A stretch of 53,606 nucleotides of DNA from a virus. Its lineage: Duplodnaviria; Caudoviricetes. The notes below the pieces were generated by a model. It did no database searches. It was given only the letters and a program-made list of their open reading frames with translations, and was not told the DNA's origin. How positions within the stretch are numbered: position 1 is the first letter of the stretch; every line of letters begins with the position of its first letter. Made by a program: the position numbers and the translations under genes. The stretch spans positions 1 to 53,606 of the IMG/VR virus record IMGVR_UViG_3300010376_000042. One strand, 5' to 3'. Below, in pieces: positions 1 to 53,606 of the stretch.

Positions 1-123
1 CTGGCTGGCACGTCGATTTGGCGATGAGGCACTCAACAAGGAACTGGACCAGATAGCCAACGAAATGCGCAGGGGGGCTAGTCGCATCTAATGGGCATCA
101 AGAACGACCTCATCAAGTCTGCC
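1..123. repeat. Terminal direct repeat, copy 1 (assembly circularisation overlap)
   Basis: Identical to 53484-53606; falls inside coding sequence (end of the TSCPD gene, start of dnaE). Confidence 0.95.
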
Positions 124-3100
124 TCGTTCGAGCGCCGTGATGGTGAGTGCTCGCATGCGCACCAGACTATCACGATGCGCGCACGGCGGCGACAGCGTGC
201 CGCTGCCCGCGCGCACGTGGGGCTCAAGCCGATGACGTTCGTGAGCCTGCATCACCACAGCACGCTCGGCAGTTACCTAGACGGCTACCAACTGCCCGAG
301 GCGCACGTCCGTCGCGCCACCGAGATCAACATGGGCGCCATGGCCATGACCGAGCATGGTAACATCGATAGCCACGTCAAGTTCGAGGCCGCAGCCGAAG
401 GCACCGGCGTCAAGCCGATATTCGGTTGTGAGTTCTACACTGGCTTCACTGACGAGGCGCGTCGCACTCAACGCAAGTACCATCTGACCGTGCTGGCGGC
501 CACGCCGGAAGGATACCAGAACCTACTCAAACTGGTGACGTTGAGCTTCGCAGAGGGATTCCATTACGAGCCCACCATCAGCGGTGACATGCTGTACCGC
601 CACCGCAAGGGTTTGATCGTGCTGAGTGGTTGCCAGGGCAGCCTCCTGTTCTGCTCGGCGGTTGGCGGCAAGTTGATCGAGGAGAAAGATGCGAGTTACG
701 CGAGAGCGCGCAAGGTTGCACAATGGTTCCGTGCGAAGTTCGGTGACGCTTACTACATCGAGGTCCAGGCTTTCCCTGAGCTCGATCAAACCCGAAGGTT
801 TGCGCCGATGGCTGAGAATCTATCGCGCGAATTGGGGATCGGACTTGTCGGGACGATGGACTGTCATTATACTGCACCCGAGGAGGTCGAACTCCAGAAG
901 GTCCTCCACAATGTCCGCCCTGGTGAGAAGCGGACACTTGAGGAGCAGGTCCGTTCCTGGGGTTACGAGGTTCCTCTTTGCCCACCCCCTAATGACCGTG
1001 CGATTTATCGTCGACTGGTTGCCACTGGAATATCGCGTGGAGCGGCGATCGAAGCAATAGCCAACACGGCTGAGATAGCGCAGCGCTGCAACGTGACGTT
1101 GCCCAAGCTGCCCATGGTGCGCTACCCGCTACCGCGCGGCTACACCAGCGAGCAAGACTTGTGGCGTGATTGGCTGAAGGATGGCTGGCGCTATCGCAAG
1201 TGCAACCAGCTACCAGCAGCCGAGCGCGAGCAATACAAGGCACGGCTCAAGTATGAGATGGACTTGATAGAGAGCAAGGGGTTCATCAGCTACTTCTTGA
1301 TCGTGAGCGACAGCGTCAAGTATGCCAAGGATCACGACATCCCAGTCGGCCCTGCGCGCGGCAGCGCGGCAGCGAGCTTGGCGGCATGGTTGCTACGCAT
1401 CACCGAGGTCAATCCCATGCTGTTCCCCAATCTGGTGTTTGAGAGGTTCATCGATGTCAGCCGTGAAGACCTACCCGACATTGACCTTGACTTCGACTCG
1501 GATCGCCGCCATGAGGTACGAGAATATCTTGTTTCCAAGTACGGACCTAAGTGCGTCAACAACATCGGCACCTTCTCCTACTACAAGAGCAAGGTGGCGC
1601 TTGATGACGTTGCTCATGTTCATGGGATACCAAAGTATGAAGTCGCGAAGGTCAAGGAACTGCTCATCGAGCGGAGCTCCGGCGACTTGCGTGCTAGTGC
1701 TACCATCGAGGATACGGTGGAGCAGTTCGACGCAGCGCGAGAGGTATTCGAACGTCACCCCGAGCTCTACAAGGCAATGGACCTGGAGGGGAACGTTCGC
1801 GGCTTCGGTGTGCATTCGGCTGGACTGGTGGTAAGCAACGAGCCGATTGAACATGTGTGCGCAGTGCACACGCGGGAAGTGAAGAAGCGATTGATCACCT
1901 GCGTCAGCATGGACAAGTACGATGCTGAGCGGCAGGGGTTGTTGAAGTTGGACTACCTGGGGCTAAGCACCATGGCGATGATCGCTGAGGCGCTGCGGCA
2001 GCTAGGCAGGCCGCTGACTGACCTGTACGAACTGCCACTGGATGACCCACGAGTGATCCAGGGCTTCCGGGAAAACGACGTGGTAGGCATATTCCAGTTC
2101 GATGGGCGCGCCATGCGCAGTGTGTGTGGCGCGCTCAGACCTGACTCGTTCAAGGAGATATGTGATGTCAATGCGTTGTCTCGCCCAGGGCCGCTACACA
2201 ATGGCGCGGCTAATGAGTACATCGATATCAAGCGCGGGGCGAAGAAGCCAGAACTCATACACCCTGCTCTTGACTCGATTACCGCCGACACCCACTTTCA
2301 GATCGTATACCAGGAGCAAATCCTGCGCGTTGTTACGGAGATCGGCGCGTTCGATTGGACTCATGCGTCGTACATTCGTAAGATCATTTCTAAGAAGCTA
2401 GGCGAGCAGGAGTTCCAGCGCCAGTGGGAGCGCTTCTGGGAAGGCGCGCGCAACTACCACAAGCGCCGTGGCGGTGAGCCCATCACTAAGGAGCTCGCTC
2501 AGAAGATATGGGGACTGTGCATCACGTCTGGTTCCTATGCCTTCAACGCAGCCCATTGCGTATCCTATGGCATGCTCGGCTACTGGACCATGTGGATCAA
2601 GCGGCTGCATCCGGCTGTGTTCTACGCTGCCTCGCTACAGAAGATGCCCAAGCGCAAGGGTGGCGGCGAGAACAGCGTGAAGGAGAACAAGGCAGCCGCC
2701 GCCATGCTCAACCACCACACCACGCTACTGCGTGACGCTGCCAAGGGCATGGGCGACCGCGAGCCGTGCGAGATACTAGCGCCGTCGCCTGCACGCAGTG
2801 AGATCGACTGGATAGCCACCGACGACCAGACGTTGCTAGCTGGCTGGCGGCAAGCAGGAGCCAAGGCAGTTGGAAGCAGGGCTGTGGCTTGGCGTGCCGA
2901 ACAGAACGGTAGGAAGCTATCATGGCGTGACTATTTGGCGGTGAAGGGCATTGGCCCCAAGACAGTTGAGAAGATGGAGCAGCTTGGTGAGGCTGATGAT
3001 CCATTCGAAGTCACCAAGCTGGACCACATGCTAGACGACATCAAGGCACAGCTGCTAGGTTGGGGTGTACCCAAACCCACGCACACAGCGCTGGAGGTTC

Positions 3101-3444
3101 CGTATGAGCGTGGACGTGACACGCAGATAGTGTGGATGGGGCTAGTGCTGCACCGCAACCTGCGCGACATCTTCGAGAGCAACCGTGCGCGTACCGGCGT
3201 CGAGTTGAAGCGTGAGGAAGTAAAGGAACCAGACCTCAACGAGTGGATCATGTTGGCGGGCTATGATGGCACTGAGCAGGTGACAGTGCGCATTGACCGC
3301 TTCAAGTATCCGCAGTTTCGCAACGCAGTATGGAACCTCAAGTTGGGTCACGACATTGTTGTGGCGCAGGGCATCAAGCCAGGCTTCCGCACAGCGCGGG
3401 AGATCTACGTCAAGCGACTATGGGTCATTGATCCAGAAGGATGA
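91..3444 (+). CDS. dnaE: DNA polymerase III alpha subunit (family C, DnaE-type with PHP domain)
   Basis: PHP motifs HHHST..YLDG, TEHG, GCE, SGC, DCHY; catalytic PDIDLDF and KLDYLG; GPARGSAA; YAFNAAH. ATG at 91 overlaps the upstream stop (TAATG); alternative start at 232. Confidence 0.95.
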   Translation: MGIKNDLIKSASFERRDGECSHAHQTITMRARRRQRAAARAHVGLKPMTFVSLHHHSTLGSYLDGYQLPEAHVRRATEINMGAMAMTEHGNIDSHVKFEAAAEGTGVKPIFGCEFYTGFTDEARRTQRKYHLTVLAATPEGYQNLLKLVTLSFAEGFHYEPTISGDMLYRHRKGLIVLSGCQGSLLFCSAVGGKLIEEKDASYARARKVAQWFRAKFGDAYYIEVQAFPELDQTRRFAPMAENLSRELGIGLVGTMDCHYTAPEEVELQKVLHNVRPGEKRTLEEQVRSWGYEVPLCPPPNDRAIYRRLVATGISRGAAIEAIANTAEIAQRCNVTLPKLPMVRYPLPRGYTSEQDLWRDWLKDGWRYRKCNQLPAAEREQYKARLKYEMDLIESKGFISYFLIVSDSVKYAKDHDIPVGPARGSAAASLAAWLLRITEVNPMLFPNLVFERFIDVSREDLPDIDLDFDSDRRHEVREYLVSKYGPKCVNNIGTFSYYKSKVALDDVAHVHGIPKYEVAKVKELLIERSSGDLRASATIEDTVEQFDAAREVFERHPELYKAMDLEGNVRGFGVHSAGLVVSNEPIEHVCAVHTREVKKRLITCVSMDKYDAERQGLLKLDYLGLSTMAMIAEALRQLGRPLTDLYELPLDDPRVIQGFRENDVVGIFQFDGRAMRSVCGALRPDSFKEICDVNALSRPGPLHNGAANEYIDIKRGAKKPELIHPALDSITADTHFQIVYQEQILRVVTEIGAFDWTHASYIRKIISKKLGEQEFQRQWERFWEGARNYHKRRGGEPITKELAQKIWGLCITSGSYAFNAAHCVSYGMLGYWTMWIKRLHPAVFYAASLQKMPKRKGGGENSVKENKAAAAMLNHHTTLLRDAAKGMGDREPCEILAPSPARSEIDWIATDDQTLLAGWRQAGAKAVGSRAVAWRAEQNGRKLSWRDYLAVKGIGPKTVEKMEQLGEADDPFEVTKLDHMLDDIKAQLLGWGVPKPTHTALEVPYERGRDTQIVWMGLVLHRNLRDIFESNRARTGVELKREEVKEPDLNEWIMLAGYDGTEQVTVRIDRFKYPQFRNAVWNLKLGHDIVVAQGIKPGFRTAREIYVKRLWVIDPEG

Positions 3445-3451
3445 AATGTAA

Positions 3452-4480
3452 ATGAGTGTAGCACCGACAACCTATTGCCCAGAATGTGGCGTGATGGAAG
3501 TGGACGGACAAGCAACCATGGCGCATCGGGACAGCTGTCCTCACCGCTTCAAGGGCGCGCGTGTCGAGACCGAGACTGTGCCTGGCTTTGACGCGGGCAT
3601 AGAAGTGGGCGGTACAGCGCACGCCACGCAACCGGGCACCGATGTCAGCACATACGTGGACAAGGCCATGTATGGCGCTGCGCCAATGGCTAGCCAAATG
3701 CCCAAGGTGCACCTGGTCAGCATGACGCCAGACCCCCTTGGCGCCATCGCTGCCGCCTGCCGCATGTACGAAGGCAAGCCCACCTACGACTTGGACGACA
3801 TCAACGACGACGAACGTAGGCAAGCGTGGCAGCAAGTGCAGGAGACGCACCTCAAGGCACCGCTGGAGTTCGTCGACCTACACTTCTTTATAGAGGGAGT
3901 GACGCGCGCCTTCACGCACCAGATGGTGCGCCAGCGCACGGCGGTGTACGCGCAGGAGTCATTGCGCTTCGCTGTCAAGGAGGAGATCGCCGCCAGGCCA
4001 GGGCCAATGATCATGCAGGACCGGCGCAAGCGCGAGATCTGGGAAGAGGCGATGCAGCTAGCGCACGAGCGCTACCTGTCGCTGATCGCCAATGGCGTGC
4101 CAGCTGAGGAGGCACGCGGCCTACTGCCGCACGACACGCTGACGCGGCTCAACTACAAGACCAACCTGCGCAACCTGCTAGAGCACGCAGGCAACCGGCT
4201 GTGCACGCAGGCGCAGTTCGAGTGGCGCTTGGTGTTCATCGGCATCGTGGGAGCCATACACGACTATGCCGGTTACGGCACGCAGTGGAACAAGTGGCAG
4301 TTCGAACACATCGCCGATAGCAACGTGTTCAAGCCGGTGTGCTTCTCACTGGGGCACTGCCCGTTCAACGCAAGCTTCGATCGCGGCTGCACCATCAGGC
4401 CGCGCGTAGAAGACGGCAAGTTCGACGAGATCAAGCCAGAGGAGTACATGGCAGATCCGACGGCTGGCTGGGTCCGGTAA
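3452..4480 (+). CDS. thyX: ThyX-family flavin-dependent thymidylate synthase homolog with divergent signature and N-terminal Cys/His extension
   Basis: THQMVRQRTAVYAQESLRF (canonical RHRx7SxRY), EEARGLLP, NLRNL..NRLCTQAQFEWR. Confidence 0.85.
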   Translation: MSVAPTTYCPECGVMEVDGQATMAHRDSCPHRFKGARVETETVPGFDAGIEVGGTAHATQPGTDVSTYVDKAMYGAAPMASQMPKVHLVSMTPDPLGAIAAACRMYEGKPTYDLDDINDDERRQAWQQVQETHLKAPLEFVDLHFFIEGVTRAFTHQMVRQRTAVYAQESLRFAVKEEIAARPGPMIMQDRRKREIWEEAMQLAHERYLSLIANGVPAEEARGLLPHDTLTRLNYKTNLRNLLEHAGNRLCTQAQFEWRLVFIGIVGAIHDYAGYGTQWNKWQFEHIADSNVFKPVCFSLGHCPFNASFDRGCTIRPRVEDGKFDEIKPEEYMADPTAGWVR

Positions 4481-4544
4481 ACAACAGGGTCAAGGTGATT
4501 GGATCAGACTAGCATGTACATCTATTTTCCTTATCTGTGTATGG

Positions 4545-5054
4545 TTGTCGGCTTCGGTTGGTGCTTCCGCCGAGGGCTGGCAGAGGGCTGGCGCAAGTGT
4601 GTACGGTTCGCCGTGCGAAGGGACAAGCGGCAGCACGGGGTATCGCGGTGATAACCTCAACGAACATCCCTGGTCGTTTGCAGAGTTGGGCAACGGCTAC
4701 GCGCTTGGCGGCCTGCCCAACCATACCCGCATCCGTGTGCGGGTTGGTAAACGACACACCGTCATCGTCAAGCGTGACATTGGAGGCGGCGGCGGACCAG
4801 TTGACGGTCTACCGCGTGACTTCGATCTTTACTACCCGGTGGCCCATTGGCTGGCGGGTGCCGATTGTAACTGGACGGGCGTGATCGAATGGCAAAGGTA
4901 CGTCGAACCAAGGGCACACATAAGGCGACACCGCCCCAAGCGCCGCTCGGCTTCGTTGAGCTATTCCCGCGTGTCGCAGACAGCCTCACTCATCTGGTCA
5001 AGGTGGCCGAGGCTGAGGGTGACGTGGAGCTTGAACGCGCCATTGATGGAGTAG
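4545..5054 (+). CDS. Putative secreted RlpA/3D-like double-psi beta-barrel protein; start uncertain
   Basis: GASVYG, AEL...LP..TRIRV, KRDIGGG, RDFDLY pattern; hydrophobic signal-like in-frame stretch upstream of the first canonical start. Confidence 0.5.
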   Translation: MSASVGASAEGWQRAGASVYGSPCEGTSGSTGYRGDNLNEHPWSFAELGNGYALGGLPNHTRIRVRVGKRHTVIVKRDIGGGGGPVDGLPRDFDLYYPVAHWLAGADCNWTGVIEWQRYVEPRAHIRRHRPKRRSASLSYSRVSQTASLIWSRWPRLRVTWSLNAPLME

Positions 5055-5131
5055 CGGGCTTGTGCATGGGCTGCTGGCTAGAGCTACATCGCATCGGCGA
5101 TGCATTGGAGGCGCTAGTTGCCTCTAGGTGA
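4889..5131 (+). CDS. Hypothetical protein
   Basis: 80 aa ORF in the co-directional gene run; overlaps the tail of the previous ORF. Confidence 0.55.
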   Translation: MAKVRRTKGTHKATPPQAPLGFVELFPRVADSLTHLVKVAEAEGDVELERAIDGVAGLCMGCWLELHRIGDALEALVASR

Positions 5132-5291
5132 GAAGATAGCGCTTGGCATTGTCGGCGTTGACGCTCTGTTGATACTTGGCGCCATCGTCGTCAGTGCTGG
5201 GCAGAAACGACAGGAAAGGCTACAGCAAGAGCGCGAAGCGCAGCATCCATACACCGACTACGTGAGCACGAAGGGACCACCCAATGACTAG
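5118..5291 (+). CDS. Small single-pass membrane protein (57 aa, not in ORF track)
   Basis: GGAGG at 5107-5111, TTG start, MPLGEKIALGIVGVDALLILGAIVVSAG...; fills the gap between neighbours. Confidence 0.6.
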   Translation: MPLGEKIALGIVGVDALLILGAIVVSAGQKRQERLQQEREAQHPYTDYVSTKGPPND

Positions 5292-5532
5292 GCGCAAGCA
5301 CGGCAAGCTGCAAAAGTTGACGCGCAAGCAGCGCGTTAGTAGGGCAGAACGCAACGAGCGGCGCGGTCGTGATGGCGCAGCGATTCGCTGGACCAAGGCA
5401 CATGTGGTCAAGGAGCCGTTCAAATGGAGCAAGCCCAGGCCAAGCCGTCGCGTTGAGGCAGAGCTCGCGCTGGCTGGCGCAATCAAGGACGCCGTTCCCG
5501 GCGTGGAGGACGCAAAGCGAGGTAGCAAGTGA
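5284..5532 (+). CDS. Basic hypothetical protein
   Basis: 82 aa Arg/Lys-rich ORF, GTGA overlap with next gene. Confidence 0.55.
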   Translation: MTRRKHGKLQKLTRKQRVSRAERNERRGRDGAAIRWTKAHVVKEPFKWSKPRPSRRVEAELALAGAIKDAVPGVEDAKRGSK

Positions 5533-5879
5533 CACCTATCAAGTTCGGAGGCGACATGGACGATCCCAACAACCCAGCATCACCCTTTATGGCGCGTGAG
5601 GAGGTTGAGGACGCTGCCGGTGAGCTAGCTGGTATGTCGCAGGAGGAGATCGATGCGAACCGCACCGCTGCGCCAGAGCCAACCGACCTGGCGGACGCTG
5701 AGCCCGTGCGTATTAGCCGTGAGGAGGGTCTGGACCTTCTGTGCCAGGGACTGCTACAGCAGATACGCGAGGCAGCGCAGCAACTCAAGGCTGCACGTGA
5801 GCAGAACTTCTGGGGTGATGTGCAGGAGGTAGAGAAAAACCTAGCCATGTTGTTGCCCGAGAACCAACAGTCAGAGTAA
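5529..5879 (+). CDS. Acidic hypothetical protein
   Basis: 116 aa ORF, GAGG upstream, abuts next gene. Confidence 0.65.
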   Translation: MTPIKFGGDMDDPNNPASPFMAREEVEDAAGELAGMSQEEIDANRTAAPEPTDLADAEPVRISREEGLDLLCQGLLQQIREAAQQLKAAREQNFWGDVQEVEKNLAMLLPENQQSE

Positions 5880-6392
5880 GTGGCTGTCCCAAAGGCACTC
5901 CGTGGCTATCGCAACTGCAAGAAGTGCGGACGCTGGCGGCCAGCCAGTGACTTCCGCCCGTACAAGTCCAAGCGCATGTTGGGCGAATCACTGTACAGCA
6001 GTTGCCGACACTGCGAAAAAGAATATGCCAAAGACCGTTTCTTCGATCTCACCTACGACCAGCGTGCTGAACTACGCGAGCGCACACGTGAACACGCAGC
6101 ATCACGGCGGCGCAGGGAAGGTAAGCCAGTGCGCAACGTCACGCGTGACGGCTACGGTGCCAAGCGTGTCAAAGACAACATCGGCAAGACCGGCAGTGTT
6201 GATCCAGCGCCAGTGTTGCAGGAGTGCGCCCGAGCAGGCATGGGCGTGGGCGAAGTCGCGCAGGCAGCTGGCGTTGACGAACGCTCGGTGCGGCGCTGGA
6301 AAAATGGTGGGGAACGCATGTCGCTAGATGCCGCTGACCGCTTGTGCATGAACATTGGCTTGCACCTGAGCCTGATCTATGGGTGTGAGTGA
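5880..6392 (+). CDS. Zinc-finger plus C-terminal Cro/XRE-type HTH DNA-binding protein
   Basis: CKKC...CRHC; VGEVAQAAGVDERSVRRWKNG helix-turn-helix. Confidence 0.7.
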   Translation: MAVPKALRGYRNCKKCGRWRPASDFRPYKSKRMLGESLYSSCRHCEKEYAKDRFFDLTYDQRAELRERTREHAASRRRREGKPVRNVTRDGYGAKRVKDNIGKTGSVDPAPVLQECARAGMGVGEVAQAAGVDERSVRRWKNGGERMSLDAADRLCMNIGLHLSLIYGCE

Positions 6393-7255
6393 TGGCGCAT
6401 TGGGAGCCAGGGTCAAAGGTGCAGTATGAGGGCAAGATGTGGACGGTCAAGTCACTGCGCCGCGATTATCCGGATGGCAATGTGATGGTTGAGCTTATAC
6501 GTGAGCGTCGTGATCCACTAGTTGAAGCGTTGCGCTTTGGTTCGGGTTCACCGTATGCGTTCCAGCCAATACAGGAGAAGCTTGAGATTGATGCGCGGCT
6601 GCTGCTGCAACAAGAGGCACGTGACATCATGGGTCGCTTTACTGGCCTGCAATCGTACGGCAGCGACCCAACCGGCATTGAGCGTAAGAAGGTTGAAGCT
6701 GAACTGCGCGCCAATCTGGAAAAGATGGGCATCAAGGTTGGCGGTAGCGATGCGTTGTCCGATATGGTCAGGCATGTATCGGAGCAAATGGCCGCCATGA
6801 CTACCGGCTGGCAGGCCATCAGCAACGCAGCGCGTCCAGCTTCGCAGGCTCTGGGCCAATTGCGCAAAAGTATAGAAAGCATGAGTGAGCAGGAACGCAA
6901 GGAACTTGAAGACGTCGAGCTAAGTCGTAAGGCCGAGCTAGACGCGCGCTTCACCGAGCCAGAGGCAGACGGCGTCGTAGTGTTCTGGCACAAGGGTGAG
7001 TTGCGCAACACAGCAGCAGGCGTCAAGTTCACGTTCGAGCGCTTCTCGTTTGGCGACCACGACGATGACTATGACCGCCAGTGCGAGCGCGTTGAGTCAG
7101 TTGAGGCGGCGTGGCAGTTCGTTGACTACCTCAACGACGACGAAGCCGGTACGCCAATGGCCATACGTGACGGCGCAGTGGTGCTGTTCTATCATAGCGA
7201 CGCCGGTTGGGAGGCCCTGTGTGAGTTGAAGGTGCCGCGTGGCTATGACGCCTGA
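6389..7255 (+). CDS. Hypothetical protein
   Basis: 288 aa ORF, coupled to both neighbours. Confidence 0.7.
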   Translation: MMAHWEPGSKVQYEGKMWTVKSLRRDYPDGNVMVELIRERRDPLVEALRFGSGSPYAFQPIQEKLEIDARLLLQQEARDIMGRFTGLQSYGSDPTGIERKKVEAELRANLEKMGIKVGGSDALSDMVRHVSEQMAAMTTGWQAISNAARPASQALGQLRKSIESMSEQERKELEDVELSRKAELDARFTEPEADGVVVFWHKGELRNTAAGVKFTFERFSFGDHDDDYDRQCERVESVEAAWQFVDYLNDDEAGTPMAIRDGAVVLFYHSDAGWEALCELKVPRGYDA

Positions 7256-7487
7256 ACGCTCGCCCGCAGAGCCGCCTGCGCAGGGCGTGGCGGTTCCGTT
7301 CGAGCGTGAGCTAGGCTATCAAATCCAACGCGCCAAGCGGCTGTTCATTACGGGCCAAATTGACTTGGCCAGGTTGGAAGTTCTAGTTGATATGGCGCTG
7401 CGCGGCGAAGAGTGCGATGACGCTGATGTTGTCGGCGGTGCTGTGTGGGTGCAGCTTGGTAGCGGCGAGCGCACGCGGGTATGGTAA
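7239..7487 (+). CDS. Hypothetical protein
   Basis: 82 aa ORF (alternative ATG at 7245), followed by a hairpin. Confidence 0.55.
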   Translation: MAMTPERSPAEPPAQGVAVPFERELGYQIQRAKRLFITGQIDLARLEVLVDMALRGEECDDADVVGGAVWVQLGSGERTRVW

Positions 7488-7507
7488 AGTCCGCAAATAG
7501 CGGACTT
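7487..7507 (+). terminator. Perfect inverted repeat, terminator-like hairpin or operator
   Basis: AAGTCCGC-AAATA-GCGGACTT at the end of a gene run; no long U tract. Confidence 0.45.
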
Positions 7508-7651
7508 CTGCCCGGCTGCGGTGTAGGTTGGTAGCTAGCGTTGGTTATTAGCGTCCCGTTTGCTGTGGCTAGCGTGGCGCGTAAGGCCCAGAAACGGTGT
7601 AGGGTGTGTATAGGTGTGTATTTGTTGATCGTAAGGCGTTAGGAGCCATTT

Positions 7652-8122
7652 ATGAGGCTGACGGACCTGATGGACCCCAATCTGAAGGTGGAGGGGGATG
7701 AAACGGCAGCGGTAGCGCGAGTGCGGGCAGCGGTAGAGCCGCCGATGATGGTTGCGCTGGCTGTCGTGGGTTACAAGCGCAGGTTGGGCAAGGCCGGGTC
7801 TAGTGAGTTGGCTGCGGATAAGCGCACTGGCAGGCGGGCGGCGCAATGCTTGCTGAGTGTGATGGAACTGGTGGAACAGGAACGGCTGGATTGGAATACG
7901 GTGCGTGAGGCTGTTGATGCTGATCATCGTGCGGCGGCGGCTGTGTTGGACTGGAAGGTTTGGTTGCCGGAGCAGGCGGCTGTAATGCGGCGTGAAGCGC
8001 AGTGGTGCGCCACTTGGGTGATACAGGTGAATATCCAGTGCCGCATCCTCAAGCGAATCGCTTTTCGAATGGATGGTGCAAGTGAGCGTCTAACTGAGTT
8101 GAGTGGTTTGGTGGGTGTATGA
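7652..8122 (+). CDS. Hypothetical protein (helical)
   Basis: AGGAG RBS just upstream of ATG; 156 aa; G/T-rich codons. Confidence 0.65.
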   Translation: MRLTDLMDPNLKVEGDETAAVARVRAAVEPPMMVALAVVGYKRRLGKAGSSELAADKRTGRRAAQCLLSVMELVEQERLDWNTVREAVDADHRAAAAVLDWKVWLPEQAAVMRREAQWCATWVIQVNIQCRILKRIAFRMDGASERLTELSGLVGV

Positions 8123-8374
8123 GTATCTTCTGTTATGGATGTTTTGTCCTCATTCGCGGCGATCGCCCTGGCAGGCGTCCGCGTTACCCGATCGCTGAGC
8201 GAGCTCGCGCATATCCCGATCGCCTACGCGCACGTGGGGCGCTGGCTGCACTAATACGCGGAGATGTCACTTGCTCGCGTAGAGCGCGATCGAGCGTGGT
8301 GGCGTATGGCTAGGGTGGTGGTGCGCCGGGCGCGCAGGGGATCGCGTAGGCGATCGCCCGCGCGAAGCCCGCGC

Positions 8375-8905
8375 GTGCAGAATGTTGGTAAGCGGGTTGC
8401 GGTATTGGGGATTGATGCTGGTGGTACGACGGGGTTGTGTTGGTGGCATGGTGTTGTGTTGGGCGGGATAAAGGAGACTTTGATTGATGGTCGTCTTGGG
8501 TTTGGGTTTGAACAAGTTGATTGCGGACGTGGGACGGTTGCTGGTGAGCGTGAGGGTGCTGAACGGATCTGTCAGCGTTGGGTCGATCTGGAAGCCGAGT
8601 GGACGTTGGAGAATGTTGCGGTGCCAAATCGGTATCTCGTCATCGAGGACTTCGTACTGCGGGCGAAGGTCGGTAGCACCCAGCGTGTCGGACTATCAAG
8701 CGCGCGAATTGGCGCTCTCGTGGAAGGGATGCTGGTGTCACGTGTTCCTGGGTCAAGTGTCGCCAGATACAGCCCATCTCGTTCGAAGAGCTTTGCGACA
8801 AGCGATAGGCTGAAGAATTGGGGACTGTGGTGTCGTGCAGCACCGCATAGCCGTGATGCGGCGAAGCAGGTTGCGTTGCATGTAGCCACTTTGGTGCAGA
8901 GCTGA
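8375..8905 (+). CDS. RuvC-like Holliday junction resolvase
   Basis: VLGIDAGGTTG, LVIEDF and HSRDA acidic motifs of the RNase H fold; start placed at GTG 8375 (frame is open from 8264). Confidence 0.75.
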   Translation: MQNVGKRVAVLGIDAGGTTGLCWWHGVVLGGIKETLIDGRLGFGFEQVDCGRGTVAGEREGAERICQRWVDLEAEWTLENVAVPNRYLVIEDFVLRAKVGSTQRVGLSSARIGALVEGMLVSRVPGSSVARYSPSRSKSFATSDRLKNWGLWCRAAPHSRDAAKQVALHVATLVQS

Positions 8906-9094
8906 GCGAAAGTTAGAAAACCTCCCGCCACCCAGGCCCGAACCATCGAGCGCGCGATATCCCGCGACGCGCTCGCGCGAGGAATCGTTGCCGGTGTAGC
9001 GTGACGTGCTGCGGAGCACTACGCTTCTGGGCGTGCTCAATACACCCACCAGCCCGCCAAGTAACACGGGCAAGCACGTGCTGAAAGGTGGGCT

Positions 9095-9673
9095 GTGGGT
9101 GTGAGCCAAACGGTCACGCTCAAGCGCCCCAACGATCGCAAGTCGGCAAGGCGCTACCGCAACACACGCAAGCGAGCTCAGGAATGTGTGGTTGCCAGTC
9201 GTGAGTACATGATCGCCAGGGCAATCCCACTTGAGGATTTGCCCGATGTAGATCCAACCGAGACGATGCAGTTGCTGATCAATCGCACTGAGCGGCTGTG
9301 GCGGTACGCGGCGGCGCAGGTTGATGCTTTGCGACCTGGGATTGCTACCAACCAGTCTGGCGAGAGTATGGATCACGAGTTGTGGCCAAGCTGGGACGAC
9401 AATGGCAATCTTGTGGTGCAGCACAACTACTGGGTTGAGCGTGAGAAGCAGTTGGCAGAATTGCTGGGCAAGCTGACAGAGAGTGCGCAGAAGTTGGGTC
9501 TGGCAGAGCGCAGGACTCGTGTTGCGGAGGGCCAGGTGCAGCTTCTAGGCGAAGCACTGAAGGCGGCATGCGTAGCAGCAGGCATCACCGGAGAGCAGCA
9601 GAAGCAGTTGGGTGCAGCGCTGCGCACCGAGTTGGCCACAATCGAGGGAACAGCGATAGAGATTGCTGCATAA
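9095..9673 (+). CDS. Probable terminase small subunit
   Basis: First gene of the virion operon; helical C-terminus GLAERRTRVAEGQVQLLGEAL resembles actinophage small terminases. Confidence 0.55.
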   Translation: MGVSQTVTLKRPNDRKSARRYRNTRKRAQECVVASREYMIARAIPLEDLPDVDPTETMQLLINRTERLWRYAAAQVDALRPGIATNQSGESMDHELWPSWDDNGNLVVQHNYWVEREKQLAELLGKLTESAQKLGLAERRTRVAEGQVQLLGEALKAACVAAGITGEQQKQLGAALRTELATIEGTAIEIAA

Positions 9674-9888
9674 TGCTAGAATCTGTCACACGGGCAAGCA
9701 CGTTGATAATCACCAACGTTGTGAAGGTCGCTGGCCTGTATGTTGGAGTACGCACTGCGATGCACACTCCGGCAGACCCAGTGACACTGGCATTCGCGGC
9801 GTTCTTGATCGCAGGTGGGCAGGTGAGTGAGAACGTGGTCATGGGTATCATCGACAGGTTCTTTGGGATCAAACGTGATGGTGGTTAG
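9673..9888 (+). CDS. Small membrane protein
   Basis: TAATG coupling; two hydrophobic segments. Confidence 0.6.
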   Translation: MLESVTRASTLIITNVVKVAGLYVGVRTAMHTPADPVTLAFAAFLIAGGQVSENVVMGIIDRFFGIKRDGG

Positions 9889-10048
9889 ATCACTGTGGCT
9901 ATACAGTCCCGCAATCGTGCTGATGGCCATGGCTATTGGCGAAGCGGCAGGTTGGGAACATCTTCACGGCAGCGCGTTGCTGGTGCTGGCGGTCGCGGTG
10001 TTCATGCACATTCGAACAGCGATGAGGCATCGTGACCGTGAGCGCTAA
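9878..10048 (+). CDS. Small two-TM membrane protein
   Basis: MVVRSLWLYSPAIVLMAMAIG...ALLVLAVAVFM with basic C-tail. Confidence 0.55.
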   Translation: MVVRSLWLYSPAIVLMAMAIGEAAGWEHLHGSALLVLAVAVFMHIRTAMRHRDRER

Positions 10049-10421
10049 GAAGGCAATACGTGAGAACTGGTATCGTGATGTATGGCTGCTTGTTATCACG
10101 ATCTTTGTGGTGTTGGCATTCATGGCGCAGGCACGCGACAGGCACACCGCCATCAACAGCAACGTTGAAGCGCGCTACAGCGATTGCCGTGGTGGTGAGC
10201 AGCTACGGGCGGCGCTGCGCAAGCAAGTAGAACAGGGCAAGATACAGCGCCCATTCTTGCTCAAGCTGCTACCGCAGTTCAACACGCCGCAGGTGCTGGC
10301 GCTGATCGAAAAGAACGAACATGAAGAGTTGAGTGGGTTCGCGCCGCGCAACTGTGTTGAATACGCTGAGGAAGCGTTGCCAGGCCACCACAAGCGCTAC
10401 ACACTGAGGATCAGCGAATGA
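10032..10421 (+). CDS. Single-pass membrane protein
   Basis: VWLLVITIFVVLAFM TM segment followed by a soluble domain with two Cys. Confidence 0.65.
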   Translation: MTVSAKKAIRENWYRDVWLLVITIFVVLAFMAQARDRHTAINSNVEARYSDCRGGEQLRAALRKQVEQGKIQRPFLLKLLPQFNTPQVLALIEKNEHEELSGFAPRNCVEYAEEALPGHHKRYTLRISE

Positions 10422-10810
10422 GAGCCAGGACATGTCAGGAATGTGGCAAGGACTTCGTGCAGACGTTCGGTGGTCGCCCACGCAAGAAGTGCTACGAGTG
10501 TGTGCCTGCGCGCACCAAGCAGACCGTCGTTGAGCGGTTGGCTGAGGAAGTGCAGTTCAGCAGCAAGCACTGTGGCTACTGCGGCGCATACACCGTAGGC
10601 GAACGCCAGTTCTGCAACAGTACGCACGAAGCACGAGCGCACGCCAATATTCGTGCTGGCTACAACGCACGCCGCAAGCCAACGGTCAGGTTCGTGACTG
10701 CACGCACAAGGCCAATTGAGCTAGTGCGCAAGCGGCGTGAACGCGACGAGCAGATTCGCCAGCAAGAGGCACGCGCCAAGGCAGCACGCACCACGGAGAT
10801 TGCGGCATGA
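10418..10810 (+). CDS. Zinc-finger protein
   Basis: CQEC..CYEC and CGYC..C...H motifs; ATGA coupling. Confidence 0.65.
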   Translation: MRARTCQECGKDFVQTFGGRPRKKCYECVPARTKQTVVERLAEEVQFSSKHCGYCGAYTVGERQFCNSTHEARAHANIRAGYNARRKPTVRFVTARTRPIELVRKRRERDEQIRQQEARAKAARTTEIAA

Positions 10811-10884
10811 TTCCTGCCGTCGTCAACAACCCGCTGCCGCCACCTACGGTTGACGGCCCACTACTGAAGATCAGGTTGGGCTGA
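10807..10884 (+). CDS. 25 aa microprotein
   Basis: ATGA overlap upstream and TGATG overlap downstream; MIPAVVNNPLPPPTVDGPLLKIRLG. Confidence 0.45.
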   Translation: MIPAVVNNPLPPPTVDGPLLKIRLG

Positions 10885-11159
10885 TGCATTCGCTGCTAGC
10901 ACTGGTGACTCCATGGGATCCGTTGCACAACGACGGCTATCAGTTCTGGTCAGGCATCGGCAGCGGCTCACCGCTGATAGCAGGCTTGGCGGTGTATCTA
11001 CGACGCCACAACTGCCACACACGCGGTTGCCCACTGATCGCTTGGCACCCAAACGAGGCAGGCCACGTCATGTGTAGGCTGCATCACGAAGATCACCATG
11101 GTCCGCTTTCGCGCTTGTTCAAGCGGCTTGGCCTAGAGCACGGCGGTAGCGGATCATGA
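10884..11159 (+). CDS. Small membrane-associated Cys/His-rich protein
   Basis: YQFWSGIGSG, hydrophobic stretch, then HNCH..GC...CRLHH. Confidence 0.65.
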   Translation: MHSLLALVTPWDPLHNDGYQFWSGIGSGSPLIAGLAVYLRRHNCHTRGCPLIAWHPNEAGHVMCRLHHEDHHGPLSRLFKRLGLEHGGSGS

Positions 11160-11257
11160 ATCTACGAGCCATGTGGCATATTGTGGCGTACACATGGGAT
11201 TGGCTGCGTGGCCGCACAACATTCGACGCACAGCGACGCGAGAGGATTGGTCACTGA
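11156..11257 (+). CDS. 33 aa microprotein
   Basis: ATGA and TGATG overlaps; MNLRAMWHIVAYTWDWLRGRTTFDAQRRERIGH. Confidence 0.45.
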   Translation: MNLRAMWHIVAYTWDWLRGRTTFDAQRRERIGH

Positions 11258-11469
11258 TGCCCACTCCAGGTTGGCCCAGTCAGAACCCACTGCGCAACCG
11301 CCCCAACACGGTGCGCTCGCCCGTCAACGGCTCGTTGATGGAATGGCTGAGTTGGAATTTTCCGACGGTGTACAACACCGTCAGTAAAGTCAAGAAAGAC
11401 AGCATTCGCGACTATAAGTCCAGCGACTACGCCAAGCAGCACCCCACCATGACAGGCCGGGTGCCGTGA
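11257..11469 (+). CDS. Hypothetical protein (70 aa)
   Basis: TGATG-coupled start within track ORF 11173..11469. Confidence 0.55.
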   Translation: MPTPGWPSQNPLRNRPNTVRSPVNGSLMEWLSWNFPTVYNTVSKVKKDSIRDYKSSDYAKQHPTMTGRVP

Positions 11470-11546
11470 TGCCTAGTAGCAAGGCGTGGCAGCGGCACTT
11501 GGAAAAGGTTGAAGCCGAACGCATCAAAGCGAAAGTGAAGAAATAA
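11469..11546 (+). CDS. 25 aa basic microprotein
   Basis: TGATG and TAATG overlaps; MPSSKAWQRHLEKVEAERIKAKVKK. Confidence 0.45.
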   Translation: MPSSKAWQRHLEKVEAERIKAKVKK

Positions 11547-12358
11547 TGGCCGAAGGATCAGGTGTACCCGGACGTGTAAGTGATGTTCGCCTAGCGGATG
11601 CCACATTCGAAGGCACGCTGACCAAAGCTGCTGGCGAAGGCAGCACGGTGGTGATGCCTATTGAACAGGGCATGACGATGCTAGTGGCGTGGTTCCATGG
11701 TGTGTACGGCACAGCCACCACCGTGATGGAGGTCAGTCCCGACAACGAAAACTGGTATGCGCTTGGCGGGGCCAACATCAACAACGGCTCAGCTACGCAG
11801 AACCCACTGTCGAAATCTACCAACGCCAACTTGGCGTGGGAGGCCGCCATTCCGGCAGGCAGCAAGTTCGTGCGCGCACGCTGCTCGGAATACACCAGCG
11901 GCACCGTCAACGTAGAGATGGCGCAGGGCAGCAGCGACTATGAGACGAGCATCGCCGCAGTGGTCAGCGGCAGCCTCGGCATTGCCAGCCAGGGCGTGTG
12001 GAACGATCTCAGCAGCACGACACTCGCTGGCAACGCCACTTTCACAGGTGCAGCGCAGGAAGTTGAGAACCAGGTTAGCGGCACTGGCTTCAGCACTTTC
12101 GGCACAGCCGGGCAGGGCGAGATCAGGATCAGCGCCACGACGGACAAGCCAGGCACACTGTACTTGGAAACCAGCCGCGACAATGCCACTTGGACACGCG
12201 TGAAGGGCATTGCCGTGGCGAAATTCGACGCCACATGCGAAAACTACGGCGAGATCGTGCACAAACCTAGCGAGCGCTACTTCCGCGCTGCATACGTCAA
12301 CGGCGCAGAAGCGCAGACGAAATTCAAGTGTCAAGCGATGAGGGTGGCGGTGCTCTGA
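11546..12358 (+). CDS. Probable virion accessory protein with two tandem beta-sandwich domains
   Basis: Repeated motif EVSPDNENW...FVRAR / ETSRDNATW...YFRAAY; Ser/Thr/Gly-rich. Confidence 0.55.
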   Translation: MAEGSGVPGRVSDVRLADATFEGTLTKAAGEGSTVVMPIEQGMTMLVAWFHGVYGTATTVMEVSPDNENWYALGGANINNGSATQNPLSKSTNANLAWEAAIPAGSKFVRARCSEYTSGTVNVEMAQGSSDYETSIAAVVSGSLGIASQGVWNDLSSTTLAGNATFTGAAQEVENQVSGTGFSTFGTAGQGEIRISATTDKPGTLYLETSRDNATWTRVKGIAVAKFDATCENYGEIVHKPSERYFRAAYVNGAEAQTKFKCQAMRVAVL

Positions 12359-12543
12359 TGCCAGCAAAGGCCGGAATAACAGCAGCCAACAAGATGGACG
12401 ACATCTATGGTGCAGAATCTCCCATAGGCGACACGCCTCTAGACCTCAAATGTGCAGCCTGCACGGGCGGCATGCGTGAGGGTGAGCCGCGTATCGTCGA
12501 CCACGAAGGCAACGTGTACCATCCGGAGCACTACGAAGTATGA
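12358..12543 (+). CDS. Small zinc-binding protein
   Basis: CAAC...YHPEH; coupled to both neighbours. Confidence 0.55.
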   Translation: MPAKAGITAANKMDDIYGAESPIGDTPLDLKCAACTGGMREGEPRIVDHEGNVYHPEHYEV

Positions 12544-14009
12544 CCACAACGCTGATCAGGCCGCACGCCGCATCGCACACCAGTATGGCGCGCATTGCGG
12601 ACTTTCTTGACCCTGCGCCCAAGCAGCCGATAGACGTGTGGATCAAACAGCGCCTGCAAGAGCACGTGTGGTCAAAGCAGCGTGAGGTTTGCCAGAGCGT
12701 CACGGACAACCGCTTCACGGCGGTGCCTAGCTGCCACGGCGCAGGCAAGAGCTTCATCGCCAGCCGCATCAGCGCAGCATGGTTGGACTTGCATGCGCCT
12801 GGCGAAGCGTTTGTCGTCACTAGCGCGCCAACCGATAAGCAGGTCAAGGCGATCCTGTGGCGTGAGATGGGCCGTGCGCATCGCAAGGGGAATCTGCCTG
12901 GACGCATCAACCTGGACGCCGAATGGTACATTGGGCCGGAGTTGGTTGCCTACGGGCGCAAGCCTGCCGACCTCAGCGACCCCAACGAGGCTATGCAGGC
13001 ATTCCAGGGCATTCACGCCAAGTACGTGCTGGTGGTGCTTGATGAGGCGTGTGGTGTGCCGCCCTGGCTGTGGACCGCTGCGGAAAGCCTCGTCACCAAT
13101 GAGCACAGCCGCATCTTGGCTATCGGCAACCCAGATGATTCCAGCAGCGAGTTCGAGAAAGTGTGCAGGCCAGGTTCTGGCTGGAACGTGATCGGCATCA
13201 GCGCTTTTGATCTGCCCTGGAACACTGGCGAGGAGGTTCCGCCAGCGCTGGAAGACCTGCTGACTGGACAGGTGTGGGTTGAGGAGCGCAGGAAGCGTTG
13301 GGGTGAGGGTTCGCCATTCTACATCAGCAAGGTGTTGGGCCTGTTCCCAGAGATTGGCGAAGACACGCTGATCACGCCAGCCATGATCAGGCGCGCGTTC
13401 GAATACGAATCGCCTCACAGCCTCAAGCTGGGCTACATGGGCGGCGACATTGCGCGCCTGGGAACGGATCGCACCGTCGTGTACCACAATCGCGGTGGCA
13501 CGGTGCGCAAGGTATTCGAGAGCCACAAGACAACCACCGACAAGACCATGGGCGCGTTCGCCAAGCTGATCAAAAAGTTCTGGAACCGCGTGCCCATGAA
13601 CGTCGACGTGATCGGCATCGGCGCGGGCGTGTATGACCGCCTGGCGGAGCAAGGGCTCAACGCAGTGCCTTTCAACGCGGCGGAACGTGCAGCGGAACCA
13701 ACCAAGTTCAAGAACCGACGTGCAGAAGGCTGGTGGCAACTGCGTGAGTGGTTCGAGGAAAACATGGTTGACCTTGATCCCGCAGACGAAGACTTGGCAG
13801 GCCAACTCAGCAACATCAAGTTCTGGTATGACTCCAGCGGTCGAGTGCAGATTGAGTCCAAGGAGGAACTCAAGAAGCGCGGCCTACCGAGCCCAGATCA
13901 TGCTGATGCCTGCATGATGAGTTTCATTCGTGGCCCGGAAATGTTCGTGCCCGATGAGAGCGAAGTGGCAGAGACCATCACTGGTGATCTGCTTGACATG
14001 CCAATGTAA
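12540..14009 (+). CDS. terL: Terminase large subunit
   Basis: Walker A SCHGAGKS, Walker B VVLDEA, IGNP, nuclease GGDIAR..D and SPDHADA. Confidence 0.93.
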   Translation: MTTTLIRPHAASHTSMARIADFLDPAPKQPIDVWIKQRLQEHVWSKQREVCQSVTDNRFTAVPSCHGAGKSFIASRISAAWLDLHAPGEAFVVTSAPTDKQVKAILWREMGRAHRKGNLPGRINLDAEWYIGPELVAYGRKPADLSDPNEAMQAFQGIHAKYVLVVLDEACGVPPWLWTAAESLVTNEHSRILAIGNPDDSSSEFEKVCRPGSGWNVIGISAFDLPWNTGEEVPPALEDLLTGQVWVEERRKRWGEGSPFYISKVLGLFPEIGEDTLITPAMIRRAFEYESPHSLKLGYMGGDIARLGTDRTVVYHNRGGTVRKVFESHKTTTDKTMGAFAKLIKKFWNRVPMNVDVIGIGAGVYDRLAEQGLNAVPFNAAERAAEPTKFKNRRAEGWWQLREWFEENMVDLDPADEDLAGQLSNIKFWYDSSGRVQIESKEELKKRGLPSPDHADACMMSFIRGPEMFVPDESEVAETITGDLLDMPM

Positions 14010-14019
14010 GGGAGCACAG

Positions 14020-14526
14020 ATGCTAGAAAAGTTGAAGACATCAGAGACAAAGCCGTTCTACCTCACCAGTGAGTTCTGGCTGCACGGTGTGCTCCAGTTG
14101 CTGCTGTGGGTGGGCGCGCTTCCTACGCAGGGAATGCCAGGCTGGGGCAGGACTGTCATCAGCGCCGTCGCACTGATTGGCTACGGACTCAGCCGTGGTC
14201 TCGCCAAGGGCGGCAGCCCGTTCGAAGACGTTACCACCGGACTCAGTGCCGTACTACACGACACCGGAGCCGCTGATTCGCCGCAGGCCGGAACCACCGA
14301 TATACCGCTGCAATTGCCACCGACGGATGGTGCCGGGTTGAAGAACGTATCAGCAGCGCAGCCCGCAGCGGCAGATGTGGCGGCTGAGGTAGACAACACC
14401 GGGCAGGCAGCCGCAGCGGTGCAGACGGGCGTAGTAGGCCTGGCGAAGATCCTGGGCGACGTGCGGCACGCCGTGACGGAGCACCCAGAGATCGTGCAGC
14501 AGTTGCGGCAGGAGGGGTTGCTCTGA
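14020..14526 (+). CDS. Putative holin
   Basis: GGGAG RBS; KPFYLTSEFWL plus two TM segments ending YGLSRGLAK; two genes upstream of the lysozyme. Confidence 0.6.
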   Translation: MLEKLKTSETKPFYLTSEFWLHGVLQLLLWVGALPTQGMPGWGRTVISAVALIGYGLSRGLAKGGSPFEDVTTGLSAVLHDTGAADSPQAGTTDIPLQLPPTDGAGLKNVSAAQPAAADVAAEVDNTGQAAAAVQTGVVGLAKILGDVRHAVTEHPEIVQQLRQEGLL

Positions 14527-14732
14527 TGCTGACGCAGCTTCGCCCCACCGCAGACCCAACGTTGTACGAGGCCATTGACGAGCTTGGGCAGGTCGTCGCC
14601 ACCGGCTATCTGGAGGTCGACTACCTGCCCGGAGCGCAACGCCACGGCACCGTCAGCTTCGTCACGCCGGAACGTGAGGAGGTCGTGACGACCGAGGCGC
14701 TGCAAGCGGGCGCTCAGGCGGCCACGTCATGA
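14526..14732 (+). CDS. Hypothetical protein
   Basis: 68 aa, coupled on both sides. Confidence 0.6.
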   Translation: MLTQLRPTADPTLYEAIDELGQVVATGYLEVDYLPGAQRHGTVSFVTPEREEVVTTEALQAGAQAATS

Positions 14733-15412
14733 GCAACAACGCCAACATGCACGTGGACGCTCGCGGTGAGCACTTCACCGCGACGTTCGAGGGGTGCGTG
14801 CTGCACCCCTACAACGATCCGTTGAACGCTACCATCGGCGTGGGTCACCTGATCCACTACGGTGTGGTCAACGGTGCAGACGTGCGCAAGTACGCCGGAT
14901 TCACTTACGCCGACGCCATGAAGTTGCTCGCGCACGACATGGGCTCAGCGGAAGTCGCAGTGCGGCGGTACATTCGCGTCGATCTCAACCAGTGTGAGTG
15001 GGATGCCATCGTGGACGCGGTGTTCAACTGCGGCCCAGGTGTCGTTGCCGGCTCTGTCGGCACCCTCATCAATGCGCGCCAGTACCGCCAGGCTATGCAA
15101 GCGCTGCAAGCCTGGTGTCACCAGGGATCGACGGTGATCCCTGGACTGTTGCGCAGGCGACAGGCGGAGGCCAAGTTGTTCTTTGAACAGCCACCGGCTG
15201 CTCCGCCCTACTGGGGTCCGCACGAGCTCCAGTGGATGCACGAATACGACCATCTGCTACACGAGAACAAGGAGCTCGCGAAGCGGAAGGTGCTTCGGGC
15301 ACACATGCACAAGCGTGCGATGGAAATTGTTGCGGCTGCGCACCGGGAACGGGGTGGCTGGAACAAGCTAAACCGACGCCAGCGGTATCACTCGTTGGCA
15401 GGCAGGTCGTAA
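14729..15412 (+). CDS. Endolysin, GH24 (T4/P22-type) lysozyme with extra basic C-terminal domain
   Basis: FEG.VLHPYND...TIGVGH catalytic E/D/T; FNCG; GLLRRRQAEAKLF. Confidence 0.88.
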   Translation: MSNNANMHVDARGEHFTATFEGCVLHPYNDPLNATIGVGHLIHYGVVNGADVRKYAGFTYADAMKLLAHDMGSAEVAVRRYIRVDLNQCEWDAIVDAVFNCGPGVVAGSVGTLINARQYRQAMQALQAWCHQGSTVIPGLLRRRQAEAKLFFEQPPAAPPYWGPHELQWMHEYDHLLHENKELAKRKVLRAHMHKRAMEIVAAAHRERGGWNKLNRRQRYHSLAGRS

Positions 15413-15413
15413 C

Positions 15414-15986
15414 ATGGAACACCCACTCATCCAACATCTGAAGGAGCGCAGGTCCACTCGTAATGAGGACGCCTTCGTGCTTTGGAAGGAGTTGGACCTC
15501 ATCATCCAACTACTGGAGGATTCAATGGAAGGCATCGCAGCAACCGAAGCCGCCCTCGCTCAGCTGAAGAGCGACAGTGAGGCGCGGGACGCCGCAACCA
15601 CAACCGCGCTCACCGACCTGAAGGCCGAGGTCGCGGCTCTGGAGAGTACCGGCGTCGACACGACCAAACTCAACGCCACGATCTCCGCGCTCGACGCGGC
15701 GGTCAAGACCGGCACCACCGAGGCCCAGGCCGCGGATCCGGGCGCTCAGACGCAGCCGTCTCCGCCCGCTTCGGCCACGACCGAACAGGTCAGCGTCTCC
15801 GTGGGCGAAGCTGGCGAAGGTAGCGCCGTCGTCGATCACGCTCCGGGCGTGCTCACGGTCAGCGCCGCGTCGTCCGGCAGCGCCACGGTGAGCGCGGTCG
15901 AAGGCAACGCCAGTCAGGCGAAGGTGACCGTTACGGGCGCGACGCCCAACACGACGGTCGAGGTCACGCTCCAGGTCGCCGCATAG
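15414..15986 (+). CDS. Coiled-coil plus C-terminal beta-rich domain protein (alternative start 15525)
   Basis: Ala/Thr heptads, Pro linker, Val/Thr/Ser beta domain; GGAGG before ATG 15525. Confidence 0.6.
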   Translation: MEHPLIQHLKERRSTRNEDAFVLWKELDLIIQLLEDSMEGIAATEAALAQLKSDSEARDAATTTALTDLKAEVAALESTGVDTTKLNATISALDAAVKTGTTEAQAADPGAQTQPSPPASATTEQVSVSVGEAGEGSAVVDHAPGVLTVSAASSGSATVSAVEGNASQAKVTVTGATPNTTVEVTLQVAA

Positions 15987-16000
15987 ACTGGCGCTGAGCC

Positions 16001-18355
16001 ATGGCTGAGGACGTCCGACACCGACTAACAGACGCGCGTTCCGCCGCAGGCGACGGAACGTTCACAGTCGTCAAGGAAATCGGCGACGCGTCGTCCCAAG
16101 CCGCCCTGACAGGGGACAACGGATCACGCCCACCCACGACTGAGCTAGGTGCACCTGCCGCCATAGGCGTGCTGCCCTGGTCGCAGATGTGGGTGGGCGA
16201 TCCGTTGGAGACTGTACCGGCGCTGCAATGGCCGCAGAGCGTTTGGTCGTATGCAGCGATGATGACCGATAGCCAGGTAGACGGCTTGATGCTCGGCACC
16301 ACGCTGCCGATTCGTCGCTACAACTGGTTCATTGACCCCAATGGCCAGCCGACCAGCAAGGTCAAGAAGCTGGCCGCAGACTTCAATCTGCCGCTGCTAG
16401 GCGAAAAGGAAGTACCGCGTGGGCGCATGAAGGAACGGTTCCAGTGGGACCGGCACCTGTTCCATGCATTCAAGGCGCTGGCGTATGGCTTCTACACCTT
16501 CGAGATTGTGGGCGAAATCCAGGACGACGGCTTGTGGCACCTGAAGAAGTTGGCGCCACGCCCACCGCTCACCATCATGGACATCGACATCGGGCCGCAC
16601 GGCGAACTGGTGGCCATCCGCCAGAACGTCACCCAACCTGGGCGGCCAGTGCAACCCATACCGGCCAAGCAGTTGAGCACCTACGTGTGGGAACAAGAGG
16701 GTGCCAACTGGACGGGCCGGAGCATGCTGCGCTCTCTGTACAAGAATTGGATGATCAAGGACCGCCTGTTGCGTGTAGACGCGCTCAAGCACGAGCGCAA
16801 CGGCATGGGTGTGCCCTGGGCAACCGCCGCGCAGGGCATGGGTAAGGAAGAGATGCGCGCGCTGAACCAAGCAGCGCAACAGCTAAAGAGCGGCGACACC
16901 AGCGGTGGCGTTGGGCCGTTCGGCTCTGAGATGAAGCTGTTGGGTGTGCAGGGCCAGCTACCCGACACCATCGCCTCGATCAACTACCACGACGAGGCCA
17001 TGGCACGGCGGTTCCTGATGATGTTCTTGCAGCTAGGCAGCACGCTACATGGTAGCCGTGCGCTGGGCTCTGAGTTCATCGACTACTTCCAGCTGGCGCA
17101 GGAGTCGCTGGCCAACTGGATAGTTGATGTCACGCAAGAGACCATCATAGAGGACTATTGGGACTGGAACTACGGCGAAAGCGACACGGTCCCATTCATT
17201 ACCTATCGACGCGACGACGACCCACGGCTAGCGATTGAAGACCTAGCCAAGATGGTAGAAAAGGGCGTCATTCGCGTCGATGACGAACTTGAGGAGGCTG
17301 TGCGCGAGGTCATGGACCTGCCGCAGTTTGTGGGGCCAGAGCGCGAAGACAAGATGCCGCCCATGCTGGCTCAAACCGACCCAAACCTCCCTGTGCCCGG
17401 CGACGAAGGCGAGCCAGGCTCCGGCGAAGGCGGTTCCCCCTCCCCGCCACCTTCGCCGAACCCAACGCCAGGTGCTCCCGGTGCTGGCGCAAAGGCGAGG
17501 CGTCGTGGGCGCGCGACTGTGGCAGAGGGCTCAGTGCCGTTGCCCGGTCGCGCGCTCCGACGAGAGCCTAACCAGGCTGAGATAGACTCCAAAGTCAACC
17601 TGGCTGCCCTAGATAGCATCTGGCAGAAAGCACGCGACACTCTGTTCTCCAATTGGAAGGAACAGGTCACCAAAGGCCAGATTGAGGAGCTTGTCGAAGC
17701 CATCAAGGGTACAGCCGACATGAGCAAGCTGTCATCGTTGGAAGCTACTCCCACTGGCAAGCAGATGCTGGTGGACGCCATGAAGGCTATGTTCGCGCAG
17801 GGCGCAACGCTGGCGCAGCAGGAGCACGAGGATCAAGGCTTCGCCAAGCAGGCACTACCTGAGACCAGCGAGGACATCGGCAGCTTCGAGGCGCGTGCCG
17901 AAGCCATAGACAATTTGGCTGCGCGCACTATCGCTAGCATGGCAGGAAGCAAGGCTGTCTCAGCTAGCGGCGGCGCATTGACAAACGATCAGGTCGGTCA
18001 GCACGTCAACGACTACCTAGTTGGCCTGACGCAGATGATGTTGCGAGACAGGCTCAGCGGCGCTATGACTGCCGCGCTCAACGCTGGACGCCGTGCCTAC
18101 ATGGGCGGTGCTGGCAAGGCTGACTACTACGCCAGCGAGATTCTCGATGTGAACACCTGCGCTGCCTGCTCAGCTGAGGATGGCACCGAATTCACGTCGC
18201 TGGAAGAAAGCGAGCGCGACTACCCGAGCGGCGGCTATGTCGAGTGCGAAGGCGGCGACCGCTGCCGTGGCACCATCATAGCTGTGTACAAGGAGGAAAA
18301 CGCCAACCCCGGCGAACCAGGCTTCCGCGAAGAAGAAGGAGCGACCGATGAGTGA
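16001..18355 (+). CDS. Portal protein (DUF935/Mu gp29-like) fused to a MuF-like head morphogenesis domain
   Basis: G.SMLRSLYKNWMIKD, ERNGMGVP, GSRALG portal motifs; Pro/Gly linker; C-terminal ILDVNTCAAC...DG...CEGGDRCRG. Confidence 0.85.
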   Translation: MAEDVRHRLTDARSAAGDGTFTVVKEIGDASSQAALTGDNGSRPPTTELGAPAAIGVLPWSQMWVGDPLETVPALQWPQSVWSYAAMMTDSQVDGLMLGTTLPIRRYNWFIDPNGQPTSKVKKLAADFNLPLLGEKEVPRGRMKERFQWDRHLFHAFKALAYGFYTFEIVGEIQDDGLWHLKKLAPRPPLTIMDIDIGPHGELVAIRQNVTQPGRPVQPIPAKQLSTYVWEQEGANWTGRSMLRSLYKNWMIKDRLLRVDALKHERNGMGVPWATAAQGMGKEEMRALNQAAQQLKSGDTSGGVGPFGSEMKLLGVQGQLPDTIASINYHDEAMARRFLMMFLQLGSTLHGSRALGSEFIDYFQLAQESLANWIVDVTQETIIEDYWDWNYGESDTVPFITYRRDDDPRLAIEDLAKMVEKGVIRVDDELEEAVREVMDLPQFVGPEREDKMPPMLAQTDPNLPVPGDEGEPGSGEGGSPSPPPSPNPTPGAPGAGAKARRRGRATVAEGSVPLPGRALRREPNQAEIDSKVNLAALDSIWQKARDTLFSNWKEQVTKGQIEELVEAIKGTADMSKLSSLEATPTGKQMLVDAMKAMFAQGATLAQQEHEDQGFAKQALPETSEDIGSFEARAEAIDNLAARTIASMAGSKAVSASGGALTNDQVGQHVNDYLVGLTQMMLRDRLSGAMTAALNAGRRAYMGGAGKADYYASEILDVNTCAACSAEDGTEFTSLEESERDYPSGGYVECEGGDRCRGTIIAVYKEENANPGEPGFREEEGATDE

Positions 18356-19886
18356 GTTGGTGACCATACCCAACATTCAGCTGATCGCAACTGGCGAATG
18401 GCTAGCCAGCACCGGCAAGGTCACATTCACCGCTGAAGACCTGCGCAACATCATGGCTAGCCAAGGCGCACCGGACGTCAAGGAGCCGCGCATGATCCTG
18501 GGCCACACGCCTGGGGCTGAGCCGCCCGGCATGAGCGCAGTGGCGGACGAAGGCTTCTTCGGTGAGCAGCCAGCTATCGGCAAGTTCACAAACCTGGCGC
18601 TCAGTGCAGACGGCCAGGAAATCACCGCAGACTTGGTCGGCGTGCCCAAGTGGCTAGCCGATATCTTGCCCACAGCATACGCGAACCGCAGCGTTGAGGT
18701 GTACTGGGATGTGCCTAGCGGCATCCTGGGTGCGCCTAACCATGCAGCGGTGATGCCGCGTGTAGCGCTGTTGGGCCACAATCTTCCAGCTGTAGCAACC
18801 TTGGATGATCTCAAGGTGCTGTTCAGCGAGGAGGGGCCAGCCGAAGTGGAGTTTGACGACGCCACTGAGGCTGAGCCGGAACTGGCAAAGGCGTCCAAGC
18901 GCATAGCCGCTCATAAGGAGGTAGCAATGCCAAACAGAGTCGCGGCGAGCGTGCAGTTTGAGGACGTTCGGCGCGAGTTCTACAACAGCTTCGCCACAGA
19001 GGCATCGGGCCGCTATTGGTGGTACATCACCGCCGTATATGTGGACCCACCGACCTTGATCGTCGACGATGATGACGAATCGCTTTGGTCCGTGCCATAC
19101 ACGGTCAAGGGCGATGCGGTCGAATTCGGCGAGCCGGTCAAGATCAAGGTGCAGTATGTGGAGGAGGAGTCCGGCAAGGTCGCAGCATCGGCACCAGCCA
19201 GTGGTGCGGTCGGGCGGCAGTACACAAAGGCCGCCAGTCGGCCCAGTGATCGAACCAGAACAAAGGAGAAGGCAGAGATGGGAATCGACATCCCTGCCCT
19301 TCGCGAGCGCACAGGGTTGACTGTCGAGCAGTTGCCCGACGACGCTTCCGAGGAGCAGATCAACGCGGCTCTCTCCGCTCCCGCGCCAGAGGCTCCGGCC
19401 GGTGGCGACGGCGAGGCTGAGACCGAGACAGCACCGGAGGGTGGTGAGACCGAGACGCAGCAGCCAGCAACAACGGCGGCTTCGGCTGGGGACGACGGCA
19501 CCGTCCGCGTCGACCGTGCAGCATGGGAGGCCATGCAGGCTAGCCATGCGGAGCTCCGCACGGACCTGGAGGGTCGTGTCAAGGCATCACGCGAAGGCGT
19601 CGTGCAAGACGCGATCAAGGCGGGTAAGATCCCGCCCTCCCGCAAGGATCACTACATGAAGCTCATGACGGCTGACCCGGATGGGACAGTAGAGCTTCTG
19701 AACAGCCTGGAGGCCACGATCCCGGTAGAGCAGCGCGAGACCGGCGTCGCGGACCCAGGTGGTTCGACTCAAGCAGCCATGTCGGACTACGACATGTCCT
19801 GGCTGAGTGATGCAGAGCGGCAGCGAGTCGAAGCCCAGCGGGCTGGCACGCCGACCGCACCACCACGAGTAGTCTCGGAGGCGTGA
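18348..19886 (+). CDS. Capsid maturation protease with scaffold C-terminus (Mu gpI-like)
   Basis: LGH, YANRSVE, VALLG..PAV..L protease motifs; AIKAGKIPPSRK scaffold end; lies between portal and capsid genes. Confidence 0.8.
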   Translation: MSELVTIPNIQLIATGEWLASTGKVTFTAEDLRNIMASQGAPDVKEPRMILGHTPGAEPPGMSAVADEGFFGEQPAIGKFTNLALSADGQEITADLVGVPKWLADILPTAYANRSVEVYWDVPSGILGAPNHAAVMPRVALLGHNLPAVATLDDLKVLFSEEGPAEVEFDDATEAEPELAKASKRIAAHKEVAMPNRVAASVQFEDVRREFYNSFATEASGRYWWYITAVYVDPPTLIVDDDDESLWSVPYTVKGDAVEFGEPVKIKVQYVEEESGKVAASAPASGAVGRQYTKAASRPSDRTRTKEKAEMGIDIPALRERTGLTVEQLPDDASEEQINAALSAPAPEAPAGGDGEAETETAPEGGETETQQPATTAASAGDDGTVRVDRAAWEAMQASHAELRTDLEGRVKASREGVVQDAIKAGKIPPSRKDHYMKLMTADPDGTVELLNSLEATIPVEQRETGVADPGGSTQAAMSDYDMSWLSDAERQRVEAQRAGTPTAPPRVVSEA

Positions 19887-19887
19887 C

Positions 19888-20661
19888 ATGGCCGAAGCTC
19901 CGGAATGCATTCCGTTCTTCGAAAACGCCGATCGACTCACCGGGCAGTGCACCGCGCCGGTCGTCGGCTGTCGCTTCGTAACGTCGAGCGCTAATCTCAT
20001 TAGCGGTCCCGGCATTCCCGTCACGGCTCAGGTCGGCGCGTCCGACCCGGTCGATGGCGGCAACATCCAGGTGTCCCATGCTCCGGCAGGCTCGCGCCCG
20101 CTGGGTGTGTCCACCTGGACCGAAGCCGAAGGTGGGGATATCGGCATCATCACCGAGGGCGTTGTCCCGGTGTTGGCCGGTGCCAACCTCAACCCAGGCC
20201 AGGTCTGCGCCGTTGGTGCAGAAGGCAAGGCTGTCGCCATGGCGGCAGAAGGCAGCGCAGCGTCGCTGGAAACCGGCGTTGTCGCCAACAACAACAGGAT
20301 CAAGTTCACCGCAGTGGTGCCAGGTGCCCACGCGGGACTCAAGATCGTGCTTGCGGTTGCCGGCAACAACACCCCTCTGTCCGTGTCGGTCGCGGGCGAA
20401 GTGGTGACGGTGCATGTCGCCACCGGCGGCGCAGGCGAAGCGCTGAGCACGGCGGCGCAGGTGATCGCCGCAGTCAACGCGAGCGCTGCGGCGTCCGCGC
20501 TGATGACAGCCGCCAATGGCGGTGCGTCCAACGGAACCGGCGTCGTGGCGGCTGTGGCCGAAACCGCGCTGGCCGGTGGAACACTCCCGACCGAACCCGC
20601 TGGCCTGGTGGTCAACGGCGCGACGTCGGGCACGTTCGCAATGGTCAAGCTGCTCTGCTAG
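19888..20661 (+). CDS. Capsid decoration/cement protein (DUF2190-like) with inserted beta domain
   Basis: PLGV..., GVVPVLAGANL.PGQ...GAEGKAV; sits immediately before the major capsid gene. Confidence 0.7.
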   Translation: MAEAPECIPFFENADRLTGQCTAPVVGCRFVTSSANLISGPGIPVTAQVGASDPVDGGNIQVSHAPAGSRPLGVSTWTEAEGGDIGIITEGVVPVLAGANLNPGQVCAVGAEGKAVAMAAEGSAASLETGVVANNNRIKFTAVVPGAHAGLKIVLAVAGNNTPLSVSVAGEVVTVHVATGGAGEALSTAAQVIAAVNASAAASALMTAANGGASNGTGVVAAVAETALAGGTLPTEPAGLVVNGATSGTFAMVKLLC

Positions 20662-20699
20662 CAGAGCCCGAGTGAGAAGAAGGGAGTAGTGAGAAAAGA

Positions 20700-21608
20700 A
20701 TGACGCTAGTACCAAGTCCAGTACAGCATCCACTCGGGCCGCCAGTCGTAACCGGCTCTCTGGTCACGGTGGATGTGATGCTGAACCAGCCTACGCGCGT
20801 CACGCGGATGATCATGGACCTCTCGTTGCAGAGGTTCATCGCCGACCGCGTGTTCGCAAGTGCAGGCGGGGTGACGGGTGGCGCGGTCATCTATGACCAG
20901 GCCATCCTGAACCAGCTGTACCTGACCCGCGACGTCCAGAAGGTCGCACCGGGTGAGGAGATTCCGCTGGTGACAAGCGAACGCTTGACGCCGAAGGTCG
21001 CGGCTGTAGAAAAGTGGGGTGGTAAGACCTACATCACAGACGAGGCCAGGGATCGTAACAACAGCGTCGCGCTGACCAATCAGTTGCGACAGCTGACCAA
21101 CACGATCATCCGGAAGATCAACGCGAAGGCAATTGCCGTGCTGGAGAATACTCTGGCGGCGTTCCCGAGCCAGATCTACACCGGGCACGATTGGAACGCC
21201 TATCAGCCAGCCGGTACGAGCCCAAGCGCTCTCTCGGCCAGCCCGTGGGCGGACCTGATGACGGCGCAGATGCTGGCCGACAAGGACGAGTTGGGTGTCA
21301 CCTACGACACGGTGCTGCTCAACCCGCTGAACGTCCTGCGGCTGCGCCAGCTGTACACGTCGGCTTTGTTCCAGGGTCTCGAAGACCTCAACCTCACGAT
21401 CTACTCGTCCAACCGCGTTGCGGTAGGCAGCGGGTACATCGTGGCGTCTCAGCAGGTCGGAGAGATGCGCATCGAGAAGCCGCTCGGCACGGAGACGTGG
21501 CGCGAGCAGGGGACCGAGCGTAACTGGATCCAGAGCACCGTGCGTCCTGTCATGTACTGCACAAACCCGTTCTCGGTGCGTAAGATCACCGGAATCGGTA
21601 CGGCATAG
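20700..21608 (+). CDS. Major capsid protein
   Basis: 302 aa; TVDVMLNQPTRV, VAPGEEIPLV, KWGGKTYITDEARDRN resemble actinophage HK97-fold capsids; gene position. Confidence 0.85.
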   Translation: MTLVPSPVQHPLGPPVVTGSLVTVDVMLNQPTRVTRMIMDLSLQRFIADRVFASAGGVTGGAVIYDQAILNQLYLTRDVQKVAPGEEIPLVTSERLTPKVAAVEKWGGKTYITDEARDRNNSVALTNQLRQLTNTIIRKINAKAIAVLENTLAAFPSQIYTGHDWNAYQPAGTSPSALSASPWADLMTAQMLADKDELGVTYDTVLLNPLNVLRLRQLYTSALFQGLEDLNLTIYSSNRVAVGSGYIVASQQVGEMRIEKPLGTETWREQGTERNWIQSTVRPVMYCTNPFSVRKITGIGTA

Positions 21609-21623
21609 GGATGAGGTGATCAC

Positions 21624-22154
21624 ATGGCTCCAGCAACAGCATCCAAGGGACATGAGGTTCTCATCAAGCATGGCCTGTTCCGTTTCTACGACCCCGAGTT
21701 GCAGATCATCGGGGGCGAAGAGAAGGAGGTCCTGGTCGAGCGCATGGCGTTCCACAACGAGAAAGTTGTCATCCCCAGGGATGCCGACTTCGAGCGCGGC
21801 AAGCGGCTCGGCGCGTTCTGGACGCATCAGGAGGCTCAGGCACACTACACAGCACTCGGTGTGCCCGCTCCCAACCTGGGCGCGCAGGCGGCGGCTCTTG
21901 GGCCGCCACCGGCAGAAGACGACGGCGAGGAAGTCGAGCTCACCGAACTCGATGAGGACGATCTCGTCGACTGGCTGATGGGTACAGGCCAGTTCGATGG
22001 ACAGGCCAAGCCCACCGTTCAGCAGGTGGTGGAAGCCGGGCAGGAGGGTGGCCCGGAGTTCGCCACCAAGCTCGAAGCGGCTGAGAAGCGCGCCAGCGGC
22101 GACGCTCCTCGACAGGGCGTGACGGACGGATTGTCCAAGGTCACGGCAGGGTGA
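21624..22154 (+). CDS. Hypothetical head-associated protein
   Basis: GAGGTG RBS; C-terminal AEKRA...PRQGV..L motif common in genes after capsid genes. Confidence 0.65.
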   Translation: MAPATASKGHEVLIKHGLFRFYDPELQIIGGEEKEVLVERMAFHNEKVVIPRDADFERGKRLGAFWTHQEAQAHYTALGVPAPNLGAQAAALGPPPAEDDGEEVELTELDEDDLVDWLMGTGQFDGQAKPTVQQVVEAGQEGGPEFATKLEAAEKRASGDAPRQGVTDGLSKVTAG

Positions 22155-22162
22155 GGTAGAAG

Positions 22163-22645
22163 GTGCCCGTCTCAGAATACACCCCAACTCCGGCGGAAGT
22201 GGGAGCGCTCGTTCGCGCTCGCACGGTGGACAACGGTGGAAACGAGACGGGCACCTTTACCAACGAAACACGGCCAACGTTGGCTGAGGTAGAAGGGCTG
22301 ATATCGGATACGGTGCAGGAGTGCTACTCCTGCTTCGGGCAGGACATCCCCGACAGCCTGGGCAACGAAAAGAGTGCTCTACGCAACTCCGCCAAGCGCA
22401 TCGTGGCGTTCGGCGTGGGGGCGCTGATTGAGCTTAGCTACTTCCCCGAGCAGGTTGGCGCCAATCGGTCGCCATACAAGATGTACCAAGAACGGTACGA
22501 AAAGGGTCGCAAGCAGATCGAACAGGCGATAGCCGACATCAGGGCCGGGGACGAACCGGGGACAGACATGAACAGCCCATTGGCGCTGTCAGATGGCTTC
22601 CCAACGGACCAGGGCGGGATGGTTGGCTGGAACACGGTGTGGTGA
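22163..22645 (+). CDS. Head-tail adaptor
   Basis: Position; GTFTNETRPT..EV and IELSYFPEQ motifs. Confidence 0.65.
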   Translation: MPVSEYTPTPAEVGALVRARTVDNGGNETGTFTNETRPTLAEVEGLISDTVQECYSCFGQDIPDSLGNEKSALRNSAKRIVAFGVGALIELSYFPEQVGANRSPYKMYQERYEKGRKQIEQAIADIRAGDEPGTDMNSPLALSDGFPTDQGGMVGWNTVW

Positions 22646-22646
22646 C

Positions 22647-23123
22647 ATGAAGATAGTAATGGAGCTTCACGGTGAGACGCAGCTACAGCGTCGATTCCTC
22701 AGGTGGAGCAGCTTCGCTTCTGACGCCACAGCGGCCTTTGAGGGAATATACGCCTATCTACTCAAGGTTGAGAAGGAACAGTTCGCCAGCCAAGGCGCTA
22801 CCAGCGGGCATGCTTGGGCGCAGCTAGCGCAGAGCACTGTGCAGGCCAAGCAACGTCAGGGACTGCGGCCAGAGATTCTTCGCGCTCATGACTTGCTATT
22901 CAGTTCGCTTACCAAAAAGAGTGATCCCAACCAACTGAAGATAGTGCAGCCTAACATGCTGGCTTTCGGCAGCATGATGCCGTATGCGCGCTATCAACAG
23001 ACAGGAACTAGCCGCATGCCGCAGCGCCGTCCGATCGACCTGAATGTCAAAAACAAGATCGCGATCATCAAGGCGCTACAGCTGTTCTTGGCCCGTGGCA
23101 TAGTGCGGGTGCCTCAGCTATGA
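22647..23123 (+). CDS. Virion morphogenesis / neck protein (Mu gpG-like)
   Basis: F..QG....WAQL..ST, PYARYQQTGTSRMPQRR. Confidence 0.75.
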   Translation: MKIVMELHGETQLQRRFLRWSSFASDATAAFEGIYAYLLKVEKEQFASQGATSGHAWAQLAQSTVQAKQRQGLRPEILRAHDLLFSSLTKKSDPNQLKIVQPNMLAFGSMMPYARYQQTGTSRMPQRRPIDLNVKNKIAIIKALQLFLARGIVRVPQL

Positions 23124-23773
23124 CCTCCATTATCGGCACAATCAATGGTGCGGACATAGTGCAGAGCAAGGTGATTGCTCACCTCAAGCTGTGGCTGCCG
23201 ACGTACCTGTGCGAAGTTGACGAACAACGTGGCCTGCCGCGCGGCAAGACGGCATGGCCCAGATCTTGGCAGGTAGTGCCATCGCTAGACAACTCGTTGG
23301 AGCAGCAACTACCGGCGATGCTGATCATATGCCCTGGCACTGCATCCAAGCCCATCAAGGAAGGTGACGGCAAGTACCGCGCCACCTACACCGTGGGCGT
23401 GGCGGTGCTGGTGAAGGGCAACACCCAGCTAGCTACGAACGAAATGGCCAAGCGCTATGGAGCAGCTATCGCGACGGCCATGTTGCAGGAGAAGGGTCGC
23501 ATAGATGAGAACGTGCATGCATGCGCGTGGGAGGGTGACACTTACGACGACATACAAGTCGAGAGCAATCGCACCCTTTCATCCGCCATGGTGCACTTTG
23601 GCATCGAGTTCAGCAACATACTGAGCGAGCGTGACGGACCGGCGATGCCCATTATTGAGCCGGATCCATATGAACTACCCAAGCCAGAACCCAAGACAGA
23701 AAAGTACAACCCCTGGGGCATCATCCCAGACGAACAGCACATTCACGTAACCATCGAACCGAAGGAGTCGTGA
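23120..23773 (+). CDS. Tail terminator / completion protein
   Basis: Position before sheath; QLPAMLII motif. Confidence 0.6.
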   Translation: MTSIIGTINGADIVQSKVIAHLKLWLPTYLCEVDEQRGLPRGKTAWPRSWQVVPSLDNSLEQQLPAMLIICPGTASKPIKEGDGKYRATYTVGVAVLVKGNTQLATNEMAKRYGAAIATAMLQEKGRIDENVHACAWEGDTYDDIQVESNRTLSSAMVHFGIEFSNILSERDGPAMPIIEPDPYELPKPEPKTEKYNPWGIIPDEQHIHVTIEPKES

Positions 23774-24075
23774 TGAACGATTTCCGGTACGTGGGGTCTA
23801 CCCCTACGGATCTAGAAGGTGGGCGTCCCATCGCGCCGGGAGAGTTCACCGGCGAAATCGATGTGACCGAGGAAGCTCCCAAGAACAAGATGCTTTTGGA
23901 CGAGGGCTTGCTCGTGCCAGCACCTAGCGAGGCGGAACGCGAAACGCTTGCGCAGAAGGCCGAAAAGGCCCAGACGCAAGAAGAATCGTCTGCCGCCGCT
24001 GCGAAGGATGCCGGCGACACCGAGCCAACCACAACCACCGAAGACGGTGCAGGCACTGGAGGTACTGAGTCGTGA
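23770..24075 (+). CDS. Small acidic protein preceding sheath
   Basis: AAGGAG RBS; coupled to sheath gene. Confidence 0.65.
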   Translation: MMNDFRYVGSTPTDLEGGRPIAPGEFTGEIDVTEEAPKNKMLLDEGLLVPAPSEAERETLAQKAEKAQTQEESSAAAAKDAGDTEPTTTTEDGAGTGGTES

Positions 24076-25538
24076 CTGCTACACTGCCCAGGCCGGGGTA
24101 TAGCACTTCGGTCCTCAGCAGCCCGTTCCCATCCACGCTTATCACGGCGACCGGCACGTGGTTCGCGGCGGGCATCTGCGAAAAGGGTCCGCTCAAGCCT
24201 CTCAAGGTAGAAAGCCTGAGCGACTTCGTCAACAAGTTCGGCAGCCGCGTGTCGTATGGCATGATGTACGACGCGATGGACGAGTTCTTCTCGGACGGCG
24301 GGGCACTGGCCTACGTCGGCCGTGTGGTGGGGCCAGCGGCGGTTGTCGCGAGCCACACCCTGGAAGATGCTTCTGCCGGAGAATCCTTCAAGGCTGAAGC
24401 GCTCGGCCCTGGGGAATACGCCAACACCACCAAGGTGAAGGTGACTACGGTCAGCAGCAAATTCACCATCGAAGTTCTGGTGGGAAGCGTGGTGGTGGAA
24501 GTCTCGCCTTCGTTCGAAACGCAGGCCGAAGCCATAGCGTGGGCCGCGCTGAGCAGCTACATCGTGCTCAAGCTCGGAGCGTCGTCGCTGATCCCCAAGA
24601 CGCAAGAAGTGACGCTGACAGGCGGTGCCGATAACCGTGGCAGCATCACTGGCACGCAGTGGAAGGCTGGACTGGAATTGTTCGGCAAGTCACTTGGCCC
24701 CGGCCAGGTGTCGATGCCCGGACAGACCACCCAGGAAAACTACATCACGCAGTTGGAACACGCGCTCAACTACAACCGCTTCGCGCTGCTGGACGGACCG
24801 CAGAGCGGAACGGCGAGCACAGTGTCGGCGGCAGCCACCGCGCTGCGCGACACGGCAGGGCGCGACACCTATGGCATGATGTTCGCTCCTTGGGTGACGA
24901 TCCCAGGTGTGCTACCCGGCACTGTGCGGCAGATACCGCCAAGTGCGCTGGTGGCCGCCAAGATCGCCTCGTCCGATGGGGAAGGCAAGTCGCCCAACCG
25001 TCCTGCCGCTGCAACCAACGGCAAGAGCATCAGGGCGATCGGGCTGGAACAGAAGCCGTTCAACAGTGGTAGTGGTGAAGAAGTCACTCGTGACGAAATG
25101 TACACGAATGGCGTCAACATCATCAGGGAAGACGGTGGCGTCATCGAGGTTTATGGATGGCGTGTGCTGACCAACCCGAACGGCACGTTCCAGGACTGGC
25201 TCAACGCAGGCAACGCACGCCTGCGCATGGCCATCGTCGCCAAGGCCAACGCGATCGCGAAGCGGTTCGTGCTGGACGAAATCGACGGTGCCGGAAAGGT
25301 TCTCAAGGAATTCGAAGGAGAACTGAAGGCGATGTTGGGCGAATACTACAGGATGGGCTCGCTGTTCGGGGCTACGCCTGAAGAAGCGTTCAGCGTCAAC
25401 GTCGGGCCGAGCGTGAACACGCCGGAAACCCTGCACAATCTCGAAATGAAGGCCGCCATCGCGCTTCGGATGAGCCCGGACGCGGAGATGGTAGTCATAG
25501 TCATTTCGAAGGTGCCGATCACGCAGCCCCTGCCATAG
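24072..25538 (+). CDS. Contractile tail sheath protein
   Basis: PRPG start, F...FG, FF.DGG..AYVGRV, LTGGAD, RFALLD, PPSALVA, YGWRVL. Confidence 0.9.
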   Translation: MTATLPRPGYSTSVLSSPFPSTLITATGTWFAAGICEKGPLKPLKVESLSDFVNKFGSRVSYGMMYDAMDEFFSDGGALAYVGRVVGPAAVVASHTLEDASAGESFKAEALGPGEYANTTKVKVTTVSSKFTIEVLVGSVVVEVSPSFETQAEAIAWAALSSYIVLKLGASSLIPKTQEVTLTGGADNRGSITGTQWKAGLELFGKSLGPGQVSMPGQTTQENYITQLEHALNYNRFALLDGPQSGTASTVSAAATALRDTAGRDTYGMMFAPWVTIPGVLPGTVRQIPPSALVAAKIASSDGEGKSPNRPAAATNGKSIRAIGLEQKPFNSGSGEEVTRDEMYTNGVNIIREDGGVIEVYGWRVLTNPNGTFQDWLNAGNARLRMAIVAKANAIAKRFVLDEIDGAGKVLKEFEGELKAMLGEYYRMGSLFGATPEEAFSVNVGPSVNTPETLHNLEMKAAIALRMSPDAEMVVIVISKVPITQPLP

Positions 25539-25556
25539 AGAGGAAGGTGAGAACGC

Positions 25557-25970
25557 ATGAGCAGGCAAGATCAGTACAACGTTACCGTATCTGTCGCAGG
25601 CACAAACCTCGGAACCTTCGACAAGATGAGCGGTGGCGACTTCGACTCCGAGGAAACCAAGTACAAGCCGGGTGCCATGGCACCACAGATCAGCCTGGGA
25701 GGTTCCCAGACGGTCACCAACATCACGGTGTCCCGCCTGTACGTGCTCGAACGCGATCACCCTCTGATACCTTGGCTCAAGGCTCAGGTCGGCAGGGGAG
25801 TGGTTGTGGTGTCCAAGCAGCCGATGGACATCAACGAACACCCCTTCGGGAGTCCCATTGTGTATCAGGGGATTCTCAAGAAGGTCGTGCCGCCTCCGGC
25901 TGATTCGGGGGCGACGTCGACGCCAGCCCTGATCGAGTTCGAAGTCTCGACGGGCGGCACAGTCACCTAG
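25557..25970 (+). CDS. Tail tube protein
   Basis: 137 aa directly after sheath; FDKMSGG, NITVSR. Confidence 0.8.
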   Translation: MSRQDQYNVTVSVAGTNLGTFDKMSGGDFDSEETKYKPGAMAPQISLGGSQTVTNITVSRLYVLERDHPLIPWLKAQVGRGVVVVSKQPMDINEHPFGSPIVYQGILKKVVPPPADSGATSTPALIEFEVSTGGTVT

Positions 25971-25999
25971 TAACCAACAACACCGGGAGATAGAAGCAC

Positions 26000-26611
26000 A
26001 TGGACGCAGTAGACGAGACAGGCGCAGGGGTTGAGCAGACAGACGAGGCTCAGCCGCCTGCGCCGCTACAGGGCGGTGCGCTGGAGGTAGAACGCCAGTC
26101 GCTGCTGGACCAGCTGGCTGAGACACGTCAGGAGATCAAGGAACAGGCCAAGCCGTTGCATCTGGACGTGCCTGGCTACAAAGACCAGCTGTGGGTGCGG
26201 TTCAGGCCGTACTCCATCAGCAAGACGGAGCGCAAGGTGCGCGCGCTCCAGAGCGGTGTCAACAAGAAGAAGCCGATGCTGTTGGCTGGCGCTTGCGACA
26301 CTATCATCGACGCGTGCGAGCAGGTGATGCTCCTGCCCGAGCGCTTCCACGGCGACATCGGTGAGGACGGGAAGAACCTGATCACCATTGATGACGTGGT
26401 GCCGGTCGGCTTCGACCAGCGCCTGGCTCAGCTGTTCAAGGTGCCGGGTGCCGATCGCATGACCGAAGCGCGTCAGGTGGTCATGGCCATGTTCCCCACC
26501 GAGCAGGCCATTCTCAAGATGAGCGTCACCGTGAGCGAATGGCTCAATGGTGAACTCAACGAGGACGCCGATGAGGAGTTCCTGGGAAACTCCGAGGGCA
26601 CGAGGCAGTAA
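26000..26611 (+). CDS. Tail assembly chaperone (short form)
   Basis: Between tube and tape measure; ends with a slippery heptamer. Confidence 0.75.
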   Translation: MDAVDETGAGVEQTDEAQPPAPLQGGALEVERQSLLDQLAETRQEIKEQAKPLHLDVPGYKDQLWVRFRPYSISKTERKVRALQSGVNKKKPMLLAGACDTIIDACEQVMLLPERFHGDIGEDGKNLITIDDVVPVGFDQRLAQLFKVPGADRMTEARQVVMAMFPTEQAILKMSVTVSEWLNGELNEDADEEFLGNSEGTRQ

Positions 26612-26760
26612 GGATGGCCGCATTCATCACAGAGGCAGGGCTGGACGGGGTCGCTTGGCTCAAGACCGACGACCGCGTTGAGAGCCTTGCCACGGTGGCG
26701 ATTGCGGAGGTCGTCCACGAGCGTCGTGCCGAGGCTCGTAAGAAGGCAGAACAAGGCTAA
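26584..26760 (+). other. Programmed -1 frameshift site GGGAAAC (26584-26590) and extension frame of the tail assembly chaperone
   Basis: G GGA AAC in frame; -1 frame (LRGHEAVRMAAFITEAG...KKAEQG) is open to TAA 26758-26760, which overlaps the tape-measure ATG. Confidence 0.8.
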
Positions 26761-28865
26761 TGCCCGTATCCGCTGAAGCGCTCGACATCATTCTGCGGTT
26801 GCAGGGGGTGCCGACGTATGTGGCGGGGATGCAGGAGGCCAGCGGTGCTAACGACGAGTTCGCCGCCAGCAGCAAGCGCGCATCGGGCATGAGCAACAGC
26901 GCAGCCGCCGCGTCTGAGAGGCAAGCAGGCGCGGCGGCTCTCGTTAGCAAGGCCATGAAGGGAACCGGGTTGATCCTGGCGGCAGCCGGGGTCGAGGGCA
27001 TCCGCATGGCGATCAAGTTCGAAAAGCAGATGGAGATGATCCACACCCAGGCTGGCGCGAGTCAGCAGGAAGTGGAAAAACTCAAGAAGGAGGTCCTCGC
27101 ACTAGCAGGCACCGTGCCGCAAGGTCCAGAAGAGCTAGCCATGGGACTGTACCACCTGGAGTCTATTGGACTCAGGGGTGCCAAGGCGATGGAAGCGCTC
27201 AAGATAGCCGCGCAGGGCGCGGCTGTCGGCAACACCGACCTAGAGTCTACCGCTAGTGCGCTCGGTGCCGCCTGGATCGTGAACATCAAGGGCGCAGGCG
27301 GCTTCCACGACACTATGGGTGTGCTCAACGCCACCGTCGGCGCGGGCAACATGCGCATGGGCGAACTGATCAATGCGCTAGGCACGGGCATCCTGCCGGT
27401 AGCCAAGCTCGCTGGCCTGAGCATCCAGGATGTAGGTGCAGCGCTGGCGACGCTGTCCGATTCGGGCTACAGCGCGAGCAGCGGTGCGGCACAGCTGGGC
27501 ACCGCGCTGCACTTCCTATACGCGCCGACGACCAAGGCCAAGAAGGCGTTGGAAAGCCTTGGGCTGACGCAGGCTCAACTACTCAGCGAAATGAGCGGCC
27601 CGAAGGGTCTGCATGGCGCGCTGGAACTACTCAAGACGCACCTGAGCAACGCAGGCGACCACGCAGAACAGATGGAAAAGCTAGGCGAAATCTTCCCTGG
27701 TGGCCGTGGCAAGGTGATCCTGACGTTGATCACCGAGCTCGAACGTCTGGAAATGAAGCGCAACCAGATAAACCGCACGGGCGGCGCGTTCAGCGATGCC
27801 GTCAAGCGCACGATGGAACAGCCTGCCGTCCGCATCCAGAAGGCGTGGTCCAAGTTCCAGGCCATCCTGATCGAACTGGGTCAAGCGATGGAGGGTCCGG
27901 CTACCGCTGCGCTCGTCACCTTCGCCAAAGCGCTAGGCGGTGTGTTGGGCCTACTAATGGCGATGACCGATCACGGCAAACTGCTGGTGCCCATTATCCT
28001 GGGGCTGGCAGGTGCGTGGCTCATATACAAGGGTGCGGTGATGGCCGCCGCTATCGCCGAGTGGGCTTACAACGGTGCGATGACGGCGCTGGCCATCGCC
28101 AGCCTCATACCAGAGATCACCAGCATGGCAGATGCTTGGTTCCTGTTGGACGCCGCGATGGATGCCAATCCCATCGGCTTGATAGTGCTAGCAATCGCCG
28201 CAGCGGTAGCGGCTATCGCGTTGGCGACATACGAGATTATCACCCACTGGAAGCAGATCGTAAACTTCTTCAAGGGTTGGGGTGGCGTGCTACTGCCGCT
28301 GATCCTCGGGCCGTTCCTCGGCGGCGCGCTGCTAATCGTGCTGCATTGGAAAGTGGTCAAGAACTTCTTTATGGGCGTGGTCCATTGGATCGAAACGGCA
28401 TGGGGCAAACTAGGAGGCATCCTGGCGTGGCCGTTCGAATGGCTATGGAAGAAGGCCATGTCCATCTTCGCTGCCATCAAGAAGGGTCTGGGCGAAATCA
28501 TCAACGCGCCCGGTCACGTGTGGCACGACATCACTGGTGGCGCGAGCAGCGTGCTGGGCTCCCTTGGTCACGTGCTCGGGGGCATCCCAGGTATGGCGGC
28601 AGGCGGGACAATGACATCGAGCGGCTTCGCACTCATCAATGAGGGTGCAGCCGGTGAGACGGTGTGGCTGCCAGGCGGTAGTACGGTGCAGCCTAGCCCA
28701 GCTAGTAGCCTCCTAAGCCCACGAGCCCACACACCCAACCCTGCCCCACAGCAGGAAGGGATGCAGGTGTTCCTAGAGGCTTACCTACAGATGCCGCCCG
28801 GTACGGGTCGCGGCCTGTTCAAGCTCATTACTAAGGAAGTCGCAATCAAGAAGGCGCGGACATGA
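26760..28865 (+). CDS. Tape measure protein (TP901-type core)
   Basis: 701 aa Ala/Gly-rich helical; FEKQM, Trp-periodic repeats, MAAGG...INEG..GE C-terminus. Confidence 0.88.
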   Translation: MPVSAEALDIILRLQGVPTYVAGMQEASGANDEFAASSKRASGMSNSAAAASERQAGAAALVSKAMKGTGLILAAAGVEGIRMAIKFEKQMEMIHTQAGASQQEVEKLKKEVLALAGTVPQGPEELAMGLYHLESIGLRGAKAMEALKIAAQGAAVGNTDLESTASALGAAWIVNIKGAGGFHDTMGVLNATVGAGNMRMGELINALGTGILPVAKLAGLSIQDVGAALATLSDSGYSASSGAAQLGTALHFLYAPTTKAKKALESLGLTQAQLLSEMSGPKGLHGALELLKTHLSNAGDHAEQMEKLGEIFPGGRGKVILTLITELERLEMKRNQINRTGGAFSDAVKRTMEQPAVRIQKAWSKFQAILIELGQAMEGPATAALVTFAKALGGVLGLLMAMTDHGKLLVPIILGLAGAWLIYKGAVMAAAIAEWAYNGAMTALAIASLIPEITSMADAWFLLDAAMDANPIGLIVLAIAAAVAAIALATYEIITHWKQIVNFFKGWGGVLLPLILGPFLGGALLIVLHWKVVKNFFMGVVHWIETAWGKLGGILAWPFEWLWKKAMSIFAAIKKGLGEIINAPGHVWHDITGGASSVLGSLGHVLGGIPGMAAGGTMTSSGFALINEGAAGETVWLPGGSTVQPSPASSLLSPRAHTPNPAPQQEGMQVFLEAYLQMPPGTGRGLFKLITKEVAIKKART

Positions 28866-29590
28866 GCGGACCACCTAGTCTTGGATGGGTTTACTTCTGG
28901 TCAGACAGTCCGGCCTACAGCCTGACTTGCCTGCTAGGCGAAACATCGCCCACGCCAACACGCGGAGCGCAGGCATATGGAGGCTGGCAATACATCAAGC
29001 GCAAGCGCCGTCGTTCGCTGATGGAGTGGCTTGGCGTCGACGGGCTGAGCATGGACATCAGCATACTGATAGACAAATTCGCAGAAGGCAAGAGCGTCGA
29101 GGCGCAGATCACGCAGCTAGAGCGTATGGCCGGGCGCTCGCGGCCTGGCGTGCCTGATAAAGAGCCACCGCTGATCCACTTCGACAGCATGGGTGTGGTG
29201 CCGCATGACTATCACCGCGAGCCGCAGACTGAATGGGGCATCATCGAAATCCAGTGGGGCGACGCTGATCGCAACACGGATGGCAACCGCATCCGCCAGG
29301 CTGCGATATTGACGGTAGGCGAGTATGTGGAAGACGACAACCTAGCCGGGCTCACCAGTGCGCAGCGCAAGAAGATTGCCCAAAGCAAGCGCAGCGCCAA
29401 GAAGGGCAAGGGTGCCAAGGGTGCCAAGGAGAAGCGGTATGTCGTCAAGAATGCCAAAGAAACGATGGAGACCATAGCCGCACGTGAGCTAGGCAAGTCA
29501 TCCCGCTGGCACGAGATTGCCAAGCTCAATCCGAGCCTGCGTGATCCCACTCGCGAAATACACCCAGGCACGATCGTGACGTTGCCATGA
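28862..29590 (+). CDS. Tail tube initiator / baseplate protein with C-terminal LysM domain
   Basis: YVVK..ETMETIAARELG...WHEIAKLN.....IHPG...TLP. Confidence 0.8.
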   Translation: MSGPPSLGWVYFWSDSPAYSLTCLLGETSPTPTRGAQAYGGWQYIKRKRRRSLMEWLGVDGLSMDISILIDKFAEGKSVEAQITQLERMAGRSRPGVPDKEPPLIHFDSMGVVPHDYHREPQTEWGIIEIQWGDADRNTDGNRIRQAAILTVGEYVEDDNLAGLTSAQRKKIAQSKRSAKKGKGAKGAKEKRYVVKNAKETMETIAARELGKSSRWHEIAKLNPSLRDPTREIHPGTIVTLP

Positions 29591-31722
29591 GTAAGGCGCT
29601 CGCCCCTCCCAAGCACAAGAAGGCAGCCAAGGAGCTCAGCCGTCAGAAGGGCATCGCTGCGCCGGAGGACCTGGAGCTTGCGGCAGAGGGTATCAGCGTC
29701 GATACATTCCTGGTGGACGTAGCCAAGCTGCACCACCTCAAGGTCAACTTCGCAGAATCTATCACCGAAGGCTACGTCGAACGCAGCATCGAAGGAGCTA
29801 GCGTCATCAGCATCACGGTGCATGACGGTACACGGGAAATCCTGCGCAGCGGTATGTTCGGCACGGACAGCAATGAAAAGCTACCCGCCATTGATGTCAA
29901 GGTGGAAGGCATATGGTACAGGTTGGCTTCGTTCCAGAAGAACGAAGAGGAGCTCACGCTGGAATTCGAAGACCGCATCGTGGCCTTCCTCAAGAGCCAC
30001 ACCAAGCCCATCAGCGCTAGCCGCGCTCACACCACGCGCGCAGAGTTCATCGGGCGCATGGTGCGAGAAGTTCGCGCAACCAAAATCCGATACTTCTGCC
30101 CGGAGCTCCATCGCAAGCAGCCCATCGAAGGACAGGGCGGAGTTGAGGGTTACACGGTTGACAAGAAGACTGGCAAGCGTCGCTACAAGTCAAAGAAACG
30201 TAGCGAGCGCGAACGCAAAGCAGAACTGTCCGGTGGCCTGCTCACCAGCACCACCATCAAGGTCAAGGGTGTAGAAGCCACCAAGAGCCAGCTACAGATT
30301 CTGGAGGAAATACTAGATACTGGCAGCGAAATGAGCGCCAATCGCAAGGTGTTGATCTCCAGCATCATGTGCGTGATCCAGGAGTCGGACGTGAGCATCC
30401 TGCACGACCCGGCTACTGGCGAAGGGCCATTCAGTCAGATCCCGGCCGATGGCTGGCCTGGCGGTAGCGATGTGCCGAGCGATGCACGTGCATACTTCAA
30501 GGAGGCCATCAACAACGACAAGGCTAACCCAAGCCTGACGTTGGCGGAACTGGTGCAGAGCGTACAGAAATCCGGTGCGGGCGCTAGCCACTATGCGCCT
30601 TGGCGCCAGGAAGCTGAAGAGATACTCAAGGAGTATGGCGAAAAGGGCATCGCCGCGCAGCATGGTGGCACCTATACCAAGGAGTACGACTTCCACCGTG
30701 GACCGCCAGATGGCCCGACCAACGAGAACAGCTGGGAAGCCAGCGAACGCCTAGCCAAAGAAGTCAACTGGCGCAGGTTCGTAGTGGGCAACACGTTCTA
30801 CTTCGTGCAGGATCACGACCTGATACATCGCAAGCCTACCGCCGAGATAGACGAGGACACGGAGGGCATCGAAAGCATCAACGGCACCGTTGATGCAGGC
30901 ATCCCAGTCAACGAAGCCGTCGTGAAGTGCCGCGCTACGCGCTGGTGGGCTCCACCGGGCAGCGTCATCAAGGTCAAGAATACTGGGCCGCTCAATGGGC
31001 GCTGGCTGGTATTCAACATACATCGTGATTTGTTCAGCGAGGAAACCGAAGTCAAGCTGCATCAGCCAGAAGCGGCCAAGCCAGAAAAAGCAAGCGAAAA
31101 GGTGCAAGTGCAGAAGAGCGGCGAAGGTCAGGCGCTGATCCTGGGCAGCCACATCAGCGGTGGTACTCCGCGTGCGCGTATCGTGGAAGCTGCAAAGTGG
31201 GGGTTGGAACACAAGCCGGAATTCCGTTACCTGGAGTATCGGCCGATGGCGAAGTCGCTGTTCGAAAAGTTCGCGCTGACGCACACGGACTGCTCAGCTT
31301 TCGCGACGCTGTGCTACAAGGCTGCCAATGTCAAGGACCCCAACGGCAACGGCTACAACGGCAGCGGCAACACGGTGTCGCTGCGCGCCCACGGCAACAA
31401 AACCAACAACCCGCAGCCGGGCGACCTCGTGTTCTACCGTTCGCCGGAACACGTCGCGGTGTACATAGGCGAAGGCAAGGTGATCGAGCTAGGCGGTACG
31501 CCAGGACCGAACGAAGAGCCCATACACTACCGCAATGACTTGCTCGAATGCCGCAGCTACAACCTAGAAGAAGAAGCACAGCCGTCGCCCAAGCCCGGAC
31601 CGCGCGGTGAACCGCCCACGCCGCAAGTGCTCACTAAGAAGGGCAGGGAAGAACGTGCCAACCCGTTCCACCTACCGAACCTGGGCGAAAACGCTCTGGC
31701 ACAGGCTACAGGTGAAGGCTGA
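29587..31722 (+). CDS. Baseplate hub with inserted lysozyme-like domain and C-terminal NlpC/P60 peptidase
   Basis: Hub N- and C-terminal parts; IQES...GPFSQ..GW...VQSVQKS insert; DCSAF, PGDLVFY, HVAVYIG. Confidence 0.8.
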   Translation: MSKALAPPKHKKAAKELSRQKGIAAPEDLELAAEGISVDTFLVDVAKLHHLKVNFAESITEGYVERSIEGASVISITVHDGTREILRSGMFGTDSNEKLPAIDVKVEGIWYRLASFQKNEEELTLEFEDRIVAFLKSHTKPISASRAHTTRAEFIGRMVREVRATKIRYFCPELHRKQPIEGQGGVEGYTVDKKTGKRRYKSKKRSERERKAELSGGLLTSTTIKVKGVEATKSQLQILEEILDTGSEMSANRKVLISSIMCVIQESDVSILHDPATGEGPFSQIPADGWPGGSDVPSDARAYFKEAINNDKANPSLTLAELVQSVQKSGAGASHYAPWRQEAEEILKEYGEKGIAAQHGGTYTKEYDFHRGPPDGPTNENSWEASERLAKEVNWRRFVVGNTFYFVQDHDLIHRKPTAEIDEDTEGIESINGTVDAGIPVNEAVVKCRATRWWAPPGSVIKVKNTGPLNGRWLVFNIHRDLFSEETEVKLHQPEAAKPEKASEKVQVQKSGEGQALILGSHISGGTPRARIVEAAKWGLEHKPEFRYLEYRPMAKSLFEKFALTHTDCSAFATLCYKAANVKDPNGNGYNGSGNTVSLRAHGNKTNNPQPGDLVFYRSPEHVAVYIGEGKVIELGGTPGPNEEPIHYRNDLLECRSYNLEEEAQPSPKPGPRGEPPTPQVLTKKGREERANPFHLPNLGENALAQATGEG

Positions 31723-32012
31723 TGTTTGAGAAGGATTTCCTAGAGCAATTGGACGGCACTAGTCGGCGCTCGTTGGGGCGGACAGACAGGCCCATCGCAT
31801 GCAAAATCTTGGCCGCGCCCAAAACCTTCGGGGAAGAAATCTACGTGTTGGTAGAGGACCTGGGAGAAAACGCACGACGCGGCCCGTGCAAGTGGTGGCC
31901 GTACCCGGTAGCTGGCGGTGGCGAACCGCGTAAGCCAGAAGGCGGAGAGGACGCGATCATAGTGTTCGATAGCAATGGCATTCCCTGGATCACGATGTGG
32001 TGGCCGTTCTGA
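31722..32012 (+). CDS. Short baseplate spike/OB-fold protein
   Basis: P..GEDAIIVFD..G.PW motif; between hub and gp25-like gene. Confidence 0.55.
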   Translation: MFEKDFLEQLDGTSRRSLGRTDRPIACKILAAPKTFGEEIYVLVEDLGENARRGPCKWWPYPVAGGGEPRKPEGGEDAIIVFDSNGIPWITMWWPF

Positions 32013-32329
32013 TGAGCATCCAGAACCAACACTTCGCCTTGCCATTCAAGTTCGGCAGCAACGGACACGCTGAAGTGGTCGAGCAGGACAGCCCGGAAGA
32101 CGTGGCCAACTGTGCCGACGCCGTGCTGAGCACACCGCGCGGCTTCCGGCTAGAGATACCTGACTTCGGCATACGCAATCCAGTGCTGACGGAGAACGGA
32201 CCCAACATCAACGAACTGATGGCTGCGCTAGAAGAATGGGAGCCGCGCGCAGCGTACACGCTCACCGAGCAACAACTGGAAGACATCCTGTCAAAGTACG
32301 TCAACGTTGGCGTGGAAAGAAAGGGGTAG
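32012..32329 (+). CDS. Baseplate wedge protein, gp25/GPW family
   Basis: HFALPF, L.TPRG.R...PDFG, LEEWEPR. Confidence 0.85.
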   Translation: MSIQNQHFALPFKFGSNGHAEVVEQDSPEDVANCADAVLSTPRGFRLEIPDFGIRNPVLTENGPNINELMAALEEWEPRAAYTLTEQQLEDILSKYVNVGVERKG

Positions 32330-32332
32330 GTC

Positions 32333-33730
32333 GTGGCTGAATACGTCAACGTTCCTGAAGAAACCGATCCTGACGTACTTGCCCAGGACGCCTTCGAATA
32401 CCTGGAAAGCAAGCAGCCTAGCTGGACGCCTAGCGATGGGCAGCTTGACACCTGGATGATCACCGCGATAGCGCGCATGATCTCCGTGCTGAAGGACACG
32501 GCCAGTGACGTGCGCACGAACATCTTCCGTTGGTTCGGAGCTACGGTGTTCCTGCTACCGCCGCAGGAAGAGACCAGCGCCAGCGTCAAATCAACCTGGA
32601 AACTGACCGACACCGAAGGCCACACCATTGAAGCGGGCACGGCGGTCGGAGTGCCCAACGCTGCGGGCGAATTGATACCGTTCGAAGTCGCAGAAGACGT
32701 GGTGGTGCCTACGGGACAGAAAGAAACCGCAGCGGGTGGCGTGACGCTGCTGGCGGTCAACCCTGGCACAGAAGCGAATGGCCTGGGCAAAGCGGGCACC
32801 GTATGCAAGCTGGAAGATCAGTTCCCATGGGTTGAAGAACCCAATGGCATCACGCTGACGGAAGCCAGCAGTGGCGGCCAGGAAGAAGAGACGGACGAAG
32901 CCTATCTCAACCGCCTGGTCAGCGACATTCGGTTGATGGCGTTGGCGCCCATCACGTTCGAAAACTACGCTGTGCTGGCGCGCAACATCGCGGGCGTGTA
33001 CCGTGCTGTAGCCATCAACCTGTACCGGCCGACCAACAACGTACACACTGGCAAGGTGACCAATGGCAGCGCCGTGGTGGAAGAACTCACAGAAGCGTTC
33101 ATCAAAGAACACGTGACGGTCGGCACCGAAGTCACAGGCGAAGGTTTGCCTAGCGGTTGCAAAGTCATCAGCATGGAACCCGCAGCTGGCAAGGTTACGC
33201 TCAGTCACAACGCGGAATCAAGCCACACCGGGGCGAACTACACGTTCATCGGAATGTGGGAACAAGAAAAGTGCGTGACGGTGGCCCTGGTCAACGAACA
33301 GGGTCTAGCTGTCAGCGGTGCAGTAGAAGCTGAAGTCAAGAAATACCTAGAAGAACGACGCGAAGTCAACTACATCATCAGCGTCATCGCGCCAACCTAT
33401 ACGGAAATCGACGTAGAATTCGAATGCAAGCACTGGCCTGGTTGGGAAGCTGCCACTGTCAAGGCAGCGTGCAAGGCGGCCATTGAAGAATTCCTCAACC
33501 CTGCCAAGTGGGGTCTGCCGCCATTCGGTGACAAGCTGGCCTGGTACAGCCGCGAACTTGCCAAGGTCAATGACATCATCGCAGCGCTAGGGCAGGTACA
33601 GGGCGTCAAGGACGTCAATTTCGTCAAGATCAGGCGTCACGGCGTAGGCGCATATGAAGAAAAAGACATCACGCTGACCGGCGTGGCAGCGCTGGCCAAG
33701 CCTGGCACGATTGAAGGCACGGTGGTTTGA
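32333..33730 (+). CDS. Baseplate J/gp47-family protein with inserted domain
   Basis: A.NPGTEANG, GGQEEETDEAYLNRL, IAGVYRA, VQGV.DV. Confidence 0.88.
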   Translation: MAEYVNVPEETDPDVLAQDAFEYLESKQPSWTPSDGQLDTWMITAIARMISVLKDTASDVRTNIFRWFGATVFLLPPQEETSASVKSTWKLTDTEGHTIEAGTAVGVPNAAGELIPFEVAEDVVVPTGQKETAAGGVTLLAVNPGTEANGLGKAGTVCKLEDQFPWVEEPNGITLTEASSGGQEEETDEAYLNRLVSDIRLMALAPITFENYAVLARNIAGVYRAVAINLYRPTNNVHTGKVTNGSAVVEELTEAFIKEHVTVGTEVTGEGLPSGCKVISMEPAAGKVTLSHNAESSHTGANYTFIGMWEQEKCVTVALVNEQGLAVSGAVEAEVKKYLEERREVNYIISVIAPTYTEIDVEFECKHWPGWEAATVKAACKAAIEEFLNPAKWGLPPFGDKLAWYSRELAKVNDIIAALGQVQGVKDVNFVKIRRHGVGAYEEKDITLTGVAALAKPGTIEGTVV

Positions 33731-35010
33731 TGCCCGAACCCACAGTCACCGAACTAGGGCGCATGGTGTATGAAGCACTTGCGCCTCTGGCCAAGTCAGA
33801 CGCAGGACTGGGCTGGCCGCTGCTCACGTACAGCGACGCGCTTGTGGCGCAGGCGCAGCCAGTACGTGATCAGGCACGTGACCGTGGCGCCAAAGAACCG
33901 GGTTGGAGTATCCTATTCAATCTGCCGCAGTGCCCGTCCTACGCGCTGGACTACCTAAGCCAGTTCGCTGGCGCAGACCTTACGAAGCTCAAGCGCGGCA
34001 TCAAGGTACTGCTACGCAACGAATTCAAAAACCCTAGCTTCGAGTATGACGCGGCAGGGAGCAAAGCGCCCTTCGGATGGAAATCCGATAACTCGGCATC
34101 GCTGACGGAAGAAGTTTTCGAAGTGGATGAAGTGTGGGCCGCTAAGGGCGTCAAGTCCCTGCACATAAAGGCCAAGAAGGACAACAGCGTGACGCGCAGA
34201 CGCGTTGGCTTCAATACTGGCGTGCCCTCCTCCAATTACATCCCTGTATCGCCAGGACAGCACCTGACGTTGCAGGCGCAGCTGAACATCCTGCACGCAG
34301 CGGGCGCTGGCTTCGAGTTCTCGCTGACGTGGTTCAAGGCTGACGGCTCCACCATACTCAGCACTTCATTCGGAGAAGCAGTACTGGTGGGTGCGACCGG
34401 CCTACAAAGCATACAGCAGTCGTTCATCGCACCGGAACACGCGGCCTTCGCGGAAGTAGTGCTGGGTGGTTACTCGGAAACAGCCGAACAGGTGATTGAG
34501 TATCGCGTTGACGCGCTGATGGCTCTGGTCAGCGCCAGCGCGCCTGTTGGTACTATCGAATACGTCGACGGGGACCAAAAAGAAGGCGCATGGGTAGGCA
34601 TACCGGGACAGAGCGCTAGTGTCAAGTACACCGAACAGTCTGAAGAAGAATTCAACGAAGCCAAGCGCTTCCGGATCAAGGAACTGAAGGCAGCGCATCG
34701 TGGCATGCCGTCCGCCATCATCGCTGCTGCCAAGCAGTACCTCATCGGTGACCAGACGGTCATCATGCAGGAGCGCCCAGGCGGCAACCCCTGGCGGCTG
34801 GCCGTGATCACCTACTCAGAGGAGACGCCCAACGAACAGTTGGTGCGGGAAGCAATAGAAGAACAGATGCCAGCTGGCATCGTGCTGGAATACAAGACGG
34901 TGCCGGGTGCTGACTGGCTCGTCATTCGTACTGAATACACGACGTGGCAGCAGGTCAAGGAAGCGTTTGCGACCTGGGGCGGCGTCCGAGTCAACAAACC
35001 AGGAGAATAG
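33727..35010 (+). CDS. Baseplate wedge protein (P2 gpI-like) with inserted carbohydrate-binding-like domain
   Basis: CP..ALDYLSQFAG...HRGMPSAI...MPAGI framework interrupted by an N.FKNPSFE-initiated jelly-roll-like domain. Confidence 0.7.
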   Translation: MMPEPTVTELGRMVYEALAPLAKSDAGLGWPLLTYSDALVAQAQPVRDQARDRGAKEPGWSILFNLPQCPSYALDYLSQFAGADLTKLKRGIKVLLRNEFKNPSFEYDAAGSKAPFGWKSDNSASLTEEVFEVDEVWAAKGVKSLHIKAKKDNSVTRRRVGFNTGVPSSNYIPVSPGQHLTLQAQLNILHAAGAGFEFSLTWFKADGSTILSTSFGEAVLVGATGLQSIQQSFIAPEHAAFAEVVLGGYSETAEQVIEYRVDALMALVSASAPVGTIEYVDGDQKEGAWVGIPGQSASVKYTEQSEEEFNEAKRFRIKELKAAHRGMPSAIIAAAKQYLIGDQTVIMQERPGGNPWRLAVITYSEETPNEQLVREAIEEQMPAGIVLEYKTVPGADWLVIRTEYTTWQQVKEAFATWGGVRVNKPGE

Positions 35011-35012
35011 AA

Positions 35013-36665
35013 ATGCCCGGACCATCTGGCAAGACCCTACGGCGCGAACTGCCCTACGGCCTGCTTGGCGACACGCCGGACTTCGAAGCAGACAGCCGGG
35101 CACTCGCGGAAGCACTAGATCAGTTCGCCAAGTTCAACCAAGGCTTGCTCGCTGCGCGGCCCGCAGCCGGAGCCAGCAAGGAAGGCGACATCTACTGGGC
35201 CACCAACGACACCACCTGGGGACCCAACGGTACGTGGTGGATCCTATACGGTGGCGCATGGACCATGCTACCACTTCCTACCGTTACAGAAGCGATGCTG
35301 GCGTCCGCCCTGCTTGGGCCGTCGGCTGCCAACTTCGGCCTGCGCAAGCTAGGCACGGGCGGCACCGAAGCTATGGCCGGCAACGATACACGCATCACGG
35401 AACGCGGCAACAAGGACTTCATGCAGCCTGGTGTAGTGGAAGGCTCAGACTGGAAGTTCGCTGGCGCTATCAATGCGGGCACGGGCGAACTTAGCTCAGC
35501 AGCCGGTACTGGCGGCAAGGCGTGGATGGAAGATCCAAGCCATGCAGGTCAGTTGATCCGCTCAGTCACGGCTAGCGCCGTGTTCAAAGCGGCGCCATCG
35601 GCGCTGCCGGTATCAGGCGATTTCATCAACGTGCAGATCGAGCTCGCGCCAAGCGCTACCTGGAACGGCGAAGCCACGGTGTCTGCCCACTCCGGCGTAC
35701 AGCAGACGACGCAGGCACTGGCGGAAAGCAATCCGCCCGCTACTACTGCGGGGCGCATCGCCGTCAAGCGCATCATCATCAAGAACACCGCTGGCGTGTA
35801 CTCCATCGTCAACGAATTCGACGTGCGAGCGCTGGCCGACGGAGAACAGCGTGGTTACTACGGCGACGGCTCAACTGGCTACCTAATGCTGGATGGCACC
35901 AATGCCGCAACGGGCTTCTCACGTTCGGGCAGTGAATACACCTGCACGCAAGATATCTACGCGCTGAACATGATCGTCAAGGCAGGCGTCACCGTCAAGA
36001 CCAACGGCATGCGCATCTTCGTGCAGAATATACTCACCAACGAAGGCACGATCGACAACTCAGGCGCAGCTGGCACGGCTGGCACCAAAACGGAAGAAGG
36101 GAAAGGTGGCGCGGCAGGCGTCGCCAACGTGCTGAATGGTGGCTCGGCTGGAGGGCGCGGTGGAAAACCTATAGCCGGTGGCGAAGTGGGCGTGGCCGCA
36201 ACCAGCATCGTGTCGAACGGGTTCGGGGGCGCAGGTGGCACAGGTGGCACCAGCAACCCCGGAAAGGTTGGAGGCTCAGGCGGCAGCATGACGCATCCGC
36301 CTGGCTTGGCGCGGCGCAACTCGATTGAGGTATTCGAAGGCGAACAGAAGTGGAAGGGTGGCGCAGGCGGTGGCGGTGGCGGATCAGCCGAACTTGGTGG
36401 TGGCGGCGGTGGAGGCGGAGGCGGAGGCATCGTGCTCATCGCTGCCCGCTACATCACCAACTCCGGCACCATACGCGCCAACGGCGGCAACGGTGGCAAC
36501 GAAGGCGAAAACGGCGCAGGCGGTGGCGGTGGCGGCGGTGGTGCCGTCTACCTGATCCGTGGCGGCGAAGCGGCAGGCGGTACGGTGCAGGCCAATGGCG
36601 GCACGCACGGCAACAGTTCCGGGGCCAATGGCGAAGCCGGAATTGTAGTCAAGATAGCCGCCTAG
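35013..36665 (+). CDS. Glycine-rich tail fibre / receptor-binding protein
   Basis: Last structural gene; AGGAG RBS; YYGDGSTG, poly-Gly runs, ANGG repeats. Confidence 0.8.
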   Translation: MPGPSGKTLRRELPYGLLGDTPDFEADSRALAEALDQFAKFNQGLLAARPAAGASKEGDIYWATNDTTWGPNGTWWILYGGAWTMLPLPTVTEAMLASALLGPSAANFGLRKLGTGGTEAMAGNDTRITERGNKDFMQPGVVEGSDWKFAGAINAGTGELSSAAGTGGKAWMEDPSHAGQLIRSVTASAVFKAAPSALPVSGDFINVQIELAPSATWNGEATVSAHSGVQQTTQALAESNPPATTAGRIAVKRIIIKNTAGVYSIVNEFDVRALADGEQRGYYGDGSTGYLMLDGTNAATGFSRSGSEYTCTQDIYALNMIVKAGVTVKTNGMRIFVQNILTNEGTIDNSGAAGTAGTKTEEGKGGAAGVANVLNGGSAGGRGGKPIAGGEVGVAATSIVSNGFGGAGGTGGTSNPGKVGGSGGSMTHPPGLARRNSIEVFEGEQKWKGGAGGGGGGSAELGGGGGGGGGGGIVLIAARYITNSGTIRANGGNGGNEGENGAGGGGGGGGAVYLIRGGEAAGGTVQANGGTHGNSSGANGEAGIVVKIAA

Positions 36666-36695
36666 CAGCACTCGAAAACTTTTTCGCTGGACCCC

Positions 36696-36723
36696 TTTAC
36701 TTCTTATGGAAGTACGCTATAAT
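36696..36723 (+). promoter_or_regulatory. Sigma70/SigA-type promoter P1
   Basis: TTTACT-16 nt-TATAAT with AAGTACGC before the -10 box, as in P3 and P5. Confidence 0.75.
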
Positions 36724-36730
36724 TCGTCCT

Positions 36731-36856
36731 ATGAGCAAGCCGATCACAGTACCGGGAGGGTCGATCCTCCGGGTGGGAAGGGGCAAATGGCTGAGCCAGC
36801 GGTGGGGAAGTGCTGCCGAGGCTAGCCACAAGACCCGCGAGCAGGCTGTAGCTCAT
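36731..36856 (+). ncRNA. Candidate structured 5' leader / small RNA
   Basis: Begins at the predicted TSS; closing helix ATGAGC/GCTCAT plus AGCC/GGCT; two internal hairpins. Confidence 0.45.
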
Positions 36857-36889
36857 CTGGCAACAAAATCATCTAACCGGGAGACTACC

Positions 36890-37381
36890 ATGAAGGTCAA
36901 AACCGCAGCGAAGAAGGGGTCCGCCACGAAGGCCAAGGCCACCAAGGCGACCGCCAAGCCTCAGAAGCGCGAGGCGCAGCGGGCCGACACCACGAAGCAG
37001 CAGGCCGAAGTTGCCAAGCTGCTCGCCAAGGGCCAGAGCATCGGCGACATCGCCGAGGCGCTGAGCATCACCGCAGGCAAGGCCGCGTTCCTCAACATGC
37101 TGAACGTCGTCGAGGACACGCCTCGCCTCCAGATCAAGGGTCGCACCGACGAGGAGAAGATCCCCAAGGTGGTCGCTGCCCGCGCGAAGCAGGACGAGCA
37201 CTCCAGCTGGGGCTGGCTGTCGGCTCGCTCCGGCATCAGCGAGGCGCGGCTGAAGGCACTGGTCGAAGAGTCCGGCGAGAAGGTCAAGGGCACGCACATC
37301 GCCAAGGAGCGCGCAGGTACGGCGACCAAGGCGAAGCCGAAGGCCAAGGCGAAGACCAGCAAGGCAAACCCTTCGAAATAG
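36890..37381 (+). CDS. Early DNA-binding protein: HTH core flanked by Lys/Ala-rich histone-H1-like tails
   Basis: GGGAG RBS; GQSIGDIAEALSIT and SWGWLSARSGISEARLK helix-turn-helix-like segments; KAK repeats at both ends. Confidence 0.75.
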   Translation: MKVKTAAKKGSATKAKATKATAKPQKREAQRADTTKQQAEVAKLLAKGQSIGDIAEALSITAGKAAFLNMLNVVEDTPRLQIKGRTDEEKIPKVVAARAKQDEHSSWGWLSARSGISEARLKALVEESGEKVKGTHIAKERAGTATKAKPKAKAKTSKANPSK

Positions 37382-37638
37382 GGCTATCTGATGACCAGAT
37401 CGCCGCACGGATCGAGGGGCGCAGGCTCCACAGGATGTTCCGGGAACGTGGTACCAAGTCCATCTTCGAGGATGAGATCAAGTGCACACGCTTCCGGCGT
37501 ATCCTGGAGCCTGATGACACCGACAATCCGGCACGCGGCGCCAACCCTCGCAACAGGTCTGAGCGTCTGATCCAGATCTGGGACGAAAACGGCAGGCTAC
37601 GAACGCTCGCCGTGAAAGACATCGTTGACGTATCCTAG
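37369..37638 (+). CDS. WYL/SH3-like domain ORF, possibly entered by -1 frameshift from the upstream gene (first ATG 37435)
   Basis: Frame open across A AAC CCT; LSDDQIAARIEGRRL...LIQIWDENGRLRTLAVKDIVDV. Confidence 0.5.
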   Translation, partial: PFEIGLSDDQIAARIEGRRLHRMFRERGTKSIFEDEIKCTRFRRILEPDDTDNPARGANPRNRSERLIQIWDENGRLRTLAVKDIVDVS

Positions 37639-37672
37639 AATATGAATCTGAATATGAAAGCTGAGGTCAGCA

Positions 37673-37849
37673 ATGAGGTTCCGCAGGTTCACATTTAGCC
37701 TGCTCTCGCCACTCATCGGGTTCCACTACGGCAGGAACCCGGTGAGTGACGCGAGATTCCTGCACGTAGCGCCAGTGCCCTTCTTCGGGATCGATTTCTA
37801 CTGGCCCGAGGACCAACTCAAATACGCCAAGGAGCTTGGCCATGACTGA
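37673..37849 (+). CDS. Hypothetical protein (58 aa, not in track)
   Basis: GAGG RBS; MRFRRFTFSLLSPLIGFHYG...; overlaps next start. Confidence 0.5.
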   Translation: MRFRRFTFSLLSPLIGFHYGRNPVSDARFLHVAPVPFFGIDFYWPEDQLKYAKELGHD

Positions 37850-38750
37850 GGACCGCAAGGCCAAGATGCTGGAGCGCGTCCGCGCGTTGCTAGCCAAGGC
37901 CGATAGCACCGACCACCCCGGCGAGGCGGACGTGTTCCGCGCCAAGGCAGATGAACTGATGACCAAGTACGTCATCGAACAGTGGGAAGTGGACGAGGCG
38001 CAGGGCGCGGTCGGAGCGAGGCCCAAACCGGAGCGTCGTGACTACGACATGTCGTGGTACCAGGAGAACAGCCGCGCCGACGAGCTCTGGAAGCTGATGC
38101 AGGCCGTCGCACGCCACTGCCGCGTCAAGCTGATCTACTGGCGTGCAAGCGGGACCATCCCGGCGGTCGGCATACCGAGCGACCTGGACTGGTTCGACCT
38201 GTTGTTCACGCACCTGATGCTCCAGATGGGCAAGGGACTGGAACCGCACCCCAACCCCAACAAGCCTATGATCGAGAATTTGGTCACCATGAAGGAGGCC
38301 GGAATGAAGTGGGAGCGCATAGGCGAACTACTCATCAACGCCGGACAGCTGGAGCACTACGATCGCAACATGGGTGTCAAGTTCACCAAGCTGTACACGG
38401 AATACTGCTCGGAGCACGGGCGTGAGCGTCTGCGCACTACCCCAAGCGTGTACCAGCGCAGCTTCGCGCTCGGGTTCCTGGCGGAGATCAGGACCAGGCT
38501 CAAGCGGCAGGAGGAGTCACGCGGCACCGGCATGGAACTGGCGCTGCGCGACATCAAAGACGAGGTCGAGGGTGCAGCCGCCGACCTGTTCGGACCTGAT
38601 CCCGAACGCTACTCGGTAGAGCGCAGCGGCGTCGTCGACGAGAACGCGCACCGCGCAGGCATCGATGCAGGGCGCAAGGCTCGCATCAGCGCCAACCCCA
38701 ACGAGACGGTATCGTCTGAGGTACGCAGCAGGGGGGCGCTTGAGCCATGA
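37842..38750 (+). CDS. DUF2786-domain protein
   Basis: MLERVRALLAKADST..PGEA..FRAKADELMTKY; YQRSFALGF; AAGGAG RBS. Confidence 0.8.
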   Translation: MTEDRKAKMLERVRALLAKADSTDHPGEADVFRAKADELMTKYVIEQWEVDEAQGAVGARPKPERRDYDMSWYQENSRADELWKLMQAVARHCRVKLIYWRASGTIPAVGIPSDLDWFDLLFTHLMLQMGKGLEPHPNPNKPMIENLVTMKEAGMKWERIGELLINAGQLEHYDRNMGVKFTKLYTEYCSEHGRERLRTTPSVYQRSFALGFLAEIRTRLKRQEESRGTGMELALRDIKDEVEGAAADLFGPDPERYSVERSGVVDENAHRAGIDAGRKARISANPNETVSSEVRSRGALEP

Positions 38751-38971
38751 GCGGCGACCGCACAAGCCAAGCGTCTACGCTGCCGTTCTGGATCACGGCG
38801 CAGGGCGAAGGTGGCACCCTGCGCATCACGTGCCCGCGCTGCGGCGGCAAGGCTCTCGTCAACAAGAAGAAGTGGCTGACCTACCGCAGCGAGGAAGGCC
38901 GCACGTTCATAGGACGTAGCTGCACATACTGTTTCAAGACCGCACAGATACCGGAGGCAATGCGAAAGTAG
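38747..38971 (+). CDS. Zinc-ribbon protein
   Basis: CPRC...CTYC; ATGA coupling. Confidence 0.65.
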   Translation: MSGDRTSQASTLPFWITAQGEGGTLRITCPRCGGKALVNKKKWLTYRSEEGRTFIGRSCTYCFKTAQIPEAMRK

Positions 38972-39004
38972 TACGTTCGTTTAGCATCCCCTATCGTGAA
39001 GATT

Positions 39005-39030
39005 TCGCGCTATAGTATCTATCATGAACA
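39005..39030 (+). promoter_or_regulatory. Leaderless promoter P2 (26 bp identical to 40981-41006)
   Basis: TCGCGCTATAGTATCTATCATGAACA; -10 TATAGT 7 nt before ATG. Confidence 0.75.
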
Positions 39031-39155
39031 GCAAACTGAAACTCACCAAGCAGCAAGCAGCCACGTTCTACCGTAGCGTACTGGCCGAAGCTGAAGACGA
39101 GCGCCGCAAGCGCGACCAGGAATTTGACAGGGCGCTCGGAGAGGGTAGGCGATAG
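39024..39155 (+). CDS. 43 aa leaderless early microprotein
   Basis: MNSKLKLTKQQAATFYRSVLAEAEDERRKRDQEFDRALGEGRR; starts at the P2 TSS. Confidence 0.65.
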   Translation: MNSKLKLTKQQAATFYRSVLAEAEDERRKRDQEFDRALGEGRR

Positions 39156-39157
39156 CA

Positions 39158-39484
39158 ATGAAGGCAGTCATCTTGGCGCTGGTGTTGTTGGCGATCCCGT
39201 CGACGGCGCAAGCGCACCCATGGCACACCTGCAAGCCGGTAGCGGCCAACGAGCGCACCGTGGCAACCAACGTGGCGTGCTGGTACGCAGGCGAACTCGC
39301 GTTGGGTGCGCGTGAACAGCTGAGTAACGTGCATTGGCATGGGCAGACCTTCAAGCTGTATCGCTTCACCTGTAAGGCACTCAATACTTTCGACAGCAAC
39401 GGTAGCGGCACAACCTACACCTGGCATTTCAACTGCGAACGTGGCCACAAGTTCGTGAACTTCGAATGGAGGTTCCGGCAATGA
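39158..39484 (+). CDS. Small secreted protein with four Cys
   Basis: Signal peptide MKAVILALVLLAIPSTAQA. Confidence 0.7.
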   Translation: MKAVILALVLLAIPSTAQAHPWHTCKPVAANERTVATNVACWYAGELALGAREQLSNVHWHGQTFKLYRFTCKALNTFDSNGSGTTYTWHFNCERGHKFVNFEWRFRQ

Positions 39485-39786
39485 AGCCGACACCGTACAC
39501 CTGCCTACGCTGCCGCGTTCCGGTCAACGGTGAACCAGTACGACCGCGCACAGCACTGATCCTGGGCTTGGGATACTTCCTGTGGCCCAAGTCCCGTCGA
39601 CGTTGCGAGCACTGTGGCACCCACCTGCCGCGCCTGCGCGGCGGTCGCATGGGCGAACGCCGAGCCAGTAACCTGACCTACATCATGCGCGGCATGAAGT
39701 GGCGCTGCGAGAAGAACGGCCACCTGCTTGACCCCAACAAGCATGCGACCTGCCCTATTGACCGCAGCCCATGTAGCTGGCAATAG
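39481..39786 (+). CDS. Zinc-finger protein with central hydrophobic segment
   Basis: CLRC..CEHC and C...H...C motifs; ATGA coupling. Confidence 0.55.
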   Translation: MKPTPYTCLRCRVPVNGEPVRPRTALILGLGYFLWPKSRRRCEHCGTHLPRLRGGRMGERRASNLTYIMRGMKWRCEKNGHLLDPNKHATCPIDRSPCSWQ

Positions 39787-39802
39787 TGCGAAGCAAGTTA
39801 GA

Positions 39803-39831
39803 TTGACTTTCGTCGAAAAGTACGCTATAAT
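39803..39831 (+). promoter_or_regulatory. Near-consensus sigma70 promoter P3
   Basis: TTGACT-17 nt-TATAAT; ATG 9 nt downstream. Confidence 0.85.
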
Positions 39832-39840
39832 CACTCAGTC

Positions 39841-40110
39841 ATGAAACGCGAAGACAATGGCAAGATGAAAGAACGGATCGCGCGTATCGAACGTGTGGCC
39901 ACGCAGCACGGCGTAACGCTGCGCTCGCCTACCAAGCACACGCGCGAGTTCGACCTTACTGCGTTCCGCACCATCCGCTTCCGGTGCCAAGGCAAGGGCA
40001 CCATGAAGATCGAGGCGAGGCACAGCGGTGTGCTGGAGGCCGAAAGCGTGGCGCGCGACGATCGCGTGTCGGAACTGATCAGGAAGGCTGCTGAAAATGG
40101 CAACAGTTGA
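39841..40110 (+). CDS. Hypothetical early protein
   Basis: 89 aa, directly after P3. Confidence 0.65.
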   Translation: MKREDNGKMKERIARIERVATQHGVTLRSPTKHTREFDLTAFRTIRFRCQGKGTMKIEARHSGVLEAESVARDDRVSELIRKAAENGNS

Positions 40111-40702
40111 GGACATCGAGCTACACGGTGGGCACACGCTCAGTGTTGAGCCGGATTCGCATGGCGTGACGTTCTACGTTGTGCATGGGACCTCTCGTGT
40201 TTACACAGTCGAGGTCAAGGCACCCCTTAGCCGCAGGCGCTACCGCGAGTGGGACCCGCACTACGACGACCCGGAGTACGGTGTCGTGGGCATCGGCTAC
40301 GGGCGCAGTATCAACCCTAGCGCGGCGGTCGCTCTCAGCGAAACCATCGCTGTGGCCGCCGACTTCTGTGCGCGGCTCAACGACCAGTGCGCCGAAGGCT
40401 TGGCGTGGCAGGAGTACCAGCGACGTGAGATCGTAGAGGTTGAGGAGAAAAGGCGTGCGGAGGAAGCTGCCCTGCGCGCAGAGATCCAGGAGCAGATCCA
40501 GTGGTACGTCGGGCAGAAGTTCAAGCTCAAGCGCAAAGGCTACAAGGCCACCGTGTTCGGCGTAATCGACCGCGTGAGCACCACGACGATATACACCACC
40601 AGCGAGCGCGGCGTGAGTATGACCACCGAGATCAGCGACCTGACCGAGCTCCACATCATGTACGACGGTGAGAAGCGTTACACGAAGGTGTTCCCGTCAT
40701 GA
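40097..40702 (+). CDS. Hypothetical early protein
   Basis: 201 aa; C-terminal SH3/Sm-like beta pattern. Confidence 0.7.
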   Translation: MATVEDIELHGGHTLSVEPDSHGVTFYVVHGTSRVYTVEVKAPLSRRRYREWDPHYDDPEYGVVGIGYGRSINPSAAVALSETIAVAADFCARLNDQCAEGLAWQEYQRREIVEVEEKRRAEEAALRAEIQEQIQWYVGQKFKLKRKGYKATVFGVIDRVSTTTIYTTSERGVSMTTEISDLTELHIMYDGEKRYTKVFPS

Positions 40703-40959
40703 ACTACCCCGAAGCCGTACATAAGTGGTGGGAACTCAACAAGGGCAAGACGTTCAAGCGACCCAAAGGTCGTAAGACCTACACCGTGATGCCGGAGCAT
40801 GAACCACAGCCCATCAGCCCTGGCGGTGGCTATGGCTATGGCATTCGTTGCCTGCGCAAGCCAGAAGACCCGATCGGTGGCAACGAGCCGCTGATACCGT
40901 ACAACACCCTGCGCGCCATGGTCCTGGCCGACGACGAGGATCAGATAAAGATTTTCTAA
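40699..40959 (+). CDS. Hypothetical early protein
   Basis: 86 aa, ATGA coupling. Confidence 0.65.
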   Translation: MNYPEAVHKWWELNKGKTFKRPKGRKTYTVMPEHEPQPISPGGGYGYGIRCLRKPEDPIGGNEPLIPYNTLRAMVLADDEDQIKIF

Positions 40960-40962
40960 AGA

Positions 40963-40992
40963 TTGGATTTTCGCGAAGAATCGCGCTATAGT
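40963..40992 (+). promoter_or_regulatory. Leaderless promoter P4
   Basis: TTGGAT-18 nt-TATAGT; 26 bp identity with P2. Confidence 0.75.
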
Positions 40993-40999
40993 ATCTATC

Positions 41000-41128
41000 A
41001 TGAACACTACAACGAAATGCAAACACTGCTTCTGTAAAAGCAAGACTGTGGAGGTCGATGCCTATGGCACCGAAATCAAGCGTGTATTCTTCTGCTGTTG
41101 GTGCGAAGAGGAGCGTAAGAAATCATGA
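41000..41128 (+). CDS. 42 aa leaderless Cys-rich microprotein
   Basis: MNTTTKCKHCFCKSKTVEVDAYGTEIKRVFFCCWCEEERKKS; ATGA overlap with helicase. Confidence 0.65.
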   Translation: MNTTTKCKHCFCKSKTVEVDAYGTEIKRVFFCCWCEEERKKS

Positions 41129-43077
41129 ACTGCACGGCTGAGATAGGCGAAACTAACGCAGGCAAGCGCATCGAGGTCACGTTCCCCTACGATCCCAACG
41201 CTGTCAAGGCGATCAAGGCAGTACCTGGAGCGCGCTTTGTCCCCAAGGACAAGGGTGGCCCGCTGTGGCGGCTGCCGCTGGACCTGACTAGCGGTCGGCT
41301 ACTGCGCGAGGAGTTCAAAGATGGGCTGACGCTCGGACCCAAGCTGCGCAAGTGGGGCGTCATCGCGGTTCGCAAGGAGACCAACCTCAAGCACCTGAGT
41401 GTGGCGGACGACGCTGAGCTTCACGTCATACCCAAGCGCCTACCGCTTATTGCGCGCGCTATAGCGGGCGAGCCACTCGGAGACGTGCTTGACCTACCAC
41501 CAGGCCATATCCTGGCGGAGGAGCGCCCTGCGCGCCCGTTTCAGCGGGCCGATATAGCCTTCCTGGCGCAAACCGACGCCATCAACTCCAACGAGCCGGG
41601 TAGCGGCAAGACGCTAGAGTGCATCGCAGCAATCTTCGAGGCCGAATTGGACAACGGTCCACAGCTGGTGATCGCGCCTAAGACCAGTCTTGAAACCGTT
41701 TGGCAGACCGAACTGGAACGCTGGCAGCCGCACCCCGTCCTGCTCACTAGCGGTGACGACACCAAGAAGCGTCGCGAAGCCGTCATCGAGGAAGCGTGGC
41801 AACTGACCGGCGAAGGCAAATCATTCTTCCTGGTGATCAACCCGCACATGATCCGTATGGAGCGCGACCGCACAGCGCAGCCAATCAACGAAGGCGGCAA
41901 ACTGGTGCTGCCGTTGATCCCAGTCTACTCAGAGCTCTTCAACATCCCCTGGCAAGTGGTGATCGTTGATGAGTATCACAAGGCCGGTATGACCAACCCG
42001 CGCAGCCTGATGTATCGCAGCGTCAAGGAGTTGATGTACGAGAAGCTACTGCCGATGAGCGGCACGCCTATGGGTGGCAAGCCGTTGAAGCTGTGGGCGA
42101 TGCTGCACCTGCTCGACCCCGACCGCTTCACTAGCAAGTGGACCTGGGCTGGTGAGTGGCTGGAGATCAGCGAGCACGAATACGAAAAGGAAGGCACGGC
42201 GCAGGTCAGCCAGGTGATCGAAGGCATCCGCAAGGAGCGTGAGGCCGCGTTCTTCGAAGAGCACGCGCCGTACCTGCTCCGCCGCACCAAGGCTGAGGTG
42301 CTGCCGCAGCTACCGCCCAAGCAGCGGATGCGCATCGCCTGTAAGATGACGCCAGCGCAACGCAAACAGTACGAGAGCATCGCAGCCGATGCCGAGATCA
42401 AGATCGAGACTGAGCACCTGAGCATCACGTCGGTGCTGGCGGAATACACGCGACTCAAGCAGTTCAGCGATGCCAAGCAGACCATCAAGCGCATGGCCAA
42501 CGGCGAGTTGAAGCTGACGCCGACGACCGAGTCCGGCAAGCTGCCGAAGCTGCTGGAACTGCTAAGTGACCGTGGCATCACGGGCGACGATTCCGCCGAA
42601 GGCGACGAACAAGTTGTGGTGTTTTCCCAGTATTCAAGCGTGATTGACATGCTTGAGGAATGGCTCAATAGCCAGGGTATAGAGACCGCCAAGATCACCG
42701 GCGCAGTAGGTAGGAAGGGCGAGCGTACCCGGCTACAGGAACAGTTCCAGAGCGACGACGGACCGCGCGTGATGTTGATGACTACCGGAGCAGGCGGCGT
42801 ATCTATCAACCTGGACCGCGCGTCGACGGTCATATTCATGGACGAGACCTGGGACCCGGACGACCAAACGCAGGCTGAGGACAGGGTGCACCGCGCTAGC
42901 AGGATTCACCAGGTGATGGTGTACTACCTGTACAGCGAGGATAGTTTGGAGGAATACATCAACCGCGTGACCGCAGGTAAGAAGCTGACCAACGACCAGA
43001 TACTTGATGTCCATCGCATGATGATGGCCAAGGTGATCAAAGATGAAACCGCTGCACTCAGCACCCTTACGAAGTAA
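41125..43077 (+). CDS. SNF2-family (SF2) helicase/ATPase with N-terminal HARP-like domain
   Basis: EPGSGKT, VDEYH, SGTP, RRTK, VVFSQY, GVSINL, QAEDRVHR. Confidence 0.9.
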   Translation: MNCTAEIGETNAGKRIEVTFPYDPNAVKAIKAVPGARFVPKDKGGPLWRLPLDLTSGRLLREEFKDGLTLGPKLRKWGVIAVRKETNLKHLSVADDAELHVIPKRLPLIARAIAGEPLGDVLDLPPGHILAEERPARPFQRADIAFLAQTDAINSNEPGSGKTLECIAAIFEAELDNGPQLVIAPKTSLETVWQTELERWQPHPVLLTSGDDTKKRREAVIEEAWQLTGEGKSFFLVINPHMIRMERDRTAQPINEGGKLVLPLIPVYSELFNIPWQVVIVDEYHKAGMTNPRSLMYRSVKELMYEKLLPMSGTPMGGKPLKLWAMLHLLDPDRFTSKWTWAGEWLEISEHEYEKEGTAQVSQVIEGIRKEREAAFFEEHAPYLLRRTKAEVLPQLPPKQRMRIACKMTPAQRKQYESIAADAEIKIETEHLSITSVLAEYTRLKQFSDAKQTIKRMANGELKLTPTTESGKLPKLLELLSDRGITGDDSAEGDEQVVVFSQYSSVIDMLEEWLNSQGIETAKITGAVGRKGERTRLQEQFQSDDGPRVMLMTTGAGGVSINLDRASTVIFMDETWDPDDQTQAEDRVHRASRIHQVMVYYLYSEDSLEEYINRVTAGKKLTNDQILDVHRMMMAKVIKDETAALSTLTK

Positions 43078-43324
43078 GGGTGCTGGCCTGGTGGCCTACG
43101 CGAGCGCCTGCGCTAGCGCGCCCGATCCCCTATGCGCCCGAGGCGGTAGGTTGTTTAGTCGTCAGTTGTCACGCTCGTTCGCGCTACCCTCGATCGGGTA
43201 CGGGATCGCGTACTCGCGCGATCGGGAGTTGCAGCGCAGGGGTAGTGGCTGTGGCGGCTCGGGCGCGCGGGGGATCGGGAGGGCTGAGCAAGTTAGAAAC
43301 AAAGTTAGAACGCCAAGCGTGGCA

Positions 43325-43338
43325 AAGTACGCTACACT
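43325..43338 (+). promoter_or_regulatory. Promoter P5 (extended -10)
   Basis: AAGTACGC-TACACT, same upstream octamer as P1 and P3. Confidence 0.6.
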
Positions 43339-43343
43339 TGTGC

Positions 43344-43472
43344 GGCTGCTGGGCACCTCACCAATAGTGTTGGTAGCCGAGCAGCCTCCGGCCTTGCAGC
43401 TGGAGAGGCTCAGCAGCCACCCGCTGACCGCCGCCCTGCGCTCCCACACCGGAGCCGCAGGGCGGCGGAGCG
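43344..43472 (+). ncRNA. Candidate structured leader / small RNA
   Basis: Starts at the predicted P5 TSS; alternative 11 bp helices and a perfect 13 bp stem (43428-43440 with 43456-43468). Confidence 0.55.
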
Positions 43473-43529
43473 ACCGGCAAGGGGAGCCGTGGAGACCAAA
43501 TCTACAATCTACAGGAGAACTGCTGAGCC

Positions 43530-44678
43530 GTGGTTGCTGTTGCTGACCTCGACGTACCCCTGTTGCGCACAAGCGAGCGCACTGAGTGGAACCGCTGCCG
43601 GTGGGCGTGGGACAAGGCATACGTGCAGTGCATCAAGCCTGCGACAGCGTCGCCACCGCTGCGCTTTGGCACCCTGGTGCATCGCAGCTTGGAGCGCTAC
43701 TACAAGAAGGGCACCAAGCGCGGCACGCACCCTGCGCTGACCTTCGCCAAGCTGTACACGGCGGAGTTGCGCGAACAGGAAGCAATCGGCTTCCGCGATG
43801 AGGACGGCACCTGGAACGACGCCGCCACACTAGGCGAGGCGATGCTCAACGGCTACATTGAGCACTATGGCGCGGATGAGCGCTGGCAGGTGCTCGCCAC
43901 TGAGATGCCGTTCCAGGTGCCCGTGTATCATCCGCGTACCGGCAAGCTGTGGTTCTACTATGTCGGCATCATTGACTTGGTGATCAAGGATCGGGAGACA
44001 GACTTCGTGGGGTTGGTTGACCACAAGACTACGAAGGAAGACCCGACCAAGGTCGATTACCTCAACCTCGACGAGCAGGCCGGAGCGTACTGGCGTTATG
44101 GGCGGCAGGCGCTGTATGACTCCGGCCTGCTGAGGCAGGACCGCGAGTTGAACGGCATCATGTTCAACTTCCTGCTCAAGAAAATGCCCGATGACCGTCC
44201 GCAGAATGAGGAAGGCTACTACCTCAACCAGCCGTCTAAGGAAGCGCTGATTGAGTTTGCCGCTAGCTATTCAATGCGCGCCAAACCCAAGCCACGCTAC
44301 ACGGCGCAGGAACTCAAGAAGAAGACGGTGGCCGAACTGATCAAGCTTGTCGGCCCTGATAGGGCGGCGCAGTTGGGCGAGGTCAGCAAGAACCAGCCTG
44401 GGCCGCTGTTCTATCGCGCCCCGGTGTGGCGGAACGACGCCGAAGGTGACCATGTACACGAGCGTGTGTTGGAGCAGATGCGCGAGATGCAGCTAGCGCG
44501 GCGCGGCAAGCTAGCCAAGTACAAGGCACCTGGCAAGATGGTATGCGGTATGTGTGGCTTTCGTGACATGTGCGAACTGCATGAGAGCGGCACCGACTGG
44601 GAAAGTCTGCGCGACGCCACCATGCTGCCATGGGACCCGTATGAGGAGCACGAGATATACGCGGGGTCAACCTCATGA
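43530..44678 (+). CDS. PD-(D/E)XK exonuclease, Cas4/RecB-like
   Basis: RTSER..W.RC, FGTLVH, TEMPF, GIIDLV, VDHKT, Q...Y, CGMCGFRDMC. Confidence 0.88.
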   Translation: MVAVADLDVPLLRTSERTEWNRCRWAWDKAYVQCIKPATASPPLRFGTLVHRSLERYYKKGTKRGTHPALTFAKLYTAELREQEAIGFRDEDGTWNDAATLGEAMLNGYIEHYGADERWQVLATEMPFQVPVYHPRTGKLWFYYVGIIDLVIKDRETDFVGLVDHKTTKEDPTKVDYLNLDEQAGAYWRYGRQALYDSGLLRQDRELNGIMFNFLLKKMPDDRPQNEEGYYLNQPSKEALIEFAASYSMRAKPKPRYTAQELKKKTVAELIKLVGPDRAAQLGEVSKNQPGPLFYRAPVWRNDAEGDHVHERVLEQMREMQLARRGKLAKYKAPGKMVCGMCGFRDMCELHESGTDWESLRDATMLPWDPYEEHEIYAGSTS

Positions 44679-44893
44679 ACGATTCGAAGCAGGGGGGCAA
44701 GCCACACCAGACCGTAGGCGTGATGCAGATGGAACTGCATTGCGGATGCTGCCCGATGTGCGTGATGCGCAGCGGCGGCATGGCCCCATACATCACGATG
44801 GCCATGGTCGAGGCCAAGCAACTGCCCGACGGCAGCCTGATGGTCGACCCAACCCAGGAGCCGGAACCCGTAGGAATGTTGGTGATGAACTGA
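44675..44893 (+). CDS. Small Cys-containing hypothetical protein
   Basis: HCGCCPMC; ATGA coupling. Confidence 0.5.
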   Translation: MNDSKQGGKPHQTVGVMQMELHCGCCPMCVMRSGGMAPYITMAMVEAKQLPDGSLMVDPTQEPEPVGMLVMN

Positions 44894-45057
44894 TGCGTTG
44901 TGAGCAGAGCAGCGGTGAGGGATTCGACCTTGCCAATGACCAGGCTGCTCTGCTCAGAGCGCATCAGGTCCGTCGCCTCCGGCGCACTAGCGATAAGAGC
45001 GGTTGCCGTCCGTCTCGTCACACAGGTCAGAGATTCGGGCAAGCGCGCTCTCGGACC
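44890..45057 (+). ncRNA. Candidate structured RNA (two domains)
   Basis: 24 bp stem 44890-44913 with 44944-44967 (1 GU, 1 mismatch), then nested helices GTCCG/CGGAC, GAGCG/CGCTC, TTGCC/GGCAA, TCTC/GAGA. Confidence 0.55.
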
Positions 45058-45073
45058 CTAAACCGGAGGACAC

Positions 45074-45847
45074 ATGCCTAAGCACCCCGCAATCCGCAAG
45101 CTCACGCCGACAGGCAAGGCTAACCTGATGCTGTTCGGTCCCTACGGCTGCGGCAAGACGACGCTGATCGGCGAACACGCTAGCACGCTGATCGTGCGGC
45201 CACCTACGGATCACACCGACGCGGCGGTGCGCGCAGGCAGCAAGGCGGATGAGTGGGTGGTAGAGAAATGGGAGGACATGGATGAAGTTGAGGAGTTCGC
45301 CCGTCACAACCCCACCGAGTATGACTGGATCTGGCTGGACTCGATCTCGCTATTCCAGGATCATGGGCTGGAGGACATCATGGCGGCGGTTGAACTTGCC
45401 AAGCCGCACCGTAAGAACGGTCCCATAGACCAGGGCGAATACGCAGCCAACTTCAACCGGATCAAGAAGTGGTGCCGCCACATGGTGGGCATCCCCGGAT
45501 TCAACTTTGGCGTCACGGCCCATCCTGCGGAAATCGCAGACAACCTGGGCAACGTCAAGCTGCGCCCCTGGGTGCAGGGCAAGAACATGAGCTTCACGAT
45601 ATGCGGCATGATGAACATTGTCGCATACATGGAGGTCGTCCAACCCAAAGGCGACGGCAAGCCTCGCCGCGTACTGCGCCTAGCAGAAACGGACGACTAT
45701 GAGGCGAAGGACCAGCTACACATCGGCACGAATTTCCGCATGGTCGATCCGACCATGGCGAAGATTATGGCCGCTCTACCAAGCCAGCCGCGCAGCAGCG
45801 GCCGGACCACCAAGCGGCCACAGCGCCGCGTAGCAAGGAGGAAGTAG
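45074..45847 (+). CDS. AAA_24 / Sak4-like recombination ATPase
   Basis: GPYGCGKT, IWLDSIS, TAH, AKD; lies between exonuclease and SSB genes; GGAGG RBS. Confidence 0.85.
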   Translation: MPKHPAIRKLTPTGKANLMLFGPYGCGKTTLIGEHASTLIVRPPTDHTDAAVRAGSKADEWVVEKWEDMDEVEEFARHNPTEYDWIWLDSISLFQDHGLEDIMAAVELAKPHRKNGPIDQGEYAANFNRIKKWCRHMVGIPGFNFGVTAHPAEIADNLGNVKLRPWVQGKNMSFTICGMMNIVAYMEVVQPKGDGKPRRVLRLAETDDYEAKDQLHIGTNFRMVDPTMAKIMAALPSQPRSSGRTTKRPQRRVARRK

Positions 45848-45851
45848 CGCA

Positions 45852-46670
45852 GTGGCAAGAATCAAGTTCGACGTCAAGGGTGTAGCGCCAGCCCAAGACA
45901 CCAGCACGCCGATTCCAAAGGGCATGTACAAGTGCACCGTGGAGACGTGCTTGGTGGCCAAGCCGGAGGGTAAGGACCAGCGTATCGAGGTTGTCTACGT
46001 GATTGCCGATGGCGACCACAAGGGGCGCAAGCTCTTCGATTATCTCAACCTGGAGAGCGAACAGCCGTTCGCGCAGTCACGTGTGCGACAGTTCCTCGAA
46101 GCGTTCGGGATCGTGACCGCCAAGAAGGAGGCGGGTACGTTCGATCCGGAGAAGCTCGTCGGCGAGGACTGCAACGTGCGCGTTGCACACCAGACCGGGC
46201 AGGCGGGCACGCAGTGGGAGGGCCAGATCCAGTCTCGCGTCGGCGGCGTGTTCGCGCTCGGCGAGGACGAGGCTGAGGACGAGGACCTCGACGAGGACGA
46301 GGAGTCCGAGGATGAGGATGAGGGCGACGAGGACGAGGACGACGAGGATGAGGTAGACCTCGACGAGCTCGACCGCGCCGAGCTCAAGAAGCTCATCAAG
46401 GATGAGGAGCTCGGCATCAAAGTCACTAAGAGCATGTCCGACGACGACGTCCGTAAGGCGATCGCCGAGGCCATGGGTGGCGATGAGGACGAGGACGAGG
46501 GCGAGGATGATGAGGACGACGAGGAGGACGTCGACTACAACGACCTCGACCTGGATGCGCTCAAGGCAACCTGCAAGGAGCGCGGCTTGTCGGTGAAGGG
46601 CAGCAAGAAGATCCTCGTGGCGCGGCTCGAGAAGGATGACGAGTCGAGCGATGACGGAGATCCGTTCTAG
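45852..46670 (+). CDS. DUF669-type single-stranded DNA-binding protein with acidic tail and SAP-like domain
   Basis: PIPKGMY, HKGRKLFDYL; Asp/Glu runs; LKATCKERGLSVKGSKKILVARL; ends DPF. Confidence 0.8.
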   Translation: MARIKFDVKGVAPAQDTSTPIPKGMYKCTVETCLVAKPEGKDQRIEVVYVIADGDHKGRKLFDYLNLESEQPFAQSRVRQFLEAFGIVTAKKEAGTFDPEKLVGEDCNVRVAHQTGQAGTQWEGQIQSRVGGVFALGEDEAEDEDLDEDEESEDEDEGDEDEDDEDEVDLDELDRAELKKLIKDEELGIKVTKSMSDDDVRKAIAEAMGGDEDEDEGEDDEDDEEDVDYNDLDLDALKATCKERGLSVKGSKKILVARLEKDDESSDDGDPF

Positions 46671-46931
46671 ATGAGCGGAGACAGCGCACACCGGACGTCG
46701 GATATGACCTTGGTGGCTTACCTCGCCACTGTGGGCATCAACAATGCCAAGATGGAGCTCAGTGGCGACTTGGTCGTCTGGGTCCTTCCGGCGTCCGGGG
46801 CGCTGTCGCGTGAGCTAGCCAAGTACGAGCGCGGTGACTGCCGCGTCGAGCCTGGCAACCTCATGCGGCAGGTGGTACGCGTCCGCACGGCAATGTTCCA
46901 GTTCAAGGAACGCGCTCAGCGTGTGGCGTAG
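46671..46931 (+). CDS. Small protein, DUF5659-like
   Basis: TSDMTLVAYL motif. Confidence 0.5.
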   Translation: MSGDSAHRTSDMTLVAYLATVGINNAKMELSGDLVVWVLPASGALSRELAKYERGDCRVEPGNLMRQVVRVRTAMFQFKERAQRVA

Positions 46932-46936
46932 CACCG

Positions 46937-49756
46937 ATGCGCGCAGTCAAGAAGAGGCACCTAGAGCTACTACAACCATACCTAGTTGGCGAGCAACCTA
47001 CTACACGCGGTGAAGATGAGCATCTTGAGTGGGACATGTTCTGTCCCTTGCACGAAGACGAAGAGCGCAGCAGTGGCATCAACCTGGATGCTGGCGTGTG
47101 GTACTGCCAGGCGGGCTGTGGCGGCGGCAGGGTTGAGGACCTCATCGCCAGGCGTGATGAGTGGATTGAACCTACCGCTGCCGCCCGCGCAGCGCGCAGT
47201 AACGGCGGCAGCAAACGCAAGGGCAGTGCTGCGAAGGAGAAGCCTCCTACAGATGCCAATGTGGCCGGGTGGGTCAGTGCCCTGTGGTCCAACGAAGATG
47301 CCATGGAGGGTCTGATGTTGGCGCGCGGGCTGACAGAGGATACGATCCGCACATACGAACTTGGCTGGGACAGTGGACGCAACTGCTACAGCATCCCGGT
47401 GCGCGACAGCGACGGCAAGCTGCTGAACGTGCGGCGGTACACGCTCAACGCTGCACCAGGGCGCAGGAAGATGTGGAGCGTCAGCGGTATGGGCACGCCC
47501 ACGCTGTACCCCATGAGTGTATTCGCCAGCAACCCGCAGAGCGTGGTGATCTGCGAGGGCGAGCTAGATGCGTTGATATGTATCCAGAATGGTGTGCCCG
47601 CTATCACGCGCACCGGCAGCGCCACCACCTGGAAGAAGGAGTGGGGTGAGTGGTTCAACGAGAAGGTTGTGCTGATTTGCCACGACATGGACAGTGCAGG
47701 GCAGACCGCCAACCGCAAGGTGTCACGAGCGCTGGACCGCGCAGCCAAGGAGGTTCGCGTCATCAAGCTGCCCTACAAGGTGCTGCCGAAGCACGGCAAG
47801 GACCTGACAGACTTCTGGCTGGAACATGATCGCGAGGATTGGGAGAAACTGCTTAGCGAGCAGAGCACCGAGCTCCATGTGGGTGAGGTGAAGGAAGTTG
47901 CGCCCGGTGATGCGCAGGTAATCGACAGCTTCGACGCCAAGAACGTAGGCGTACCGCTGCGCCTGACCGTGACGATCCGGGGCAAGAGGGAGCCGGGGTA
48001 CAGCGTGGTGCGCGAGGCATCGCTGACGTGTACACGTGATGCAGGGGAGCGTTGCAACGTGTGCCCGCTGTACCCGGCTCAGGGCGAGGACCTGTTGATC
48101 GTGCAGCCCAATGATCCCGTGGTGCTAGAACTGATGGACAGCACGCGTGGCCAAGTGTCTGATATCCTACGTGCCGCATATGGCACGCCCAAGTGCAACA
48201 AGCTGATGGTCGAGCCACTGGAGCACCAGGCGGTAGAGATCCTATTCGCACGGCCGAGCGTGGACCACGCCAACGGCAGGAGCGAGGACTACAAGTCTAT
48301 CAAGATTACGTCGGTTGGCCGCCACAACACCGCGCCCAACACCACGGTACAGTTGACCGGCTCGCTGTACCCTGAGCCACGGCGGCAACTCAACGAGTTC
48401 CAGGCGTGGGAGCTAGCGCAGCTACAGACATCCATCGACAAGTTCGAAATGACGCCAGCGGTTGCCAAGATGCTGACGCGCTTTCAACCGCGAGCAGACG
48501 AACGACCGCTGAAGAAGCTAGGGAGGATCAGCCGTGAGTTGGCCACGCATGTCACTAAGATCTATGGTCGTCCTGAGCTTCATGCTGCCCTCGATCTTGT
48601 TTGGCACAGCGCTCTTGGCTTCGCGTTCGATGGCAACGCTATTGGTCGCGGCTGGCTGGAGCTTCTGGTGGTTGGGGATACTCGCACTGGTAAGAGCGAG
48701 GCGGCAACGCGGCTTGCGAAACACTATCGTGCAGGAGAGGTTGTATCGTGCGAGTCCGCATCCTTCGCGGGTATTGTTGGTGGTGCCCAGCAGTTTGGTT
48801 CACGGGGAGAGTGGGCGATCACATGGGGAGCAGTCCCACTCAACGATCGAAGACTCGTAGTATTGGACGAGATCAGTGGTCTCACCACGGAGGGCATCGC
48901 GGCTATGTCGTCGGTGCGCAGTAGCGGCACAGCGGAAATCACCAAGATACAACAAGAGCGTACCTATGCGCGCACGCGTCTGGTCTGGCTTGGAAACCCT
49001 CGGAACGCCAGGATGGGAGATTACACTTACGGTGTACAGGCTATACCGCCGCTCATTGGAAATCCTGAGGATATAGCGCGCTTTGATCTAGCCATGTGCG
49101 TGCGCGTGGGTGAGGTATCTTCCGACGAGATCAATCGCAGCCACGCGCAGGCAGGCGGTCGGCTGACCTACACGGCCGAGGCATGTAGCGCATTGGTGCG
49201 ATGGGTGTGGTCGCGCAAGCCTGAGCACGTCAAGTGGGCGCGCGGCGCGGAACAAGCCGTGTACGACGCAGCCAAGGGTTTGGGCGAGCGTTACGTGGAG
49301 GACCCACCGCTGGTGCAGGTTGCCAACGTTCGCATCAAGGTAGCGCGATTGGCGGTAGCTCTGGCCGCGCGCCTGTTCAGCACAGACGCCAAGCACGAGT
49401 GCATCGTGGTGAAGAAGGAACATGTTGAGGACGCTGTGGCGTTCTTGGATCGGCTGTACAACATGCCGAGCTTCGGCTATGCAGAGCGCAGCCGTGAAGC
49501 GTTGCAGGACGCCGCCGATGCACAGGCGCAATATGACGAGGTCAAGGGTTATCTGCGCACGCAGAGCGGTCTGGCTAAGTTCCTGCGCAACGCGGGCACA
49601 TTCCGGCGGCAGGACCTTGAGGAGATCTTGAACATCAGCCGCGAGGAAGCCAACGCGGTGATCAACCAGTTGTGGGCCAGCAGGATGGTCCGCAAGGAAC
49701 GCGGCGACGTGAGGATCCTCCCGGCGCTGCATACGCTACTGAGGGAAGTCCAATGA
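46937..49756 (+). CDS. Primase-helicase fusion: CHC2 zinc finger, TOPRIM primase and MCM-family AAA+ helicase
   Basis: CPLH..CQAGC; ICEGELD, HDMD, KDLTDF; VVGDTRTGKS, LVVLDEI, ARTRLVWLGNP, IARFDL. Confidence 0.88.
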   Translation: MRAVKKRHLELLQPYLVGEQPTTRGEDEHLEWDMFCPLHEDEERSSGINLDAGVWYCQAGCGGGRVEDLIARRDEWIEPTAAARAARSNGGSKRKGSAAKEKPPTDANVAGWVSALWSNEDAMEGLMLARGLTEDTIRTYELGWDSGRNCYSIPVRDSDGKLLNVRRYTLNAAPGRRKMWSVSGMGTPTLYPMSVFASNPQSVVICEGELDALICIQNGVPAITRTGSATTWKKEWGEWFNEKVVLICHDMDSAGQTANRKVSRALDRAAKEVRVIKLPYKVLPKHGKDLTDFWLEHDREDWEKLLSEQSTELHVGEVKEVAPGDAQVIDSFDAKNVGVPLRLTVTIRGKREPGYSVVREASLTCTRDAGERCNVCPLYPAQGEDLLIVQPNDPVVLELMDSTRGQVSDILRAAYGTPKCNKLMVEPLEHQAVEILFARPSVDHANGRSEDYKSIKITSVGRHNTAPNTTVQLTGSLYPEPRRQLNEFQAWELAQLQTSIDKFEMTPAVAKMLTRFQPRADERPLKKLGRISRELATHVTKIYGRPELHAALDLVWHSALGFAFDGNAIGRGWLELLVVGDTRTGKSEAATRLAKHYRAGEVVSCESASFAGIVGGAQQFGSRGEWAITWGAVPLNDRRLVVLDEISGLTTEGIAAMSSVRSSGTAEITKIQQERTYARTRLVWLGNPRNARMGDYTYGVQAIPPLIGNPEDIARFDLAMCVRVGEVSSDEINRSHAQAGGRLTYTAEACSALVRWVWSRKPEHVKWARGAEQAVYDAAKGLGERYVEDPPLVQVANVRIKVARLAVALAARLFSTDAKHECIVVKKEHVEDAVAFLDRLYNMPSFGYAERSREALQDAADAQAQYDEVKGYLRTQSGLAKFLRNAGTFRRQDLEEILNISREEANAVINQLWASRMVRKERGDVRILPALHTLLREVQ

Positions 49757-49965
49757 GCGTAACGCCAGACAGCGCACTCACACGCGAGGCCATGAAGATC
49801 ATGGCTGAGAAGTATCCAAAGCTATCTTGGCAACAGCTGATGATGGCTATGACGCAGGCGGAGTGGGAGATTGACGGCACGAATGCTAAGTGCAGCGTGG
49901 TCATCCCTCCGGAAATCCCCGAGCTAGTCGAGATCACAATTGCCCCGACAGACGATAACAGCTGA
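49753..49965 (+). CDS. Hypothetical protein
   Basis: ATGA coupling to primase-helicase. Confidence 0.55.
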   Translation: MSVTPDSALTREAMKIMAEKYPKLSWQQLMMAMTQAEWEIDGTNAKCSVVIPPEIPELVEITIAPTDDNS

Positions 49966-50227
49966 GAATCTGACGCAGGCTGAGGAGGCGCTAAGGCGTA
50001 CCTACCTGCATGTGCCAGGTGAGCAGGCGCACGAGCGCGTGATGCGACGGGCTGGCGTCGACACAGAGGCAATGCAACGATTCATGCAGCATCACAAGGA
50101 CACGTTGTTCAAGCACTACCTACCGGACATCGACCCTCGGGACGAGCCGGCAATCATGACCATGATGCTGCACATGTTCGCCGTTGGCGCCGTGGCGCAG
50201 CGCTTCTCAGATGGGAGGCCCAGCTAA
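49940..50227 (+). CDS. Hypothetical protein
   Basis: 95 aa, TAATG coupling downstream. Confidence 0.6.
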   Translation: MPRQTITAENLTQAEEALRRTYLHVPGEQAHERVMRRAGVDTEAMQRFMQHHKDTLFKHYLPDIDPRDEPAIMTMMLHMFAVGAVAQRFSDGRPS

Positions 50228-50622
50228 TGCTGAGCGTACAGCGGGACGTAGAAGCGTTCCACATGAAGTTCGACCACCCTGCCGGTGGCAAGATCAAACT
50301 GCGCATGCGCAAGCTGCGTCGCAGGCTGATCAAGGAGGAGGCCAAGGAGCTCTGCAAGGCGCTCAAGCGGCGCGACGAGGTAGAGGTCATCGACGGCATC
50401 TGCGATCTGATGTATGTGACCGTCGGCACGGCGGTCGCCATGGGCATCGACCTGGAGCCGTTCTGGGAGCAGGTGCAGGCAGCCAACATGGCCAAGGAGG
50501 GCGGCGGCAAGCGTGGCGACGGGAAGGTGCTACGGCCCGAGGGCTGGGTCGCACCGGACATCGCTGGCATACTGTCCGAGCAGCGTGCGGCACGTGACGC
50601 CAGTCTGGAGGTTGCGGCATGA
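50227..50622 (+). CDS. MazG-like / PRA-PH all-alpha NTP pyrophosphohydrolase
   Basis: VEAFH..F, LIKEEAKEL, DGICDLMYV, NMAK, GKVLRPEGW..PDI. Confidence 0.88.
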   Translation: MLSVQRDVEAFHMKFDHPAGGKIKLRMRKLRRRLIKEEAKELCKALKRRDEVEVIDGICDLMYVTVGTAVAMGIDLEPFWEQVQAANMAKEGGGKRGDGKVLRPEGWVAPDIAGILSEQRAARDASLEVAA

Positions 50623-51089
50623 GCAACTTCCTAGTCATTCAGGGTTGCCCTTGTAACCCGATGATAGCGCCGTACTTCGCGCTACTGGTGAAAGAGGTTG
50701 GCGCTGAGGTCAACTCGCTGTACCGGGGCGAGGACGCAGCGGCCATCCTGCATCACTATGGCAAGCACACGCAAGCCGAGCTCTACCGCGAGCTACCGCC
50801 CGGCACGGCCAATCCACCTGGGCGGTCTACGCATGAGCTACGCAGCGATGCGGTAGCGTACCCAGGGCCGCTTGGTCGCCACCTTGAATGGTGGCAGCAG
50901 GGTATCGACGTCAACGACAGCGACGTCGCGAACATGGAGCGCGCTGCCAGGCGGCATGGTTGGGAGTTGTTCCAGCCGTACCGCGCGGGCGTCGAGTTCC
51001 ACCACCTCAACTTCCGGTTCAGGCCGAAGGCTCGTGGGCGTGACCGCCTGCGCATCATCGCCTTGCGCCGGACCCTACCGAGGCACTAG
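50619..51089 (+). CDS. M15-family zinc peptidase (D-Ala-D-Ala carboxypeptidase-like)
   Basis: NSLYR, QAELY, ANPPGRSTHE, GIDV, EFHH. Confidence 0.75.
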   Translation: MSNFLVIQGCPCNPMIAPYFALLVKEVGAEVNSLYRGEDAAAILHHYGKHTQAELYRELPPGTANPPGRSTHELRSDAVAYPGPLGRHLEWWQQGIDVNDSDVANMERAARRHGWELFQPYRAGVEFHHLNFRFRPKARGRDRLRIIALRRTLPRH

Positions 51090-51090
51090 C

Positions 51091-51333
51091 ATGATGGGGC
51101 TCAAGTTCAAGTACACCAACTGGCGTGGCAACGATCACGAGTATGTGATTAGTCCGGAAAGGGGTGGCCTGGAACAGTACACAGCCACTATGACTGGGCG
51201 CGATGGCGCTGCCTGGATGGTGTCTGGCGATGTAGTAACTCGCGATGGTGATGTACGTGAGGGCATGGGCGACAACCGCAGGCGCTCATTCGAGTTGATC
51301 AAGATGCGCGACATCGAGGAAGTTGAGGTATGA
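51091..51333 (+). CDS. Stand-alone WYL-like domain protein
   Basis: FKYTNWRG....ISP...WMVSG...RRSFELIKM. Confidence 0.6.
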   Translation: MMGLKFKYTNWRGNDHEYVISPERGGLEQYTATMTGRDGAAWMVSGDVVTRDGDVREGMGDNRRRSFELIKMRDIEEVEV

Positions 51334-52085
51334 CGGGCAAGGTTGCCATCCTGGGGTGCGGGCCAGCGGGGTTGCTGGCCACGCACGCCGCCCAGCTAAT
51401 GCACATCAACCCCAAGGTGTTCGCCATCAAGAAACCGAGCGTGATCAACGGTGCGCAGTTCATACACGACAGCATCCATGGACTAGACCTTGGCGCTGCG
51501 CAGCCGGTGGACTTTCGCAAGGTGGGCGACAAGGCAGGCTACGCATTCAAGGTGTACGGTAGCCGCGACGCCGAGTGCTCGTGGGACTTGTTCCCGTCGG
51601 GCGAGCTACCGGCGTGGCCGATGCACGGTGTGTACGACACGCTGTGGTCGCTGTACGAAGAGCTAGTGACTGACTGTCGGTTGTTCCCCAGTGACATCCG
51701 CACGCTGGAAAGTGAGTATGACTTGGTGATCAGCACGATCCCGCGCATGACCATATGCCAGCGCAAGCACGACTTCCGCAGTCAGCGTGTGTTGTTCTCC
51801 AACCGCGCAGCGTTCCGCACGACGGGCAACTTCATCGAGTACAACGGTGAGGTGGACGTGCCCTACTACCGCACCAGCCGGTTGTTCGGGTACGGTAGCA
51901 CCGAGTTCGGTGAGCACCACAAGCTGCACGTGCCCGCCGACATGCAGGCTGGCGTGAAGCCGCTCGGCACCAACTGCGACTGCCACCCCAAAGTAGTGTT
52001 CGTAGGCAGGTTCGGCAAGTGGCAGAAGGGTGTCCTAGTCCACCATGCGTTCCAGGAGGCATTCGATGCGTTGCAGCAGTTGTAG
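51330..52085 (+). CDS. FAD-dependent oxidoreductase/mutase, UDP-galactopyranose mutase (Glf)-like
   Basis: VAILGCGPAG Rossmann motif, GAQFIH, YDLVISTIP, VPYYR, FVGRFGKW. Confidence 0.7.
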   Translation: MTGKVAILGCGPAGLLATHAAQLMHINPKVFAIKKPSVINGAQFIHDSIHGLDLGAAQPVDFRKVGDKAGYAFKVYGSRDAECSWDLFPSGELPAWPMHGVYDTLWSLYEELVTDCRLFPSDIRTLESEYDLVISTIPRMTICQRKHDFRSQRVLFSNRAAFRTTGNFIEYNGEVDVPYYRTSRLFGYGSTEFGEHHKLHVPADMQAGVKPLGTNCDCHPKVVFVGRFGKWQKGVLVHHAFQEAFDALQQL

Positions 52086-52734
52086 CAAGGTGGTCAAGCC
52101 CATCGTCGCCATAGACATCGACGGTACGCTGGGCGATTACCACGGGCACCTGATCAACTTCGCCTGCTCATATCTAGGGCGCGGCTCGCGGGCACATATG
52201 TTCACGACTTACGATGGCACCGAACATTTCCGGGATTGGTTCTGCCGTATCTTCGAGACGGACTACGCCACGTTTCGTGCGATCAAGCTGGCCTACCGAC
52301 AGGGCGGCAACAAGCGCAGCATGCCCGTTGACGAGCACGCAATGCCATTCGTACACCACACTCGCGAGGAACTGGGCGCGGAGCTATGGCTCACCACCAC
52401 GCGTCCATATCTGCGCTTGGACAACGTAGATCCGGACACACGCTTTTGGCTGGAGCGTCACGGCATCAAGTTCGACGGCATGCTGTATGACGAGGACAAG
52501 TATGCGGTGCTGGCCGAACACGTAGACCGCGAGCGCGTCGTGGCGGTGCTAGATGACTTGCCGGAGCAGTACGACGCAGCCAAGCATGAGTTCGGCGGCC
52601 ACGTGCCGATCCTGCGTCGTAACCTGTACAACCGTGGCGTGCCGCGCCAGCGCACAGCTGAAGACTTGATCGCTGCGGGCGCAATGATAGAGCAGGCCAT
52701 CAACGACTGGAGGCAAGTCCATGGAAGTAATTGA
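52066..52734 (+). CDS. HAD-superfamily phosphatase (deoxynucleotidase-like)
   Basis: AIDIDGTL, TTRP, K, VLDD; AGGAGG RBS. Confidence 0.82.
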   Translation: MRCSSCSKVVKPIVAIDIDGTLGDYHGHLINFACSYLGRGSRAHMFTTYDGTEHFRDWFCRIFETDYATFRAIKLAYRQGGNKRSMPVDEHAMPFVHHTREELGAELWLTTTRPYLRLDNVDPDTRFWLERHGIKFDGMLYDEDKYAVLAEHVDRERVVAVLDDLPEQYDAAKHEFGGHVPILRRNLYNRGVPRQRTAEDLIAAGAMIEQAINDWRQVHGSN

Positions 52735-53125
52735 GAAGGGCAGCAATATTGAGATCGCGATCGATACGCTGCTCGACGTGCTGGGGGTGCCAACCGATGA
52801 CACCTACCGCGAACAGATGGTCGTGTTCTGCCGGGCGGTGCGCAAGAACGCTGAGCGGGAAGCGCAGTACAAAGGGCTATGGCAGCAAGACACTATCGGT
52901 GAGATAGCTGGCATGGCTGCGCATAAGGCCAAGCGCATGGGCCAGCACGAAGCCAACATGCGGGGTCCGTTCGTTGACGACCCGGAGATAGCTGCCGAGG
53001 GAGAGCATGAGCAGCAGATCTACGACAACGCCATGGACGACGCGATAGACCTCGTCAACTACGGCGCATTCACGGCGCGGCTAGTCGACGCCAGCAGCCA
53101 AGCCAACCGGAAACGGCCAGCATGA
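52721..53125 (+). CDS. All-alpha nucleotide pyrophosphohydrolase-like protein (Nmad1/DUF1599-like)
   Basis: ER...Y...W, K.KR, DDAIDLVNY.AF. Confidence 0.6.
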   Translation: MEVIEKGSNIEIAIDTLLDVLGVPTDDTYREQMVVFCRAVRKNAEREAQYKGLWQQDTIGEIAGMAAHKAKRMGQHEANMRGPFVDDPEIAAEGEHEQQIYDNAMDDAIDLVNYGAFTARLVDASSQANRKRPA

Positions 53126-53574
53126 GCAACCACGCTGAGGACACGATGGAGGGTCAGGTCGGTGACAACCGCCGCAAGCTGCCGCGTGATCGCACCGGCC
53201 CGACCATCAAGGTGCACGTGGGCGATGCCGAGTGGTACATCACGGCCAACGCTTTCGAGACCGGCGAGCTAGGGGAGATATTCTTCCATGGCTTCGGCAA
53301 GGAGGGCAGCACGCTGGAGGGTTGGTCGCAGGCATTCGCGTGCATGACTAGCATCGCTATTCAGTACGGTGCTGAGTTGCCAATGCTGGCGCGCAAGTTC
53401 GCGCACATGAAGTTCGAGCCCAACGGCCCCACCAACAACGAGGACATACCGTGGTGCAGCAGCGTGGTTGACTTCACGTTCCGCTGGCTGGCACGTCGAT
53501 TTGGCGATGAGGCACTCAACAAGGAACTGGACCAGATAGCCAACGAAATGCGCAGGGGGGCTAGTCGCATCTAA
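53122..53574 (+). CDS. Stand-alone TSCPD domain (C-terminal module of class II ribonucleotide reductase NrdJ)
   Basis: RRKLPRDR.G.T, YITAN, GEIF, KEGSTL, SIAIQYG, FEPNG, SSVVDF.FRWL. Confidence 0.82.
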   Translation: MSNHAEDTMEGQVGDNRRKLPRDRTGPTIKVHVGDAEWYITANAFETGELGEIFFHGFGKEGSTLEGWSQAFACMTSIAIQYGAELPMLARKFAHMKFEPNGPTNNEDIPWCSSVVDFTFRWLARRFGDEALNKELDQIANEMRRGASRI

Positions 53575-53606
53575 TGGGCATCAAGAACGACCTCATCAAG
53601 TCTGCC
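53484..53606. repeat. Terminal direct repeat, copy 2
   Basis: Identical to 1-123. Confidence 0.95.

Follow-up and report, generated by a model that had tools for sequence, protein, structure and literature searches.

GAA and GAG are not interchangeable in the phage lineage studied here, and the choice between the two Glu codons is fixed residue by residue. The subject of the analysis is the 53,606-nt Caudoviricetes genome IMGVR_UViG_3300010376_000042, described as a soil phage; this whole stretch of DNA is called the window below. At the gene level, GAA accounts for 145 of 159 Glu codons (0.91; 83–96% per gene) pooled over a non-adjacent set of five exposed virion genes, encoding the cement/decoration-like protein, sheath, baseplate J, a 427-aa tail protein and the fibre, as against 413 of 1,155 (0.36) across the remaining 67 open reading frames (ORFs). 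The chi-square probability of this comparison (p=1.2e-39) is inflated, because the five genes were chosen after inspection of the data; with all genes included and none picked, gene-to-gene heterogeneity reaches a chi2/df of 5.4 for Glu and 0.7–1.8 for seven other two-fold families. The genes on which the argument draws are the following.

91..3444, + strand, DnaE-type polymerase (ordinary-gene reference): GAA 21, GAG 64
19888..20661, + strand, cement/decoration-like head protein, 257 aa: GAA 12/13; 4 Asp, 13 Glu
20700..21608, + strand, major capsid protein (contrast gene; Pfam PF25209, PHROG 1650): GAA 3/13
24072..25538, + strand, tail sheath (Pfam PF04984, weak, below cut-off): GAA 29/32; 16 Asp, 32 Glu
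25557..25970, + strand, tail tube: GAA 4/6, too few Glu codons to judge
26000..26611, tail chaperone: GAA 5, GAG 15
26760..28865, + strand, tape measure protein (Pfam PF10145): GAA 22/39 (0.56, intermediate); 13 Asp, 39 Glu
29587..31722, + strand, baseplate hub with NlpC/P60 domain: GAA 49/73 (0.67, intermediate)
32333..33730, + strand, baseplate J (Pfam PF04865): GAA 47/49; 17 Asp, 49 Glu
33727..35010, + strand, tail/baseplate protein of 427 aa, family not known (weak match to an unnamed PHROG only): GAA 30/36
35013..36665, + strand, Gly-rich tail fibre (likely ATG at 35013): GAA 27/29, counted on the longer mechanical ORF starting at 34944
45852..46670, + strand, DUF669 SSB-like acidic protein (opposite extreme): GAG 37/39

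The window's cement/decoration-like protein itself has no Pfam and no PHROG match. Its N-terminal-half homologs P0321 and P0325 (53–58% identity) exceed the cut-off of PF09956 Phage_cement_2 (28.5 and 29.9 bits vs 24), whereas PHROG 673 names both of them 'head scaffolding'. In tblastn, the sheath matches proteins of Gordonia and Arthrobacter phages that are annotated as tail sheaths.

The GAA/GAG observation is confirmed and is stronger than earlier hand counts indicated. The initial annotation had described a decoration protein coded by GAA and free of Asp over its last part, and on recount 12 of its 13 Glu codons are GAA and its last Asp is residue 84 of 257, leaving 173 Asp-free residues. 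Likewise, the major capsid gene uses GAG at 10 of 13 positions, the sheath has 29 GAA vs 3 GAG, baseplate J combines 49 Glu and 17 Asp with only two GAG and a longest Asp-free run of 161 aa, and the final Asp of the fibre lies 202 residues upstream of the C-terminus. The GAG preference reported for chaperone, SSB-like and DnaE genes was recovered as well (GAA/GAG of 5/15, 2/37 and 21/64, respectively). Cement and capsid genes are separated by a gap of 38 bases, yet their GAA shares are 0.92 and 0.23. Each of the 17 codon families besides Glu gives p>=0.011 for the five genes vs the rest, with minor shifts for Phe (TTC 0.98 vs 0.89) and Leu (CTG 0.51 vs 0.42); the AAA share of Lys codons is weakly raised (0.20 vs 0.11) and the CAA share of Gln codons is not (0.14 vs 0.22). 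The GC3 of the five genes (0.68–0.77) is that of the rest of the genome.

Relatives share the bias. G002, a syntenic relative of 51% GC, is GAA-biased in the same genes, as is G001, a phage that has only the tail module in common with the window; the bias is missing from two cultured actinophages whose tails are homologous. It persists in orthologs of 30–59% identity in three lineages. G002 counts are 19/23 GAA for the cement ortholog, 6/17 for the major capsid ortholog (84% identity), 2/7 for the tube (few Glu codons) and 45/51 GAG for the DUF669 ortholog. Almost all virion genes of G001 are GAA-rich with Lys shifted to AAA, and its non-structural genes are about 75–80% GAG. Both G001 and G002 are enriched in GAA and AAA and not in CAA, which is nearly absent from G002, accounting for 8 of its 412 Gln codons; with a single exception these CAA codons lie at most 52 codons from a mechanical ORF start, and 6 lie at most 17 codons away. 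The closest relatives, on contigs of about 54–56 kb, are 67–78% identical in baseplate J and 68–72% in the sheath, and scans of genome and metagenome contigs did not find a close relative. The proposal that the pattern follows surface exposure holds roughly in the window and G002, where GAA predominates in cement, sheath, baseplate J and fibres; tape measure and hub are intermediate, and capsid, protease/scaffold (10/50 in the window), tail chaperone and tube (few codons) are not GAA-rich.

The decisive evidence comes from homologous positions. Between the window (GC3 about 0.72) and G002 (about 0.55), four-fold sites are randomised, with third-base identity of 0.28–0.33. Conserved Glu residues nevertheless keep their codon (GAA/GAG table [[157,55],[51,279]]; within-gene Mantel–Haenszel odds ratio (OR) 10.6), and so do conserved Lys residues (AAA/AAG table [[12,6],[59,222]]; OR 8.3). 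Control ORs are 1.3 for Asp, 1.2 for Asn, 1.4 for His, 0.5 for Tyr, 1.1 for Phe and 1.6 for A versus G in four-fold boxes; for residues other than Glu, Lys and Arg, the site-concordance OR spans 0.5–2.2. The codons agree at 436 of 542 Glu sites vs 336 ± 9 expected, a number reached in 0 of 5,000 within-gene shuffles. Concordance is seen inside a single gene of mixed usage, the hub (21 GAA–GAA, 12 GAG–GAG, 5 discordant), and extends beyond virion genes to the hand-pooled replication genes ([[30,25],[28,151]]; OR about 6.5). The next conserved Glu is no predictor (OR 1.1), and the OR is 6.7–16 where the residues, or the bases, on both sides of the codon have changed; the effect belongs to the single site. 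At Glu→Lys changes the third base is not retained. By arithmetic, the Glu table fits a state in which GAG is locked in at about half of the conserved Glu, with the remainder at about 0.75 GAA in both genomes. Site analysis covers one well-sampled genome pair and three smaller pairs, the latter three all sharing L091; a second Glu/Lys-rich clade gives site-wise Glu ORs of 5.0–9.7, and comparison phage pairs with mixed GAA/GAG usage give 1.15–1.4 (L028–L033, L033–L044, L028–L032 and L032–L044).

Simple causes were examined and rejected. Codon context does not account for the bias, as GAA is 0.84–0.95 in the five genes and 0.28–0.41 elsewhere for every neighbouring base; no nucleotide motif was found in the 9 bases before or the 9 bases after Glu codons (largest frequency difference 0.15), and the flanking residues differ mildly between GAA and GAG sites (Asp 5.2% vs 7.1%, Lys 6.3% vs 4.6%). 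Avoidance of a GAG motif would not be confined to one frame: GAG per kb, five genes vs rest, is 2.1 vs 16.4 in frame, 2.4 vs 1.8 in frame 2 and 2.4 vs 3.6 in frame 3. Domain-level blocks or tRNA re-use are discounted by the lag-1 autocorrelation OR of 1.0, slow A/G mutation after A by the randomised third base at Glu/Lys exchanges, and general rare-codon conservation by ORs of 0.9–2.2 for the rare codons of Gly, Leu, Ile, Ala, Pro, Thr and Val. Secondary structure has no bearing in the hub, where GAA and GAG by helix and non-helix give [[20,29],[10,14]] (OR 0.97, p=1) on an AlphaFold model of mean pLDDT 73.9 with 147 residues below 50. Reading of GAA as Asp was rejected too, Asp codons in G002 standing opposite 8% of GAA and 10% of GAG sites. 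Glu is the commonest homolog residue opposite GAA in DnaE, hub and sheath; elsewhere the commonest is Ala (0.17, baseplate J), Asp (0.24, the 28862 protein) or Lys (0.14, tape measure), and no alternative residue recurs; opposite GAG, Glu is commonest in all six proteins. The DnaE test of reassignment is low-powered for GAA, because strongly conserved columns contain 0 GAA sites. 'Differential GAA/GAG decoding', as the initial annotation put it, is borne out in a weak sense only: selection does not treat the two codons as equal, and there is no sign of another residue being inserted.

The codon choice correlates in part with how old the residue appears to be. Strongly conserved DnaE columns hold 11 of 64 GAG sites vs 0 of 21 GAA sites, and the mean Glu fraction among DnaE homologs is 0.34 at GAG vs 0.22 at GAA. 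The sole invariant Glu of baseplate J (E186) and the most conserved Glu of the sheath (E472) are coded GAG. Across 12 genes, GAG sits at the more conserved columns in 10 (stratified z=2.71, p=0.007), the two exceptions being 23120–23773 and the protease/scaffold gene; the analogous Lys test gives z=1.55 and p=0.12. Asp codons GAC and GAT are equally conserved (0.64/0.63), as are Asn AAC and AAT (0.45/0.49). GAA also codes some Glu that are invariant or nearly so, namely baseplate J E344, hub E500 and E128, and sheath E143. From these alignments, GAG tends to mark deeply conserved Glu, and deep conservation would account for only part of the GAA/GAG choice.

The amino-acid composition of the exposed proteins has shifted as well. 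Asp makes up 3.2% of residues in the five genes vs 5.4% elsewhere, Arg 3.5% vs 7.4%, and Asn is enriched, which speaks against a simple chemical-stability reason for low Asp. Homologs are mostly Asp-rich: D/(D+E) is at least 0.50 in 19 of 19 distant baseplate J homologs, 0.62–0.78 in a sister clade of the sheath (20 members) and 0.78 when pooled over 53 cement-only homologs. Low Asp with high Glu and Lys is, as judged from these homologs, a trait derived within the clade for sheath, baseplate J and cement protein, and the finding stands where a general scarcity of Asp among homologs could have undone it. The idea of selection on virion surface chemistry is upheld to that extent, as altered composition derived in the clade; acid-labile Asp bonds, an Asp-directed protease and cross-linking, as put forward in the initial annotation, are candidate causes. 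Replacement of Asp by Glu, also proposed, is partly right, direct swaps being minor: only 4 of 76 GAA sites in sheath and baseplate J fall in columns that are mostly Asp in distant homologs. Most GAA sites are Glu residues missing from distant homologs.

We tentatively favour, at somewhat below an even chance, the view that two host tRNA-Glu species render GAA and GAG non-equivalent, with GAG at old constrained Glu and GAA at lineage-specific Glu. Selection would fix GAA or GAG at each Glu, and likewise AAA or AAG at each Lys; GAG would be retained at old, functionally constrained Glu and GAA favoured at lineage-specific Glu, at positions variable across the wider families. The exposed virion proteins would have been re-composed, with Glu and Lys up and Asp and Arg down, so that nearly all of their Glu would fall into the lineage-specific class, giving the high GAA share of each gene. 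A host resembling Mycobacterium tuberculosis, with an s2U34 tRNA as sole reader of GAA and a C34 tRNA also covering GAG, could provide the basis, and the codons would then differ in robustness, fidelity or speed. We infer both this two-tRNA basis and the selected property, be it fidelity, speed or availability. The near-pure GAG of the fast-evolving scaffold region and of the acidic DUF669 protein is not predicted by a model in which variable means GAA, and an active preference for GAA, beyond mere tolerance, is left unaccounted for.

Ordinary translational selection, with GAA (and AAA in relatives) efficient in the host or late tRNA pool, virion genes adapting and the others drifting to GAG under GC pressure, is a less probable account. 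The virion/non-structural division of G001 with its AAA shift, the confinement of the bias to the codon frame, its retention in relatives and the direction of the small Phe and Leu shifts all agree with it. However, the bulk products capsid (3/13; 6/17 in G002) and protease/scaffold are GAG-rich in both genomes, and the most extreme genes encode the low-copy baseplate J (47/49) and fibre (27/29), abundance being assumed from typical virion copy numbers. The disparity between cement and capsid across 38 bases and the lack of a joint shift of several codon families (none other at p<0.01) also tell against it, and gene-uniform selection would not yield site-wise conservation, which is found in replication genes too.

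Regulated or defence-driven decoding is a little more doubtful still. GAA-rich messages would depend on 2-thiolation of tRNA-Glu(UUC), which would gate tail and decoration output by host state or reflect loss of another tRNA during infection. Cases of a similar kind are bldA and TTA in Streptomyces, and MazF-mt9 and AAA in M. tuberculosis. The odd behaviour is indeed limited to the NAA/NAG pairs of thiolated U34 tRNAs, with Glu and Lys site-conserved, and G002 is nearly devoid of CAA. Precedents are isoacceptor-specific control in actinobacteria, as described in parts of PMC10531406 and PMC6620280, and anti-phage defences that target tRNA, as described in part of PMC10264068. Nevertheless, tRNA genes are absent from the window, from G002 and from a set of 80 loci, those of G001 are limited to Arg(TCT) and Cys(GCA), and no locus retrieved carries a Glu or Lys tRNA gene. 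Genes for tRNA repair or modification were not recognised except for a weak PHROG match to polynucleotide kinase, and no nuclease was identified in the window. Moreover, GAA use differs among genes of one apparent late operon, and gating leaves site-level conservation within early genes unexplained.

A more radical possibility, which we regard as very unlikely, is that GAA and AAA are read differently in kind: a dedicated thiolated tRNA might insert Glu with a substantial admixture of another or a modified residue, or act only in a certain host state, the codons being placed on tolerant exposed positions and the CAA ban of G002 being the same peculiarity. If true, the virion surface would be chemically heterogeneous, or tail production gated by host state. 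At about the same level, or slightly lower, stands selection on composition alone for a Glu/Lys-rich, Asp/Arg-poor surface, with GAA as a by-product of the codon origin of new Glu or of mutation bias. In three proteins the change of composition is genuine, arose within the clade and is specific to it, and most GAA sites are Glu lacking in distant homologs, but the saturation of synonymous sites between the window and G002 means that origin history should be gone, GAG is not depleted in the other two frames, A-ending codons are up in no other family, likely precursor codons mostly end in G or C in this genome, and the third base is free to change when Glu becomes Lys. The frame, saturation and Glu→Lys results contradict this reading, which is largely refuted. 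Recent acquisition of the five genes from one donor is scarcely credible: phage genomes are mosaic and G001 overlaps the window only in the tail module, but the genes are not contiguous, their GC3 and 17 other codon families match the genome, diverged orthologs in three lineages keep the bias, and single-site concordance occurs in non-virion genes too. Neither codon context nor single-donor transfer, the two alternatives that the initial annotation had named as fatal, overturns the finding.

An actinobacterial host is a guess drawn only from the cultured phages with the nearest homologs, and protein-atlas matches are to viral clusters only. One sequencing run contains the stretch; it is labelled soil metagenome, and no RNA run is listed. 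The label is not independent evidence of habitat, because the run may be the source itself. According to a passage of PMC10531406, M. tuberculosis has tRNA-Glu(s2UUC) and tRNA-Glu(CUC), with GAA decoded solely by the former, and GAA-enriched gene sets are there a speculation of the authors. In the same phylum, part of PMC6620280 describes isoacceptor-specific control of AAA through tRNA inactivation by MazF-mt9, with codon-specific stalling.

Wobble-U34 codon-biased translation, in which GAA, AAA and CAA need 2-thiouridine (parts of PMC5114619, PMC11705076 and a 2026 MnmA preprint), resembles our case in that a gene set is rich in a codon with a single thiolated tRNA reader. It differs in that the set here is one of phage virion genes, with GAA only in the window and GAA plus AAA, never CAA, in relatives; site-level conservation lies outside the U34 concept. 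MazF-mt9 and tRNA-targeting defences likewise make a synonymous codon a liability or an asset according to the surviving tRNA. The phage, however, enriches the single-tRNA codon and does not avoid it, so that the CAA avoidance of G002 is the closer parallel.

Akashi-type accuracy selection places the preferred codon at conserved residues, and GAG, and by tendency AAG, is similarly over-represented at deeply conserved residues here. Unlike in that model, the effect is limited to Glu and Lys, with nothing in Asp, Asn, His, Tyr, Phe or four-fold boxes; the OR of about 10 is far above the weak effects reported in the literature; and GAA is conserved at its own sites and not random. Codon usage of phage structural genes can adapt to the host, and here too it differs between virion and early genes, but the effect is confined to one amino acid, spares the major capsid gene and peaks in low-copy tail parts. 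Conservation of rare codons at particular positions has been linked to co-translational folding; synonymous choice is likewise kept at homologous positions here, whereas other rare codons are not conserved and the hub model shows no helix link. A phrase on such conservation appears in the review PMC7829197. In the literature searched, no paper describes a phage with a single-family GAA bias or site-conserved GAA/GAG.

The observation bears on how synonymous codons are regarded, since they are usually taken as near-equivalent and reported position-specific effects are weak. Between two phages whose other synonymous sites are randomised, GAA/GAG and AAA/AAG are kept with an OR near 10. This site-wise concordance, repeated in a second clade and absent in control clades, suggests strong residue-level selection tied to the tRNA isoacceptor. 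For phage genes of this kind codon 'optimisation' could be damaging, and single-family codon patterns may offer a hint to the host tRNA set. The switch from Asp/Arg-rich to Glu/Lys-rich in three exposed proteins would also provide a clean case for the factors, environmental or host-related, that shape virion surface chemistry.

The window is a complete phage record of 53,606 bases with all genes on the + strand and a GC content of about 0.60; no tRNA genes were found within it. Besides a large terminase and a lysozyme, it encodes functions for replication and nucleotide metabolism (DnaE, ThyX, an SNF2 helicase, a PD-(D/E)XK nuclease, a Sak4-like protein, a DUF669 SSB-like protein and a primase-helicase), head proteins (Mu-type portal, Mu-like protease/scaffold and major capsid) and tail proteins (sheath, tube, tape measure, NlpC/P60 hub, baseplate J and a Gly-rich fibre). 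The closest cultured phages are distant actinobacteriophages, with identities of 48% for the capsid (Gordonia phages), 45% for DnaE (Streptomyces phages) and 28% for the sheath. The 257-aa protein encoded 5' of the capsid gene has no family match of its own; the phage cement protein family of Pfam is matched above its cut-off by homologs of the N-terminal half, which makes it reasonable to read the product as a 'decoration protein'. The segment 52045-52734 weakly resembles polynucleotide kinase in PHROG (E 2e-11) and matches nothing in Pfam; if real, the similarity could bear on RNA or tRNA repair. ORF 50184-50597 differs from all its neighbours (GC3 0.42, CAA in 10 of 12 Gln codons) and is probably no true gene or a misread frame.

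Codons were counted in 72 mechanically picked + strand ORFs. Five genes stand out by the GAA fraction of their Glu codons:

19888-20661, + strand, cement/decoration-like gene, GAA fraction 0.92
24072-25538, + strand, sheath, GAA fraction 0.91
32333-33730, + strand, baseplate J, GAA fraction 0.96
33727-35010, + strand, 427-aa tail protein, GAA fraction 0.83
34944/35013-36665, + strand, fibre, GAA fraction 0.93

The fibre ORF was called from GTG 34944, which overlaps the preceding gene by 67 bases; translation more likely begins at ATG 35013, just past the stop codon of that gene. On recount, every specific figure of the initial annotation that we checked was correct. Pooled, GAA makes up 145/159 Glu codons in these five genes, a set chosen after the data were seen, versus 413/1155 in the remaining 67 ORFs. 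A test of among-gene heterogeneity, which needs no choice of genes, agrees with this contrast (chi2/df 5.4 for Glu, compared with 0.7-1.8 in seven other two-fold families). The other 17 degenerate codon families show no difference beyond p=0.011, and the two gene sets have the same GC3. In-frame GAG falls to 2.1 per kb in the five genes versus 16.4 elsewhere, with the other two frames unchanged. As the depletion is confined to the codon frame, both motif avoidance and a context-blind mutational process are ruled out; neighbouring bases likewise have no influence on the GAA/GAG split. The opposite extreme also occurs: 5529-5879 (16/16 GAG; no ortholog found in G002, a syntenic relative), 45852-46670 (37/39) and the C-terminal part of the protease/scaffold gene 18348-19886 (20 consecutive GAG), the latter two with G002 orthologs that are likewise GAG-rich.

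The five proteins are poorer in Asp (3.2% versus 5.4%), Arg (3.5% versus 7.4%) and His, and richer in Gly, Ala, Thr, Val and Asn. For baseplate J, D/(D+E) is 0.26-0.45 in the window's close relatives and 0.50-0.86 in 19/19 more distant homologs; for the cement protein it is 0.21-0.42 in 13 close homologs versus a pooled 0.78 in 53 cement-only homologs. Sheaths of the window's clade (n=11) have D/(D+E) of 0.33-0.43 and K/(K+R) of 0.46-0.66, as against 0.62-0.78 and 0.14-0.35 in the next 20 homologs. A maximum-likelihood tree of 118 sheaths places this clade (support 1.0) beside a sister group of 20 members, none of them Glu/Lys-rich, and the Glu/Lys-rich trait requires 4 changes versus at least 12 under shuffled labels. 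Judged from these sequence comparisons, the Asp-poor composition of baseplate J, sheath and cement protein is a derived trait of the clade. The initial annotation had described a loss of Asp with a gain of Glu; the shift in composition stands, but a simple Asp-to-Glu swap does not, since only 4/76 GAA sites of sheath and baseplate J lie in Asp-dominant columns. At the extra Glu positions homologs mostly hold Ala, Thr, Ser, Asp, Asn, Gln or Gly, and the alignments describe a broad re-composition.

G002, a viral contig of 56.7 kb and GC 0.51, is 84% identical to the window in the capsid, 71% in DnaE and 59% in the sheath, and displays the same split between GAA-rich genes (sheath 31/34, four distal tail genes 107/113, cement protein 19/23) and GAG-rich genes (GAA counts: capsid 6/17, DnaE 20/87, DUF669 protein 6/51). 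Two of its genes combine AAA-rich Lys with GAG-rich Glu (13893-14657, AAA 10/13 yet GAG 23/29; 33478-34365, AAA 30/36 yet GAG 23/27), so the two preferences are not simply coupled. Baseplate J (27196-28373) and the PD-(D/E)XK nuclease (41275-42332) are split by frameshifts in G002, as probably are the portal and protease genes (12077-14657). The one frameshift inspected, that of baseplate J, is located around a run of Lys codons, and no in-frame stop pattern was seen; the splits are likely assembly errors, not recoding. G001, a phage contig that has only the tail module in common with the window (24-41% identity), carries a stronger pattern, Lys included: its sheath contains 5 Asp and 46 Glu (GAA 41/46, AAA 17/25) and its baseplate J 8 Asp and 42 Glu (GAA 39/42), with mostly GAG in non-structural genes. 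It encodes tRNA-Arg(TCT) and tRNA-Cys(GCA) at 1207-1281 and 12900-12971; Glu or Lys tRNA genes were not found there. The pattern is absent from the homologous sheath/baseplate genes of Arthrobacter phage Jawnski and Gordonia phage GMA6. Among 80 related contigs, most sheaths are Asp-rich with GAA at or below background; the minority that are Glu/Lys-rich are GAA- and AAA-rich.

The main new result is that the choice between GAA and GAG is kept site by site. Across 44 ortholog pairs aligned between the window and G002, synonymous positions have reached saturation (third-base identity 0.28-0.33 at four-fold sites). Within-gene Mantel-Haenszel odds ratios (OR) for four-fold boxes come to 1.6 for A/G and 1.5 for C/T, and those for the control families Asp, Asn, His, Tyr and Phe to 0.5-1.4. 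For residues that are Glu in both phages, the codon table is [[157,55],[51,279]] (OR 10.6, or 9.7 after dropping the five GAA-rich genes); for Lys it is [[12,6],[59,222]] (OR 8.3). Glu codons agree at 436/542 sites, compared with 336 +/- 9 in 5000 within-gene shuffles, none of which reached 436. The effect is a property of the individual site: pairing a site with the following conserved Glu of the other genome gives an OR of 1.1, the GAA/GAG autocorrelation within a genome is 1.0, the OR remains 6.7-16 where the residues on both sides, or the bases on both sides, are different, and no nucleotide motif was found around GAA or GAG sites. A low A/G mutation rate cannot be the cause, as the third base is not retained at Glu-to-Lys changes (OR 2.0, not significant). 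Site-wise conservation does not extend to the rare codons of Gly, Leu, Ile, Ala, Pro, Thr and Val (OR 0.9-2.2); for Arg, concordance reaches OR 4.2 (AGR) and 3.8 (CGA). Other phage pairs with mixed Glu codons and saturated sites yield OR 1.15-1.4 (for example [[57,40],[67,54]] for the related contigs L028 and L033), so the signal is not created by the method.

The site-wise effect is reproduced in a second Glu/Lys-rich clade, the phage contigs L052, L055, L065 and L091 (GC 0.66-0.69; L055 0.67): each of the first three compared with L091 gives OR 5.0-9.7 for Glu, 3.3-10.5 for Lys and 0-0.7 for four-fold A/G. The site analysis thus comprises one deep genome pair and three smaller pairs with one common partner. 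A-ending codons make up only 1-7% of most boxes in L055 and its clade (CGA 0.14), yet GAA accounts for about 50% of Glu and AAA for about 54% of Lys codons, with sheath values of up to 83% and 76%.

What separates GAA from GAG sites is in part conservation. Homologs most often have Glu opposite GAG in all six proteins compared (DnaE, hub, sheath, baseplate J, the protein encoded at 28862 and the tape measure). Opposite GAA, Glu leads in the first three, and in the others it falls narrowly behind Ala, Asp or Lys. Reassignment of GAA is rejected, as no alternative residue recurs and Asp codons in G002 are no commoner opposite GAA (8%) than opposite GAG (10%). Deeply conserved Glu tends to be marked by GAG: strongly conserved columns of DnaE hold 11/64 GAG sites versus 0/21 GAA sites, and both the sole invariant Glu of baseplate J (E186) and the most conserved Glu of the sheath (E472) are encoded by GAG, a codon that occurs only twice in the former gene and three times in the latter. 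Stratified over 12 genes, GAG falls at the more conserved Glu (z=2.71, p=0.007; 10/12 genes in that direction). The relation is only partial: conserved Glu with GAA exist (J E344, sheath E143, hub E500 and E128), and GAG is used almost exclusively in the acidic DUF669 protein as well as in the scaffold region, which is poorly conserved. For the hub, an AlphaFold model shows no relation between secondary structure and codon (OR 0.97). The arithmetic of the Glu table is consistent with a model that locks about half of the conserved Glu to GAG and lets the other half take GAA at about 0.75, a preference common to both genomes despite their unlike GC3.

As a separate matter, CAA is scarce in G002, at 8/412 Gln codons of homolog-supported genes (window, about 21%). 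Seven of the eight lie in the first 52 codons of mechanically called ORFs, six in the first 17. All other A-ending codons are common (GCA 0.33, GGA 0.28, ATA 0.25, AAA 0.41, GAA 0.48), and the CAA trinucleotide occurs 227 and 458 times in the other two frames. The scarcity suggests that the host is unable to read CAA, or that tRNA-Gln(UUG) is lost in the course of infection.

Selection appears to act on GAA as well as on GAG, site by site and provided that the residue is Glu. The effect is confined to codon pairs that are decoded by separate U34 and C34 tRNAs, and so directs attention to these tRNAs. As described in the relevant passages of PMC10531406, M. tuberculosis has tRNA-Glu(s2UUC) and tRNA-Glu(CUC), of which the first alone reads GAA, and the enzyme for the usual extra U34 modification is not apparent; PMC6620280 describes ribosome stalling at AAA only upon loss of tRNA-Lys(UUU). 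In a host of the two-tRNA-Glu kind, GAG would be doubly covered and plausibly more robust or accurate, and GAA would depend on a single tRNA. We favour this reading as a whole tentatively, at somewhat less than an even chance, and it leaves the active GAA preference and the pure-GAG variable acidic proteins unexplained. G001 speaks for ordinary expression-linked selection, but the capsid and scaffold genes, the restriction to a single family and the site-level signal speak against it, and we consider it unlikely; regulated or defence-linked decoding seems slightly less likely again. That selection acted on composition only, with GAA as a by-product, is improbable, and transfer from one donor more improbable still. 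If the two-tRNA reading holds, the gene-level bias would follow from where lineage-specific Glu is located, that is, in the re-composed outer virion proteins.

What the first reader, a model, noticed from the sequence alone, without database searches (positions are those of the whole stretch)
50227..53574. Candidate uncharacterised DNA base-modification pathway continuing across the join into dnaE and a divergent thyX
Seen: one tightly coupled run of MazG-like pyrophosphatase, (M15, WYL-like), Glf-like FAD enzyme, HAD phosphatase, Nmad1-like pyrophosphatase and TSCPD, then dnaE (TAATG overlap) and a ThyX homolog. Established: phages that substitute a base typically pair a thymidylate-synthase homolog with pyrophosphatases or phosphatases that remove the canonical dNTP, plus their own polymerase; Glf enzymes interconvert NDP-pyranose and NDP-furanose. 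Inference: the cassette makes a non-canonical, possibly sugar-bearing pyrimidine nucleotide that the phage DnaE incorporates. No glycosyltransferase or dNMP kinase was recognised in the genome, so any chemistry would differ from T4-style post-replicative glucosylation. Similar gene sets may exist unannotated in other DnaE-encoding actinophages; I could not check.
Basis: partly seen in the sequence, partly recalled or inferred. Interest (0 to 1): 0.82.

Follow-up and report, generated by a model that had tools for sequence, protein, structure and literature searches.

The report
Conserved flavoenzyme–nucleotidase cassette beside phage DnaE
A tightly packed run of nucleotide-handling genes next to this phage's own DNA polymerase is real and is conserved in hundreds of related phages, but nothing yet shows that it makes an unusual DNA base rather than simply supplying thymidine.

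Summary
The window is a complete phage record whose ends repeat 123 bases, and one co-directional, overlapping gene run crosses that join. All nine domain guesses got support. MazG/HisE-like, TSCPD, DnaE and ThyX are firm. HAD is firm from motifs and from NT5C matches in homologs. Glf-like is a fold-level match only. Nmad1-, M15- and WYL-like are leads.

Only part of the run is conserved. In 86 related loci the core is an FAD oxidoreductase (D), an NT5C-type HAD phosphatase (E), an Nmad1-like helical protein (F), DnaE and a long ThyX homolog. MazG, M15, WYL and TSCPD are sporadic extras.

D is almost phage-only. It lacks Glf's helical domain and any Glf sequence match. The genome has no glycosyltransferase, so the sugar idea has no support.

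The "divergent" ThyX motif is not special to these phages. It is shared with Pseudomonas PB1-like and E. coli ECML-117 phages, which also carry DnaE-type polymerases and D-like, F-like or accessory relatives.

Best reading (0.42): a multi-part, phage-type thymidylate and dNMP-pool unit that feeds DnaE. A non-canonical pyrimidine remains possible (about 0.28). It can be tested directly on cultured actinophages.

The parts
50227..50622 (+). A: MazG/HisE-type all-alpha NTP pyrophosphohydrolase (131 aa). Sporadic accessory gene.
   Evidence: Pfam PRA-PH 1.6e-17. phrog_671 1.7e-33. EEAKE...EVID acidic motif. Relatives in only 3/53 related loci.
50619..51089 (+). B: M15/VanY-like small protein (156 aa). 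A lead only; not conserved in relatives.
   Evidence: No Pfam, PHROG, NCBIfam or PDB sequence hit. Atlas features 0.93 to VanY clusters; structure TM 0.5-0.69. No homolog in the 86 loci.
51091..51333 (+). C: WYL-like small beta protein (80 aa). A lead only; not conserved in relatives.
   Evidence: Atlas features 0.86 (WYL clusters); structure TM by query 0.62-0.67 to WYL domains. No homolog in the 86 loci.
51330..52085 (+). D: 251-aa FAD/NAD(P)-binding oxidoreductase of the two-domain flavoprotein fold. Core gene, almost confined to phages.
   Evidence: GCGPAG motif. 414 homologs of about 250 aa. phrog_8720. Model pLDDT 95.9. Foldseek top hit UGM, E 4e-9. 126 actinophage records, nearly all of those listed annotating it 'oxidoreductase'. 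Only 4 hits in genome contigs, all on MAG contigs.
52045..52734 (+). E: HAD phosphatase nearest to 5'(3')-deoxyribonucleotidases (NT5C). Probable start at 52066. Core gene.
   Evidence: Invariant D24, D26, G27, T28, K152 and D171, with T118/T119 nearly invariant. phrog_415 2.2e-11. Homologs PBI1 gp59 and Sadboi gp71 hit Pfam NT5C at 1.5e-7 and 1.6e-4. Profile best PDB hit 2jao deoxyribonucleotidase, E 0.16, not significant. Present in 67/79 loci.
52721..53125 (+). F: four-helix Nmad1/DUF1599-like protein (134 aa). Core gene. No canonical pyrophosphatase acid motif.
   Evidence: 3 close and 67 profile-level relatives. 3/47 members hit PF07659, best 2.5e-4. An L048 homolog hits it at 0.0024. Model pLDDT 91.9. 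No significant PDB fold match; top is DCTPP1 at E 0.49. Invariants W54, K69, R72. Present in 68/74 loci.
53122..53574 (+). G: stand-alone TSCPD domain protein resembling the C-terminal part of class II ribonucleotide reductase. Sporadic accessory gene.
   Evidence: Pfam TSCPD 1.9e-7. NF005122 positions 735-869, 2.3e-33. No RNR large-subunit core in the genome. Present in 2/59 loci.
91..3444 (+). DnaE-type replicative polymerase (1117 aa). Its ATG shares one base with the TSCPD stop (TAATG), seen at 53574 and again at 91.
   Evidence: Pfam PHP, DNA_pol3_alpha and finger domains. 40-45% identity to actinophage DnaE. 36-38% identity to the PB1-like and ECML-117 polymerases. Present in 59/59 loci.
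3452..4480 (+). Long phage-type ThyX homolog (342 aa) with an R-Q-R motif and a four-Cys C-terminal cluster. Core gene.
   Evidence: Pfam Thy1 5.2e-32. TIGR02170 75.8 against cut-off 87.9. Alignment to T. maritima ThyX. Family conservation. Comparison with canonical and PB1-type ThyX.
1..123 (.). Terminal repeat, identical to 53484-53606. It holds the 3' end of the TSCPD gene and the start of dnaE.
   Evidence: IMG/VR class 'direct terminal repeats'.
41125..49756 (+). Upstream half of the same conserved replication module: Snf2-type helicase (41125-43077), PD-(D/E)XK/Cas4 nuclease (43530-44678), AAA_24 Sak4-like ATPase (45074-45847), DUF669+SAP protein (45852-46670) and Toprim/MCM primase-helicase (46937-49756).
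   Evidence: Pfam. Same order in related loci. Among loci with enough upstream flank, p272 is in 73/73, recA-like in 71/71, Cas4 in 61/61 and primase in 54/78.

Best explanation
The run is the downstream half of a conserved phage replication module. Its conserved core is a multi-part, phage-type thymidylate and deoxypyrimidine-pool unit that feeds the phage's own DnaE polymerase.

Shown:
- The long ThyX homolog keeps the residues that, in T. maritima ThyX, bind dUMP and flavin.
- An FAD-binding oxidoreductase (D), a HAD phosphatase of the deoxyribonucleotidase type (E) and an Nmad1-like helical protein (F) travel with it and with DnaE across very divergent phages.

Inferred:
- ThyX-like puts a one-carbon unit on dUMP.
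- D is a second flavoenzyme in the same pathway. It might be a flavin reductase or a one-carbon supplier for a ThyX that has lost the histidines and tyrosine of canonical enzymes.
- E trims an unwanted dNMP.
- The MazG-like enzyme, which is specific to this lineage, turns an unwanted or precursor dNTP into its dNMP.
- F binds a nucleotide or acts as a scaffold.
- The end product is ordinary dTTP, and the virion DNA is canonical.

M15-like, WYL-like and TSCPD are lineage-specific passengers.
For: 1. Conserved order. Helicase, Cas4, Sak4-like, DUF669, primase, D, E, F, variable genes, DnaE, ThyX-like appear in this order in 80 IMG/VR loci and 6 cultured actinophage loci, at only 33-45% D identity. 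E is in 67/79 loci, F in 68/74, E and F together in 57/74, DnaE in 59/59 and ThyX-like in 49/53.

2. Matching counts in cultured phages. D is found in Gordonia 46, Microbacterium 36, Mycobacterium 32, Streptomyces 9, Arthrobacter 2 and Nocardia 1 records. The ThyX-like protein is found in Gordonia 46, Microbacterium 36 and Mycobacterium 28 records at E<=1e-10.

3. Rearranged but still adjacent. In Microbacterium phage Anakin the D gene overlaps the ThyX-like start by 4 nt and F follows.

4. ThyX-like family of 57 sequences. R160, R162, S170, R172, R222, R249 and Q157 are invariant. They align to T. maritima R78, R80, S88, R90, R147, R174 and Q75.

5. The same ThyX variant lies beside DnaE-type polymerases in PB1-like and ECML-117 phages.
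- PB1-like phages have a D-like protein (hhalign 90.4%, E 1.4e-6; BFVD hit to Pseudomonas phage PA5, E 1.5e-9).
- They also have an F-like domain (hhalign 82.4%, E 1e-5).
- ECML-117 has the SDR, T58-like and T59-like accessory genes.
- No paper in my searches reports modified DNA in these groups.

6. The genome has no ThyA, trimeric dUTPase, dCMP deaminase, RNR core or thymidylate kinase. The cassette is therefore its only recognisable nucleotide metabolism.
Against: - A plain dTMP supply does not obviously need an extra FAD enzyme, a deoxyribonucleotidase and, in other lineages, a short-chain reductase (29/59), a SAM methyltransferase (13/59) or a T4 endonuclease V-like glycosylase (29/83). 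That kind of variable enzyme set around a fixed core is typical of modification pathways.
- The only family link for F is 'nucleotide modification associated domain 1'.
- The ThyX-like family never has the His of the RHR motif (Q/S/T in 57/57). It also has L for T. maritima H53 (56/57), Q for E86 (57/57) and A or F for Y91 (57/57). Ordinary catalysis is therefore not assured.
- No biochemical or nucleoside data exist for any member in the papers I could search.
- The conserved order could be inherited rather than functional, because all the loci share one replication module.
Confidence: 0.42

Rival explanations
1. Non-canonical pyrimidine pathway. The ThyX-like enzyme makes the exocyclic-methylene dUMP intermediate, but it is captured or processed further instead of being reduced to dTMP. 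D would do this, with the SDR and methyltransferase in other lineages. E (a dNMP phosphatase) and the MazG-like enzyme remove the canonical competitor, and DnaE incorporates the product.
For: - Variable accessory enzymes (SDR 29/59, SAM methyltransferase 13/59, Pyr_excise-like 29/83) sit around a fixed D/E/F core.
- E is nearest to NT5C deoxyribonucleotidases. Recalled, not from a call: phages that exclude thymine induce dTMP nucleotidases and dTTPases.
- F links weakly to Nmad1.
- The ThyX motif is systematically altered and there is an invariant four-Cys cluster.
- An FAD-dependent lyase acting on a modified thymidine has a precedent in PaMx11 gp47 (PMC8989533, passages read).
- D is almost confined to phages.
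Against: - No modified base is reported for more than 120 cultured, sequenced relatives in the papers searched.
- The same ThyX variant, with D-like and F-like proteins, occurs in PB1-like phages that are not known to be modified.
- No thymidylate-kinase-type dNMP kinase was found in the genome to activate a new dNMP.
- No ThyA-type hydroxymethylase is present.
Confidence: 0.28
2. Linkage by inheritance only. D, E and F have jobs unrelated to ThyX and DnaE, such as cofactor handling, DNA-end repair by a PNK-like 3'-phosphatase, or counter-defence. They sit there because the whole replication module is inherited as a block.
For: - All 86 loci share the same upstream helicase, Cas4, Sak4-like, DUF669 and primase genes, so the loci are not independent.
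- E also matches the PHROG family named polynucleotide kinase (2.2e-11).
- F has no catalytic signature.
Against: - The order is kept at 33-45% protein identity.
- D stays next to ThyX-like after rearrangement in Anakin.
- D-like and F-like proteins reappear next to ThyX and DnaE in Pseudomonas phages that have a different upstream module.
Confidence: 0.22
3. Sugar-bearing base. D acts like Glf on an NDP-sugar and the product decorates a pyrimidine nucleotide.
For: - UDP-galactopyranose mutases are the top PDB fold hits for D (E 4e-9).
- One relative, TinyMiny, has a glycosyltransferase after DnaE.
Against: - D is 251 aa against 367 for E. coli Glf. TM by target is only 0.35-0.40 with rmsd 8-9 A, and other flavoenzymes score within 10-fold.
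- hhalign to E. coli Glf covers only the 42-column FAD motif, probability 1.4%.
- There is no Pfam GLF hit.
- No GT1 or GT2 is in this genome.
- The TinyMiny glycosyltransferase has no homolog in the other 86 loci.
Confidence: 0.05

Closest known systems
[quoted passage not shown] PBI1 gp58-65, Sadboi gp70-83)
   Same: D, E, F, DnaE and ThyX-like are homologous and in the same order, behind the same helicase, Cas4 and RecA-like genes. Cluster lists come from the Xenia2 announcement (PMC11385102, whole text read) and from PMC10893344 (passage read).
   Different: The window lacks the SAM methyltransferase and the SDR. It has a MazG-like gene upstream plus M15-like, WYL-like and TSCPD genes that those phages lack. 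No pathway or function is proposed in those papers; they only give product names.
Flavin-dependent thymidylate synthase ThyX (T. maritima, PDB 1o26 series; Pfam PF02511, TIGR02170)
   Same: Pfam Thy1 5.2e-32. The arginines, Ser and Gln that align to R78, R80, S88, R90, R147, R174 and Q75 are invariant in the family.
   Different: - Below the TIGR02170 cut-off.
- R-[Q/S/T]-R instead of RHR, and H for R74, L for H53, Q for E86, A or F for Y91.
- About 100 extra residues and four invariant Cys.
- Canonical viral ThyX (phiCP13O, ARV1) keep RHR.
- The T. maritima numbering comes from subtracting a recalled 12-residue tag from the chain numbering.
ThyX-DnaE modules of Pseudomonas PB1-like phages (Pbunavirus) and E. 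coli phage ECML-117 (Wifcevirus)
   Same: - The same ThyX variant (THQ..R-T-R, C-terminal Cys).
- DnaE-type polymerase 36-38% identical to the window's.
- D-like and F-like proteins in the PB1-like phage.
- SDR, T58-like and T59-like genes in ECML-117.
   Different: No E-type HAD was found with my profiles in those two loci. The upstream genes differ. The D-like protein is longer (333 aa) and matches over the N-terminal half only.
UDP-galactopyranose mutase (Glf)
   Same: FAD-binding two-domain fold. It is the best Foldseek PDB hit.
   Different: No helical substrate domain, no sequence-level match beyond the dinucleotide-binding motif, and no sugar-pathway partners in this genome.
Pre-replicative base-replacement pathways of phages (T4 hmC, SPO1/phi-e hmU, PBS2 uracil, Z-genome PurZ/MazZ/DatZ). 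Recalled, not from a call.
   Same: A thymidylate-synthase-superfamily enzyme plus an NTP pyrophosphatase plus a dNMP phosphatase, next to a phage polymerase.
   Different: Known cases use ThyA-family or PurZ enzymes, and none uses a ThyX homolog. Here there is no ThyA, no dNMP kinase found and no evidence of a modified base.

Membership tests
UDP-galactopyranose mutase (Glf) | Sequence membership (Pfam GLF, or a profile match beyond the FAD motif) | tested here: not met
   No Pfam hit for D. The D profile against PDB matches only the N-terminal 30-50 residues of many flavoenzymes. hhalign against E. coli K-12 Glf: 42 columns, probability 1.4%.
UDP-galactopyranose mutase (Glf) | Three-domain architecture of about 370-400 aa with a helical substrate-binding domain (architecture recalled) | tested here: not met
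   D is 251 aa and family members are about 250 aa. The model has an FAD domain plus a beta-sheet only. TM by target is 0.35-0.40.
UDP-galactopyranose mutase (Glf) | Closest fold among solved structures | tested here: inconclusive
   UGM ranks first (E 4e-9), but VioD, D-amino-acid oxidase and indole or styrene monooxygenases lie within about 10-fold, and rmsd is 8-9 A.
HAD phosphatase, NT5C 5'(3')-deoxyribonucleotidase type | HAD motifs I-IV (DxDxT, T/S, K, D/DD) | tested here: met
   D24, D26, G27, T28, K152 and D171 are invariant, and T118/T119 nearly invariant, in 37 sequences.
HAD phosphatase, NT5C 5'(3')-deoxyribonucleotidase type | Match to Pfam NT5C above its cut-off | tested here: inconclusive
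   The window protein has no Pfam hit. Homolog PBI1 gp59 scores 31.9 bits against cut-off 24.8, and Sadboi gp71 scores 22.0 bits, below it. The family profile's best PDB hit is 2jao deoxyribonucleotidase at E 0.16. It also hits PHROG 'polynucleotide kinase' at 2.2e-11.
HAD phosphatase, NT5C 5'(3')-deoxyribonucleotidase type | dNMP substrate specificity | not testable with these tools
   Needs an enzyme assay.
Nmad1 / DUF1599 (PF07659) | Pfam match | tested here: inconclusive
   The window F has no hit. 3 of 47 profile-found relatives hit, best 2.5e-4. An L048 homolog scores 18.6 bits against cut-off 25 while covering model positions 1-61 of 61.
All-alpha NTP pyrophosphatase (MazG/HisE/dCTPase), applied to F | Acidic metal-binding motif (ExxE...ExxD; recalled) and the fold | tested here: not met
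   F family invariants are W54, K69 and R72; only D110 is a nearly invariant acid. Foldseek gives nothing at E<=0.001; the best is DCTPP1 at E 0.49, TM 0.33.
All-alpha NTP pyrophosphatase (MazG/HisE), applied to A | Pfam match above cut-off and the acidic motif | tested here: met
   PRA-PH 64.2 bits against cut-off 21.3. EEAKE and EVID visible.
ThyX flavin-dependent thymidylate synthase | Pfam Thy1 domain | tested here: met
   111.6 bits against cut-off 24.8.
ThyX flavin-dependent thymidylate synthase | Equivalog-level score (TIGR02170) | tested here: not met
   75.8 bits against cut-off 87.9.
ThyX flavin-dependent thymidylate synthase | ThyX motif RHRxxSxxxxSxR (motif recalled; seen in phiCP13O and ARV1) | tested here: not met
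   The window has RQRTAVYAQESLR. In the family the His position is Q, S or T in 57/57, and the first Ser position is mostly A, V or G. The second Ser and the three Arg are invariant.
ThyX flavin-dependent thymidylate synthase | dTMP synthase activity | not testable with these tools
   Needs complementation or an enzyme assay.
TSCPD domain | Pfam match above cut-off | tested here: met
   31.7 bits against cut-off 22.8. It aligns to positions 735-869 of the NrdJ model NF005122. No RNR core is in the genome.
Pre-replicative base-replacement system | Enzyme that makes the new dNMP, enzymes that remove the canonical nucleotide, a kinase for the new dNMP, and a modified base in virion DNA | tested here: inconclusive
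   Candidate maker (ThyX-like, D) and removers (A, E) are present. No Thymidylate_kin and no ThyA. The base composition of virion DNA is not testable here.

The most novel reading that the evidence does not exclude
A ThyX-family enzyme, working with a phage-only mini-flavoprotein (D), makes a 5-substituted dUMP rather than dTMP. E and the MazG-like enzyme clear the canonical competitor, and the phage DnaE builds the product into DNA. One possible route is capture or further oxidation of the exocyclic-methylene intermediate. That would parallel the tRNA route in which MnmEG, the MnmC oxidase and the MnmC methyltransferase act in turn, with the methyltransferase and SDR of sister lineages tailoring the group. 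This would be the first DNA base modification built on the flavin-dependent (ThyX) branch. It would be present in hundreds of actinophages and perhaps in PB1-like phages.
Probability: 0.27. Interest if true: 0.88.

Novelty: new variant of a known kind. Interest (0 to 1): 0.6.

Why it matters
The D/E/F, DnaE and ThyX-like set is large. D relatives were found in 259 IMG/VR loci, 126 cultured actinophage records and 414 protein clusters, and more distant versions occur in PB1-like Pseudomonas phages and an E. coli phage.

It contains three phage-borne proteins with no known role (D, F and the T58/T59 families). It also contains a ThyX clade that lacks residues conserved in the studied enzymes.

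Either outcome would be new. One is that phage-type ThyX needs dedicated partner proteins. The other is that the set makes a new DNA base.

Many members are cultured on safe laboratory hosts (M. smegmatis, Gordonia, Microbacterium), so a nucleoside LC-MS run and a thyA complementation test would settle it quickly.

Tried and rejected
- Complex prediction of the ThyX-like protein (alignment A5) with D (alignment A1): no verdict, score 0.00 in two runs. This is not evidence either way.
- The paper I recalled as defining the Nmad domains was not held under the DOI or PMC id I tried. What I say about Nmad1 beyond the Pfam title is therefore recall. One literature search was rejected for a malformed term.
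- Searches for 'Nmad1'+phage, 'DUF1599' and 'TSCPD'+phage gave nothing relevant.
- phmmer of B against PDB gave 0 hits. D alone, and the D profile, against PDB gave only Rossmann-motif matches.
- The F model against PDB gave nothing significant.
- Pfam and PHROG scans of 20 ORFs in 4545-12358 and 37836-46931, plus PHROG scans of 10 ORFs in 4545-12358, found no kinase, glycosyltransferase or other nucleotide enzyme.
- The extra domains of long F fusions (5 tested) have no Pfam match.
- hhalign of the D profile against ECML-117 gp80 was weak (probability 22.7%). I do not count it as a D homolog.
- JG024, a PB1-like phage, has DNA that SacII cuts (PMC3008698, passages). The SacII site as I recall it has no A or T, so this says nothing about thymine.
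- A first version of the neighbourhood script timed out and was rerun in lighter steps.
- Supplementary files of papers were not consulted.

Full report
**What is there**

The window is a complete IMG/VR virus record. Bases 1-123 repeat 53484-53606 exactly, so the gene run really does continue across the join.

From 49940 to 4480 (through the join) ten + strand ORFs are packed with overlaps of 1-20 nt or gaps of 1-7 nt. This includes the TAATG stop/start between the TSCPD gene and dnaE.

**Check of each domain guess**

- A (50227-50622) is a MazG/HisE-type pyrophosphohydrolase. Pfam PRA-PH is 1.6e-17, phrog_671 is 1.7e-33, and the acidic motifs are visible.
- B (50619-51089) has no hit in Pfam, PHROGs, NCBIfam or PDB sequences. 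The protein atlas puts it with VanY/M15 clusters at 0.93. This is a lead.
- C (51091-51333) resembles WYL domains at lead level only (0.86, TM 0.62-0.67).
- D (51330-52085) starts with a GCGPAG dinucleotide-binding motif.
- E (52045-52734) has the HAD motifs.
- G (53122-53574) is a TSCPD domain. It aligns to the C-terminal part of class II ribonucleotide reductase models, but the genome has no reductase core.
- DnaE (91-3444) and the ThyX homolog (3452-4480) are clear Pfam matches.

**D, the "Glf-like" enzyme**

D has 414 relatives, all about 250 aa and none of them named. In cultured actinophages nearly all of the listed records annotate it "oxidoreductase" (126 records in total).

A model built on 60 sequences is confident (pLDDT 95.9). 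Its best PDB fold matches are UDP-galactopyranose mutases (E 4e-9). However, TM by query is only 0.5-0.56, TM by target is 0.35-0.40 and rmsd is 8-9 A. VioD, D-amino-acid oxidase and indole or styrene monooxygenases score within about ten-fold.

At sequence level only the FAD motif matches anything. hhalign against E. coli K-12 Glf aligns 42 N-terminal columns at 1.4% probability.

D is therefore a minimal two-domain flavoprotein.

D is almost confined to phages. A scan of one genome for each of 185,579 species found 4 relatives, all on metagenome-assembled contigs.

**E and F**

- E's homologs in PBI1 (gp59) and Sadboi (gp71) hit Pfam NT5C, the 5'(3')-deoxyribonucleotidase family, at 1.5e-7 and 1.6e-4.
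- The E family profile's best PDB match is mouse deoxyribonucleotidase 2jao, but it is not significant (E 0.16).
- E also hits a PHROG family named polynucleotide kinase.
- F has only three close relatives. A profile search found 67 representatives, and 3 of the 47 I scanned hit DUF1599 ("nucleotide modification associated domain 1") weakly. One longer homolog does too.
- F's model is a confident helical bundle with no significant PDB match. The non-significant top hits are dCTP pyrophosphatases.
- F lacks a conserved acidic metal site, so "pyrophosphatase" is not supported for F.

**Conservation**

Using the D alignment I fetched the best 80 of 259 IMG/VR loci and six cultured actinophage loci. 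I then searched their ORFs with iterated profiles.

The order Snf2 helicase, Cas4 nuclease, Sak4-like ATPase, DUF669 protein, primase, D, E, F, variable genes, DnaE, ThyX-like recurs throughout. The upstream genes were named by Pfam.

Counts below exclude the window and include only loci with enough flank.

| Gene | Loci with it / loci examined |
|---|---|
| E | 67/79 |
| F | 68/74 |
| E and F together | 57/74 |
| DnaE | 59/59 |
| ThyX-like | 49/53 |
| SDR | 29/59 |
| SAM methyltransferase | 13/59 |
| T58 family | 10/59 |
| T4 endonuclease V-like glycosylase (Pfam Pyr_excise 1.7e-17) | 29/83 |
| MazG-like | 3/53 |
| TSCPD | 2/59 |

- B and C have no homolog in any of the loci.
- F is the same family as PBI1 gp61, Sadboi gp73, Terapin gp62 and part of Gibson gp53.
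- Genus counts match in cultured phages. D: Gordonia 46, Microbacterium 36, Mycobacterium 32. ThyX-like at E<=1e-10: 46, 36 and 28. E is in 83 records.
- In Microbacterium phage Anakin the order is glycosylase, D, ThyX-like, F, one ORF, DnaE. D and ThyX-like overlap by 4 nt.

These loci all share one replication module, so they are not independent samples.

**The ThyX homolog**

Aligned to T. maritima ThyX, the family of 57 sequences keeps R160, R162, S170, R172, R222, R249 and Q157. These correspond to R78, R80, S88, R90, R147, R174 and Q75. That numbering uses a recalled 12-residue tag offset.

The family differs from T. maritima at several positions:

| T. maritima residue | ThyX-like family |
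|---|---|
| H79 | Q, S or T in 57/57 |
| R74 | H in 57/57 |
| H53 | L in 56/57 |
| E86 | Q in 57/57 |
| Y91 | A or F in 57/57 |

It also has four invariant cysteines.

This variant is not peculiar to D/E/F phages. ThyX of a PB1-like Pseudomonas phage and of E. coli phage ECML-117 has the same THQ..R-T-R motif and C-terminal cysteines. Clostridium phage phiCP13O and Acidianus virus ARV1 keep RHR.

Those two phages also carry other parts of the set:
- Both have DnaE-type polymerases 36-38% identical to the window's.
- The PB1-like locus has a D-like protein (hhalign 90.4%, E 1.4e-6). A BFVD hit to a Pseudomonas phage PA5 protein supports this (E 1.5e-9).
- It also has a protein with an F-like C-terminal domain (82.4%, E 1e-5).
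- ECML-117 has the SDR, T58-like and T59-like genes between ThyX and its polymerase.

**Rest of the genome**

There is no GT1 or GT2 glycosyltransferase, thymidylate kinase, ThyA, trimeric dUTPase, dCMP deaminase or RNR core. No other nucleotide enzyme turned up among the early-region ORFs I scanned.

**Literature**

Two papers list these products in actinophages without proposing a pathway: PMC11385102 (whole text read) and PMC10893344 (passage read).

Searches for the gene combination, for Nmad1/DUF1599, for TSCPD in phages, for mycobacteriophage hypermodification and for ThyX-based modification found no functional study. Supplements were not available.

**Reading**

The conserved core most likely works as one deoxypyrimidine unit around a phage-type ThyX that feeds DnaE. 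I put 0.42 on ordinary dTMP as the product, with D, E and F as partners or pool trimmers.

- The main reason for that reading is that the same ThyX variant, with D-like and F-like proteins, occurs in PB1-like phages, and no paper in my searches reports modified DNA in that group or in the actinophages.
- I put about 0.28 on a non-canonical pyrimidine. The reasons are the variable tailoring enzymes, the deoxyribonucleotidase-type phosphatase, the Nmad1 link and the altered ThyX site.
- Inheritance without functional coupling gets 0.22.
- The sugar version gets 0.05.

**Verdict**

This is a widely conserved, uncharacterised variant of known phage nucleotide-pool modules. It is worth a direct nucleoside analysis on cultured relatives.

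Noticed in passing
L098 (Escherichia phage ECML-117, NC_025441.1) 5998-12561: An E. coli phage carries ThyX, gp77 (T59-like C-terminus, 2.3e-27), a FabG-like SDR (1e-47), a T58-like protein (7.3e-31), gp74 and a DnaE-type polymerase. This is the same accessory set as in Microbacterium phage TinyMiny-type loci.
   Followed up: partly
L099 (Pseudomonas phage phi9_PA11) 3782-4783 and 7111-8127: A PB1-like phage has a 333-aa D-like protein upstream of ThyX, and a 338-aa protein whose C-terminus carries the F-family motif (DsAlDsINYsAF) between ThyX and the exonuclease/DnaE genes.
   Followed up: partly
L004 12223-12810 (Terapin gp64) and 29 of 83 related loci; absent from the window: A T4 endonuclease V-like pyrimidine-dimer DNA glycosylase (Pfam Pyr_excise 1.7e-17) sits just upstream of D, or between F and DnaE, in many relatives.
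   Followed up: partly
L001, L004, L006, L092 (TinyMiny, Terapin, Aikoy, Anakin): DnaE is annotated as two ORFs (about 320-345 aa and about 750-810 aa), separated by a small ORF in three of the four phages and adjacent in Anakin. In the window, PBI1, Gibson and Sadboi it is one ORF.
   Followed up: no
L027 and L032 (IMGVR_UViG_3300046533_000294, 129,757 bases): One IMG/VR contig holds the whole cassette twice, about 65 kb apart, with the same gene order. This may be a concatemer assembly of a 65-kb genome.
   Followed up: no
window 52045-52110; alignment A4: The E family consensus begins MMxCxxC, just before the HAD motif I. The window has MRCSSC. This is a possible small metal or redox motif that I did not examine further.
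   Followed up: no
window 45852-46670: The 272-aa protein after the Sak4-like ATPase is DUF669 plus a C-terminal SAP domain. Its Terapin homolog (gp58) is annotated 'methyltransferase', which the Pfam result does not support.
   Followed up: partly
public actinophage records under: Homologs of E carry many different product names: phosphatase, hydrolase, deoxyribonucleotidase, 5' nucleotidase, nucleotidase, nucleotide pyrophosphohydrolase, exonuclease and 'phosphostase'. Annotation of this family is inconsistent.
   Followed up: no
window 37836-38750: A 304-aa protein with DUF2786 (1e-13) and a weak DUF7168 match lies at the start of the early region. Function unknown.
   Followed up: no
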